This document shows, piece after piece, positions 1-32,000 of a DNA stretch of 32,000 nucleotides. Made by a program: the position numbers and the translations under genes. Each line of letters starts with the position of its first letter. Within the stretch, counting starts at the first letter, position 1. The DNA is taken from positions 15,905 through 47,904 of the forward strand of contig CAKUFG010000015.1 of the NCBI GenBank assembly GCA_934647235.1, written 5' to 3'. The DNA is from an uncultured Clostridia bacterium. GTDB taxonomy: Bacteria > Bacillota > Clostridia > Christensenellales > Aristaeellaceae. The notes under the pieces were generated by a model that saw only the letters and a list, made by a program, of their open reading frames with translations, was not told the DNA's origin and did not search any database.

Positions 1-2740
1 GAGCCAGGGGAGAGAAGGGGAAGGAGCGCAGCTGACGCAATGACATCTTTTGGATATCCTTGACGGCCTTCAATTCGGTCAGCTCGGGCGCGATGGTCAA
101 TATCTCCTCGCGCAGATCATCGTGCTTGAACAGCTGCTCAAAGGGCACATCCAGCAGCAGCCTTCCCGAATAGGACGCGGCGCACACGCAGTGGAAGGCA
201 TAGCTGCCGCTTTCCAGCACAGCGTGCAGGCAGCCGTCAGCCTGCTCCTGCCAGTCCGTGCCGCTGCCCGTCACCGTGCCCAGGGGCAGCACGGCCTCGG
301 CCTGCGCGCCAAAGGGCACCTCGACCTCCCAATCGAAGGTCGTTTCGTCCACTGTTTTCCAGTGGGTGCGGTAGCGCCCCATGGCGGATTCATAGCTGAA
401 ATCAATTTCACCCAGGCGCATATCAGGATGCGGATGCATCAGCGCCCTGCGGAAGCCCGGCGCATCCTCCACGGGAGCCAGCCCCGCCGCGTCGCGGCAT
501 ACCCACTCCATCACCGCGCCGTAGGCGTAATGGTTGAGCGAGTTCATGCCGGTGCTGGACATATGGCCGTCGGGCATCACGGAGTTCCAGCGCTCCCACA
601 CGGTGGTAGCGCCCATGTTCACCTCATACAGCCAGCCAGGGTAGTTTTCATTCAGGAACAGCGTGTAGGCCAGGTGATTAAAGCCCGCCTGCGTGAGCAC
701 GCGGCACAGATAGGCCGTGCCCACAAAGCCCGTGCGCAGCTCGTTCCGGGCGTTTTCAAACAGGCGATCCAGCGCGGCCTTGAGGATGGGCGTGTCGGAC
801 TCGGGCATCAGCCCCAGGAACAGCGACAGGATGTGCGCCGTCTGGGTGTTGACGGTCAGCCCGCCCTTGGGGGCGCGGTAGGTTTGGCGGATGGCGGCAA
901 GAATCTCCTGCTCCAGGGCGGCGTAGCGTGCAGCGTCGGGCGCGTAGCCCAGGATGGCGGCAGCCTTGCGCGTCAGGCGCGTGGAGTACAGATAGAAGGC
1001 CGAGGCGATGAAATCAGGATCGGTGCCGCCCGTGCAGGAGGCCGGGAAGGCCGCGTCCAGCGCCAGCCAATCGGCAAAGTGGAATCCCGCCTGCCACAGG
1101 CGATGGTCGCCCGTCTCGTGATCGACGCGGTGAATCCACTCCACCCACATCTTCATATTGTCGTATTGCTCGCGCAGCAGAGCGGTATCGCCGAAGAACT
1201 GATACACCGTCCAGGGGATGATGCTGCCCGCGTCCGCCCAGGCGCAGGCAGGGGAGCCCTGCATGCCAAAGGAGGGCACCACGTGCGGCACGCCGCCGCC
1301 GCGCTCGCGCTGCTCAAAGGCCATATCGCGCATGAACTTGGCGTAGAAGGCCGCGCTGCTCATCTGGTAGCAGGCGGTGGCGCAGAACACCTGCGCGTCG
1401 CCCGTCCAGCCCATGCGCTCGTCGCGCTGGGGGCAATCGGTGGGCACATCCACAAAGTTGCCGCGCTGCCCCCACAGGGCGTTTTCGCACAGGCGGTTCA
1501 CCTTGTCGTTGGCGGTGCGGATGAAGGCCGTCTGCTCCATATCGGAATAGAGCACGCAGCCCACAAAGTCATGCAGGTCGATTTCCTCCCCAAAGCCCTC
1601 CAGCTTGATATACCGGAAGCCAAAGAAGGTGAAGTGCGGCCGCGCCCAGGCCTCCTGCCCATCGCAGATGTAGGTAAAGGTCTGCCTGGCGGTGCGCAGG
1701 TTGTCGGTATAGAAGCAGCCGTCCTGCAGGATCTCGCCATAGCGCAGGGTGTAGGTATGGCCGCGTTCGGCGGCTGCGCGGAAGGTGACAAAGCCCGTGA
1801 TTTCCTGCCCCATATCCAGCACGGTTTCACCCGCGGGCGTATGCAGCACGGCGGCGGGACGCAGCGTCAGCATGGCGCGCACAGGCGGACTCATGCGCGG
1901 GCGCAGAAGATCGGTATCCATATCGGGCAGCAGGCGCGCGGGCAGCTCGGCGGACAGGGGCTTGGAAGCATCCCAGGTTTCGCCGTCATAGATATTTGCA
2001 AACACCACGGGCGATTCGCCGCAGCGCCAGGTATCGTCCGAGGGGATGATGATCTCCGCGCCGTTATCCAGCGCCGCGTGCAATTCGCAGATCAGCGCCT
2101 GCGTATCGCCGAAGATTTCCTTCTGCCCCTGGAAGCCAAAGCGCCCCTTATACCAGCCGTCGCCCAGCAGCACGGCGATTTCATTGTCCTCCGCCAGCAG
2201 GTCGGTGACATCGTAGGTCTGATACTGCAGCCAGCTGTCGTATTTGTTGCAGCCGGGGGCCAGGTATTCGTCGCCCGCCTTCTGACCGTTGATAAAGGCC
2301 TCGTACAGGCCCAGGCCGCAGATATACAGCCTCGCGGAGAGCACCCGCCCGGGCAGGGCAAAGCGCTTGACCAGCTGCGCGTTGGCAATCTCCCTGGGCG
2401 CGGCGATCCACTGCCCAAGCCAGGGCTCCTGCTGCTTGGCGGTTTCAAACCACGCGCGCGGGCTGAGCGTCGTTTCGCCGTTATCGGCGGTTACGGCGAC
2501 GTCCCAGGTATAGCGCGTGCGCGGGGACAGGGGGATATCGGGCGCAAAGCACAGGCTGTCGATATCCTGCCGCGTGCCCGAATCGTAAACCACGCTTTCA
2601 TCCGGGCCATACACCCGCACGCGGGCGGACTGCTGGCGCTTGCCGCCCTCGCAGGCGACCTTGTAGGAAAAGCGCAGGGGGGTCAGATCAAAGCCCAGCG
2701 GGCGCGCGATGTGATTGACCTGCATGCCGTATACTCGCAT
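1..2740 (-). CDS. alpha-L-rhamnosidase, glycoside hydrolase family 78 (3' end runs off the window)
   Basis: Minus-strand frame is open from ATG at 2740 to the window edge. It is absent from the ORF track because there is no stop in the window. My translation MRVYGMQVNHIARPLGFDLTPLRFSYKV...WIAAP...LYICGLGLYEAFINGQKAGDEYLAPGCNKYDSWLQYQTYDVTDLL...GDGWYKGRFGF matches the N-terminal signature of bacterial GH78 rhamnosidases. AAGGAGG RBS at 2748-2754. The 963-aa + ORF 50..2941 is its antisense shadow. Confidence 0.85.
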   Translation of the reverse strand, partial: MRVYGMQVNHIARPLGFDLTPLRFSYKVACEGGKRQQSARVRVYGPDESVVYDSGTRQDIDSLCFAPDIPLSPRTRYTWDVAVTADNGETTLSPRAWFETAKQQEPWLGQWIAAPREIANAQLVKRFALPGRVLSARLYICGLGLYEAFINGQKAGDEYLAPGCNKYDSWLQYQTYDVTDLLAEDNEIAVLLGDGWYKGRFGFQGQKEIFGDTQALICELHAALDNGAEIIIPSDDTWRCGESPVVFANIYDGETWDASKPLSAELPARLLPDMDTDLLRPRMSPPVRAMLTLRPAAVLHTPAGETVLDMGQEITGFVTFRAAAERGHTYTLRYGEILQDGCFYTDNLRTARQTFTYICDGQEAWARPHFTFFGFRYIKLEGFGEEIDLHDFVGCVLYSDMEQTAFIRTANDKVNRLCENALWGQRGNFVDVPTDCPQRDERMGWTGDAQVFCATACYQMSSAAFYAKFMRDMAFEQRERGGGVPHVVPSFGMQGSPACAWADAGSIIPWTVYQFFGDTALLREQYDNMKMWVEWIHRVDHETGDHRLWQAGFHFADWLALDAAFPASCTGGTDPDFIASAFYLYSTRLTRKAAAILGYAPDAARYAALEQEILAAIRQTYRAPKGGLTVNTQTAHILSLFLGLMPESDTPILKAALDRLFENARNELRTGFVGTAYLCRVLTQAGFNHLAYTLFLNENYPGWLYEVNMGATTVWERWNSVMPDGHMSSTGMNSLNHYAYGAVMEWVCRDAAGLAPVEDAPGFRRALMHPHPDMRLGEIDFSYESAMGRYRTHWKTVDETTFDWEVEVPFGAQAEAVLPLGTVTGSGTDWQEQADGCLHAVLESGSYAFHCVCAASYSGRLLLDVPFEQLFKHDDLREEILTIAPELTELKAVKDIQKMSLRQLRSFPFSPLA

Positions 2741-2755
2741 GGTGATGCCTCCTTA

Positions 2756-3622
2756 TTATTGCGCGGCAAAGGGATCCGCGCAGAAAATATCAATGTTTCC
2801 CCCATCCAGGGTGATGCGGTAGGTGCCGTCCTTGGCAATCGCGTGGCGGCGCACACCCAGGCGGCTCATCTCCTCCCGCACGCGCAGAATATCCCAGACG
2901 CCCGAATCGTAGCCCCGACGACCCTGATTGTTATCCCATAGCCATTTGGGCGCGCACCACAGGCACACCTGCGGGCGGATGGCATGGTACACATCCATGC
3001 ACACGGCGCTTTGCCCATGATGGCCCATCTGCACGATATCGCTTTGCAGCGCGTCCCCGTGCATGCGCAACAGCTTTTCGCCGCCCTCCACGCCCAGATC
3101 GCCCAGGAACAGCGTGCGCACGCCCTCGCTGGTCATGCGCAGCACGCAGGAGGAATTGTTGGAGGCGTTGCGGGTAAAGGCAGGATCGCTGGTATAAAGC
3201 ACATCCCAGGCCGTGCCGTCGATGTCCAGATGCTCGCCCTCGCGCAGGATATGCTCCCGGCTGCCGAGCTGCGGCCGCAGCGCCTGATAGCCGTCCCAGG
3301 CGGGCAGGCTGCACGGCTCGCCGATTTCCAGCACCCGGCGCTCGGGATAGTGCAGGTACAGCGCGTCCAGCGTAAAGGCCTCGGGGCGATTTTGCAATAG
3401 ATCGTAGAGCGCGTACACATGGTCGGAGTGCGGGTGGGTGAGAAACCACGCCTTCACCCTGGGATGATTGCCGCCCAGGCGGCGCAGCAGATACAGCAGG
3501 TAATCCGCGTCCCCCGCCGTGCCGCCGTCAATTACGACCAGCGAATCGCCGGCGGTTTTGATCACATAGCCCATCATCTGCGTGTGCGTCTGCGGGGCCA
3601 GCTGATAGATTTCACAGGGCAT
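2756..3622 (-). CDS. MBL-fold metallo-hydrolase
   Basis: 288-aa ORF with the HxHxDH zinc motif (LTHPHSDH) and a later MGHHG. AAAGGAG RBS 7 nt upstream of the ATG. The stop lies 15 nt before the GH78 start, so it is likely co-operonic. Confidence 0.85.
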   Translation of the reverse strand: MPCEIYQLAPQTHTQMMGYVIKTAGDSLVVIDGGTAGDADYLLYLLRRLGGNHPRVKAWFLTHPHSDHVYALYDLLQNRPEAFTLDALYLHYPERRVLEIGEPCSLPAWDGYQALRPQLGSREHILREGEHLDIDGTAWDVLYTSDPAFTRNASNNSSCVLRMTSEGVRTLFLGDLGVEGGEKLLRMHGDALQSDIVQMGHHGQSAVCMDVYHAIRPQVCLWCAPKWLWDNNQGRRGYDSGVWDILRVREEMSRLGVRRHAIAKDGTYRITLDGGNIDIFCADPFAAQ

Positions 3623-3714
3623 GGTAAAGCTCCTTTTTGATAGATTGGCGGGGGAATGGGAGGGCAGCTCTTCGTCCGGCTCGCGTTTGAGAGAAGGGTT
3701 TTATGGTCGTGCTG

Positions 3715-3784
3715 TTGGCAAGCGAAGAAGATATGCTGCTGCATTGGCGCAGCCCACGGAAGCCTTCTCCTTGAGGAGAAGGTG
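3715..3784 (+). repeat. beta module, copy 1 of a 70-nt direct repeat
   Basis: TTGGCAAGCGAAGAAGATATGCTGCTGCATTGGCGCAGCCCACGGAAGCCTTCTCCTTGAGGAGAAGGTG. It matches 4218-4287 at 68/70 positions (differences g/a and c/t). A diverged version lies at about 17443-17530. Confidence 0.9.
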
Positions 3785-3802
3785 GACGGCTTTAGCCGCC
3801 CG

Positions 3803-3875
3803 GATGAGGTGTAGTCTGCGAAGCAGCCGTTATCATAACTAAAAGATAACGCCGCTGCGGCGGCTACACCTCATC
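3803..3875. repeat. T hairpin, copy A1 (core in forward orientation)
   Basis: 12-bp inverted repeat GATGAGGTGTAG (3803-3814) / CTACACCTCATC (3864-3875). It encloses a 49-nt core with side hairpins CTGC-gaa-GCAG and GCCGC-tgc-GGCGG and an inner stem GTTATC/GATAAC. Confidence 0.85.
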
Positions 3876-4108
3876 AGTCAGCATTCGCTGACAGCTTCCC
3901 CTCCAAGGGGAAGCCTTTTGGTGGATGCATTTTCCAGCATACGCAAATAGCCGCGTCCCCCTCATCCGTCTCGCTGTTCGCTCGACACCTTCTCCCAAGG
4001 GCGAAGGCTTTTATGTCGTGCGCAGATGTTAGCAAATGCTCTGCAACACTTTCATCAACACACCACACTGAAGGCTTCTCCTCGGGGAGGAGCTCCGCCG
4101 TAGGCGGT

Positions 4109-4155
4109 GATGAGGGGGCTTGTTAGACGGAAATAATGTTGTGTTTCCCCTCATC
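4109..4155. repeat. G hairpin (GATGAGGGGG ... CCCCTCATC)
   Basis: Inverted repeat GATGAGGGGG/CCCCTCATC around a 28-nt loop. On the left it is flanked by CCGCC-gta-GGCGG and a CTTCTCC hairpin, on the right by a gamma module. Related copies lie at 14827-14885 and 17630-17690. Confidence 0.8.
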
Positions 4156-4217
4156 CATCTCGCTTTTCGCTCGACATTTTCTCCCGAGGGCGAAGGCTTT
4201 TATAGTTAGTTATGCGG

Positions 4218-4287
4218 TTGGCAAGCGAAGAAGATATGCTGCTGCATTGGCACAGCCTACGGAAGCCTTCTCCTTGAGGAGAAGGTG
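4218..4287 (+). repeat. beta module, copy 2 of the 70-nt direct repeat
   Basis: 68/70 identical to 3715-3784. Confidence 0.9.
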
Positions 4288-4304
4288 CTGAACGCAGTGA
4301 AGCG

Positions 4305-4380
4305 GATGAGGTGTAGCCGCCGCAGCGGCGTTATTCTTATATTGCTCTGATAACGGCTACTTCGTAGCCTACACCTCATC
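4305..4380. repeat. T hairpin, copy A2 (core inverted relative to A1 and B)
   Basis: Same 12-bp arms (4305-4316 / 4369-4380) and the same beta (left) and gamma (right) flanks as copy A1. The 52-nt core CCGCCGCAGCGGCGTTAT...ATAACGGCTACTTCGTAGC is the reverse complement of the A1/B-type core. Confidence 0.8.
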
Positions 4381-4442
4381 AGTCAGTTCTCGCTGACAGC
4401 TTCTCCTCAAGGAGAAGCCTTTTGGTAAGTGCGTTTTCCAAC

Positions 4443-4720
4443 AATCGCCACGCCTGATTTCCGCGCCCAACCAGCGCTCCGTGGCACGCTGATGCAATCG
4501 GCGCAGGGCGTGCGCAGCACGACCGAAGGGGAAATATTCAAGGGGACGGATGGCGCTTGCGCCGATCCGGGCACGCAGAATTTTCCCTGCCACGGGGGCG
4601 GGGCGGCAGGTGGCCAGGGCCACTCCCAGTTTTATTCAATCGACTTTCACGTCACACATAGGTTCTTTGTTACTTTCTTCACTGAAGAAAGTAACGTATC
4701 CCTCGTCCCCCGTCTCCTAT
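4443..4720 (+). repeat. S element copy A (candidate structured RNA / ssDNA element)
   Basis: Core 4477-4598: outer stem CTCCGTGGCA/TGCCACGGGG encloses three hairpins. These are GCTGAT-gca-ATCGGC, GGCGTGC-gca-GCACGaCC and GGGGAAAtATTC...GAATTTTCCC (inner CGGATgGCGC-tt-GCGCcGATCCG). After the core come a GC hairpin, AGGTTCTTTG, the perfect palindrome GTTACTTTCTTCA-c-TGAAGAAAGTAAC (4669-4695) and a C/T-rich tail. Confidence 0.75.
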
Positions 4721-4730
4721 CCCTCATCAG

Positions 4731-4762
4731 AAAATGGGGACGCCGCCAGGTGCCGCGCCCCC
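4731..4762 (-). terminator. Possible intrinsic terminator downstream of rhaD
   Basis: On the minus strand GGGGCGC...GCGtCCCC is followed by ATTTTCTG, just after the rhaD stop. The stem is imperfect. Confidence 0.4.
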
Positions 4763-4769
4763 AATCAAA

Positions 4770-5594
4770 TCAATCCAGAAACTCCTCGCGCAGCGTTACG
4801 CCAAATTCCCTGGCGATGGCGCGCAGATCATCGTCCGTGATGGTCTGCAGCACAGGCTTGCCGCTGGCAAGCACCAGCATGTAAATCTGCGCCGCCTTTT
4901 CAATGGTGTGCATCAGGCCAAAAGCCGTGTCAAAGTCCGGCCCGGATCCAAACAGCCCGTGGTGCGCCCATACCGCCGCGTCATACTCGCGCATCAGCTT
5001 GCTGGTGGCCAGGGCGATATCGCGCCCGCCGGGCACCATCCAGGGCACCGCGCCCACGCCGCCGGGGAAAACCACAGGGCACTCGGTGGCGCTTTGCCAG
5101 AGCGCGCGGGTGAAATCGCGCGCCGTCAGGGGCAGAATGTAGGTCATGGCGATCACATTGGCCGGGTGCGCGTGATAGATCACGCGGCACGCGCCGCCCG
5201 TGGCCGCCTTGCGCACGGAATGGTTGAGAAAATGGCTGGGGAACTCGCTGGTGGGGCGGCCGCCCTTTTCCAGCCCCCATACAATGCGCCAGGCGTCGCC
5301 CGCCGCGTTGATTTCCACAATGCAGCAGGTATCCTGCATGGCGCGCTGCACATGGCGGAAATACTTGCCGCTGCCGGTGGCGATGAAATACTCGCCGCGC
5401 AGGTTATCGGCCTGCACACCCATCGGAACCCATTCGCCGGGCACGGCGCGGAAGAAGGGGCGCAGCTGCTCCACCTCCTCAGCCGTCATGCGATAGGTGA
5501 GGTTGCCGCCGTTGCGCTCGTGCCAGCCCTGCTGCCAGCCGTCGTCGCACACGCGGGCAAAGGACTGCATCACTTCAAAATCGGTTGCTTTCAT
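4770..5594 (-). CDS. rhaD: rhamnulose-1-phosphate aldolase
   Basis: 274 aa, the same length as and collinear with E. coli RhaD as I recall it. Shared motifs: GWHERNGGNLTYR, FIATGSGKYFR, PTSEFPSHF, STECPVVFPGGVGAVPWMVPG, HHGLFGSGP. GAAAGGAAG RBS. Confidence 0.93.
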   Translation of the reverse strand: MKATDFEVMQSFARVCDDGWQQGWHERNGGNLTYRMTAEEVEQLRPFFRAVPGEWVPMGVQADNLRGEYFIATGSGKYFRHVQRAMQDTCCIVEINAAGDAWRIVWGLEKGGRPTSEFPSHFLNHSVRKAATGGACRVIYHAHPANVIAMTYILPLTARDFTRALWQSATECPVVFPGGVGAVPWMVPGGRDIALATSKLMREYDAAVWAHHGLFGSGPDFDTAFGLMHTIEKAAQIYMLVLASGKPVLQTITDDDLRAIAREFGVTLREEFLD

Positions 5595-5600
5595 CTGTGC

Positions 5601-6842
5601 TTACTTCCTTTCGGCAAGAACCTGCCGTTCATATTGCTGCACGGCGGACAGCCATTTTTCATTTTCGGGCACGTCCTGGCGGCGGCAGTATTCCGCCCAC
5701 ACCTCGCCCCAGGGCAGAGCTTTGTATTCCTCCTGCAGGGCCAGCAGCTCGGTAAAGCGGCAGGCATTCTGCAATTCGGCCAGCGCCTGATGCGGGATCA
5801 GCAGGGCCAGCAGCAGCGCCTTTTGCATATTGCGCGTGCCGATCACCCACGCGGCCACGCGGTTGATGGAGCCGTCAAAGAAATCCAGGCCGATCAGCGC
5901 CTTATCGCAGGCGCTGCAGCGCACGATTTCATCGGCAATGCCGCGCAGATCGTCCGTCAGCGTGACCACATGGTCGCTGTCCCAGTGCATGGGGCGGGTT
6001 ACGTGCAGCGGCAGCTTATCGTAGAAGGCCAGCTGCGCGGGAATCTTGTCCGCGATGGACTCCTCAGGGTGGTAATGGCCGCTGTCCATCAGATTATATA
6101 CGCCGGGATGCGTGGCAGCGTAGTTGGCGTAAAACTCCGCCGAGCCCACGGTGTAGGCCTCCAGACCAATGCCGAAGAACTTGCTTTCCACGCTGTCGAT
6201 CACGCCGGGCAGGGGCTCGGCAAAGATCTGATCCAGGCTGTCGCGCAGCCGCAGGCGCGGGGACAGCCGGTCGGCGGGCACATCCTTGTAGCCGTCGGGA
6301 ATCCAGATATTGCACAGGCAGTGCGTGCCCAGCTCGCGCGCAAAATACGCGGCGATACGGCGGCAGGCCACAGCATGGCGGATCCAGTAGGCGCGCACCG
6401 CTTCATCGGGGCTGGACAGGGTAAGGTTATCCTTGACCATCGGGTGGGAGAAGAACGTGGGGTTGAAATCCAGGCCGATATGATGCGCCTTGGCAAACGC
6501 CACCCAGGGGGCAAAGTGCTCGGGGCGCAGCTGATCGCGCTTGCCCTCGCCGCCGATGGCGTAGCTGGCGTGCAGGTTCAGCCGCTTGCAGCCGGGAATC
6601 AGCGACAGCGCGGTTTCAAAATCGCGCGTCAGCTCCTCAAACGTGCGGGCGCGGCCGGGATAATTGCCCGTCACCTGGATGCCGCCGTCCAGCGCGCCGC
6701 CCAGGCTTTCCAGGCCGGTCACGTCGTCGCCCTGCCAGCAGTGAATGCTCACGGGAATGGACGCGAGCGTTTGCAGGGCCTTTTCCGTATCTATGCCAAT
6801 GTCCGCGTAGCGGCGCAGGGCCAGCTGATAGCCTTCGTTCAT
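5601..6842 (-). CDS. rhaA: L-rhamnose isomerase
   Basis: 413 aa with IHCWQGDDV, TGNYPGRAR, LNLHA, DSGHYHP, HVTRPMHWDSDHVV, WVIGTRN and LPWGEVW, collinear with enterobacterial RhaA. AAAGGAGAG RBS. The stop is 6 nt before the rhaD start. Confidence 0.93.
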   Translation of the reverse strand: MNEGYQLALRRYADIGIDTEKALQTLASIPVSIHCWQGDDVTGLESLGGALDGGIQVTGNYPGRARTFEELTRDFETALSLIPGCKRLNLHASYAIGGEGKRDQLRPEHFAPWVAFAKAHHIGLDFNPTFFSHPMVKDNLTLSSPDEAVRAYWIRHAVACRRIAAYFARELGTHCLCNIWIPDGYKDVPADRLSPRLRLRDSLDQIFAEPLPGVIDSVESKFFGIGLEAYTVGSAEFYANYAATHPGVYNLMDSGHYHPEESIADKIPAQLAFYDKLPLHVTRPMHWDSDHVVTLTDDLRGIADEIVRCSACDKALIGLDFFDGSINRVAAWVIGTRNMQKALLLALLIPHQALAELQNACRFTELLALQEEYKALPWGEVWAEYCRRQDVPENEKWLSAVQQYERQVLAERK

Positions 6843-6885
6843 GGGAAATCTCTCCTTTAGTCAAAGCTGGGGTTCGCTATCTTTT

Positions 6886-6951
6886 ATTGTACAGAAAACG
6901 GCGCGGCGGGAAAGGACGTTTATCGCCTTTCGTCGCAACCTGAATTAACCC
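6886..6951 (-). promoter_or_regulatory. rhaA promoter region with bipartite motif TCAGGTTGCG-N15-CGTCCTTT (site 1)
   Basis: Read on the minus strand: GGGTTAATTCAGGTTGCG (6951-6934), 15 nt, CGTCCTTT (6918-6911), then TACAAT (6891-6886) 28 nt after the ACGTCC start. The 18-mer is identical to 10980-10997. The site overlaps the last codons and stop of the AraC-type gene. Confidence 0.55.
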
Positions 6952-7897
6952 GCCAGGCGCTGGGAGACATGCCCGTGGCCGACTCAAAGATACGGTAAAA
7001 ATAGCTGCTGTTGCTGTAGCCCACCGCCGCGCAGATTTCCATCACGCTCAGGTCGGTTTCGCGCAGCATACGCTTGGCCTTTTCGATGCGCCGCTCCTGC
7101 AGCAGCGCGGTGCAGTTTTTGCCGGTAGCCTCCTTGAGCACCTTGCAAAGATAGGCGGAGGACACATGCTTGCGCCGGGCGAAATCGCGCAGCACAAAAT
7201 CGGCGTAGTTCTGGCGGATTTCCTGCAGCAGCTCGATGACCACCAGGTTTTCCTGATGCGCGGCGGCGGGCATACGCATGCACTCCGGCCGGCTGAGCAG
7301 GTGCAGAAACAGCAGCCCCATCTCAGTGCGGCGGATCTGCAGGCCGGCGGCCTTGGGCGCGATGAGCGAATGCACAATGCTTTGCAGCAGCCATTGGATC
7401 TCGCTGATCCCGGCCACGCGGAAGTGCAGGTAGGCCATGTCCTGCTCATAATTGCGCAGCGCGTCCAGCAGGAACCTGCCCAGCACGTTATGGGTGCCGA
7501 TCATATCGGGCACGAAATCCAGAAATTCCTGCTGGATGAGAAAGTTGACCGCGATGTCGTTTTCCCCGCACCGGGCGATGCTGTGCGCGCTGTGGCGGTT
7601 GATCAGCAGCAGCTCGCCCGCCTGCAGGCGCACCGTGCTGCCGTCGGGCATGCCGTGCAGCGTTTCGCCCTGCAGCATATACATCATTTCCACATAGTCG
7701 TGCCAGTGCATGGGAAAATCGGCAAAGCGCGTATGCGGCCGCAGCGAGATCATCTGCCGCGAGGGCACAAAGCGCTCGCCCTCCACGATGAAGGCGCTGC
7801 GGTCGGTATAGCGTCCCTGCGCCAGGGGCTCGCCGCGCAGCAGGCTTTCTTCCTCCTGCGTATGGGGCGCGAAAAAGCGAATCAGGCTGTCGTCCAT
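6920..7897 (-). CDS. AraC-family transcriptional regulator (cupin sensor + dual HTH), likely rhamnose-responsive
   Basis: 325 aa. The N-terminal half is cupin-like (HWHDYVEMMYMLQG...HS). The C-terminal half is an AraC-type HTH pair (SSAYLCKVLKEATGKNCTALLQERRIEKAKRMLRETDLSVMEICAAVGYSNSSYFYRIFESATGMSPSAWR). GAAAGGAG RBS. It sits directly upstream of rhaA-rhaD. Confidence 0.88.
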   Translation of the reverse strand: MDDSLIRFFAPHTQEEESLLRGEPLAQGRYTDRSAFIVEGERFVPSRQMISLRPHTRFADFPMHWHDYVEMMYMLQGETLHGMPDGSTVRLQAGELLLINRHSAHSIARCGENDIAVNFLIQQEFLDFVPDMIGTHNVLGRFLLDALRNYEQDMAYLHFRVAGISEIQWLLQSIVHSLIAPKAAGLQIRRTEMGLLFLHLLSRPECMRMPAAAHQENLVVIELLQEIRQNYADFVLRDFARRKHVSSAYLCKVLKEATGKNCTALLQERRIEKAKRMLRETDLSVMEICAAVGYSNSSYFYRIFESATGMSPSAWRVNSGCDERR

Positions 7898-7989
7898 GCG
7901 TGGGCTCCTTTCGGGGAGGGGGTGGGGAGAACGGGGGACGAGGGAGGGAACGGTACTTTCTTGGAGCCATAGCGCCGCCGCAGGCGGTG

Positions 7990-8064
7990 GTGAGGTGTAG
8001 GCTGCGAAGTAGCCGTTATCAAAACAATATAAGGATTACGCCGCTGCGGCGGCTACACCTCATC
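7990..8064. repeat. T hairpin, copy B (core forward)
   Basis: GTGAGGTGTAG (7990-8000) / CTACACCTCATC (8053-8064). The core GCTGCGAAGTAGCCGTTATC...ACGCCGCTGCGGCGG closely matches the reverse complement of the 4317-4368 core. Confidence 0.85.
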
Positions 8065-8135
8065 CGGCTCATTACATTCGCCACCTTCTCCTCAAGGAGA
8101 AGGCTTTTGGCGAGTACATTCAACCAGCTATTGCT

Positions 8136-8405
8136 AATCGCTGCGCAGGGGCTTCGCAGCTACTCGACTTGCCCCGGAGCACGCTGATCGCAGATCAGCG
8201 CGGGCGCGCGCAGCACGGCCATAGGGGAAATATTCAAGGGCACGGAGGGCGCTTGCGCCGATCCGGGCACGCGAATTTTCCATGCCCCGCAGAGACCCGC
8301 TTTCCCTCCCACTTTTATCACAGCCGCTTTTACGGCCACAACACAGGTTCTTTGGTACTTTCTTGACTCAAGAAAGTACCGTATTCCTTCGTTTTCTCCC
8401 CGTCC
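8136..8405 (+). repeat. S element copy B (partly degenerate or chimeric)
   Basis: Core 8172-8292: the 5' half is A/D/E-like (GCTGATC-gca-GATCAGC, GGGGAAATATTC...GAATTTTCC). The 3' strand of the outer stem and the extension are C2-like (TGCCCCGCAG, GCCG-cttta-CGGC type hairpin). The outer stem CGGAGCA/TGCCCCG has one mismatch. Palindrome GGTACTTTCTTGA-c-TCAAGAAAGTACC at 8354-8380. The C/T tail abuts the luxS stop. Confidence 0.7.
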
Positions 8406-8873
8406 TTACCCCGGATACTCCGTCCGCGCGTGCTCGGTCAGCTCGCGCAGATAGCGGGCGATGTAGAACTTGGCCATGTCCAGGTTCTGCTCCTGATAGT
8501 TGCCGCATTCCTCGGGGCGCGCGCCGGGGATATCGCCCGAAAAGCCCAGGATGAAACGGCACATGTCGATCACCAGCGGCAGCGCTTCCTGCGCGCTGAC
8601 GTCGCCGAAAAGAATCAGATAAAAGCCTGTGCGGCAGCCCATGGGGCCAAAATAAACAATCCGATCCCTTTGCGCGCCCGAGCGCAGAAAGGTTGCCCCC
8701 AGGTGCTCGATAGTGTGAAGGGCCGGGGTATCCATCACCGGCTCGCGGTTGGGCGCGGTCAGGCGCAGATCAAAGGTGGTTACGCGCCCCTCCCCCTGCC
8801 CGTCGCGGCGCGATACGTATACGCCGGGCAGCAGACGGGTGTGATCAATGGTGAAGCTGGCGATCTTTTCCAT
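8406..8873 (-). CDS. luxS: S-ribosylhomocysteine lyase (AI-2 synthase)
   Basis: 155 aa with the HTIEHL metal-binding motif and GPMGCRTGFY. The ATG lies 1 nt after the stop of the upstream aldolase gene, and its GGAGG RBS is inside that gene's last codons. Confidence 0.92.
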   Translation of the reverse strand: MEKIASFTIDHTRLLPGVYVSRRDGQGEGRVTTFDLRLTAPNREPVMDTPALHTIEHLGATFLRSGAQRDRIVYFGPMGCRTGFYLILFGDVSAQEALPLVIDMCRFILGFSGDIPGARPEECGNYQEQNLDMAKFYIARYLRELTEHARTEYPG

Positions 8874-8874
8874 C

Positions 8875-9660
8875 TTATTTGTCCTCCAGATGGAAGGCCG
8901 CGCGCATGTTGGCCAGGTTGGCCTGCGCGCCAGCCATGATGTATTTCACATCGTAGCCCGAGGACAGCATGCGTACCCCGCGGTCATACCAGGAGCGCAT
9001 GGTCTTTTCATCCGCCAGGCCCAGCGATACGCCCGCCACCTTGCCCGCAGCGTTGATTTTTGCGATGGCCTCGTCAATCACCGCGCGCACCTCGGGATCG
9101 TTGGTCTGCCCCAGCTTGCCCATGGAGCCGGACAGATCGTTGGGCCCAAAGATGAATGCGTCGATCGCGTCGATGGTCAGAATCCTGTCCAGCTCGCGGA
9201 TGGCGCCCATTTCCTCAATCTGGATAAAGCGCAGCAGGGTATCGTCCACCGTGGCGCGGTAATCCGCCCCGTTGATGGTGCCAAAGCGATAGGCGCGCCA
9301 GGGGCCGTAGCCGCGCACCCCGCGCGGGGGATACATGCACGCCTCCATGGCGCGCGCCGCATCATCATAGCCGCGGATCATGGGAAAAATAATGCCGTCC
9401 GCGCCCGCGTCCAGCACGGGCTTGGCCAGGATGGGATCGTTGGCCGGGATGCGCACGATGGCGTTAATTCCGGACGCGCGCGCGGCGATCAGCTGACCCA
9501 GCAGCCGCTCGGTATTGATGACCGAGTGCTCCATATCAATCCACAGATAATCATAGGGCAGATACCCCATCATTTCGGCAACAACAGCCTCGTTGAGGGA
9601 TACATGGGTGCCAATGCACATTTCATGGCGGCGCAGCTTGGCTTTCATATCGGTTTTCAT
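8875..9660 (-). CDS. HpcH/HpaI-family aldolase (2-keto-3-deoxy-sugar-acid aldolase type)
   Basis: 261 aa. DYLWIDMEH, VRIP, GIIFPMI, PPRGVRGYGP, IQIE and IFGPNDLS are typical of the HpcH/HpaI/RhmA class II aldolase family. AAAGGAGAA RBS. Confidence 0.85.
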   Translation of the reverse strand: MKTDMKAKLRRHEMCIGTHVSLNEAVVAEMMGYLPYDYLWIDMEHSVINTERLLGQLIAARASGINAIVRIPANDPILAKPVLDAGADGIIFPMIRGYDDAARAMEACMYPPRGVRGYGPWRAYRFGTINGADYRATVDDTLLRFIQIEEMGAIRELDRILTIDAIDAFIFGPNDLSGSMGKLGQTNDPEVRAVIDEAIAKINAAGKVAGVSLGLADEKTMRSWYDRGVRMLSSGYDVKYIMAGAQANLANMRAAFHLEDK

Positions 9661-9704
9661 GGCGCGGTTCTCCTTTGGTATATTCAGACAGAATGATCAA
9701 CTGC

Positions 9705-9732
9705 ATTATATCACAGCGCCGGACGTTGTCAA
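9705..9732 (-). promoter_or_regulatory. Sigma-70-type promoter for the aldolase-luxS operon
   Basis: Minus strand reads TTGACA (9732-9727), 16 nt, TGaTATAAT (extended -10; TATAAT = 9710-9705). It is about 45 nt upstream of the ATG at 9660. Confidence 0.7.
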
Positions 9733-9746
9733 GAAAGCAGGTAAAC

Positions 9747-9805
9747 TCAGGTTGCGGCGCGCGGCAACCCGCGTCCTTGCGGGAAAAGAAAAAACCTGCT
9801 ATGCT
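9747..9805 (+). promoter_or_regulatory. Promoter region of the BNR gene with bipartite motif (site 3)
   Basis: TCAGGTTGCG (9747-9756), 15 nt, CGTCCTT (9772-9778). The second half overlaps a weak -35 TTGCGG (9777-9782), followed by 17 nt and TATGCT (9800-9805). The spacer holds the inverted repeat GGTTGC-N8-GCAACC. Confidence 0.45.
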
Positions 9806-9853
9806 GATGATCTGGCATGAATGCATATGATTTTTTACATAACGGAGGGTCTT

Positions 9854-10936
9854 ATGCGCTTCGCAGACTATGATATCACCCCCTCGCCCCTGCCCAACGA
9901 CGGGCTGATGTTTGCCGATCTGGTTGCCAAAGGTCGCAGCGGGCACCTGGGGCACGCGCTGGTGGAGTACGCGCCGGGGTGCGTGCTGGCCTTTTATTCC
10001 AATTGCTCGGGCGTGCGCAACGACGGCCATAACGGCTTTGGCTGGATGGAATACCGCCGATCCCTGGACGCGGGCCGGACCTGGGATGCTCCCCGCCCGC
10101 TGCCCTTCTCGGTGGATACCTTTCTGGACGGGCTGTATACCGTCAGCTGCGAAAAGGCCGCCTGCGCGCCGGGCGGCACGATTGTGCTGTTCGCCACCAT
10201 GAACGACAGCCGGGGCAAGTATTGGGGCCCATGGGTGGAGCCGCGCTGGCTGGTCAGCCGCGACGGCGGCGACAGCTTTGCCGTGGCCGGGCAGTTTCCC
10301 TTCAAGGGGCGCATTTTTGACTGCGCCTGCCGCGACGGCGCGATCTACGCGCTGGAATTCTGCAACGACGGCGTGAACGGCGACGAGGGCTGCCTGCCCG
10401 AGCATGTGTACCGGCTGTATCGCAGCGCGGACTGCGGGCGCAGCTTTGAGGAAGTGAGCGTGCTGCCCTTTGATACCCATGAAAAGGTGTACGGTACCAT
10501 GGATTTTGCCCCGGACGGCGCGCTGATCGTATACATCTACGATAAGCTGGACGAAGGCCATCCGCCCTATACCATCAGCCGCGACGGCGGCAAAACCTGG
10601 TGCGCGCCCCGGCGGGCAGCGCTGGAAAAGCGCATCCGCAACCCGCAGCTGCGCTTTTACGATGGGTGGTTTCTGATGTACGGCCGCTCGGGCCACTATA
10701 CCCCGCCGCAGAACTTTGTGCTCTATACCTCGCCCGACGGCGAAAACTGGGATGAGGGAACCTATATCTGCGAGCGCAAGGCGGGCAATTGCTTTTATTC
10801 CAACAGCGTGATCGTGCATACGCCCCAGGGCGGCACGCGGCTGCTGCTTCAGGCCTCGGACGCGCTGTGGAAGCACCGCGCCAACGTAAAGCACTGGTGG
10901 CTGGAAAACCTGCGCCCGCACGAGGCGCGCGAATAA
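9854..10936 (+). CDS. BNR/Asp-box repeat protein, sialidase-like beta-propeller glycosidase (no signal peptide)
   Basis: Five Asp-box-like motifs: SLDAGRTW, SRDGGDSF, SADCGRSF, SRDGGKTW, SPDGENW. I moved the start from 9821 to the ATG at 9854, which has a GGAGGG RBS 5-6 nt upstream. No N-terminal hydrophobic signal. Confidence 0.8.
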   Translation: MRFADYDITPSPLPNDGLMFADLVAKGRSGHLGHALVEYAPGCVLAFYSNCSGVRNDGHNGFGWMEYRRSLDAGRTWDAPRPLPFSVDTFLDGLYTVSCEKAACAPGGTIVLFATMNDSRGKYWGPWVEPRWLVSRDGGDSFAVAGQFPFKGRIFDCACRDGAIYALEFCNDGVNGDEGCLPEHVYRLYRSADCGRSFEEVSVLPFDTHEKVYGTMDFAPDGALIVYIYDKLDEGHPPYTISRDGGKTWCAPRRAALEKRIRNPQLRFYDGWFLMYGRSGHYTPPQNFVLYTSPDGENWDEGTYICERKAGNCFYSNSVIVHTPQGGTRLLLQASDALWKHRANVKHWWLENLRPHEARE

Positions 10937-10979
10937 GCGCTGCCCTGCTGTCGCATCTGGCACATAAAAGGACAGGTCC

Positions 10980-11046
10980 GGGTTAATTCAGGTTGCGGGA
11001 AAACGCAATGTGCGTCCTTTTGCCCGGTCGCTCCATTCAGTATAAT
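10980..11046 (+). promoter_or_regulatory. Promoter region of the ABC importer with bipartite motif (site 2)
   Basis: GGGTTAATTCAGGTTGCG (10980-10997), 15 nt, CGTCCTTT (11013-11020). The second half overlaps TTTTGC (11018-11023), followed by 17 nt and TATAAT (11041-11046). The spacer holds TTGCG-N6-CGCAA. Confidence 0.55.
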
Positions 11047-11145
11047 GAGTATGATATCGATACCGTGCCTTTTGAACATCGCATAACGCATCATTTGTTG
11101 TATCTGCGTAAATTCACCCCTGGAAAAACGAAAGGAGGAGTTTCC

Positions 11146-12087
11146 GTGCAGACGGATACGCCCCGCGTAATCAGGCCCCGCCGCAAATCTCCGCTGGTGC
11201 GGCTGGCGCAGTCCTGGCAATTGTACGTGCTGCTGCTGCCCGCCGTGGCCTATCTGATTATCTTCCATTATATTCCCCTGTACGGCGTGCAGATCGCCTT
11301 CCGCGATTATCGCCCGCGCAACGGCTTTCTGGGCTCCACATGGGTGGGGCTGAAGCACTTCAGGTACTTCCTCAATTCCCCCCAGTTTCCGCAGCTGATG
11401 CGCAACACCGTGCTGCTGAGCCTGTATTCGCTGGTTTTCACCTTCCCTTTGCCCATCCTGCTGGCGCTGCTGCTCAACGAGTGCGGCAGCGTTGGCTATA
11501 AAAAGTTTGTGCAGAACGTCACCTATGCCCCGCACTTTATCTCCACCGTGGTGCTGTGCGGCATGGTCATCGCCTTCACCGCGCCCGATACGGGCATCAT
11601 CAACAGCCTGGTGGTGCTGCTGGGCGGCAAAAGCGTGGATTATATGACGCAGGAAAGCTCCTGGCGCGCCATCTATGTGATCTCCGACATCTGGAAAAAC
11701 ACCGGCTGGTCGTCCATCATCTACCTGGCCGCGCTGTCGGGCATCGATCCGCAGCTGCACGAATCGGCGCAGATTGACGGCGCAAGCCGCCTGCAGCGCG
11801 TGTGGCACATTAACCTCCCCGGCATCCGGCAGACCATCATCCTGCTGTTCATCCTGGATTGCGGCAAGATCATGAGCGTGGGCTTTGAGAAGGCGTATCT
11901 GCTCCAGAACGCGCTCAACCTGCCGGTATCGGAGATCATCTCCACCTATGTGTACAAAACCGGCGTGCAGGGCGCCAAGTTCTCCTACACCACGGCCATC
12001 GGCCTGTTCAACTCGCTGGTCAACGTGATGATGCTGCTGATTGTCAACCGCATCTCCCGCGCGCTGAGCGATACCAGCCTGTTCTGA
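11146..12087 (+). CDS. Carbohydrate ABC transporter permease (LplB/YtcP-like)
   Basis: Multi-TM protein with the EAA loop SAQIDGASRLQRVWHINLPGIRQTI. I chose the GTG at 11146, 6 nt after AAAGGAGGAG, rather than the track start 10993, whose N-terminal extension is non-membrane junk. Confidence 0.85.
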   Translation: MQTDTPRVIRPRRKSPLVRLAQSWQLYVLLLPAVAYLIIFHYIPLYGVQIAFRDYRPRNGFLGSTWVGLKHFRYFLNSPQFPQLMRNTVLLSLYSLVFTFPLPILLALLLNECGSVGYKKFVQNVTYAPHFISTVVLCGMVIAFTAPDTGIINSLVVLLGGKSVDYMTQESSWRAIYVISDIWKNTGWSSIIYLAALSGIDPQLHESAQIDGASRLQRVWHINLPGIRQTIILLFILDCGKIMSVGFEKAYLLQNALNLPVSEIISTYVYKTGVQGAKFSYTTAIGLFNSLVNVMMLLIVNRISRALSDTSLF

Positions 12088-12102
12088 GAAGGGGGGAGGA
12101 CA

Positions 12103-13026
12103 ATGAGCATTTCCTCGCGCAGGGCGAAGGGCACGCGCATCCGCGACAGCCGCGGCGACCGCGTGTTCACCGTCGTCAATTATATCATCCTCACCCTGTT
12201 TGGCCTGGCGGCGCTGTATCCGCTGATCTACGTGCTTTCCGCCTCCATCAGCGAGCCTCTAGCCGTCAACAGCGGCCGGATGAAGCTGTGGCCTGTGGGC
12301 TTCAACATCGAGGGTTACAAGTCCATCCTGTCCAACAAATGGATCCTGACCGGCTACGGCAACTCGCTGTTCTACACCGTGGTGGGCACGTTCCTGAACG
12401 TGCTGGTCACCTTCATGGCCAGCTATTCGCTTTCCCGCAAGGATATGTACGGCCACGGGCTGATCACCTTCTTTATGGTGTTCACCATGTGGTTTGGCGG
12501 CGGTCTGATCCCCACCTTCCTGGTGGTCAAAAAGCTGGGCCTGGTCAACACCCGCATGGTATTGCTGCTGCTGGGCCTGGTGTCGGTGTATAACTGTATC
12601 ATCTGCCGCTCCTTCATTTCCTCCTCCATTCCCTATGAATTGCAGGAGGCCGCGCGCATCGACGGCTGCAACGATTTCCAGATCGTCTGGCGCATCATCT
12701 TCCCCCTGTCCGGCCCCGTGCTGGCCATCCTGGCGCTGTACTACGCCCTGGGGCACTGGAACGGCTACTTCAACGCCCTGATGTACATTGAGGACCGCAG
12801 CCTGCAGCCGCTGCAGATCTTCCTGCGCGAGATCCTGGTGCTCAACCAGAAGATCGACATGAACGCCGATATCGAGGAGCTGGAGGCCATGGTGGCGCGC
12901 GTGCAGATGGCCCAGACGATGAAATATTCCCTGATCGTGGTAGCGTCCGTGCCCATGCTGATCATCTATCCCTTCGTGCAGAAGTTCTTCGTCAAGGGCG
13001 TAATGATCGGCTCGGTCAAGGGCTGA
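12103..13026 (+). CDS. Carbohydrate ABC transporter permease (LplC-like)
   Basis: 307 aa with six predicted TM stretches and the EAA loop EAARIDGCNDFQIVWRIIFPLSGPVL. GGGGGAGG RBS. Confidence 0.88.
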   Translation: MSISSRRAKGTRIRDSRGDRVFTVVNYIILTLFGLAALYPLIYVLSASISEPLAVNSGRMKLWPVGFNIEGYKSILSNKWILTGYGNSLFYTVVGTFLNVLVTFMASYSLSRKDMYGHGLITFFMVFTMWFGGGLIPTFLVVKKLGLVNTRMVLLLLGLVSVYNCIICRSFISSSIPYELQEAARIDGCNDFQIVWRIIFPLSGPVLAILALYYALGHWNGYFNALMYIEDRSLQPLQIFLREILVLNQKIDMNADIEELEAMVARVQMAQTMKYSLIVVASVPMLIIYPFVQKFFVKGVMIGSVKG

Positions 13027-13077
13027 GGCAAAACATTCGGGGCAAGTCCCCTGAATAAAAACAAGGAGGTTTCACCC

Positions 13078-14691
13078 ATGAAAAGACTACTAGCTTTGCT
13101 TCTGGCGGCAATCCTCACGCTGTCCTGCTGCTCCGTCGTGCTGGCGGAGGAAGCGGCGGCGCAGGACGTCGTCACGGTTGAACTGGCGCTGGCCGCCAAG
13201 GTCGATCACGGCGACTGGAACGATTTCTGGTGCCTGGATCTGATTGAAAAGGAATGCGGCATCCGCTTCCATGTTACCCAGTACAGCGAGGACGCCTGGG
13301 CCGAAAAGAAGGGCACCATGTTCGCGCTGGATACCTATCCCGAAGTGTTCCTCAACGACCTGAACGATATCGATCTGGCCAACTATGGCGCGCAGGGCTA
13401 CCTGCTGCCGCTGGAGGATTACATCACCCCCGAAAACATGCCCAACGTGTTCAAGGTGATGGAAGAAGGCTATCCGGATATCCTCAAGGGCATGACCTTC
13501 CCTGACGGCCACATCTACTCCTTCCGCGGCGTAAACGGCTCCACCCGTGAGTACGCGCTGTCCCGCTACTTCGTCAACGTCTCCTGGGCCGAAAAGCTGA
13601 ACGTGAAGGTTCCCGAAACCCTGGAAGAGTTCTATACCTATCTGTGCGCCGTGCGCGACGGCGACCCGAACGGCAACGGCGATACCACCGACGAGTTCCC
13701 CATCAGCGGCCGCTACGGCAAGGATAGCTATACCGACCACTTCATCCCGATTCTGGTGGCCTTCGGCTTCCTGGATCGCCGCGTGCAGGCCAACGACGAC
13801 GGCGCCGTCATGTACGTGCCCGTGCAGGAAAACTATAAGGAATTCCTCAAGTACATGAACCGCCTGTGGTCCGAAAACCTGATCGACCCCGGCTACTTCA
13901 GCCAGACCAAGGAGCAGTTCAACGCCAAGGAAGCCTCCGGCCTGATCGGCTCCTTCACCAACCACGCGCAGTGGATGAACAACTCCGACCCCGAATTCTA
14001 CCTGCAGTATGAATCCGTGGACCCCTACACCAGCGAGTTCAACAGCGTCAAGATGTGGCCCGCCAAGGACGCCATCTTCTACGGCGGCCTGACCATCACC
14101 GATAAGCTGGCCGACAAGCCCGAGGTTATCGAGCGTCTGATCAAGTTCTGCGATTGGTGCTACTCCGATTACGGCACCGAGATGCTGTGGCGCGGCCCCA
14201 TGCTGGGCACCAACGAGGAATGGCCCAACACCGGCTGGTACTTCGTGCCCTTCTCCCTGGACAACCTGGATTACCTGGTGCGCAAGTATCTGTATCCTAC
14301 CGATCTGTATAAGAGCAACGGCGCTTTCCAGACCGATAAGATCAAGCCCGGCAACAACTACTGGCCCTATGCCACCATCGCCTCCCGCGATGACAACGCC
14401 AACCCCACCAGCACCAGCTATAACCTGACCCAGAACATCGTTACCCACATGGCGCCCTACTACAAGGTCGGCTTCCCCGCCACCCTCAAGTACACCCCCG
14501 AAGAGGCCGAGGAGCTGAGCCTGCTGGAGCTGGATCTGGATACCTACATCGCCACCATGGAATCCAAGATGATCCGCGGCGACCTGAAGATCGACGAAAC
14601 CTGGGACGAGTTCGTCAAGGGCTGCGAAAGCCGCAACCTGGGCCGCTACCTGGAAATCGTCCAGGCTGCCTACGACCGCTACGCCAAATAA
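13078..14691 (+). CDS. Extracellular solute-binding lipoprotein (LplA-like, large family-1 SBP)
   Basis: 537 aa. Lipoprotein-type signal MKRLLALLLAAILTLSCC. AAGGAGG RBS. The size and position after two LplB/C-type permeases, with no ATPase gene, are typical of LplABC loci. Confidence 0.85.
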   Translation: MKRLLALLLAAILTLSCCSVVLAEEAAAQDVVTVELALAAKVDHGDWNDFWCLDLIEKECGIRFHVTQYSEDAWAEKKGTMFALDTYPEVFLNDLNDIDLANYGAQGYLLPLEDYITPENMPNVFKVMEEGYPDILKGMTFPDGHIYSFRGVNGSTREYALSRYFVNVSWAEKLNVKVPETLEEFYTYLCAVRDGDPNGNGDTTDEFPISGRYGKDSYTDHFIPILVAFGFLDRRVQANDDGAVMYVPVQENYKEFLKYMNRLWSENLIDPGYFSQTKEQFNAKEASGLIGSFTNHAQWMNNSDPEFYLQYESVDPYTSEFNSVKMWPAKDAIFYGGLTITDKLADKPEVIERLIKFCDWCYSDYGTEMLWRGPMLGTNEEWPNTGWYFVPFSLDNLDYLVRKYLYPTDLYKSNGAFQTDKIKPGNNYWPYATIASRDDNANPTSTSYNLTQNIVTHMAPYYKVGFPATLKYTPEEAEELSLLELDLDTYIATMESKMIRGDLKIDETWDEFVKGCESRNLGRYLEIVQAAYDRYAK

Positions 14692-14711
14692 TCAAACCCA
14701 ATATCACGCAC

Positions 14712-14745
14712 GCGCCGGGAGAAATTCTCCCGGCGCCTTTGTTTT
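14712..14745 (+). terminator. Intrinsic terminator after the SBP gene
   Basis: GCGCCGGGAGAA-a-TTCTCCCGGCGC perfect stem followed by CTTTGTTTT. Confidence 0.8.
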
Positions 14746-14826
14746 GGGTTGCTTCATTCGGGCCCGATTCTGCCTTTTTTACACCGAATGGCCTCTCCTT
14801 GAGGAGCGGCCCCGCCGCAGGCGGTG

Positions 14827-14885
14827 GTGAGGGGGCTTGTTGGCGAAAATGCAAGCCACATCTCATGCTGCATTCTCCCTCATCC
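14827..14885. repeat. G hairpin copy in island C
   Basis: GTGAGGGGGCTTGTT...CCCTCATCC, preceded by CCGCC-gca-GGCGG. The left part GAGGGGGCTTGTT matches 4113-4125. Confidence 0.75.
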
Positions 14886-14952
14886 GTCTCCCTTCTGGGA
14901 GAAGGCTTTTATAGACGTGCGATTTTCAAGAAGCTTAGTCGCCTTATCAAGC

Positions 14953-15113
14953 AATCGCAAGTAGATGCGAATAATAAACGCATCCAACCACGTCCCCGTG
15001 GCACGCCGATGAAACCAGCGCGGACTGGCGAAGCCAGGCCATAGGAAAAATATTCAAGTGGACGGATGGCGCTTGCGCCGATCCGGACACGCAGAATTTT
15101 CCCTGCCACGGGA
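14953..15113 (+). repeat. S element copy C1 (core only, no 3' extension)
   Basis: Core 14994-15112: CCCCGTGGCA/TGCCACGGG outer stem, CTGGC-gaa-GCCAG hairpin, GGAAAAATATTC...GAATTTTCCC, CGGATgGCGC-tt-GCGCcGATCCG. The first hairpin is degenerate. Confidence 0.7.
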
Positions 15114-15165
15114 TAGCATAAAACGCCGACTTGCTATTCGCTCAACACCTTGAAAGCTTTTCACC

Positions 15166-15460
15166 AGTCGCCCAACCGCTGCCTGCGGGGCAGCAGACAG
15201 CGCAGCTGGATGCCAGGGCTGGCGAAGCCAGACCAAGGGGGAAAGCGAAGGGATGACTGGGCGGAGCTTGCTCCAGACCAGGCAGCACAAGCTTTTCCTT
15301 GCCCCGCAGCGACCCGCTTCCCCTCCCTCTTTTATTACAGCCGCTTTTACGGCCACAACACAGGTTCTTTGTTACTTTCTTCACTGAAGAAAGTAACGTT
15401 CTCCCCGTCCCCTCCCCTTCGTCTCCTTTGTCCCCCCGTCCTCCCTGCCTCCCCCATTCA
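15166..15460 (+). repeat. S element copy C2 (second subtype)
   Basis: Core 15183-15309 has the outer stem CTGCGGGGCA/TGCCCCGCAG, compensatory relative to CCGTGGCA/TGCCACGG. Other helices: GGCTGGC-gaa-GCCAGaCC, GGGGGAAAGC...GCTTTTCCTT, CTGGgcGGAGC-tt-GCTCCagaCCAG. Palindrome GTTACTTTCTTCA-c-TGAAGAAAGTAAC at 15371-15397, then a ~60-nt C-run tail. Confidence 0.75.
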
Positions 15461-15512
15461 GTCCTGATTTTGCCTTGTTTCAATCGGGTCCGATTTTTCC
15501 TTGTTTCACCCC

Positions 15513-15541
15513 TTGACGCAGGGGCAAATTGCTGATATCAT
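15513..15541 (+). promoter_or_regulatory. Sigma-70-type promoter of the MATE gene
   Basis: TTGACG (15513-15518), 17 nt, TATCAT (15536-15541). It is about 40 nt upstream of the ATG at 15583. Confidence 0.6.
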
Positions 15542-15582
15542 ACTGGTTTGCACTTACTACAACGCATGTAAAGGAGAACGCA

Positions 15583-16947
15583 ATGCAGCAGCAGGAACGA
15601 AGCAGAATGCTGGGCACAATGCCCATGAATAAACTGGTCCCCAAGGTGGCCGTGCCCATCATGATCAGCATGCTGGTACAGGCGCTCTACAACGTGGTGG
15701 ACGGCATCTTTGTGGCGCGCTACAGCGCCGACGCCTTCACCGCCGTATCGCTGGTGTTCCCGGTGCAGATGCTCATGATCGCCGTATCCACGGGCCTGGG
15801 CGTGGGCATCAACAGCCTGATCAGCCGCCGCCTGGGCGAAAAGCGCGGCGACGCGGCGCTGGACGCGGCCAAGCACGGCATCTTCCTGGAGCTGTGCGGC
15901 GTGGCGCTGTTCTGCCTGTTCGGGCTGTTCCTGAGCAAGGTGTACATGCACATATTCACGGACGATGCGAACCTGCAGAAGCTGGGCGAGGAGTATCTGT
16001 TCATCGTCACGGTGTTCTGCCTGGGGCTTTTCATGTCGGTGGTGTTTGAGCGCATGCTGCAGGCCACCGGCAACACCACGCTGTCCATGGCCACACAGCT
16101 GCTGGGCGCGGTGGTCAATATCATCCTGGACCCCATCATGATCTTCGGCCTGCTGGGCTGCCCGCGCATGGGCATTGCCGGCGCGGCCATCGCCACGGTG
16201 ATCGGCCAATTCTGCGGCATGTTCCTGGGCTTCATTCTGAACCAGACGCGCAACCACGAGCTGCGGCTCACCTTGCGCCCCTTCTTCCGCCCGCACGGCG
16301 CGGTGCTGACGGACATCCTGGCCGTGGGCATCCCCAGCGTTGTGATGCAGGCCATCTCGTCGGTCATGAACGTGCTGATGAACATGATCCTGCTGGGCTT
16401 TGGCAACGTGGCCGTCAACGTGCTGGGCGCGTACTTCAAGCTGCAGTCCTTCGTCTTTATGCCGGTATTCGGCCTGAGCAACGGCCTGGTGGCCATTGTG
16501 GGCTACAATTACGGCGCGCATCTGCGCGAGCGCGTATACGCCGCCGTGCGCGTGGCGCTGCGCATGGCCATTGTGATCATGGCCGTGGGCATGCTGCTGT
16601 TTATGACCATTCCGCAGGTGCTACTCAGCCTCTTTGAGGCCGAAGGCGCGGGCGATCTGACCGCCGTGGGCTGCCCGGCGCTGCGCGTGATTAGCCTCAG
16701 CTTCATCCTGGCCGCCATCGGCATCACGCTGGGCACGGTGTTCCAGGCCGTGGGCAAGGGCATTTACAGCCTGATCAACAGCCTGTGCCGCCAGCTGATG
16801 GTGCTGCTGCCCGCCGCGTGGCTGCTCAGCCGCCTGGGCGGCCTGAGCGCGGTGTGGTGGAGCTTCCCCATCGCCGAGGTGGTATCGCTTGCCGTGTGCC
16901 TGCTGCTGTATCGCCGCGTGGACCGCACGATGCTCCAAACCCTGTAA
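15583..16947 (+). CDS. MATE-family efflux transporter
   Basis: About 454 aa with 12 hydrophobic segments and a typical MATE N-terminus (MLGTMPMNKLVPKVAVPIMISMLVQALYNVVDGIFVAR). Start moved from 15529 to the ATG preceded by AAGGAG at 15571-15576. Confidence 0.88.
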   Translation: MQQQERSRMLGTMPMNKLVPKVAVPIMISMLVQALYNVVDGIFVARYSADAFTAVSLVFPVQMLMIAVSTGLGVGINSLISRRLGEKRGDAALDAAKHGIFLELCGVALFCLFGLFLSKVYMHIFTDDANLQKLGEEYLFIVTVFCLGLFMSVVFERMLQATGNTTLSMATQLLGAVVNIILDPIMIFGLLGCPRMGIAGAAIATVIGQFCGMFLGFILNQTRNHELRLTLRPFFRPHGAVLTDILAVGIPSVVMQAISSVMNVLMNMILLGFGNVAVNVLGAYFKLQSFVFMPVFGLSNGLVAIVGYNYGAHLRERVYAAVRVALRMAIVIMAVGMLLFMTIPQVLLSLFEAEGAGDLTAVGCPALRVISLSFILAAIGITLGTVFQAVGKGIYSLINSLCRQLMVLLPAAWLLSRLGGLSAVWWSFPIAEVVSLAVCLLLYRRVDRTMLQTL

Positions 16948-16953
16948 GCAGCC

Positions 16954-17367
16954 ATGGCGTACCAGAGCGTTCTGCCCTATCTGAGGGATTGGCTGATGCA
17001 GCCCGCCGCCGTGCCTGCCGGGTATGCGCGGCGCGTGCACATCGCCTTTGACTATCGCGCTTACCGCGCGCGCTGCGGCCGCCCCACCGTGCGCCATGCC
17101 GACGCACAGGCGCGCGAAATCGCGGCGGCCGAGGCCGAAAAGTATGGTTTTACGCTGGATGACAGGCAGGTCTGCCAGCTGAGCGGCGAGATCCTGCTGC
17201 ATCAGCTGATCTATCCCCTGCCCGGTCTGGGCCGCGCCAGCACGGTGATCGACCTGGACGTCTGCGTGGACGCGCAAGGCTGCGGCGTTGTGCGCGATGG
17301 CCGCGGCCCGATCGACCTGTGCGCGCGGATGCTGTACCGCGCTGTGCATGGGGGAAGAATGCGCTGA
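16954..17367 (+). CDS. Hypothetical protein (137 aa, no recognisable domain)
   Basis: The ORF starts 7 nt after the MATE stop. Its codon usage (GC-rich third positions; ctg, gcc, atc preferred) resembles neighbouring genes. No clear RBS and no motif I recognise. Confidence 0.45.
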   Translation: MAYQSVLPYLRDWLMQPAAVPAGYARRVHIAFDYRAYRARCGRPTVRHADAQAREIAAAEAEKYGFTLDDRQVCQLSGEILLHQLIYPLPGLGRASTVIDLDVCVDAQGCGVVRDGRGPIDLCARMLYRAVHGGRMR

Positions 17368-17629
17368 TTCTTAAGCAATGTCCTTTGTACCCTCATCCGT
17401 TTCGCTGCGGCTCGTCCGCCTTCTCCCGCTTGGGAGAAGGCTTTTTTGTTGTGCTTTCGTCGAGTTACGGAATTATGCTGCCGCATTGGCGCAAGCACGA
17501 AATGCCTTCCCTTCGGAGGGGAAGGCTAATATAGCCGTGCACTTATCAACAAGCGGTTCGCGATATCCATATCAGCAAGCTTGCAAATAAGGCTTCCCCT
17601 AGGGGGGAAGCTGGCAGCGTAAGCTGACT

Positions 17630-17690
17630 GATGAGGGGGCCAGTTACGCGAGAATTCAAGTAGAATTGATACGCTGCGTTCCCCCTCATC
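17630..17690. repeat. G hairpin copy in island D
   Basis: GATGAGGGGG (17630-17639) / CCCCCTCATC (17681-17690). Both arms are flanked outward by a small hairpin plus a CTTC/GAAG GC hairpin, giving a cruciform-like ~150-nt palindrome. Confidence 0.8.
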
Positions 17691-17787
17691 CGTCTCGCTA
17701 TACGCTCGACACCTTCTCCCGCTTGGGAGAAGGCTTTTATGGTTGTGCTTTTGTTGAGTTTAGAAAGTACATTGCCGTATTGACGCC

Positions 17788-18150
17788 AATCATCGCGCCT
17801 GATTTCCGCACGCAACCTCGCCCCGTGGCACGCCGATTTTAATCGGCGCAGGGCGTGCGCAGCACGACCGAAGGGGAAATATTCAAGGGGACGGATGGCG
17901 CTTGCGCCGATCCGGACACGCGAATTTTCCCTGCCACGGGGTGGCCAGGGCCACTCCCAGTTTAATTCAATAGACTTTTACGTCATAAACAGGTTCTTTG
18001 TTACTTTCCTTGTACGCCCCGCGCTACTGCCTTACGGCAAGCGCGGGTTTCGGGCGGCAATTTGCAAAATTGCGCGCCCTCAGCCGCCTGCGGCGGCGCT
18101 ATGGCTCCAAGAAAGAATCGTTTCCTCCTCGTCTCCCCATCCCCCATCCG
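17788..18150 (+). repeat. S element copy D (3' palindrome interrupted by ~94 nt)
   Basis: Core 17821-17941 is nearly identical to copy A but has the hairpin GCCGAT-ttta-ATCGGC. The left palindrome arm GTTACTTTC (18000-18008) is separated from a right arm CTCCAAGAAAGAATCG (18105-18120) by hairpin-rich sequence (18009-18102). C-rich tail runs to about 18150. Confidence 0.7.
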
Positions 18151-18167
18151 CCGCGCAATAAAATGTT

Positions 18168-18207
18168 CCCCCGCCCAGCCAGAGCTTCCACTCCAGCCGG
18201 GCGGGGG
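18168..18207 (-). terminator. Intrinsic terminator after the GDPD gene (hairpin usable on both strands)
   Basis: CCCCCGCCCAGCC (18168-18180) pairs with GCCGGGCGGGGG (18196-18207). On the minus strand the stem is followed by AACATTTTATT, on the plus strand by TTGGCTTTAATTTTT. Confidence 0.55.
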
Positions 18208-18241
18208 TTGGCTTTAATTTTTAATGATCAGACTCCTTGCC

Positions 18242-19054
18242 TTAATAGCCAATGGAGCGCAGGTACTGATACAGCTGCAGCGTCCAGTCGGTCTGGATGA
18301 TATCATAGCCCTGGCGCGCCATCCAGCCCCAGGACTCGTCGGGATCGCCGCACAGCGCGGTATCGTCGCAGCGGGAGCCGGCCAGCGGGCGGCGGTCGTT
18401 AAAGCGTATAGCGTTGATCCATACCTTCTTGCCCAGGGCGTGCAGCGCGTCCACATACGCGCGCTGACCCAGCGGCGCGTCGTCGGTGGAAAACACTGCC
18501 TCCACGCCGCTGTAGCGCATATCGCGGCGGGCGGAAAGCATCTCGTAGGTATCATCCTGCTCGTACACAAAGGGCATATAGGGCAGATCGTAGGCCACCT
18601 CGGCCACCATATCAAAGTTTTCCTGCGTGGGGCGGGACTTGACGATCACCTGGTCCTGCATGCCCAGACGGCGCACCAGCTGCGCAATGCGCGCAGGATT
18701 GTGCTCAAACTTGTCGATATTGATGGTGCAGCGGCCCTTGAGGAACTGCAGCATATCCTCCAGCCGCGTCACGGTGTACGCAGTGGGATTGCCGTCCACG
18801 TTGACAAAGTGCAGCTTTTCAATCTCGGCGGCAGGCATCTGGCGGATGTCGATATCCTGACCCAGGCGGATTTTCTCGGCCTTGGGATGAAACACAAACA
18901 GCACGTCGTCCGCGCTCTTGGTCACATCCAGCTCGATGATATCCGCGCCCTGGCGCAGCGCCAGCGCAAAGGAGGCGTAGGTGTTGCCGGGCAGGTTGTA
19001 GCCGCAGGCGCCCATATGGGCCGAAATCAGCACGCGCTTTTTCAGTTCAATCAT
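18242..19054 (-). CDS. Glycerophosphodiester phosphodiesterase (GDPD) family protein
   Basis: 270 aa. N-terminal ISAHMG...GNT...IELDV pattern typical of the GDPD TIM barrel. AAAGGG RBS. It follows the LacI-fusion gene by 26 nt, so it is likely co-transcribed. Confidence 0.75.
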   Translation of the reverse strand: MIELKKRVLISAHMGACGYNLPGNTYASFALALRQGADIIELDVTKSADDVLFVFHPKAEKIRLGQDIDIRQMPAAEIEKLHFVNVDGNPTAYTVTRLEDMLQFLKGRCTINIDKFEHNPARIAQLVRRLGMQDQVIVKSRPTQENFDMVAEVAYDLPYMPFVYEQDDTYEMLSARRDMRYSGVEAVFSTDDAPLGQRAYVDALHALGKKVWINAIRFNDRRPLAGSRCDDTALCGDPDESWGWMARQGYDIIQTDWTLQLYQYLRSIGY

Positions 19055-19080
19055 ATCAATATTTACCCTTTCATAAAGAA

Positions 19081-21264
19081 TCAGTTTTCGGGTCTGAACG
19101 CTTTTTCAAAGGTGGTCTGGGCAAATTTCAGGGTGTCCTCCATGCTCATCACCCCGCTGTAGGCGGTGTTGACCGCCATGCCCAGGATGTTAAGGAACCG
19201 CTGCTCGTCAAAGTTGCTCACGCGCATGGGCGGGATATGGCTGGCGCGCGACAGGGCAAAGCAGTCCCGGGCCATCAGCAGCCAGGGGCAGCGGTCGATG
19301 ACCTCCAGGTTTTCATACGCCTTGCTGCAGGGCGAGGTGGTGCCCATCAGCATCATGGTGGTTGCGGTTTCCTCGCGGCACAGCCAGCGCAGGAAGCGCA
19401 GCGCCTCCTCCTTTTGCTCCGAGCGGCGGCAGATGCCGATGGTGCTGCCGCCCAGCATGGGGTTGCCGCCCGGCACCATGGCGTAGCCGATGCGGTCGCT
19501 GATGCGCGAATTGGAGGACATGATGTTGCTGGTAAAGTTGGAATACAGCACGGCGATGGCCGCGTTGCCGCTGGCAAAGTTATCGATCGTATCCTTCCAG
19601 GTGGCGCAGTGGGTAGGATCGATGCAGCCGTGCAGGTCAATCAGCTCCTGCATGGCCTGCACGGCCTCGGGGCTGGTCAGCAGGATGCGGCCGTCTGCGT
19701 CGTACAGCGTATCGGTATGGCTGAAATAGCGGGATAAGAACTCCTTGGCCGCCTCGCTGGCGCTGCCCAGCGTCAGGCCCGTGCCGAAATCCACCGGCGA
19801 GTCCGGATTGAACGCGCGGGTGAAGAAGCGCGCAATGCGGTTGTACTCCTGATAGGTGGTGGGCGGCAGCAGCTCGCAGTTGTACATTTCCGAATAGCGG
19901 CGGCGGAAGGCCGTGCTTTCAAACAGATCGCGCCGGTAGAACAGCAGCTGCGCGCTGGTGGTGTTGGGCAGGGCGTAGAGCGTGCCGTTCATGTGCGAAT
20001 ACTTGCGCGACAGGCCGGGCACAAAGGTATCGAAAATGCTTTCGATGTCGGGGTCGATTTCCTTCAGGGGCGTAAATACGCGCTCCATATAATAGGGCCA
20101 GCGCTTGCTGTCCAGGCGTGCCAGGTCAAACACATCGGTGTTTTCGATGCTGGACAGCACCTCGCTCAGCCCATCATAGGAATAGGCGGCAAAGCTGATT
20201 TCGGTGCCCGTTTCGCGGGTATACAGGCGCGATACATTGCGCAGGATGTTGATGCTGGGGCTGTCCTGGGTCAGGATGCTCAGCCTGCGGGCCTTCTTTT
20301 TGCCGCAGACGGGCGGCAGCCAGCTGCGCACGCCGTCCACCGGCAGCGTCTGCAGAGGCGCGGGCGCGCCCTCATCCTCCAGCTGGGCAATCAGCCGCTC
20401 CGCCGCGCGGCGGCCCAGCAGGCGGTAGTTCATTTCAAACTCGGTAAAATCCCCCATCGGCAGGGCAAAGAGCGGCGATACGCTGTACAGCCGGGGGCTG
20501 CCCTCATGGAAATGGCGGATGATGCTGCGCACCGTCTGGGCAAAGGCATAGTTGCCGATAAAGATCGCATCGGGCGCCGCTTCCCCGCCCAGCAGATCAA
20601 AGGCGTCGCCCGCACACTGGCTGCTTTCGGTCTGCCGGCAGGTAAGGGGCAGGCCGCGGGCGTCCAGCACATCGCGCAGACCGCGCAGCAGCTCGGACTG
20701 GGAGGAAAAGGCGTGGCTTTCCATCAGCGCCGCCGGGCTGCGGCAGCCCTCGGCAACGGCGCGGCGGGCCATATCGCAGCCCAGTGCGTAATAATCAAAG
20801 CCCAGGGCGGGCGCATTGGGGCCGGGAGAGCGCTCTACAAAGCAGATGTGCTGCACCCCTGCCGCCGCGTAGGCCGCGCCGTCGTCGTGCAGGCAGGTAA
20901 ACGCCGCCGCGCCGGCCATCATGCCTGACTGGATTTCGCCAATGGCGCGCTCCTCCTTTTCGGGCTGATCATCGGTCAGCAGCAGGCTTACCTGGTAGCC
21001 GCAGTTCTGGGCGTAATTGCGGAAGCTGGTAAAAAAATCCACATAGCAGCGGTTATACAGGCTGGGCAGCACTGCGGCCAGCGTTTTGGACGAACCGCGG
21101 CGCAGCACCTGCGCGCGCTGATTAAGGGCATAGCCCAGCTGCTGGGCTGCCTGCTGCACCTGACGGATCTTGGTGCTGCTGACGTTGCCCTTGCCGTTGA
21201 GGACGTTTGATACCGTGCCCTGCGACACGCCCGCGGCGCGCGCGATATCCTTGATGGTTGCCAT
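19081..21264 (-). CDS. LacI-type HTH + LacI/PBP1 sugar-binding core + family-1 solute-binding-protein domain fusion (cytoplasmic regulator)
   Basis: About 727 aa. Residues 1-60: MATIKDIARAAGVSQGTVSNVLNGKGNVSSTKIRQVQQAAQQLGY (LacI HTH). Next ~270 aa: LacI-like periplasmic-binding fold. C-terminal ~390 aa: SBP_bac_1-like (RLSILTQDSP..., LYALPNTTSAQLLFYRRDLFE, GNAAIAVLYSNF, GYAMVPGG, KEEALRFLRWL). No signal peptide. Start set at the ATG at 21264 (AAAGGAA RBS) rather than 21306. Confidence 0.8.
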   Translation of the reverse strand: MATIKDIARAAGVSQGTVSNVLNGKGNVSSTKIRQVQQAAQQLGYALNQRAQVLRRGSSKTLAAVLPSLYNRCYVDFFTSFRNYAQNCGYQVSLLLTDDQPEKEERAIGEIQSGMMAGAAAFTCLHDDGAAYAAAGVQHICFVERSPGPNAPALGFDYYALGCDMARRAVAEGCRSPAALMESHAFSSQSELLRGLRDVLDARGLPLTCRQTESSQCAGDAFDLLGGEAAPDAIFIGNYAFAQTVRSIIRHFHEGSPRLYSVSPLFALPMGDFTEFEMNYRLLGRRAAERLIAQLEDEGAPAPLQTLPVDGVRSWLPPVCGKKKARRLSILTQDSPSINILRNVSRLYTRETGTEISFAAYSYDGLSEVLSSIENTDVFDLARLDSKRWPYYMERVFTPLKEIDPDIESIFDTFVPGLSRKYSHMNGTLYALPNTTSAQLLFYRRDLFESTAFRRRYSEMYNCELLPPTTYQEYNRIARFFTRAFNPDSPVDFGTGLTLGSASEAAKEFLSRYFSHTDTLYDADGRILLTSPEAVQAMQELIDLHGCIDPTHCATWKDTIDNFASGNAAIAVLYSNFTSNIMSSNSRISDRIGYAMVPGGNPMLGGSTIGICRRSEQKEEALRFLRWLCREETATTMMLMGTTSPCSKAYENLEVIDRCPWLLMARDCFALSRASHIPPMRVSNFDEQRFLNILGMAVNTAYSGVMSMEDTLKFAQTTFEKAFRPEN

Positions 21265-21309
21265 AACCGCCGTTCCTTTCATATCTATTCTCAGGTAAAG
21301 ATGCATTTC

Positions 21310-21338
21310 AGTATAGCATAAAGGCGAAAATAATTCAA
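21310..21338 (-). promoter_or_regulatory. Sigma-70-type promoter of the LacI-fusion gene
   Basis: Minus strand reads TTGAAT (21338-21333), 17 nt, TATACT (21315-21310). The predicted TSS is upstream of the 21264 start and downstream of the 21306 ATG, which supports the shorter CDS. Confidence 0.6.
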
Positions 21339-21351
21339 TCTTTACAAGATT
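21337..21351. promoter_or_regulatory. Palindromic candidate operator AATCTT-TAC-AAGATT
   Basis: Perfect 6-3-6 inverted repeat that bridges and overlaps both divergent -35 boxes (21333-21338 and 21350-21355). Confidence 0.45.
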
Positions 21352-21378
21352 GACACGTTATAATTTCTGTGCTACAAT
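21350..21378 (+). promoter_or_regulatory. Consensus sigma-70 promoter of the TIM-barrel / FAD-oxidoreductase unit
   Basis: TTGACA (21350-21355), 17 nt, TACAAT (21373-21378). It is about 45 nt upstream of the ATG at 21423. Confidence 0.75.
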
Positions 21379-21422
21379 GATGCTGTACAAATCCGTGAAT
21401 CCGCAAATGAGGTGATATGCAT

Positions 21423-22301
21423 ATGCGTCTTGGTACCATGACCTCGCTGTTCCGCGATCGGAGAGAATGCGCCGAGCATTTCGGCTATATCGAGTCCATC
21501 CAGCGCTGCCGCAAGGCGGGCTTTACGGTGCTGGATATGAACCTGTGCGCGCTCAACCGCCGCCAGACCACCCTGCACCTGGACAACTGGCAGAAGCAGG
21601 TGGATGAAATCCGCAACGAGGCCGAGCGCCTGGGCTGCGTGTTTTCCCAATCCCATCCCCCCTATCGCCGCGGCCGCGACGGCGCCTTCGCCACCGCCGA
21701 AGAGGAAGAATTTTTCCGCGCCATGTCGCTGCGCGCCCTTGAAATCACCGCGATGCTGGGCGCCAAGTGGGCGGTGATCCACCCGGTGATGGACGTGACC
21801 GCCGACATCAACGATGTGGACGCGCATGTGCGCTGCAACCAGCAGATGTTCGCCCGCGAGGCCGAGCTGGCCGCCAGGCTGGGCGTGGGCCTGGCCTTTG
21901 AAAACATGTTTGACGGCGACCAGCGGCGCTTTGGCTCCACGGCGGAGGATCTGATCGCCATCCAGGATTCCTTCCATTCCGACCATATCGGCGTATGCTG
22001 GGATGTGGGCCACGCCAACCGCATGTATCATGGGCTGCAGCCGCTGGCCATCCGCAAGCTGGGCAGCCGCATCAAGGCGCTGCACATTGACGATAACCTG
22101 GGCAAGGACGACCTGCACCTGCTGCCCTTTGAGGGCAACGTAGCCTGGGAGCAGATCATGCACGAGCTGCATGACGGCGGCTGCGAAGCCGACCTGATCT
22201 ACGAAATCCGCAACAATGCCAACATGCCCGAGGCGCTGCGCGATGTCACGGCGCGCTACTGCTACGAGGTGGGCGAGTATCTGCTGTCGCTTTATCGCTG
22301 A
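21423..22301 (+). CDS. Sugar phosphate isomerase/epimerase (xylose-isomerase-like TIM barrel, AP_endonuc_2 family)
   Basis: About 292 aa with the LAFENM, CWDVGHAN and LHIDDN pattern of metal-binding residues typical of this fold. The GAGGTG RBS favours the second ATG (21423) over 21417. Confidence 0.82.
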   Translation: MRLGTMTSLFRDRRECAEHFGYIESIQRCRKAGFTVLDMNLCALNRRQTTLHLDNWQKQVDEIRNEAERLGCVFSQSHPPYRRGRDGAFATAEEEEFFRAMSLRALEITAMLGAKWAVIHPVMDVTADINDVDAHVRCNQQMFAREAELAARLGVGLAFENMFDGDQRRFGSTAEDLIAIQDSFHSDHIGVCWDVGHANRMYHGLQPLAIRKLGSRIKALHIDDNLGKDDLHLLPFEGNVAWEQIMHELHDGGCEADLIYEIRNNANMPEALRDVTARYCYEVGEYLLSLYR

Positions 22302-22317
22302 GGAGACGGCTTGTGTT

Positions 22318-22600
22318 TTCGCCAGCTGCTGCGCCTGTTCCCCGCACGCAGCCATCGCCCCCGTGGCACGCTGATCGCAGATCAGCGCAGGGCTGGCGAA
22401 GCCAGACCATAGGGGAAAAAGGCAGAAGCGCGCGGGCGGAGCTTGCTCCAGACCGAGCGATTCAAGTTTTTCCCTGCCACGGGGGGCGGCAGTGCCGCCT
22501 TCCAGTTTTATCAACTTGACTTTTGCGTCACACGCAGCCTTCTTTGATTCTTTCTTGGGCTCCAAGAAAGAATCGTATCTCTCGTTCCCTCCCCTCCCCG
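22318..22600 (+). repeat. S element copy E (island E; sense orientation inside an operon)
   Basis: Core 22358-22486: CCCCCGTGGCA/TGCCACGGGGG, GCTGATC-gca-GATCAGC, GGCTGGC-gaa-GCCAGaCC, GGGGAAAAA...TTTTTCCC, CGGgcGGAGC-tt-GCTCCagaCCG. Then GGCGGCA-g-TGCCGCC, GAC-ttttgc-GTC, the palindrome GATTCTTTCTTGG-gct-CCAAGAAAGAATC (22546-22574) and a C-rich tail. Confidence 0.75.
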
Positions 22601-22630
22601 CAGACAATCAACAAGAAAAGAGGAACCACC

Positions 22631-24514
22631 ATGAAAAGAACTGCCGAGCGCTTTCAGGAAGCGCATTATGACGTCATCGTCGTGGGCGGCGGCATGGCAG
22701 GCGTGTGCGCCGCGCTGGCCAGCGCGCGCAAGGGCGTAAGCACCGCCCTGATCAACGCCCGTCCCGTGCTGGGCGGCAACGCCTCCAGCGAGATCCGCAT
22801 CCACATCTCCGGCGCGGATCAAAGCCTGAAGCAGCCCGATTACGCCGAGGGCGGCATCCTGTACGAGCTGATGCTGGAAAACAAGGCGCGCAACGACAAT
22901 TTCAGCTATTCCATCTGGGATATGATCCTCTTTGAGGCCGCCAAGCAGCAGGAGCGCCTGACGCTGTACCATAATACCGTGATGTACGACTGCGAAACCG
23001 AGGGCAGCCGCATCACGGCCATCAGCTGCGTGCAGGAAACCACCGAAATGCGCTTCCGCCTGACCGCGCCGCTGTTTGTGGACGCCACAGGCAACGGCAC
23101 GCTGGGCTATTACGCGGGCGCCGCCTTCCGCGCCGGGAGCGAGCCGCACAGCGAGTTCGGCGAGCCCCACGCCCCCGAAAGCGCCAATAACGAGCGCATG
23201 GGCAATACCATCCTGATGCGCGCGGTGAACATGGGGCGCCCCGTGCCCTTCACCGCCCCGGCCTTCGCCAAGCGCCTGACCGAAAAGCAGCTGGCCAAGC
23301 GCATCCACTGCGTGGAAATGCGCGATCATATCGACGTGAGCGACTCCCCCAATCCCGAGGAGTACAAGCGCACGTCCATGACCAGCAGCGCCGCCATCGA
23401 CTACGGCTACTGGTGGTGCGAGCTGATGGGCGACGGCGAGGATATCATCCCCGATTATGAAAAGATCCGCGACGACCTGATGGCCTACGCCTACGGCATC
23501 TGGGATCATATCAAGAACAACAACGAAGGGCTGCACCAGCATCACGCCGAAAACTACGCCCTGGACTGGGTGGGCGCGCTGCCCGGCATGCGCGAAAGCC
23601 GCCGCCTGGAGGGCGATTACCTGCTGAACGAAAACGACATCCTGGAGCACCGCCGCTTTGACGACGCGGTGTGCTACGGCGGCTGGTGCGTGGATATGCA
23701 CGCGCCCCACGGCCTGCTGGACGAGGACAAGCTGCCCTCCGACTGCAACTTCTACGAGGGCGTGTATACCATCCCCTACCGCAGCTATTACTCCCGCAGC
23801 ATCGATAACCTGTTCATGGCGGGCCGCGATATCAGCACCACCCGCATGGGCCTGGCCTCCACGCGCATCATCGGCTGCTGCGCCATCGGCGGCGAGGCGG
23901 TGGGGCTGGCGGCGGCGCGCTGCATCCAGCATCATTGCCTGCCCCGCGAGCTTGCGCCCTTCGTGGGCGAGGTGCAGCAGGATATCCTGCGAGACGGCGG
24001 CTACCTGCCCGGCTTTGCCAATGCCGACGCGGACGACCTGGCCCGCACGGCGCGCTTCACGGCTTCCTCCTGCAGGGCGGGCATCAACCCGCAGGATGTG
24101 GCCAACGGCGTGTCCCGCAGGATCGGCGCGGACTTTAACGGCTGGCAGTCCGACGGCTTCGCGCCCGGCGGCGAAACGTTGACCATGACCCTGGACGGCG
24201 AAAAGCCGGTAAGCGAATTGCGGTTCGTGTTCCACTCCGATTTCAAGTATCCCATCCGCGTGACCATGTGCCCCAACCGCCAGGCGCAGCAGCGCCCCGG
24301 CGTGCCGGCCGAGTTGGTGCGGGATTACGATGTAGAGCTGCTGCGCGGCGGCAGGGTGGTTAAGACCATCCCCGTGCGCGGCAACCATCAGCGTCTGAAC
24401 GTGCTGCGGTTTGATACGACCGTGTGCGATCAGGTAAACCTGCGCTGCCTGTCCACCAACGGCGCGCCGGACGCAACGGTATTTGAGGTGCGCGCGTACA
24501 GCGAGCAAAAGTAA
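22631..24514 (+). CDS. FAD-dependent oxidoreductase (FAD_oxidored/PF12831-like) with C-terminal beta-sandwich-like domain
   Basis: About 627 aa. Dinucleotide fold HYDVIVVGGGMAGVCAALASARKG. No signal peptide. The last ~140 aa (…RFVFHSDFKYPIRV…VFEVRAY) resemble a carbohydrate-binding or discoidin-type module. Start moved from 22523 to the ATG after AAGAGGAA. Confidence 0.8.
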   Translation: MKRTAERFQEAHYDVIVVGGGMAGVCAALASARKGVSTALINARPVLGGNASSEIRIHISGADQSLKQPDYAEGGILYELMLENKARNDNFSYSIWDMILFEAAKQQERLTLYHNTVMYDCETEGSRITAISCVQETTEMRFRLTAPLFVDATGNGTLGYYAGAAFRAGSEPHSEFGEPHAPESANNERMGNTILMRAVNMGRPVPFTAPAFAKRLTEKQLAKRIHCVEMRDHIDVSDSPNPEEYKRTSMTSSAAIDYGYWWCELMGDGEDIIPDYEKIRDDLMAYAYGIWDHIKNNNEGLHQHHAENYALDWVGALPGMRESRRLEGDYLLNENDILEHRRFDDAVCYGGWCVDMHAPHGLLDEDKLPSDCNFYEGVYTIPYRSYYSRSIDNLFMAGRDISTTRMGLASTRIIGCCAIGGEAVGLAAARCIQHHCLPRELAPFVGEVQQDILRDGGYLPGFANADADDLARTARFTASSCRAGINPQDVANGVSRRIGADFNGWQSDGFAPGGETLTMTLDGEKPVSELRFVFHSDFKYPIRVTMCPNRQAQQRPGVPAELVRDYDVELLRGGRVVKTIPVRGNHQRLNVLRFDTTVCDQVNLRCLSTNGAPDATVFEVRAYSEQK

Positions 24515-24525
24515 GCGCCTGCTCC

Positions 24526-24566
24526 GGCCGGAGGTTCGCCCTCCGGCCATTTTTCTTGTTTTTTCC
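24526..24566 (+). terminator. Strong intrinsic terminator after the FAD oxidoreductase gene
   Basis: GGCCGGAGG-ttcgc-CCTCCGGCC followed by ATTTTTCTTGTTTTTT. Confidence 0.85.
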
Positions 24567-24635
24567 CATTTTCTGTTTGCCTTTTGCCGCGAATTGCGGT
24601 AACATAAAGGCAATTACGCACTGGAGGTGTTTACG

Positions 24636-26012
24636 GTGCCGGATACGTTTTTGCAATCGCTTTCGTGCCCCCTGCCGGAGGATATCGCGCACCTGAAGGG
24701 CGCGGGCGAGTATGAGCTGGCCCTGCGGCTCATCGACCGCCGCCTGGCCGGGCAGCTTCCCGCCATGCTGCGCGCAAGGCTGGAAGCGGAGCGCCTTTTT
24801 TTGCAGCGCCTGCCCCGCGCCTATACCCTGACCGAGGCCGACGCGGTGGCCGAAATGCGCCGCAGCGTGCCTGATTTTACCGCCCAGGAGTGGCAGGAAT
24901 ACCTGCTGGACGGCAAGCTCGACTTTATCTGTTACCACGGCCAGCGCCTGTACCACGAGGTCAGCTGCGCGTCGCTGCTGAAAACCCAGCGCGCGCTCAA
25001 TGCCCGCGCCCTTGCGCCCTATGATGAGAAAAAGCCCCGGCTTGAGGCCGTAATCCGCCAGGTGATGGCCGGCAAGCGCGCCTATCGCTTCCGCCTGCGC
25101 GCCGCGACAAGCATCGCGGACGACGTCTTCGCCCCCGATACCCGCTATCGCATCCACCTGCCCATCCCGGCGCAGAGCATGCAGCAGTCCGCCGCCGAGG
25201 AGCTGCGCGCCACGCTGCCCATCCTGTATACCGACGCGGCGGACGCGCCCCAGCGCACCGCGTATATGGAGCTTTGCGCGCACGAGAACGCGCCCATCGT
25301 GACCGAGTATGCCTGGACGCAGCGCCCGCGCTATGTGAACCCGCTGGACGAGGCCGCCCGCGGGCCGGTCTATCCGGACGCGCGCCCCGTGCAGGCCGAG
25401 GATCTGTCCGAGCAGGCCCCGCACATCTGCTTTACGCCCTACCTGCGCAGCCTGGCCGCAGAGCTGCGCCGCAGCGAGACCGACCCCGTCCGCATTGCCC
25501 GCAGATTTTATGATTTTATCACCACCCGGGTGATGTATGCCTATCAGCGGCCATATCTGTTGATCGAGGGCGGCGCGGAGTATACCGCCGTCAACCTGCG
25601 CGGCGATTGCGGCCTGCAGGCGCTGCTGTTCATCACCCTGTGCCGCATCAGCGGCATCCCCGCGCGCTGGCAAAGCGGGCTGTACGCCGCGCCCGGCGAT
25701 GTGGGCAGCCACGACTGGGCAGAGTTTTACAGCGACCGCCTGGGCTGGCTGCCGGTGGATTGCTCCTTTGGCGGCACGGGCCATCGCCATGGCTCGGCGC
25801 TGCGGTGGAATTTCTACTTTGGCAACCTCGATCCCTGGCGCATGGTCGCCAATCGCAGCTACTACGCGCCCTTCAGCCCGTGCAAGCGCTTTGCGCGCTG
25901 CGATCCCTATGATAACCAGCGGGGCGAAATCGAAACCGACGCGCGCGGGCTGTGCGCGGGCGAGTTCCGCACCCGCTATGAAATGATCGACCATCAGGAA
26001 ACGGAGGAATAA
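24636..26012 (+). CDS. Transglutaminase-like (cysteine protease fold) domain protein
   Basis: Cys-His-Asp triad context RGDCGLQALLF ... GSHDWAEFY ... WLPVDCSFG. GTG at 24636 lies 8 nt after GGAGG (24623-27); the track start 24627 overlaps the RBS. No signal peptide. Confidence 0.8.
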   Translation: MPDTFLQSLSCPLPEDIAHLKGAGEYELALRLIDRRLAGQLPAMLRARLEAERLFLQRLPRAYTLTEADAVAEMRRSVPDFTAQEWQEYLLDGKLDFICYHGQRLYHEVSCASLLKTQRALNARALAPYDEKKPRLEAVIRQVMAGKRAYRFRLRAATSIADDVFAPDTRYRIHLPIPAQSMQQSAAEELRATLPILYTDAADAPQRTAYMELCAHENAPIVTEYAWTQRPRYVNPLDEAARGPVYPDARPVQAEDLSEQAPHICFTPYLRSLAAELRRSETDPVRIARRFYDFITTRVMYAYQRPYLLIEGGAEYTAVNLRGDCGLQALLFITLCRISGIPARWQSGLYAAPGDVGSHDWAEFYSDRLGWLPVDCSFGGTGHRHGSALRWNFYFGNLDPWRMVANRSYYAPFSPCKRFARCDPYDNQRGEIETDARGLCAGEFRTRYEMIDHQETEE

Positions 26013-26016
26013 CGAT

Positions 26017-26910
26017 ATGATCATTTGCGATTGCCACTGCGATACCCTGTACAGCATGCAGATGGGCCGCGACCAGCACCTGGACGTGACCATGGAAAAC
26101 CTGCGCGCGGGCGGCATCAGCCTGCAAACCATGGCCATGTATGTGGGCCCCGGCCGCAAGGGCGATGTGGAAGCCCTGATGCAGGGTATGCTGCAGAAGC
26201 TGGAGCTGCTCAAAAGCCAGGGCTGGAAGCAGGTGGATGATCCCAGCCAGGCCGTGGACGGCGAGGTGGCCGTGATGCTGTCCATCGAGGGCTGCGAGCC
26301 CTTTGATCCCGGCCTGCATACCATTGCGGAATACCGCGCCCACGGCGTGCGCATGGCCGCCATCACCTGGAACCACGAGAACACCCTGGGCTATCCCGCC
26401 ATGAGCGGCAGCACGCAGGGGCTCAAGCCCTACGGCGTGCAGGCCATCCGCGAGATGCAGCGCCTGGGCATCGCCGCCGACGTATCGCACCTGAACGAAG
26501 CGGGCGTGTTTGACATCCTGAACAAGACCGACAAGCCCCCCATGGCCTCGCACAGCAACTGCCGCGCGCTGACCGACCATCCCCGCAACCTGAGCGATGA
26601 GCAGCTGCGCGCCATGTTCAGGGCTGGCGGCTTTGTGGGCGTCAATTTCTGGCCCACCATCATCGGCGAACCGGCCAACATCGACCACCTGATCGATCAC
26701 ATTGCCCATATGTACGATATCGGCGGCGAGGGCAAGGTGGGCTTCGGCTCGGACTTTGACGGCATCGAGCGCAAGCCCGAGGGGCTGAACAACCCCGCCG
26801 ACTTCCCCAGGCTGATCGACGGCCTGCGCCGCCGCGGCTTTGCTGAAAAGGATGTGGCAGACATCGCCGGCCTGGGTCTGATTCATTATTTTGAGCGCAT
26901 CAAGGTGTAA
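26017..26910 (+). CDS. Membrane-dipeptidase family (peptidase M19) dipeptidase
   Basis: 297 aa. N-terminal ICDCHCDT zinc site, then HLNE, ASHSN and GSDFDG motifs typical of M19 renal-type dipeptidases. GGAGGAA RBS. Starts 4 nt after the preceding stop. Confidence 0.88.
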   Translation: MIICDCHCDTLYSMQMGRDQHLDVTMENLRAGGISLQTMAMYVGPGRKGDVEALMQGMLQKLELLKSQGWKQVDDPSQAVDGEVAVMLSIEGCEPFDPGLHTIAEYRAHGVRMAAITWNHENTLGYPAMSGSTQGLKPYGVQAIREMQRLGIAADVSHLNEAGVFDILNKTDKPPMASHSNCRALTDHPRNLSDEQLRAMFRAGGFVGVNFWPTIIGEPANIDHLIDHIAHMYDIGGEGKVGFGSDFDGIERKPEGLNNPADFPRLIDGLRRRGFAEKDVADIAGLGLIHYFERIKV

Positions 26911-26928
26911 TTGAAGGAGGACGTACCG

Positions 26929-28176
26929 ATGACAGCCGTTCCCGCGAAACGCCGCGCCGAGGCCCGGCGGCTGACGCTGCTGTGCGCCGCGGTTTACTTT
27001 TGCAGCTATCTGACGCGCCTGGATTACGGCGCGGTGATGGTGGAAATGGTGCGCGCCGAGGGCTTCTCGCGCGTGGACGCCAGCGCGGCGCTGACCGGGC
27101 TGTTTATCACCTATGGCTTCGGGCAGCTCATCAGCGGGTATCTGGGCGACCGGGTAAAGCCGCAGCTGCTGATCTTCTTTGGCCTGATCGCCTGCGGCCT
27201 GATGAACCTGCTGATTCCCTTCTGCCCCTCGCCCGCGTGGATGACCGTGGTGTGGAGCGTGAACGGCCTGGCGCAGGCCATGATGTGGCCGCCGCTGGTG
27301 CGCATCATGAGCCAGCACATGACCGAGAGCGAATACAAGGTGGCCACGGTGCACGTCAGCTGGGGCAGCAGCCTGGGCACCATCGCCATTTACCTGATGA
27401 TCCCGCTGCTGCTCAAGGTTAGCTCCTGGCGCGGGGTGTTCTACTGCGCGGCGGTAGTGGGCATGGGCATGGCGGCCTTCTGGATGGCCCGCTATGGCCG
27501 TGTGGAGCGCACGCTGCCCCTGCAGGAGCAGGCTGCGCCCGCTGAGAAGCCGGGCGACGCGGGCAAATCCGGCGGCGGCCTGCGCGCGCTGATGCCGCTG
27601 CTGGCCATCATGATGCTGGTGATCGTCTGCCAGGGCACGCTGCGCGACGGCATTACCTCCTGGATGCCCACCTACCTGGCCGATACCTATAACATGGAAA
27701 GCGGCAAATCCATCCTGACAGGCGTGCTGCTGCCGCTGTTTGGCATGGTGTGCTATCAGATTGTGCTGTGGATGAACCGCAAGCTGGTAAAGAACGAGCT
27801 GCAATGCGCGGCCATCATCTTTGGCGTGGGGCTGGTATCGCTGCTGGCGCTGCGGCTGCTGCACGCGCACAGCTTTGCGCTGTCGGTGCTGATCCTGGCC
27901 TTCGCGGTGGCCAGCATGCACGGCGTAAACCTGATTATGACCTGCATGACCCCCAAGTATCTGGCGGGCAGCGGCAGGATCTCCATGATTTCGGGCCTGC
28001 TGAACGCCTGCACCTACATTGGCAGCGCGCTGAGCATGTACGGCGTGGCGCTGATTGCCGACCGCTTTGGCTGGACGACCACCGAAAGTCTGTGGTGCGG
28101 CGTGGCGCTGATCGGCACGCTGTGCGCGGCCGTATGCGTGCCCCGCTGGGGCAGGCTGCGCAGAACGCAGCAATGA
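26929..28176 (+). CDS. MFS transporter
   Basis: About 415 aa with 12 hydrophobic segments and a central loop (…QEQAAPAEKPGDAGKSGGG…). ATG at 26929 lies 8 nt after GAAGGAGG; the track's TTG at 26911 sits inside the RBS. Confidence 0.85.
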   Translation: MTAVPAKRRAEARRLTLLCAAVYFCSYLTRLDYGAVMVEMVRAEGFSRVDASAALTGLFITYGFGQLISGYLGDRVKPQLLIFFGLIACGLMNLLIPFCPSPAWMTVVWSVNGLAQAMMWPPLVRIMSQHMTESEYKVATVHVSWGSSLGTIAIYLMIPLLLKVSSWRGVFYCAAVVGMGMAAFWMARYGRVERTLPLQEQAAPAEKPGDAGKSGGGLRALMPLLAIMMLVIVCQGTLRDGITSWMPTYLADTYNMESGKSILTGVLLPLFGMVCYQIVLWMNRKLVKNELQCAAIIFGVGLVSLLALRLLHAHSFALSVLILAFAVASMHGVNLIMTCMTPKYLAGSGRISMISGLLNACTYIGSALSMYGVALIADRFGWTTTESLWCGVALIGTLCAAVCVPRWGRLRRTQQ

Positions 28177-28910
28177 AAGCGCCGGCTCCGCGCCTGGCAG
28201 AGCGGCTGACAAGCGCGCTGTTTCCGCGCGCGGCCATTTGCCTGCTGTGCGGCGATCCGCGCCGTGCGCAGCCGCAGGATTGCCTGTGTCCGGACTGCCG
28301 GGAGGCGCTGGAGCGCCTGCGCCTGCGCGGCAGCCTGTGCCTGCGCTGCATGCATCCGCTGGATGAGCGCGGCCGCTGCGCCTTTTGCGCCTCGGGCGGC
28401 CTGCAGGGCCTGCACGAGGGCTTTGCCGCCTTCCGCCATCAGGGCGCGGCGCGCGAGCTGGTGATGCAGCTGAAATATCAGTATTGCAACGAGGCCGCCG
28501 ACGCGCTGGCCCAGGCCATGGCGCAGTGTGTGCCGCTTGGGCATTACGACGCGCTGACGCCCGTGCCCCTGCATCCCCGCCGCCAGCGCATGCGCGGCGG
28601 CAACCAGGCGGAGCTTTTGTGCCGCGCGCTGTCGCCGCAGCTGGGCATGCCTACCCTGGATTTGCTTTCCCGCGTGCGCGAAACGCGCGAGCAGGCCAGC
28701 CTGGCGCGCGGAGATCGGCTGCGCAACGTGCAGGGCGCGTTTGCCCTGCGATGCGATACGCGCGGCCTGCGGGTGCTGCTGGTGGACGATGTGCGCACCA
28801 CCGGCGCTACGGCGCGCGCCTGCGCCCAGGCCCTCACGCTTGGCGGCGCGCGGGAAGTGAGCATATTGACGGCCACCCTCGCCGTGCACATGCATGAGGA
28901 GCGCAGATAG
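28173..28910 (+). CDS. comFC: ComF-family protein (zinc-ribbon + phosphoribosyltransferase domain)
   Basis: 245 aa. N-terminal Cys pairs CLLCG...CPDC and CLRC...CAFC. PRTase loop VLLVDDVRTTGAT. The start overlaps the MFS stop (ATGA). The longer track ORF 27750..28910 overlaps the MFS gene out of frame. Confidence 0.82.
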   Translation: MKAPAPRLAERLTSALFPRAAICLLCGDPRRAQPQDCLCPDCREALERLRLRGSLCLRCMHPLDERGRCAFCASGGLQGLHEGFAAFRHQGAARELVMQLKYQYCNEAADALAQAMAQCVPLGHYDALTPVPLHPRRQRMRGGNQAELLCRALSPQLGMPTLDLLSRVRETREQASLARGDRLRNVQGAFALRCDTRGLRVLLVDDVRTTGATARACAQALTLGGAREVSILTATLAVHMHEERR

Positions 28911-28941
28911 CCGTTATAATTTGTCCTTCAAGCATAAACAT

Positions 28942-28978
28942 AAAGCCCGAGCAGGATCAGATCCCGCTCGGGCTTTTC
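28942..28978. terminator. Bidirectional intrinsic terminator between convergent comFC and the ABC ATPase gene
   Basis: AAAGCCCGAGC-a-GGATC-a-GATCC-c-GCTCGGGCTTT long hairpin, with a T-run on the plus side and an A-run (T-run on the minus strand) on the other. Confidence 0.7.
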
Positions 28979-28992
28979 GATCGCTTAATACT

Positions 28993-30100
<1,108 letters not shown>

Positions 30101-30108
<8 letters not shown>

Positions 30109-31960
30109 CTACTCCCTTGTCGATTGACGCGCCCGTCAGCTTGTTTACCGTCAGGTTTACCAGCAGCACCACCACGATAATCAGCAGGTTGATGGCGTTG
30201 CCAAACTGCGCCCAGCCCTTTTCGCTGTACTGCATCAGCATGGTGGTCAGGATCGTATTGCTGGTGGGCACCAGCAGCACGAACAGGCTCAGTTCACGCA
30301 TGCACGATACCATCGGCAGCAGATAACCGGACAGGAAACTGGATTTCTGGATGGGGAAGATCACGCGCACCATGCGCTTCCACCACGGCACGCCCGTGAT
30401 CAGGGCGGCCTCCTCGATTTCGCCGGACAACTGCAGCATGGCGTTTACGCCGCTGCGGCTGGCAAAGGGCAGGTACTTGACCGAGCCCACCAGCGCCAGC
30501 AGTGCGAAGCCGCGCAGCCAGGAAATGTGCGAGGACATGGACAGATAAATCGCGCCGAAGGCCAGCGAGGGCATCAGATACGGGAAGAAGGACAGGCTGT
30601 TTACCCAGGAGGCCAGACGGCTGCCGCGGCGCTTGGCCACGCCGTAGCCCACCAGGATGCCGCTGGTGCCGGCAACCACCGAGCAGGTGACGGCCAGCAG
30701 CAGGCTGTAGCCCAGCGCCTTCCACACCTTGGCGGAGAACAGGATGCCCGTGCTGTCGCCCTGATCCAGATAATCCAGGTTGCGGCCGATCCAGAAGTCC
30801 AGCGTCATGTTGGACAGCGAGTAATCGCCCGCCTTGATGATGACCGATTCCATGGCGAAGGTGATCAGCGGCAGCACCGCCACCAGAAGCAGCAGCACCA
30901 CCAGGATGATGGCAATGGGGCGGTTGGCGCCGCGCAGGTTGATCAGCGAAATCTGCGAGGACTTGCCCGTTACCGTGGTAAACTGCTTGCGGCTGTTGGT
31001 CACGCGCTGGTTCAGCAGCAGGATGGCCACGCCGAAGACGATCATCACGGCGGCAATGATATACGCCTGGCCGCTGTAGGTATCCATCAGGGATTTCATT
31101 TTGGTGGACAGCACATAGTAGCGCACGGGCGAACCCAGGAACACCGGCACGGCGTAGGCGCTCATGGAGCTGGCGAACACCAGCAGAAAGGTGGAGAGCA
31201 TGGCCGGCTTTACAATGGGCATGGTGATGCGGCTGATGATGCGCCAGCGCGGGGTCTTGAGGATGGTCGCAGCCTCCTCCAGGTTCGCGTCCATATTGCG
31301 CAGGATGCCGCCGATGAGGATATAGGCGAAGGGCGCATAGTGCAGGCCCAGCACCAGGCTGATGGGGAAATAGCCGTACACCAGCCACTCAGGCGCATAG
31401 ATGCCGAACACCGCCGCCATGATGCCGTTGGAGGTGCCGGTGCCGATGTTGACGTTCTTCCAGAAGGTCTGCCAGAACAGCGCCAGCGTCCAGGAAGGCA
31501 TGATGTAGGGGAACACGAACACGGCGGATACGAACTTTTTATATTTGATGTTCGTGCGCGTGATCAGGAAGGCCACGGTGCCGCCAAACAGAATGGCGAT
31601 AAACGAGGAGGTCAGCGACACGGCCAGGGTGTTGAAGAACGGGCCGTAGAACTGAATCCAGCTGTTGGACAGCTTTACGCCCGCCTCGCCGCCGTCGTTT
31701 AAGGTAAACAGCAGCTTTGTAAAATGATACAGCGTGTAATCGCCGGTTTTCAGGCCCAGCGATTTAACCGCGCGCGCCTCGCGCCCCGCGTGCACCGTGA
31801 CCGTTTCCAGCAGCATGGTCAGCAGCGGATAAAGCGTAAGCAAGCACAGCGCCACCAGGAAGATCAGCAGGATCACGTTGGCGGGCTTGGAAAAATACGC
31901 CCGCAGCCTGCCCATCAGCCTGCGCGGCTGAAATTTTCGGGTGCGTTCCATGTTGGGCAA
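30101..31960 (-). CDS. ABC transporter permease, fused double BPD_transp_1 domains (FbpB/ThiP-type architecture)
   Basis: 619 aa, about 12 TM segments and two EAA loops (EEAATILKTPRWRIISRITMPIVKPAM and EEAALITGVPWWKRMVRVIFPIQKSSF). It overlaps the ATPase start by 8 nt. The cognate SBP gene is not in the window. Confidence 0.88.
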
Positions 31961-32000
31961 TGCCCCCCCTTTGGTTGATCTTAAAAATAGAATATGCGGC

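Follow-up and report, generated by a model that had tools for sequence, protein, structure and literature searches.

A multi-copy family of hairpin-rich intergenic repeats dispersed in one human-gut Clostridiales lineage

Five intergenic islands and their modules

Five intergenic gaps (islands A to E) interrupt the genes of the window, by which we mean the whole 32,000-nt stretch of DNA analysed here, and all five share one vocabulary of modules (Table 1). Together they total 3749 nt, or 11.7% of the window, close to the 12% estimated in the preliminary description, whose coordinates for the gaps and their common modules proved correct, as did its view that they form a single family of non-coding intergenic repeats, mosaic and rich in hairpins. 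The boundaries between islands and genes are borne out by independent gene calls for the source contig and by GC3-based calls; an ORF at 28894-30180 (+) was found to be spurious, the true gene being 28993-30108 (-), and a tRNA/tmRNA search returned none. Since the islands were reproduced at 99.98-100% identity by three independent metagenome assemblies, they are not an assembly artefact.

A repeat finder recovered S (4 to 6 copies), beta, the T arms, gamma and the palindrome with its tail, and the S-core pattern matched the window six times versus 0.00 expected from shuffles. The two beta copies are, as previously described, 68/70 identical over 70 nt; the repeat finder delimits them as 3710-3784 and 4213-4287, at 96% identity. 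Terminator-like hairpins are twice as frequent as expected by chance (32 versus 16.7, s.d. 4.7) and are found mainly on the + strand and within the islands. Relative to shuffled sequence, folding z-scores were -4.7 to -8.7 for T, -5.8 for the palindrome and -3.5 for S, while G and I folded modestly (about -2.2) and gamma and beta only slightly (-1.5) above shuffled sequence.

Island A comprises a left G-rich remnant (in strain L068, the orthologous tract reads GGCGGGGATGGGAGGACGG), three internal units (beta/H, T or G, gamma/H) and one end unit. Between its arms, T holds two small GTAG-flanked hairpins and an AT-rich centre, and the inner parts of the two T copies of island A lie in opposite orientations. 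The earlier account is to be corrected on this point, and likewise in that island C has two S copies, that the palindrome of island D is interrupted by a 103-nt I insertion, and that island B carries, at its left end, the tail and half-palindrome in inverted copy. Island C is located inside a local tandem repeat, copies of which (26 nt) border it at 14764 on one side and at 15464 and 15490 on the other; reading these repeats as a target duplication was rejected because they belong to a pre-existing local array. Island E lies between two co-directional genes, its tail stopping about 18 nt 5' of the RBS of an FAD-oxidoreductase gene (ATG at 22631).

Table 1. Islands, modules and flanking genes, with positions in the window
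Feature	Position	Strand	Description
MBL-fold gene	2756-3622	-	left neighbour of island A
Island A	3623-4769	+	fills the gap between the MBL-fold and aldolase genes
Aldolase gene	4770-5594	-	right neighbour of island A
G-rich tract, island A	3645-3668	-	GGCGGGGGAATGGGAGGGCAG, remnant of inverted left tail (sequence reading)
beta	3715-3784	+	ends in H hairpin CCTTCTCC-ttga-GGAGAAGG
beta, second copy	4218-4287
T	3803-3878	+	12-bp inverted arms GATGAGGTGTAG/CTACACCTCATC; fold z -8.7
T, second copy	4305-4380		inner part inverted; fold z -5.0
T, third copy	7988-8066		fold z -4.7
gamma	3958-4014	+	CCTCATC, small hairpin, H hairpin, CTTTTAT; terminator-like
gamma, further copies	4147-4203, 14884-14912, 17392-17445, 17682-17738
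G	4110-4157	+	hairpin GATGAGGGGG...CCCCTCATC (repeat finder, fold)
G, further copies	14826-14884, 17632-17690
S, island A	4476-4600	+	four-helix fold, 125 nt
Palindrome, island A	4669-4695		GTTACTTTCTTC-ACT-GAAGAAAGTAAC; fold z -5.8, arm covariation
C-rich tail, island A	4696-4728	+	stops at terminator of the convergent aldolase gene
Left terminus, island B	7913-7964	-	inverted tail (G-rich on +) and half-palindrome GGTACTTTCTTGG
I right-end fragment, island B	7963-7987		follows the left terminus
S, island B	8171-8295	+
Palindrome, island B	8354-8380	+
C-rich tail, island B	8381-8405	+	flush with LuxS stop codon (TTA, 8406-8408 on +)
Island C proper	14789-15456	+	H hairpin, small hairpin, G, gamma, S1, S2, palindrome, long tail
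S1, island C	14993-15116	+
S2, island C	15182-15312	+
Palindrome, island C	15371-15397	+
Long tail, island C	15398-15455	+
Island D	17368-18160	+	gamma/H terminator, beta-like unit, G, gamma, S, split palindrome, I, tail
S, island D	17820-17944	+
Left half-palindrome, island D	18000-18009	+
I in palindrome, island D	18010-18106	+	about 100 nt, three hairpins
Right half-palindrome, island D	18107-18119	+
Tail, island D	18120-18150	+
Island E	22302-22612	+	single end unit: H remnant, leader, S, variable hairpin, spacer, palindrome, tail
S, island E	22358-22487	+
Palindrome, island E	22546-22574	+
Tail, island E	22575-22600	+

The end unit, its folds and the double-ended form

The dominant component of the islands is an end unit of about 300 nt, whose consensus was built from 89 non-redundant copies and which runs from an H terminator-like hairpin through a leader, S, a variable hairpin and a conserved spacer to a 27-nt hairpin palindrome and a C-rich tail. 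S had been described as an element of about 120 nt with a 3' palindrome; the module itself was upheld, but S proper measures 125 nt and is separated from the palindrome downstream by about 70 nt. Its fold consists of a closing stem (P1), two hairpins (P2 and P3) and a P4-P5 arm.

Both the S fold and the palindrome hairpin are maintained by compensatory change. In the S alignment, 95.8% of cells are paired versus 35-48% (about 43%) in slid controls, 18 pairs show compensatory changes and 115 cells are changed on both sides, values that were reached in 0/500 shuffles; the palindrome arms (12 or 13 bp around a 3-nt loop) are complementary in 125 of 133 cases versus 38.8 expected, in four variants. 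Near-identical orthologous S copies carry 11 substitutions in 80 paired columns versus 15 in 32 internal unpaired columns (p=0.002), so that point substitutions per column in the stems of resident copies are about 3-fold below those in internal loops, in a test that comprises 26 substitutions and whose outcome short gene-conversion tracts could affect. One G.U wobble is kept in 98 of 105 copies and favours the + strand of the window as the acting strand; elsewhere in S, A-C mismatches are as common as G-U pairs. A sigma-54-like TGGCAC in S was rejected as a promoter element, as its downstream element is unconserved and its bases belong to stem P1/P2.

Degenerate units of 8-10 nt, arrayed one after another, make up the tail (58% C, 10% G), which is frequently flush with the stop codon of the neighbouring gene. 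Its outermost bases are unconserved and its length is variable, which is odd for the end of a cut-and-paste transposon. The idea of a G-quadruplex was dropped upon finding only mild enrichment (31/102 versus 20 +/- 3.4).

End units stand at one or both ends of an island, with the tails facing outermost. Double-ended islands carry an inverted half-palindrome and tail at their ends, and often a whole inverted end unit of about 300 nt; they span 6-1001 bp and hold no ORF, and three bigger (-,+) gaps of 4.3-7.4 kb contain host genes between separate islands. No direct repeats indicative of a target-site duplication were found where the tails end outward in 23 double-ended islands. The architecture is best explained by a complete form that is double-ended, with G-rich tail, palindrome, spacer, S', leader' and H' on the left, optional internal hairpin modules (T, G, gamma, beta, I) in the middle, and H, leader, S, variable hairpin, spacer, palindrome and C-rich tail on the right. 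Islands A, C, D and E are then best seen as one-ended or eroded derivatives, and island B as a double-ended island truncated at its left end. The earlier proposal of arrays extended or truncated on the left thus gives way to a double-ended, outward-facing basic form.

Dispersal and turnover between strains

The family occurs in multiple copies scattered through one human-gut Clostridiales lineage. Among 185,579 species genomes, the S core was multi-copy in only one, MAG W1P21.023, which is 93-97% identical to the window across shared genes and carries modules on many contigs; modules also lie on >120 human-gut metagenome contigs. The family is therefore not confined to a 20-kb stretch, a restriction that the preliminary description had named as grounds for refutation, but is dispersed genome-wide in its lineage, with S copies on many contigs, on both strands and beside unrelated genes. 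Strong S copies by model number 34 in the window and the MAG and 98 in L029-L108, and a combined search of 100 sources, overlapping both of these, yielded 124. Many contigs of this lineage end within islands. Rfam gave no match in the window at gathering thresholds and only chance-level miRNA-type matches in island A (3600-4800) at a permissive E-value, and the literature, searched by topic and sequence string, and the supplements of a human-microbiome structured-RNA catalogue yielded no counterpart. Phages, plasmids and viral contigs contained no module matches, and a phage or plasmid origin was rejected on that ground.

Between strains, units are gained and lost, which bears out the earlier suggestion that arrays are extended and shortened. 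Strain L068 lacks 3717-4633 of island A, and its orthologue of island B has a complete inverted end unit at the left, while L010 and L144 show reciprocal full-island and solo-palindrome sites with a chimeric palindrome. Deletion between two palindromes leaves a solo tail-palindrome-tail, whole units come and go between close strains at the conserved H/GTGC junction, microhomology deletions further distinguish the strains' islands, and the number of 8-10-nt tail units differs at 26/94 orthologous flanks through slippage. In 23 orthologous comparisons S differs at >4 sites, and one S subtype can be swapped for another at the same locus (copy replacement). The related MAG lacks island C at the corresponding gene end and island D at the end of the GDPD gene, and synteny breaks coincide exactly with islands. 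A tandem gene duplication accounts for a 1.7-kb indel with a 4-bp repeat. Two tails that point inward enclose a GNAT gene flush on either side; the view of tails as gene-segment ends, as in a gene cassette, was rejected because this gene has an identical context in both of its carrier strains.

At least one small module, I, is still jumping into the family's own hairpins. It is a 103-nt insertion, specific in site and orientation, at the 5' edge of the palindrome loop, for which orthologous empty and filled pairs were found; it is multi-copy elsewhere at 94-100% identity, encodes nothing and replaces 3 nt, and its insertions show no target duplication.

The window contains no transposase, reverse transcriptase or recombinase gene, in line with the preliminary description. 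Within about 925 kb around S copies, a search whose reach a single-copy gene elsewhere would escape, no transposase, RAYT or IS200-like gene lies near any copy. All-versus-all clustering of ORFs from the MAG loci and these 925 kb returned only pseudo-ORFs reading through the repeats and no recurrent real ORF. A master copy was also sought, and no gene was found enclosed by outward-facing termini; nor was an IS with matching ends present among the sampled loci, plasmids and phages. For no whole island did a clean, tail-free empty site come to light, so the inference that the large unit transposes draws on copy number and distribution and not on an event resolved to the nucleotide.

Origin of the islands and their relation to known repeats

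Most probably, the islands are lineage-specific, non-autonomous, non-coding composite repeat elements. Such elements would have spread and been reshuffled via events on folded single strands (hairpins), with an enzyme encoded elsewhere in the genome acting alongside hairpin- and repeat-mediated recombination. S would be the structure recognised by the mobilising machinery or by a host factor, and could act as RNA if co-transcribed or as single-stranded DNA, while the H hairpins, the stable palindrome hairpin and the C-rich, G-poor tail probably end or insulate the transcripts of neighbouring genes. There is a slim, speculative chance that the end unit is a new kind of mobile element, in which the S fold would be the handle for an enzyme acting on single strands, the hairpin palindrome a dedicated integration site already used by I, and the tails, whose first base directly follows a stop codon, would be synthesised or lengthened as integration proceeds, on a template or by slippage, like the 3' tails of SINE/LINE-type retroelements. 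If true, this would constitute a bacterial mechanism without a described counterpart.

It is unlikely that S is instead primarily a host-beneficial structured RNA, acting in cis from 3'UTRs or between cistrons to stabilise, end or insulate transcripts and maintained in many copies through host selection, with mobility secondary. Such a role would suit the compensated and apparently protected structure of resident S copies, the sense orientation of island E within an apparent operon, the H hairpins with T-runs 5' of most S units, the gamma/H hairpin of island D (the sole terminator-like hairpin after a 137-aa ORF), and tails that abut stop codons and are C-rich and G-poor, as Rho-loading regions are. 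However, S is unbiased in orientation with respect to co-directional neighbours (7 sense, 12 antisense), close strains and the related MAG lack the element at the same genes, and the family is limited to one lineage. The unit moreover has no promoter, a sigma-70 scan finding no site inside the islands and none in the consensus, which also leaves S unsupported as an independent sRNA gene. A local duplication, or an artefact of assembly, limited to this stretch might be suspected from five islands within 19 kb, six S copies all in the same direction, and flanks of 10 kb (left) and 9 kb (right) without islands, but is refuted by the same islands in three independent assemblies and by copies across many contigs, on both strands and beside unrelated genes; its probability is practically nil.

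We consider it very unlikely that the islands are true REP/BIME arrays, with REPIN units that owe their mobility to a single RAYT gene (HUH Y1 transposase) elsewhere in the genome. T is REPIN-like in its two small inverted GTAG-adjacent hairpins forming one long hairpin, its inner part occurs in both orientations, and RAYTs, being typically single-copy, would escape the sampling here (PMC5581495). Yet T is minor (37 matches versus 168 for S) and almost never found away from S islands, S, palindrome and tails are unlike REPs, and no recurrent Y1-transposase-like ORF adjoins any module. The palindrome could also be the core site of a site-specific recombination (Xer/pdif-, integron- or IS110-like) that excises and integrates inter-palindrome segments, coding or non-coding, as circles. 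A central crossover fits the full island versus solo palindrome at one site and the chimeric palindrome, and the constant position and single orientation of I without duplication, the bracketed GNAT gene and the exact synteny breaks point the same way. Against this, the GNAT context is identical in both strains carrying the gene, variable arm spacing fits a hairpin better than a fixed spacer, no recombinase gene is nearby, and slippage or homologous recombination can also delete between 27-bp palindromes, which makes this origin distinctly improbable.

If the reading as composite repeat elements is correct, a well-defined and unusually elaborate family joins the few known from Firmicutes, in an uncultured but widespread human-gut bacterium. 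S would be a new structured-RNA or single-stranded DNA motif with strong covariation and >100 natural variants, and I a naturally occurring case of a very small non-coding element directed to one particular hairpin, which should point to its enzyme. The islands would explain synteny breaks between close strains and, since many contigs end inside them, assembly breaks in the lineage; how tails come to begin right at stop codons is a well-defined question of mechanism.

We judge the family to be previously undescribed, consisting of BOX/BIME-like composite repeats and not belonging to the REP/RAYT group. Like MITEs, double-ended islands have terminal inverted repeats, are small (6-1001 bp) and non-coding; they show no target-site duplication, and no cognate IS appeared in the sampled loci, plasmids and phages. 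An integron attC site was rejected because the palindrome begins with GTTAC and ends with GTAAC, the reverse of the RYYYAAC...GTTRRRY arrangement, and an integron cassette array because there is no integrase in the window, the inter-island blocks are multi-gene and of mixed orientation, and the GNAT "cassette" is immobile between strains. The islands were likewise rejected as an IS200/IS605 PATE or omega-RNA remnant, as their ends are inverted and not direct, and neither TnpA/TnpB nor an Rfam IS605-orfB or HEARO match was found. PATEs derived from IS200/IS605 insert into hairpin repeats, as, according to a reference cited in PMC3184786, does IS621 of the IS110/IS1111 family. These insertions and I have in common that a repeated hairpin is entered at a fixed position, in one orientation and without duplication; I differs in being only about 103 nt long, encoding nothing and replacing 3 nt, and no matching IS was seen.

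The label "BIME/REP-like" used earlier is fair as an analogy of layout, but the units are not REPs of about 35 nt, and BOX is closer than BIME (PMC3049150). REP/BIME sequences and the islands are both intergenic hairpin mosaics of alternating orientation, recombination hot spots and depleted from divergent promoter regions, and T, an inverted pair of GTAG-flanked hairpins, is REPIN-like, whereas the dominant units of the islands measure 125-300 nt (PMC3184786, PMC5581495). Only the two inner T hairpins fit a REP unit, i.e. an imperfect palindrome of 20-40 nt with a GTAG-type tetranucleotide; S (125 nt), palindrome, tails, gamma and beta do not, and neither the tails nor the 27-nt AT-rich palindrome have an equivalent in REP/BIME. 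With bcr1 and further bcr repeats of the Bacillus cereus group, the islands share a Gram-positive host, an interspersed distribution, predicted RNA structure with compensatory changes and positions not conserved between close strains, yet bcr1 consists of one unit of about 155 bp between 5-bp direct repeats and the islands lack a visible target duplication (PMC3184786). Unlike bcr1, they are also modular, reach about 1.1 kb and have variable terminal tails.

The closest described architecture is the BOX composite repeat of pneumococcus (PMC3049150), homology of sequence being unlikely given the composition (62% GC here) and the host. Unlike BOX, the islands have an end module of about 300 nt with a covarying multi-helix domain, a separate perfect hairpin and a minisatellite tail, and their ends often directly adjoin stop codons; an IS with similar inverted repeats, ISSpn2, has been suggested for BOX (PMC3049150), whereas the islands have no known IS of this kind. 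In Streptococcus pneumoniae and S. suis, BOX has the form boxA-boxB(n)-boxC, with boxE/boxF end modules of 115-133 nt in S. suis (PMC3049150). Both BOX and the islands are Firmicute, non-coding composites with strong base-pairing if transcribed and no internal transposase, in which defined end modules enclose internal modules whose number varies between strains, and both cluster with terminator-like repeats, SPRITE in the case of BOX (PMC3049150).

Gaps, genes and the common end unit

Gene boundaries follow two sets of calls, one available for the source metagenome contig and one of our own based on codon-position GC, and both agree that the five intergenic gaps, here called islands A–E, are truly non-coding, as the preliminary description had held. 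Their summed length is 3749 nt (11.7% of the window), and they were identical at 99.98–100% across three independent assemblies. Long ORFs that cross the gaps were rejected as read-through artefacts; 1- and 2-nt indels separate the S copies. The longest ORFs, at 4734–6860 (+), 28894–30180 (+) and 50–2941 (+), were likewise dismissed as artefacts that a GC-rich genome produces antisense to the true genes; these occupy the minus strand (the aldolase and RhaA genes; 28993–30108; rhamnosidase 2–2752).

Genes, islands and flanking repeats of the window
Feature	Position	Strand	Remark
Gene	2756–3622	-	
Island A	3623–4769		
Gene	4770–5594	-	aldolase
Gene	5601–6842	-	
Gene	6920–7897	-	
Island B	7898–8405		
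Gene	8406–8873	-	LuxS
Gene	8875–9660	-	
Gene	9821–10936	+	
Gene	about 10990–14691	+	
Island C	14692–15582		
26-nt motif CCGATTYTKCCTTKTTTYA...	14764–14790		left of island C
26-nt motif CCGATTYTKCCTTKTTTYA..., tandem pair	15464–15482, 15490–15508		right of island C
Gene	15583–16947	+	MatE
Gene	16954–17367	+	137-aa ORF
Island D	17368–18241		
Gene	18242–19054	-	
Gene	19081–21306	-	
Gene	21417–22301	+	
Island E	22302–22630		
Gene	22631–24514	+	

A repeat finder recovered the module vocabulary that the gaps had been said to share, and the right side of every island indeed closes with one common end unit. The consensus of this unit, built from 89 non-redundant copies, runs from a terminator-like hairpin (H) followed by CTTTTGG, through a weakly conserved leader of ~70 nt, the 125-nt module S, a short variable hairpin with CCAGTTTTATTCAA downstream of it, the conserved spacer GACTTTTACGTCACACACAGGTTCTTTG and a 27-nt palindrome (12-bp arms, 3-nt loop), to CGT and a C-rich tail. 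To its left lie the internal modules, namely beta, H hairpins, a small CCGCC-GCA-GGCGG hairpin, T (76 nt, with inverted arms of 12 bp each), G and gamma. S is present twice in island C, a 103-nt insertion (I) splits the palindrome in island D, and island B begins on the left with a tail plus half-palindrome in reverse complement. Between the two T copies of island A (3813–3868 and 4315–4371) the inner segment is inverted with the 12-bp arms unchanged; T may be either a tiny TIR element inserted both ways round or a small invertible segment.

Double-ended islands, in which two end units face outwards with their tails outermost, are common in other loci, their two S copies being spaced 100–600 bp apart. 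The distance between consecutive outward-facing termini is 6–1001 bp, and no double-ended element can house a gene; three larger gaps of 4.3–7.4 kb lie between separate islands and span host genes. The smallest form of the element consists of G-tail, palindrome and C-tail, and nothing else.

Fold of S, palindrome, tails and the I module

The six S copies of the window yielded a four-helix consensus with compensatory changes in 9 of 40 predicted pairs. Across the 34 strong copies that a covariance model identified in the window and the related MAG W1P21.023 ('Clostridiales bacterium'), 95.8% of the cells were paired, vs 35–48% with the partners slid by 1–3 columns, and two-sided changes were found in 18 pairs and 115 cells; no shuffle reached the observed values. 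Among near-identical orthologous S copies, with terminal columns left out, the 80 paired columns took 11 substitutions and the 32 internal unpaired ones 15 (p = 0.002; Fisher p = 0.004 with each column counted once), which points to selection on resident copies, in a small sample where short conversion tracts could add to the effect. No Rfam family matching S was found. A G.U wobble in helix P4, which the opposite strand would turn into an A.C mismatch, is kept in 98 of 105 distinct copies, yet elsewhere in S the frequencies of G-U and A-C are about equal, a combination that only modestly favours the + strand of the window as the one on which S would act or fold. The stretch between helices P3 and P4 (4518–4533), GACCGAAGGGGAAA, looks like the G-strand tail unit GACGAAGGGGGA; this likeness, which bears on the idea of templated tail synthesis, is probably due to chance of composition.

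The palindrome occurs in four arm variants (GTTAC, GGTAC, GATTC and GTTTC, each followed by TTTCTT). In 125 of 133 distinct copies one arm is the complement of the other, compared with 38.8 expected if they were independent; the palindrome is a hairpin. The tails (C 58%, T 28%, G 10.5%, A 3.6%; median length 33 nt) are degenerate arrays of 8–10-nt units of the type (Y)CGT(Y)CCCC; strains differ in the number of whole units at 26 of 94 orthologous flanks. The G-rich tail strand showed only mild enrichment of canonical G-quadruplex motifs.

Copies of I are 94–100% identical to one another. Palindromes of each of the four arm variants harbour them, without exception at the loop's 5' edge and pointing the same way with respect to the S side. 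In two orthologous pairs the palindrome is intact in one strain and filled by I in the other, the insertion having replaced 3 nt with no duplication. The I module is thus demonstrably mobile.

Distribution, strain differences and placement beside genes

The modules are not confined to the 20-kb stretch of the preliminary description. Among 185,579 representative genomes, only W1P21.023, whose shared genes are 93–97% identical to those of the window, has more than one copy of the exact S-core pattern. A single further copy was found on a Hadza gut contig, and >120 contigs from human-gut metagenomes carry the pattern, frequently at an end of the contig. It was not found in viral contigs, phages or plasmids, the scans being for the exact pattern, which diverged relatives in other taxa would escape. 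In ~925 kb of sampled loci, redundant strains included, module matches numbered 168 for S, 37 for T, 43 for gamma, 41 for I, 6 for beta and 2 for G; T, beta, gamma and G lie nearly always within 1.3 kb of an S, and no recurrent real ORF was found near the elements. The window itself, as described earlier, yielded no mobility gene. Contigs of the lineage often begin or end inside an island or I (for example L016 1–92, L017 1–100, L024 1–520, L151 1–697), so that these repeats are a leading reason why assemblies of its MAGs break.

Comparison of orthologous intergenic regions revealed that islands vary between strains in presence and unit content, in line with the polymorphism envisaged earlier. 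One strain locus (L068) is without 3717–4633 of island A, units having been lost at the conserved GGCTTTTATGGTCGTGC junction and a deletion between two CAATCG repeats having removed most of S; at the place of the window's stub in island B it has a full inverted end unit. Two further loci, L010 and L144, differ reciprocally, a double-S island in full (755 and 852 bp) in one facing a bare palindrome with both tails in the other. One of these bare palindromes joins two unlike arms, the chimera that deletion between the two palindromes would be expected to leave. At the left edge of island E, strains differ by a 120-bp microhomology deletion. S subtypes are often unlike at orthologous loci (23 comparisons with >4 differing sites).

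The sites of islands C and D in the related MAG have no element and other neighbours (a SAM riboswitch with metK, and a trkA-like gene), so that synteny breaks at the islands. On MAG contig SFIM01000013.1 (L024, 6900–7110), downstream of the SBP gene come a promoter, a leader resembling a SAM-I riboswitch, identified by eye, and metK, in place of which the window has island C and MatE, the break falling exactly at the island. No counterpart of block 14736–18240 (island C, MatE, the 137-aa ORF and island D) was found in the related MAG, where the best MatE match has 29% identity; it may be a strain-specific block with one island at each boundary. The 137-aa ORF matched neither Pfam nor NCBIfam. 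A 26-nt repeat seen nowhere else in the ~925 kb flanks island C, as if it had inserted into a local tandem array. The tandem pair lies just upstream of the MatE promoter TTGACG-17-TATCAT (15513–15541), and the repeats may be an operator-like array split by the island.

A convergent ORF lies no more than 90 nt from 63 termini, and in 47 of these (roughly 28 distinct genes) the G-rich tail strand begins with the first base past the stop codon, LuxS being an example in the window. All three kinds of stop codon are abutted, and the codons just before them are purine-rich. On the gene-start side, the tail ends at the -35 box or about 20 nt ahead of the RBS. The 33 S units with both neighbours called occupy 23 co-directional, 8 convergent and 2 divergent gaps, the last being depleted (p = 0.008); between co-directional genes no S orientation bias was found (7 sense vs 12 antisense). 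A GNAT-type acetyltransferase gene (L011 4840–5920, L050 2620–3700) is flush on both sides with inward-pointing tails, each with an I-bearing palindrome, in a perfectly symmetric structure; it has an RBS only, its own promoter not being visible.

Nature of the repeat family

The best-supported reading is that the islands form a lineage-specific family of non-autonomous composite repeats. S is a candidate recognition structure for a single-strand-specific enzyme, or else a candidate RNA element that would insulate neighbouring transcripts in concert with the C-rich tail and the H terminators.

The BIME/REP likeness proposed in the preliminary description was upheld for the layout; the family also shares with BIMEs the role of a recombination hot spot. 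Membership of the REP/RAYT class is unlikely. T is the one module that is REPIN-like, and the window and the sampled loci showed no RAYT. Unlike MITEs, the family lacks the target duplication. Its fold is kept by compensatory changes, like that of bcr1 (PMC3184786). The closest architectural analogue is the pneumococcal BOX element, which combines end modules with variable internal modules and differs in module number by strain (PMC3049150).

Follow-up and report, generated by a model that had tools for sequence, protein, structure and literature searches.

The S element, six copies of which lie in the window (the whole 32 kb stretch of DNA that was analysed), is probably a unit of about 300 bp from a lineage-specific, non-coding, high-copy and mosaic family of repeat DNA in intergenic spacers, and not an RNA gene. 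The family has invaded hundreds of gene spacers, where it behaves like selfish, recombining repeat DNA. It is a new, unusually elaborate form of the MITE/REPIN/BIME kind, and S is one module of a mosaic hairpin-repeat system.

The first-pass annotation had placed six copies of S in the window, all on the + strand, and we recovered all of them at the same positions with a degenerate core pattern, a repeat finder and a covariance model. The degenerate pattern matched exactly these six sites in the window, with none expected by chance, and the covariance model placed the cores at 4470-4603, 8165-8298, 14987-15119, 15176-15315, 17814-17947 and 22352-22490. The extent first proposed for the element (4443-4720) proved too small: the unit measures about 290-320 nt and consists, in order, of a head, a core, P4, P5, P6 and a C-rich simple-repeat tail. 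The features of the window are as follows.

3623..4434, no strand assigned: companion repeat modules that fill the rest of the rhaD-MBL spacer (families D2, D3, D6, D7, D9, D11 and D12).
4435..4727, + strand: S copy A, full length (nhmmer match 4435-4729; covariance-model match 4470-4603, 137.8 bits). Head 4435-4476; core 4477-4598; P4 4610-4623; P5 4642-4653; P6 palindrome 4669-4695; C-rich tail 4696-4727. Core helices: P1 4477-4486/4588-4597; P2a 4487-4503; P2b 4506-4524; P3/P3a 4528-4587.
7913..7986, - strand: inverted-partner remnant, at the opposite end of the luxS-araC spacer from copy B. Read on the + strand: G-rich tail 7913-7951; single P6 arm 7952-7963; end of an X module 7964-7986.
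8127..8405, + strand: S copy B (nhmmer; covariance model 123.6 bits). Core 8172-8292 with a degenerate P1; P6 8354-8380; tail 8381-8405.
14952..15145, + strand: S copy C1, 3'-truncated. Core 14994-15112; covariance model 124.9 bits; z -4.9.
15136..15455, + strand: S copy C2, divergent subfamily (nhmmer; covariance model 115.9 bits). Core 15183-15309; P6 15371-15397; tail 15398-15455.
17779..18150, + strand: S copy D (nhmmer match ends at model position 238; z -7.2). Core 17821-17941; P6 left arm 18000-18012; P6 right arm 18107-18119; tail 18120-18150.
22314..22606, + strand: S copy E (nhmmer; covariance model 134.8 bits; z -8.5). Core 22358-22486; P4 22481-22503; P6 22546-22574; tail 22575-22606.

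Copy A sits between the rhaD stop (4770) and the other repeat modules, and the tail of copy B adjoins the luxS stop codon at 8406-8408. The luxS-araC spacer is 508 nt long and, in operon direction, presents a G-rich tail straight after the luxS stop and a C-rich tail straight before the araC RBS. Copy C1 has no 3' half (P4-P6 and tail), its nhmmer match covering model positions 4-195 only; with C2, whose P1 is CTGCGGGGCA/TGCCCCGCAG, it forms the sole tandem pair observed. The P6 centre of copy D holds a foreign module, X, of about 92 nt (about 18013-18104), which also splits P6 at three other loci (L006, L048 and L160). Copy E, with an orthologue at 96.5% identity in MAG locus L023, is followed on its 3' side by the RBS and ATG (22631) of an FAD oxidoreductase gene. 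Its P4 is terminator-like, with a T run directly after, and this P4 and hairpins upstream of S fit the form of intrinsic terminators on the + strand; P6 has no T run after it. The companion modules at 3623-4434 include GTAG-type REP-like palindromes, terminator-like hairpins GCCTTCTCCTCAAGGAGAAGGCTTTT, and GATGAGGGGG/CCCCTCATC pairs; their terminator-like sites are on the + strand. Similar companion blocks were found at 7987-8126, 14740-14951 and 17380-17778.

The closed multi-helix fold described for S is real, and its compensatory changes are genuine in the core (P1, P2a, P2b and P3/P3a) and in P6. For the six window copies RNAalifold predicted 43 pairs, of which 13 show compensatory changes. 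In a set of 116 distinct cores taken from related contigs, 96.1% of pair cells were paired, relative to 87.6% in shuffles; none of 500 shuffles reached the observed value, and pairing dropped to 37-53% when the 3' partners were slid. Double-sided changes were observed in 23 of the 42 pairs (360 cells) of these cores. Five of the six window cores were far more stable than shuffles (z -3.7 to -8.5), as illustrated by the DNA fold of copy A (-35.6 kcal/mol, z -4.3), and copy B was not (z only -1.0 to -1.3). P6 is indeed a palindrome with 13-bp arms, which covaries at four positions with hardly any broken pairs. The stronger statement that paired changes keep every helix is true of the core overall and of P6, not of copy B with its degenerate P1, and the covariation reported for P5 was not borne out: this is a weak 3-bp helix that an A.C juxtaposition breaks in 26 of 67 copies. 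P4 is variable and forms no hairpin in many copies. Variability in the alignment is greatest in the head, where no conserved block resembling a promoter is obvious. P3 retains a conserved G.T pair in 105 of the 116 cores. The 67-copy alignment is a mosaic of helix alleles, which shows that helix variants are reassorted among S copies.

We compared S with known classes of structured RNA and mobile elements. Scanning the whole window with cmscan against Rfam 15, which covers riboswitches, ribozymes, sRNAs and those omega- or bridge-type RNAs that are curated there, returned no match at the gathering score and none at E<=1, and ARAGORN found no tRNA or tmRNA, in agreement with the initial opinion that the cloverleaf-like fold belongs to neither. 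No plasmid or phage record matching S was found by blastn. The suspicion that the copies might be terminal segments of a known insertion sequence was not confirmed either, with no blastn match and no mobile-element gene in the window or among the recurrent neighbours. Three S-bearing regions, which include copies A, C1, C2 and E, were scanned for sigma-70 promoters, and none was found within them or immediately upstream. A sigma-54 box (TGGCACG-N4-TCGCA) in P1/P2a was dismissed as coincidental: it appears only with one P2a allele and would start the transcript inside the fold. We also rejected an IS200/IS605-derived palindrome-associated element, since S has hairpins but occurs in both orientations side by side, with no TnpA or TnpB nearby, and an integron attC site, since housekeeping genes flank S on both strands, a third of the tails point towards the start of a gene and no integrase was seen.

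S is confined to one species-level, uncultured human-gut Clostridiales lineage. In our genome scan, MAG W1P21.023 gave 21 pattern matches and was the only genome with the element, the matches elsewhere being single and chance-like; the genes of this MAG are 94-97% identical to those of the window. With nhmmer we counted 37 matches across 12 loci of one MAG and about 260 matches in about 1 Mb of fetched loci, and S was present in 117 human-gut metagenome stretches. The neighbours of S are ordinary, functionally unrelated housekeeping genes on both strands. Neither in the window nor among the recurrent neighbours did we find a transposase, a reverse transcriptase or other mobile-element genes (TnpA, TnpB, integrase); no RAYT (Y1 HUH) gene was found among the recurrent neighbours, and no parent insertion sequence beside any copy.

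Comparison with related genomes shows that the S blocks are insertions relative to sister lineages. Relatives whose LuxS is 78-86% identical keep the same rhamnose operon, in the order luxS-araC-rhaA-rhaD-MBL, without S: their luxS-araC spacer is empty (18-27 nt) where the window has 508 nt of repeats, and the rhaD-MBL spacer of one sister lineage (L162) measures 24 nt, relative to 1147 nt of repeats in the window. Filled and empty sites were compared across species only, and the boundaries fall between stop codon and G-rich tail and between C-rich tail and RBS, with no visible target-site duplication. The fetched contigs yielded no empty site within the species, and every short allele keeps tails and P6; an ancient invasion followed by recombination would therefore fit as well as active transposition.

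Within the species, the turnover of S copies is fast. Among 25 spacers seen in at least two contigs, 14 show differences of 150 nt or more, whose breakpoints lie at P6 or at the bases of helices, and same-site copies are replaced, truncated or deleted in close strains. The copy downstream of luxS, for example, is 78% identical between the window and the MAG, relative to about 97% for the flanking genes. Short alleles consist of a G-rich tail, one P6 with hybrid arms and a C-rich tail, and long alleles carry two S units between two P6; other deletions terminate at the base of P1, and fused forms share P2b. Truncation points are concentrated at the bases of helices, around model positions 75-80 and 155-168. 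The 3' tail is made of degenerate 7-10-nt units, and its length varies between strains at one site. A minimal tail-P6-tail unit was considered as the primary insertion and rejected: these forms are rare (3 of 202 P6 sites) and carry hybrid arms, and thus look like deletion products.

The evidence on which strand folds is mixed. The argument that non-Watson-Crick juxtapositions are T:G on the + strand fails, since sporadic mismatches comprise 33 G.T and 61 A.C, a count that leaves out two P3 positions, one with a conserved G.T and one with A-T/G.T. These mismatches lend no support to current selection on the + strand fold in most copies. The consensus fold of the - strand is equally good (46 pairs, 16 compensatory, for the six window copies). 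In contrast, GCGNAGC mini-hairpins, a motif defined in PMC13037366, favour a DNA fold of the + strand: they occur on this strand in 94 of the 116 cores and on the - strand in 4, with all four nucleotides found at N. DNA-parameter energies favour the + strand in all six window copies (C2: -38.1 relative to -27.9 kcal/mol), and folds computed with RNA parameters are somewhat stabler on the + strand in 105 of 124 copies. From the first-pass proposal of a + strand RNA or single-stranded DNA, what stands is the conservation of these + strand motifs, and neither the T:G argument nor the discrete RNA gene.

S units are strongly polarized relative to genes. They sit at spacer edges, and the C-rich 3' tail always points outward to the flanking gene, reaching its stop codon, terminator, promoter or RBS. 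At 65 non-orthologous sites, the tail side faces either a convergent gene (43 sites, median distance 18 nt) or the start of a gene (22 sites, median 70 nt), and the head side is 300-450 nt away. Adjacent copies no more than 600 nt apart are head-to-head in 34 of 35 cases, with one tandem pair and none tail-to-tail. Head-to-head partners are no more alike than random copies (68% and 73% identical, respectively) and thus do not make up a homogenised terminal inverted repeat; on these values we rejected a true foldback arm pair, that is, a homogenised long inverted repeat. A cis-regulatory 5' leader was also rejected, since 43 of the 65 sites are antisense at gene 3' ends and the neighbours are functionally unrelated.

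Some of these observations, namely the compensatory changes across the 120-nt span of P1, the conserved G.T pair of P3 and the antisense bias in operons, would fit a role at the RNA level. As with REP/BIME, the host might have exapted S as a cis-acting RNA element that is transcribed within the mRNAs of adjacent genes, in most cases as the + strand complement. The G-rich leader, the P6 hairpin and the core would then stabilise or process the upstream message, sense hairpins with T runs would terminate, and the structure would be kept for its RNA role. We consider this unlikely. Single copies between co-directional genes are antisense in 18 cases and sense in 3, and terminator-like hairpins occur only on the + strand in the three scanned regions, which leaves the antisense direction open to read-through; however, simple selection against terminators within operons could explain this bias just as well. 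The tail begins right after the stop codon, with no other terminator, in about 25 of the 43 convergent cases, but one tail in three faces a gene start instead. Consensus folds are equally good on both strands, yet the conserved loop motifs are on the + strand and not on the strand that is mostly transcribed. Finally, copies lie inside an operon that is tight in relatives, but sister lineages manage without S, and same-site copies are freely swapped, truncated and deleted among close strains.

The first-pass annotation favoured a structured + strand RNA. As a gene this would be an independently transcribed, trans-acting RNA (sRNA or ribozyme) that starts in the head and ends at the P4 hairpin and T run, and we find it highly improbable. 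The strong covariation of a closed four-way junction argues for such a molecule, as do the somewhat stabler + strand folds with RNA parameters, and GCUUGC is also a stable RNA tetraloop context; yet the + strand shows no wobble preference and no Rfam family matches, ribozymes included. A terminator-like hairpin lies upstream of many copies and P4 with TTTTAT downstream of some (e.g. E), but P4 forms no hairpin in many others, and the three scanned regions present no promoter-like site, with the head the most variable part. A discrete RNA gene is also at odds with the antisense bias, the same-site turnover, the absence of the block from sister lineages, and hundreds of interchangeable, high-turnover copies limited to one species-level lineage. 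We give just as little credence to a bacterial SINE-like retroelement, whose RNA would be copied by a target-primed reverse transcriptase that makes the simple-repeat tail during priming. The degenerate units of the tail and its varying length would suit this mechanism, and 5'-truncated copies exceed 3'-truncated ones (33 and 8, respectively), with a further 16 truncated at the 5' side whose other end is an interrupted P6. However, truncations cluster at helix bases instead of being spread out and are accounted for by internal deletions in head-to-head pairs; the recurrent neighbours include no reverse transcriptase, the three S-bearing regions no promoter, and no target-site duplications were observed.

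We prefer the reading of S as repeat DNA. Copies would spread and be reshuffled as DNA, by way of hairpins that extrude from single-stranded or supercoiled molecules, with P6 and its conserved 5' flank GTTCTTTG as a putative site for a trans-acting recombinase or transposase encoded elsewhere. Mosaics may result from template switching or gene conversion among the many copies. The core helices would persist because folded + strand DNA (GCGNAGC, GCTTGC loop) is needed, or at least tolerated, and the orientation in operons would be filtered by selection against + strand terminator-like hairpins. Several observations speak against this reading. No such enzyme was found among the neighbouring genes, and neither a target-site duplication nor a sharp terminus was seen; tails of varying length and sequence would be unusual in a transposase substrate. 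The lack of an empty site within the species, the low similarity of head-to-head partners, the mismatch counts and the features that would fit an RNA role also weigh against it.

P6 is also found beyond S. Together with the same asymmetric flank, the palindrome recurs in many phage contigs and in a high-GC prophage, where it belongs to unrelated repeat units that are likewise arranged head-to-head; 70 of 127 palindrome matches carry the P6 flank. The AT-rich phages and the prophage with P6-like hairpins gave no blastn match among GenBank phages, and these hairpins have no Rfam annotation. As a separate lead only, the flank GTTCTTT would fit the SinR half-site GTTCTYT (PMC5733473, PMC3163267). 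At its most speculative, GTTCTTTG-N1-4-TACTTTCTT-loop-AAGAAAGTA could be the site of an undescribed hairpin-dependent recombination or transposition system of Clostridia and phages, with S cores (single-stranded DNA, GCGNAGC) and other modules as cassettes that are inserted, excised and reshuffled at P6; we judge this rather improbable. If true, it would be a bacterial counterpart of foldback transposons, or of integron-like cassettes, in ordinary intergenic spacers.

Should the repeat-DNA reading hold, a single uncultured gut species harbours this unusually elaborate repeat in hundreds of copies, and operon spacers of 18-27 nt have grown to 0.5-1.1 kb. The repeat would also break metagenome assemblies and mark synteny breakpoints between strains. 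For structured-RNA searches it is a warning that very strong covariation in a closed four-way junction can stem from repeat DNA with reassorted helix variants.

Several known systems resemble S in part. Like bcr repeats, which are dispersed elements of 100-400 bp in one Firmicutes lineage, the Bacillus cereus group, some with predicted stable folds and compensatory changes, S is a structured repeat of a single lineage. Unlike them, S follows the tail-outward and head-to-head rule and has the P6 palindrome; the two have no sequence relation, and we know of no turnover as high as that of S described for bcr elements. The foldback (FB) transposons of eukaryotes have long inverted arms with short degenerate tandem repeats of variable length on the outside, more complex sequence toward the middle and a very variable overall size. 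S pairs share the repeat-edged inverted arms, the complex middle and the variable size, but FB arms are homogenised within the element, whereas those of S are independent alleles, each also found alone.

S also presents similarities to Correia/NEMIS, ERIC, BOX and RUP MITEs, being small (about 300 nt), non-autonomous, non-coding, intergenic and multi-copy (PMC3184786). Bacterial MITEs likewise often lie near gene ends or within operons, can form long RNA or DNA stem-loops and show insertion polymorphism between strains (PMC3184786). Unlike in MITEs, terminal inverted repeats are not evident in a single S, whose variable head and C-rich tail are not complementary, although inverted arms do arise where two units lie head-to-head; the cross-species comparison of sites revealed no target-site duplication. 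A parent insertion sequence with the ends of S was found neither beside any copy nor among plasmids and phages. The termini of S are variable simple repeats, and its helices are discrete compensatory alleles reassorted among copies.

Signals that act as single-stranded DNA hairpins include the promoters of N4 virion RNA polymerase, the single-strand origins of rolling-circle plasmids and integron attC sites. S resembles them in its multi-hairpin fold of 120-300 nt and in its strand-specific, very stable GNA-triloop hairpins (GCGNAGC: PMC13037366), in which N is variable. Such signals are found at one or a few places in a replicon, next to defined genes, whereas S has hundreds of copies on both strands and no fixed partner gene. 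Together, the strand-specific GCGNAGC motif, the gene-facing tail and the phage-shared palindrome point to a DNA-hairpin-based mechanism.

S also resembles REPIN/REP sequences, with their RAYT transposases, and the BIMEs of E. coli. These are, like S, short, non-coding, extragenic and hairpin-forming, with hundreds of copies; they are lineage-specific and vertically inherited, commonly with inverted doublets (34 of 35 adjacent pairs in S) and mosaics of modules (PMC3116915, PMC3337134). REPINs and REPs are moved in trans by a single-copy enzyme and not by a gene inside the element (PMC3116915, PMC3337134). REP-like GTAG palindromes even adjoin S in the same spacers. A REP is an imperfect palindrome of 20-40 nt after a conserved GTAG; S lacks this box, has about ten times the length of a REP, forms a closed four-way junction instead of a single hairpin and carries a perfect palindrome with 13-bp arms and a simple-repeat tail; unlike in REPINs, its inverted partners are different alleles (68% identical).

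We searched the window for the six + strand copies of S, a ~300-nt folded intergenic repeat unit, that the first-pass annotation had described (A, B, C1, C2, D and E). A degenerate pattern for the P3a/P1 region matched exactly these six sites, all on the + strand, where none is expected by chance, and a repeat finder recovered the same copies as families D1, D4, D5, D8, D10 and D13. Their MAFFT alignment has a mean column identity of 65% over ~300 nt. From the six cores, RNAalifold predicted the architecture proposed in that annotation (P1 enclosing P2a, P2b and a long P3/P3a arm), with 43 pairs on the + strand, 13 of them with compensatory changes; the reverse strand folded equally well (46 pairs, 16 compensatory). 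Five cores were far more stable than dinucleotide shuffles (z of -3.7 to -8.5), and the core of copy B, whose P1 has decayed, folded no better than its shuffles (z of about -1.0 to -1.3).

When a single genome was scanned for each species, S was located essentially in one of them, the MAG 'Clostridiales bacterium W1P21.023' (21 matches; coding-region identity to the window 94-97%); the remaining matches were single and chance-like. The metagenome scan returned 117 human-gut stretches with S, and nhmmer found ~260 copies in ~1 Mb of MAG and metagenome loci. The near-full-length copies comprised 127 unique sequences, 67 of which were left after clustering at 90% identity (mean identity 72%). With a covariance model derived from the six cores of the window, 135 cores were aligned; 116 of these are distinct. 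Standard pairs occupied 96.1% of the pair cells in these 116 cores and 87.6% in shuffled controls (0 of 500 reached the observed value); sliding the pair partners reduced standard pairing to 37-53%, and both sides had changed in 23 of 42 pairs and in 360 cells. The core fold is therefore no chance feature. The covariation also claimed for the 3' extension holds for P6, with four covarying positions and hardly any broken pairs. P5 has only 3 bp and is weak; 26 of the 67 copies have a mismatch in it. P4 forms a hairpin in some copies only.

To read the anatomy of S, 88 copies were aligned together with their flanks. Conservation begins at a terminator-like hairpin (GCCTTCTCCTCAAGGAGAAGGCTTTT), followed by a variable head of ~55 nt; beyond the head, the core, P4, the stretch CTTTTACGTCAC...GGTTCTTTG, the P6 palindrome, a 'CGT' and a C-rich tail are conserved. 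The least variable block of the entire unit is GTTCTTTG with the inner P6 arms, the core being less constant. The tail is built from degenerate 7-10-nt units, C3-5(T)CGT; it is 20-60 nt long, and its length varies among strains even at a single site. Every helix occurs as a few discrete variants that are each internally complementary (four for P2a, two or three for P2b, five or six for P3/P3a, five for P6), and these are joined in many combinations across copies.

Other features of the window accompany S. A terminator-like hairpin followed by TTTT is repeated, always on the S strand, and most cores have one ~55 nt upstream. Long REP-like hairpins, with the GTAG box that REP/RAYT systems typically have, occupy the same spacers as modules distinct from S; strains gain or lose them independently (290-nt difference between loci L011 and L034). 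A match in P1/P2a resembles a sigma-54 -24/-12 element; it is probably a coincidence, since other P2a alleles lose the spacing.

Features of the window associated with S
3761-3786, 3894-3920, 4264-4287, 4399-4424, S strand: hairpin GCCTTCTCC-loop-GGAGAAGGC
8086-8110, 14887-14912, 17424-17448, 17707-17735, S strand: further sites of the same hairpin
3805-3880, 4305-4382, 7990-8065: REP-like hairpin, GATGAGGTGTAG-(GC-rich palindrome CCGCCGCAGCGGCG)-AT-rich loop-CTACACCTCATC
4482-4497, 22363-22378, and other copies with P2a allele CGCTGATCGCAG: sigma-54-like TGGCACG-N4-TCGCA

We compared window positions 1-9660 with the corresponding cluster in sister lineages (L156, L157-L159, L162 and L163), where luxS, the AraC regulator, rhaA, rhaD, the metallo-beta-lactamase-fold gene (MBL) and the rhamnosidase form a tight co-directional cluster. 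The order hpcH-luxS-araC-rhaA-rhaD-MBL-rhamnosidase is kept in relatives whose LuxS is 78-86% identical; their luxS-araC spacers measure 18-27 nt and their rhaD-MBL spacer 24 nt, and S is absent. The window spacers measure 508 and 1147 nt, respectively, and are filled with repeats throughout, from a G-rich tail after the stop codon to a C-rich tail before the RBS. In relatives with 88-90% LuxS identity, the tail and P6 are already present after the stop codon. S is inserted relative to sister lineages, turns over quickly and is reshuffled at its hairpins.

Within the species, 25 S-bearing spacers were covered by two contigs or more; the difference between contigs reached at least 150 nt in 14 of these spacers and at least 30 nt in 20. 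At two loci, alleles show clean P6-to-P6 length differences: the short allele has a G-tail, a single P6 with arms from two alleles and a C-tail, and the long allele has two head-to-head units plus modules between two P6. Other variants stop at the P1 base, or fuse two units via a common P2b into a new closed junction. Truncations are mostly 5' (33 copies, and 16 more whose other end is an interrupted P6, vs 8 at 3'), with breakpoints clustered at helix bases, near model positions 75-80 and 155-168. Module X (~92 nt, three GC-rich hairpins) lies in the exact P6 centre of several unrelated copies, which indicates that this centre is a hot spot of insertion or recombination. The window and the MAG lose synteny precisely where spacers are filled with repeats (window 14735 and 18241). 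In the MAG (L021 6890-7075), a SAM-riboswitch-like leader, identified by eye, lies downstream of an ABC-transporter binding-protein gene and is followed by metK; the window counterpart holds repeats, C1, C2 and the MatE gene. Contig ends hold 58 S matches and several assemblies end ~370 nt past luxS, so S evidently interrupts short-read assembly in this species.

Module X and contig-end loci
Window 18013-18104 (copy D), also 7964-7986; L006, L048, L160: module X
L036, L037, L052, L055, L100, L104, L148-L154, among others: metagenome loci with contigs ending at repeats

The P6 palindrome also occurs beyond S. Bare P6 gave 127 matches in viral contigs, and 70 of these are flanked asymmetrically, with TTCTTTG on a single side. 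P6 with its flank was found within a different repeat unit of a high-GC prophage, near a P22-like portal, where the units are again head-to-head with P6 near the outer end, and in arrays in AT-rich phage contigs; P6 often recurs several times in one of the unrelated phage contigs. In an AT-rich variant, GTTCTCTG...CTCTCTT/AAGAGAG, flank and arms change jointly, and GCGAAGC lies just upstream. Neither Rfam nor GenBank phages provided an annotation for these viral hairpins. Because P6 and its flank recur in phage and prophage contigs, the P6 module is older and broader than the S core. It is also the leading candidate for a site that a protein recognises; by sequence likeness, the flank fits a SinR-type half-site, GTTCTYT. 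In three AT-rich phage contigs, an OTKONC RNA lies ~1.4 kb from the hairpin arrays.

Viral and prophage loci
L219, L221, L232: prophage with P6 and flank, 58-63% G+C
L164, L166, L173, others: AT-rich viral loci with P6 and flank, several from 160-230 kb contigs
L164 2406-2568, L166 14222-14387, L173 3456-3621: OTKONC RNA (Rfam)
L188 3190-3428: RT-2 RNA (Rfam)

We analyzed gene context at 65 non-orthologous S sites using a codon-usage gene caller that reproduced the Pfam-supported genes of the window. The tail faces a convergent gene at a median of 18 nt (43 sites) or a gene start at a median of 70 nt (22 sites), and on the head side the next gene is 300-450 nt away. At single-base resolution, the tail abuts a stop codon, the distal end of the terminator that belongs to the gene, a -35 box or an RBS. 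Neighboring copies less than 600 nt apart were head-to-head in 34 cases, tandem in one (C1-C2) and never tail-to-tail; head-to-head partners are different alleles (68% identical vs 73% for random pairs). Lone copies between co-directional genes were antisense in 18 cases and sense in 3, to which copy E would add one sense case.

Several features favor the + strand fold. GCGNAGC, a very stable DNA mini-hairpin motif (PMC13037366), occurs in 94 of the 116 cores on the + strand vs 4 on the - strand, with all four bases at N; GCTTGC and the P3 G.T pair are each kept in 105. Fold energies favor the + strand in 6/6 window copies with DNA parameters and, with RNA parameters, in 4/6 window copies and 105/124 copies overall. 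Counting against it, the - consensus fold is equally good, the transcribed strand in operons is mostly the S complement, and sporadic mismatches (33 G.T vs 61 A.C) contradict the earlier statement that non-Watson-Crick juxtapositions are T:G on the + strand and do not point to current selection for this fold in most copies. We conclude that the ancestral design favors a + strand fold, more likely of DNA than of RNA.

These results bear on what S is. An exapted cis-acting RNA role within neighboring mRNAs seems unlikely; in its favor, the lone copies within operons are mostly antisense, a direction in which neither S nor the modules accompanying it have T runs downstream of their terminator-like hairpins. 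A free-standing + strand RNA gene is very improbable; no sigma-70-like promoter was found within or just upstream of three S-bearing regions scanned. ARAGORN found nothing, and S lies outside any Rfam family, as had been supposed, with zero matches for S or the window at gathering score or even at E<=1. A retro-SINE is likewise very improbable. Plasmid records and GenBank phage records contain nothing similar to S. All window genes belong to ordinary metabolism and transport (rhamnose operon, luxS, ABC transporters, MatE and others), and those recurring beside S elsewhere are housekeeping (release factor, UvrA, PrmA, MatE, ABC ATPases, Big_2 surface proteins).

The first-pass observation thus stands, and its interpretation is supported in part. 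S is probably a lineage-specific repeat-DNA unit of MITE/REPIN/BIME type; a trans-acting enzyme may act on P6, and the + strand DNA fold would matter for propagation. Its main points of interest are the unexplained tail-outward rule and the reassorted compensatory helix alleles, together with the strand-specific mini-hairpins and the P6 palindrome common to S and phages. Dispersed hairpin repeats are already known, and S is a new and unusually elaborate form of them.
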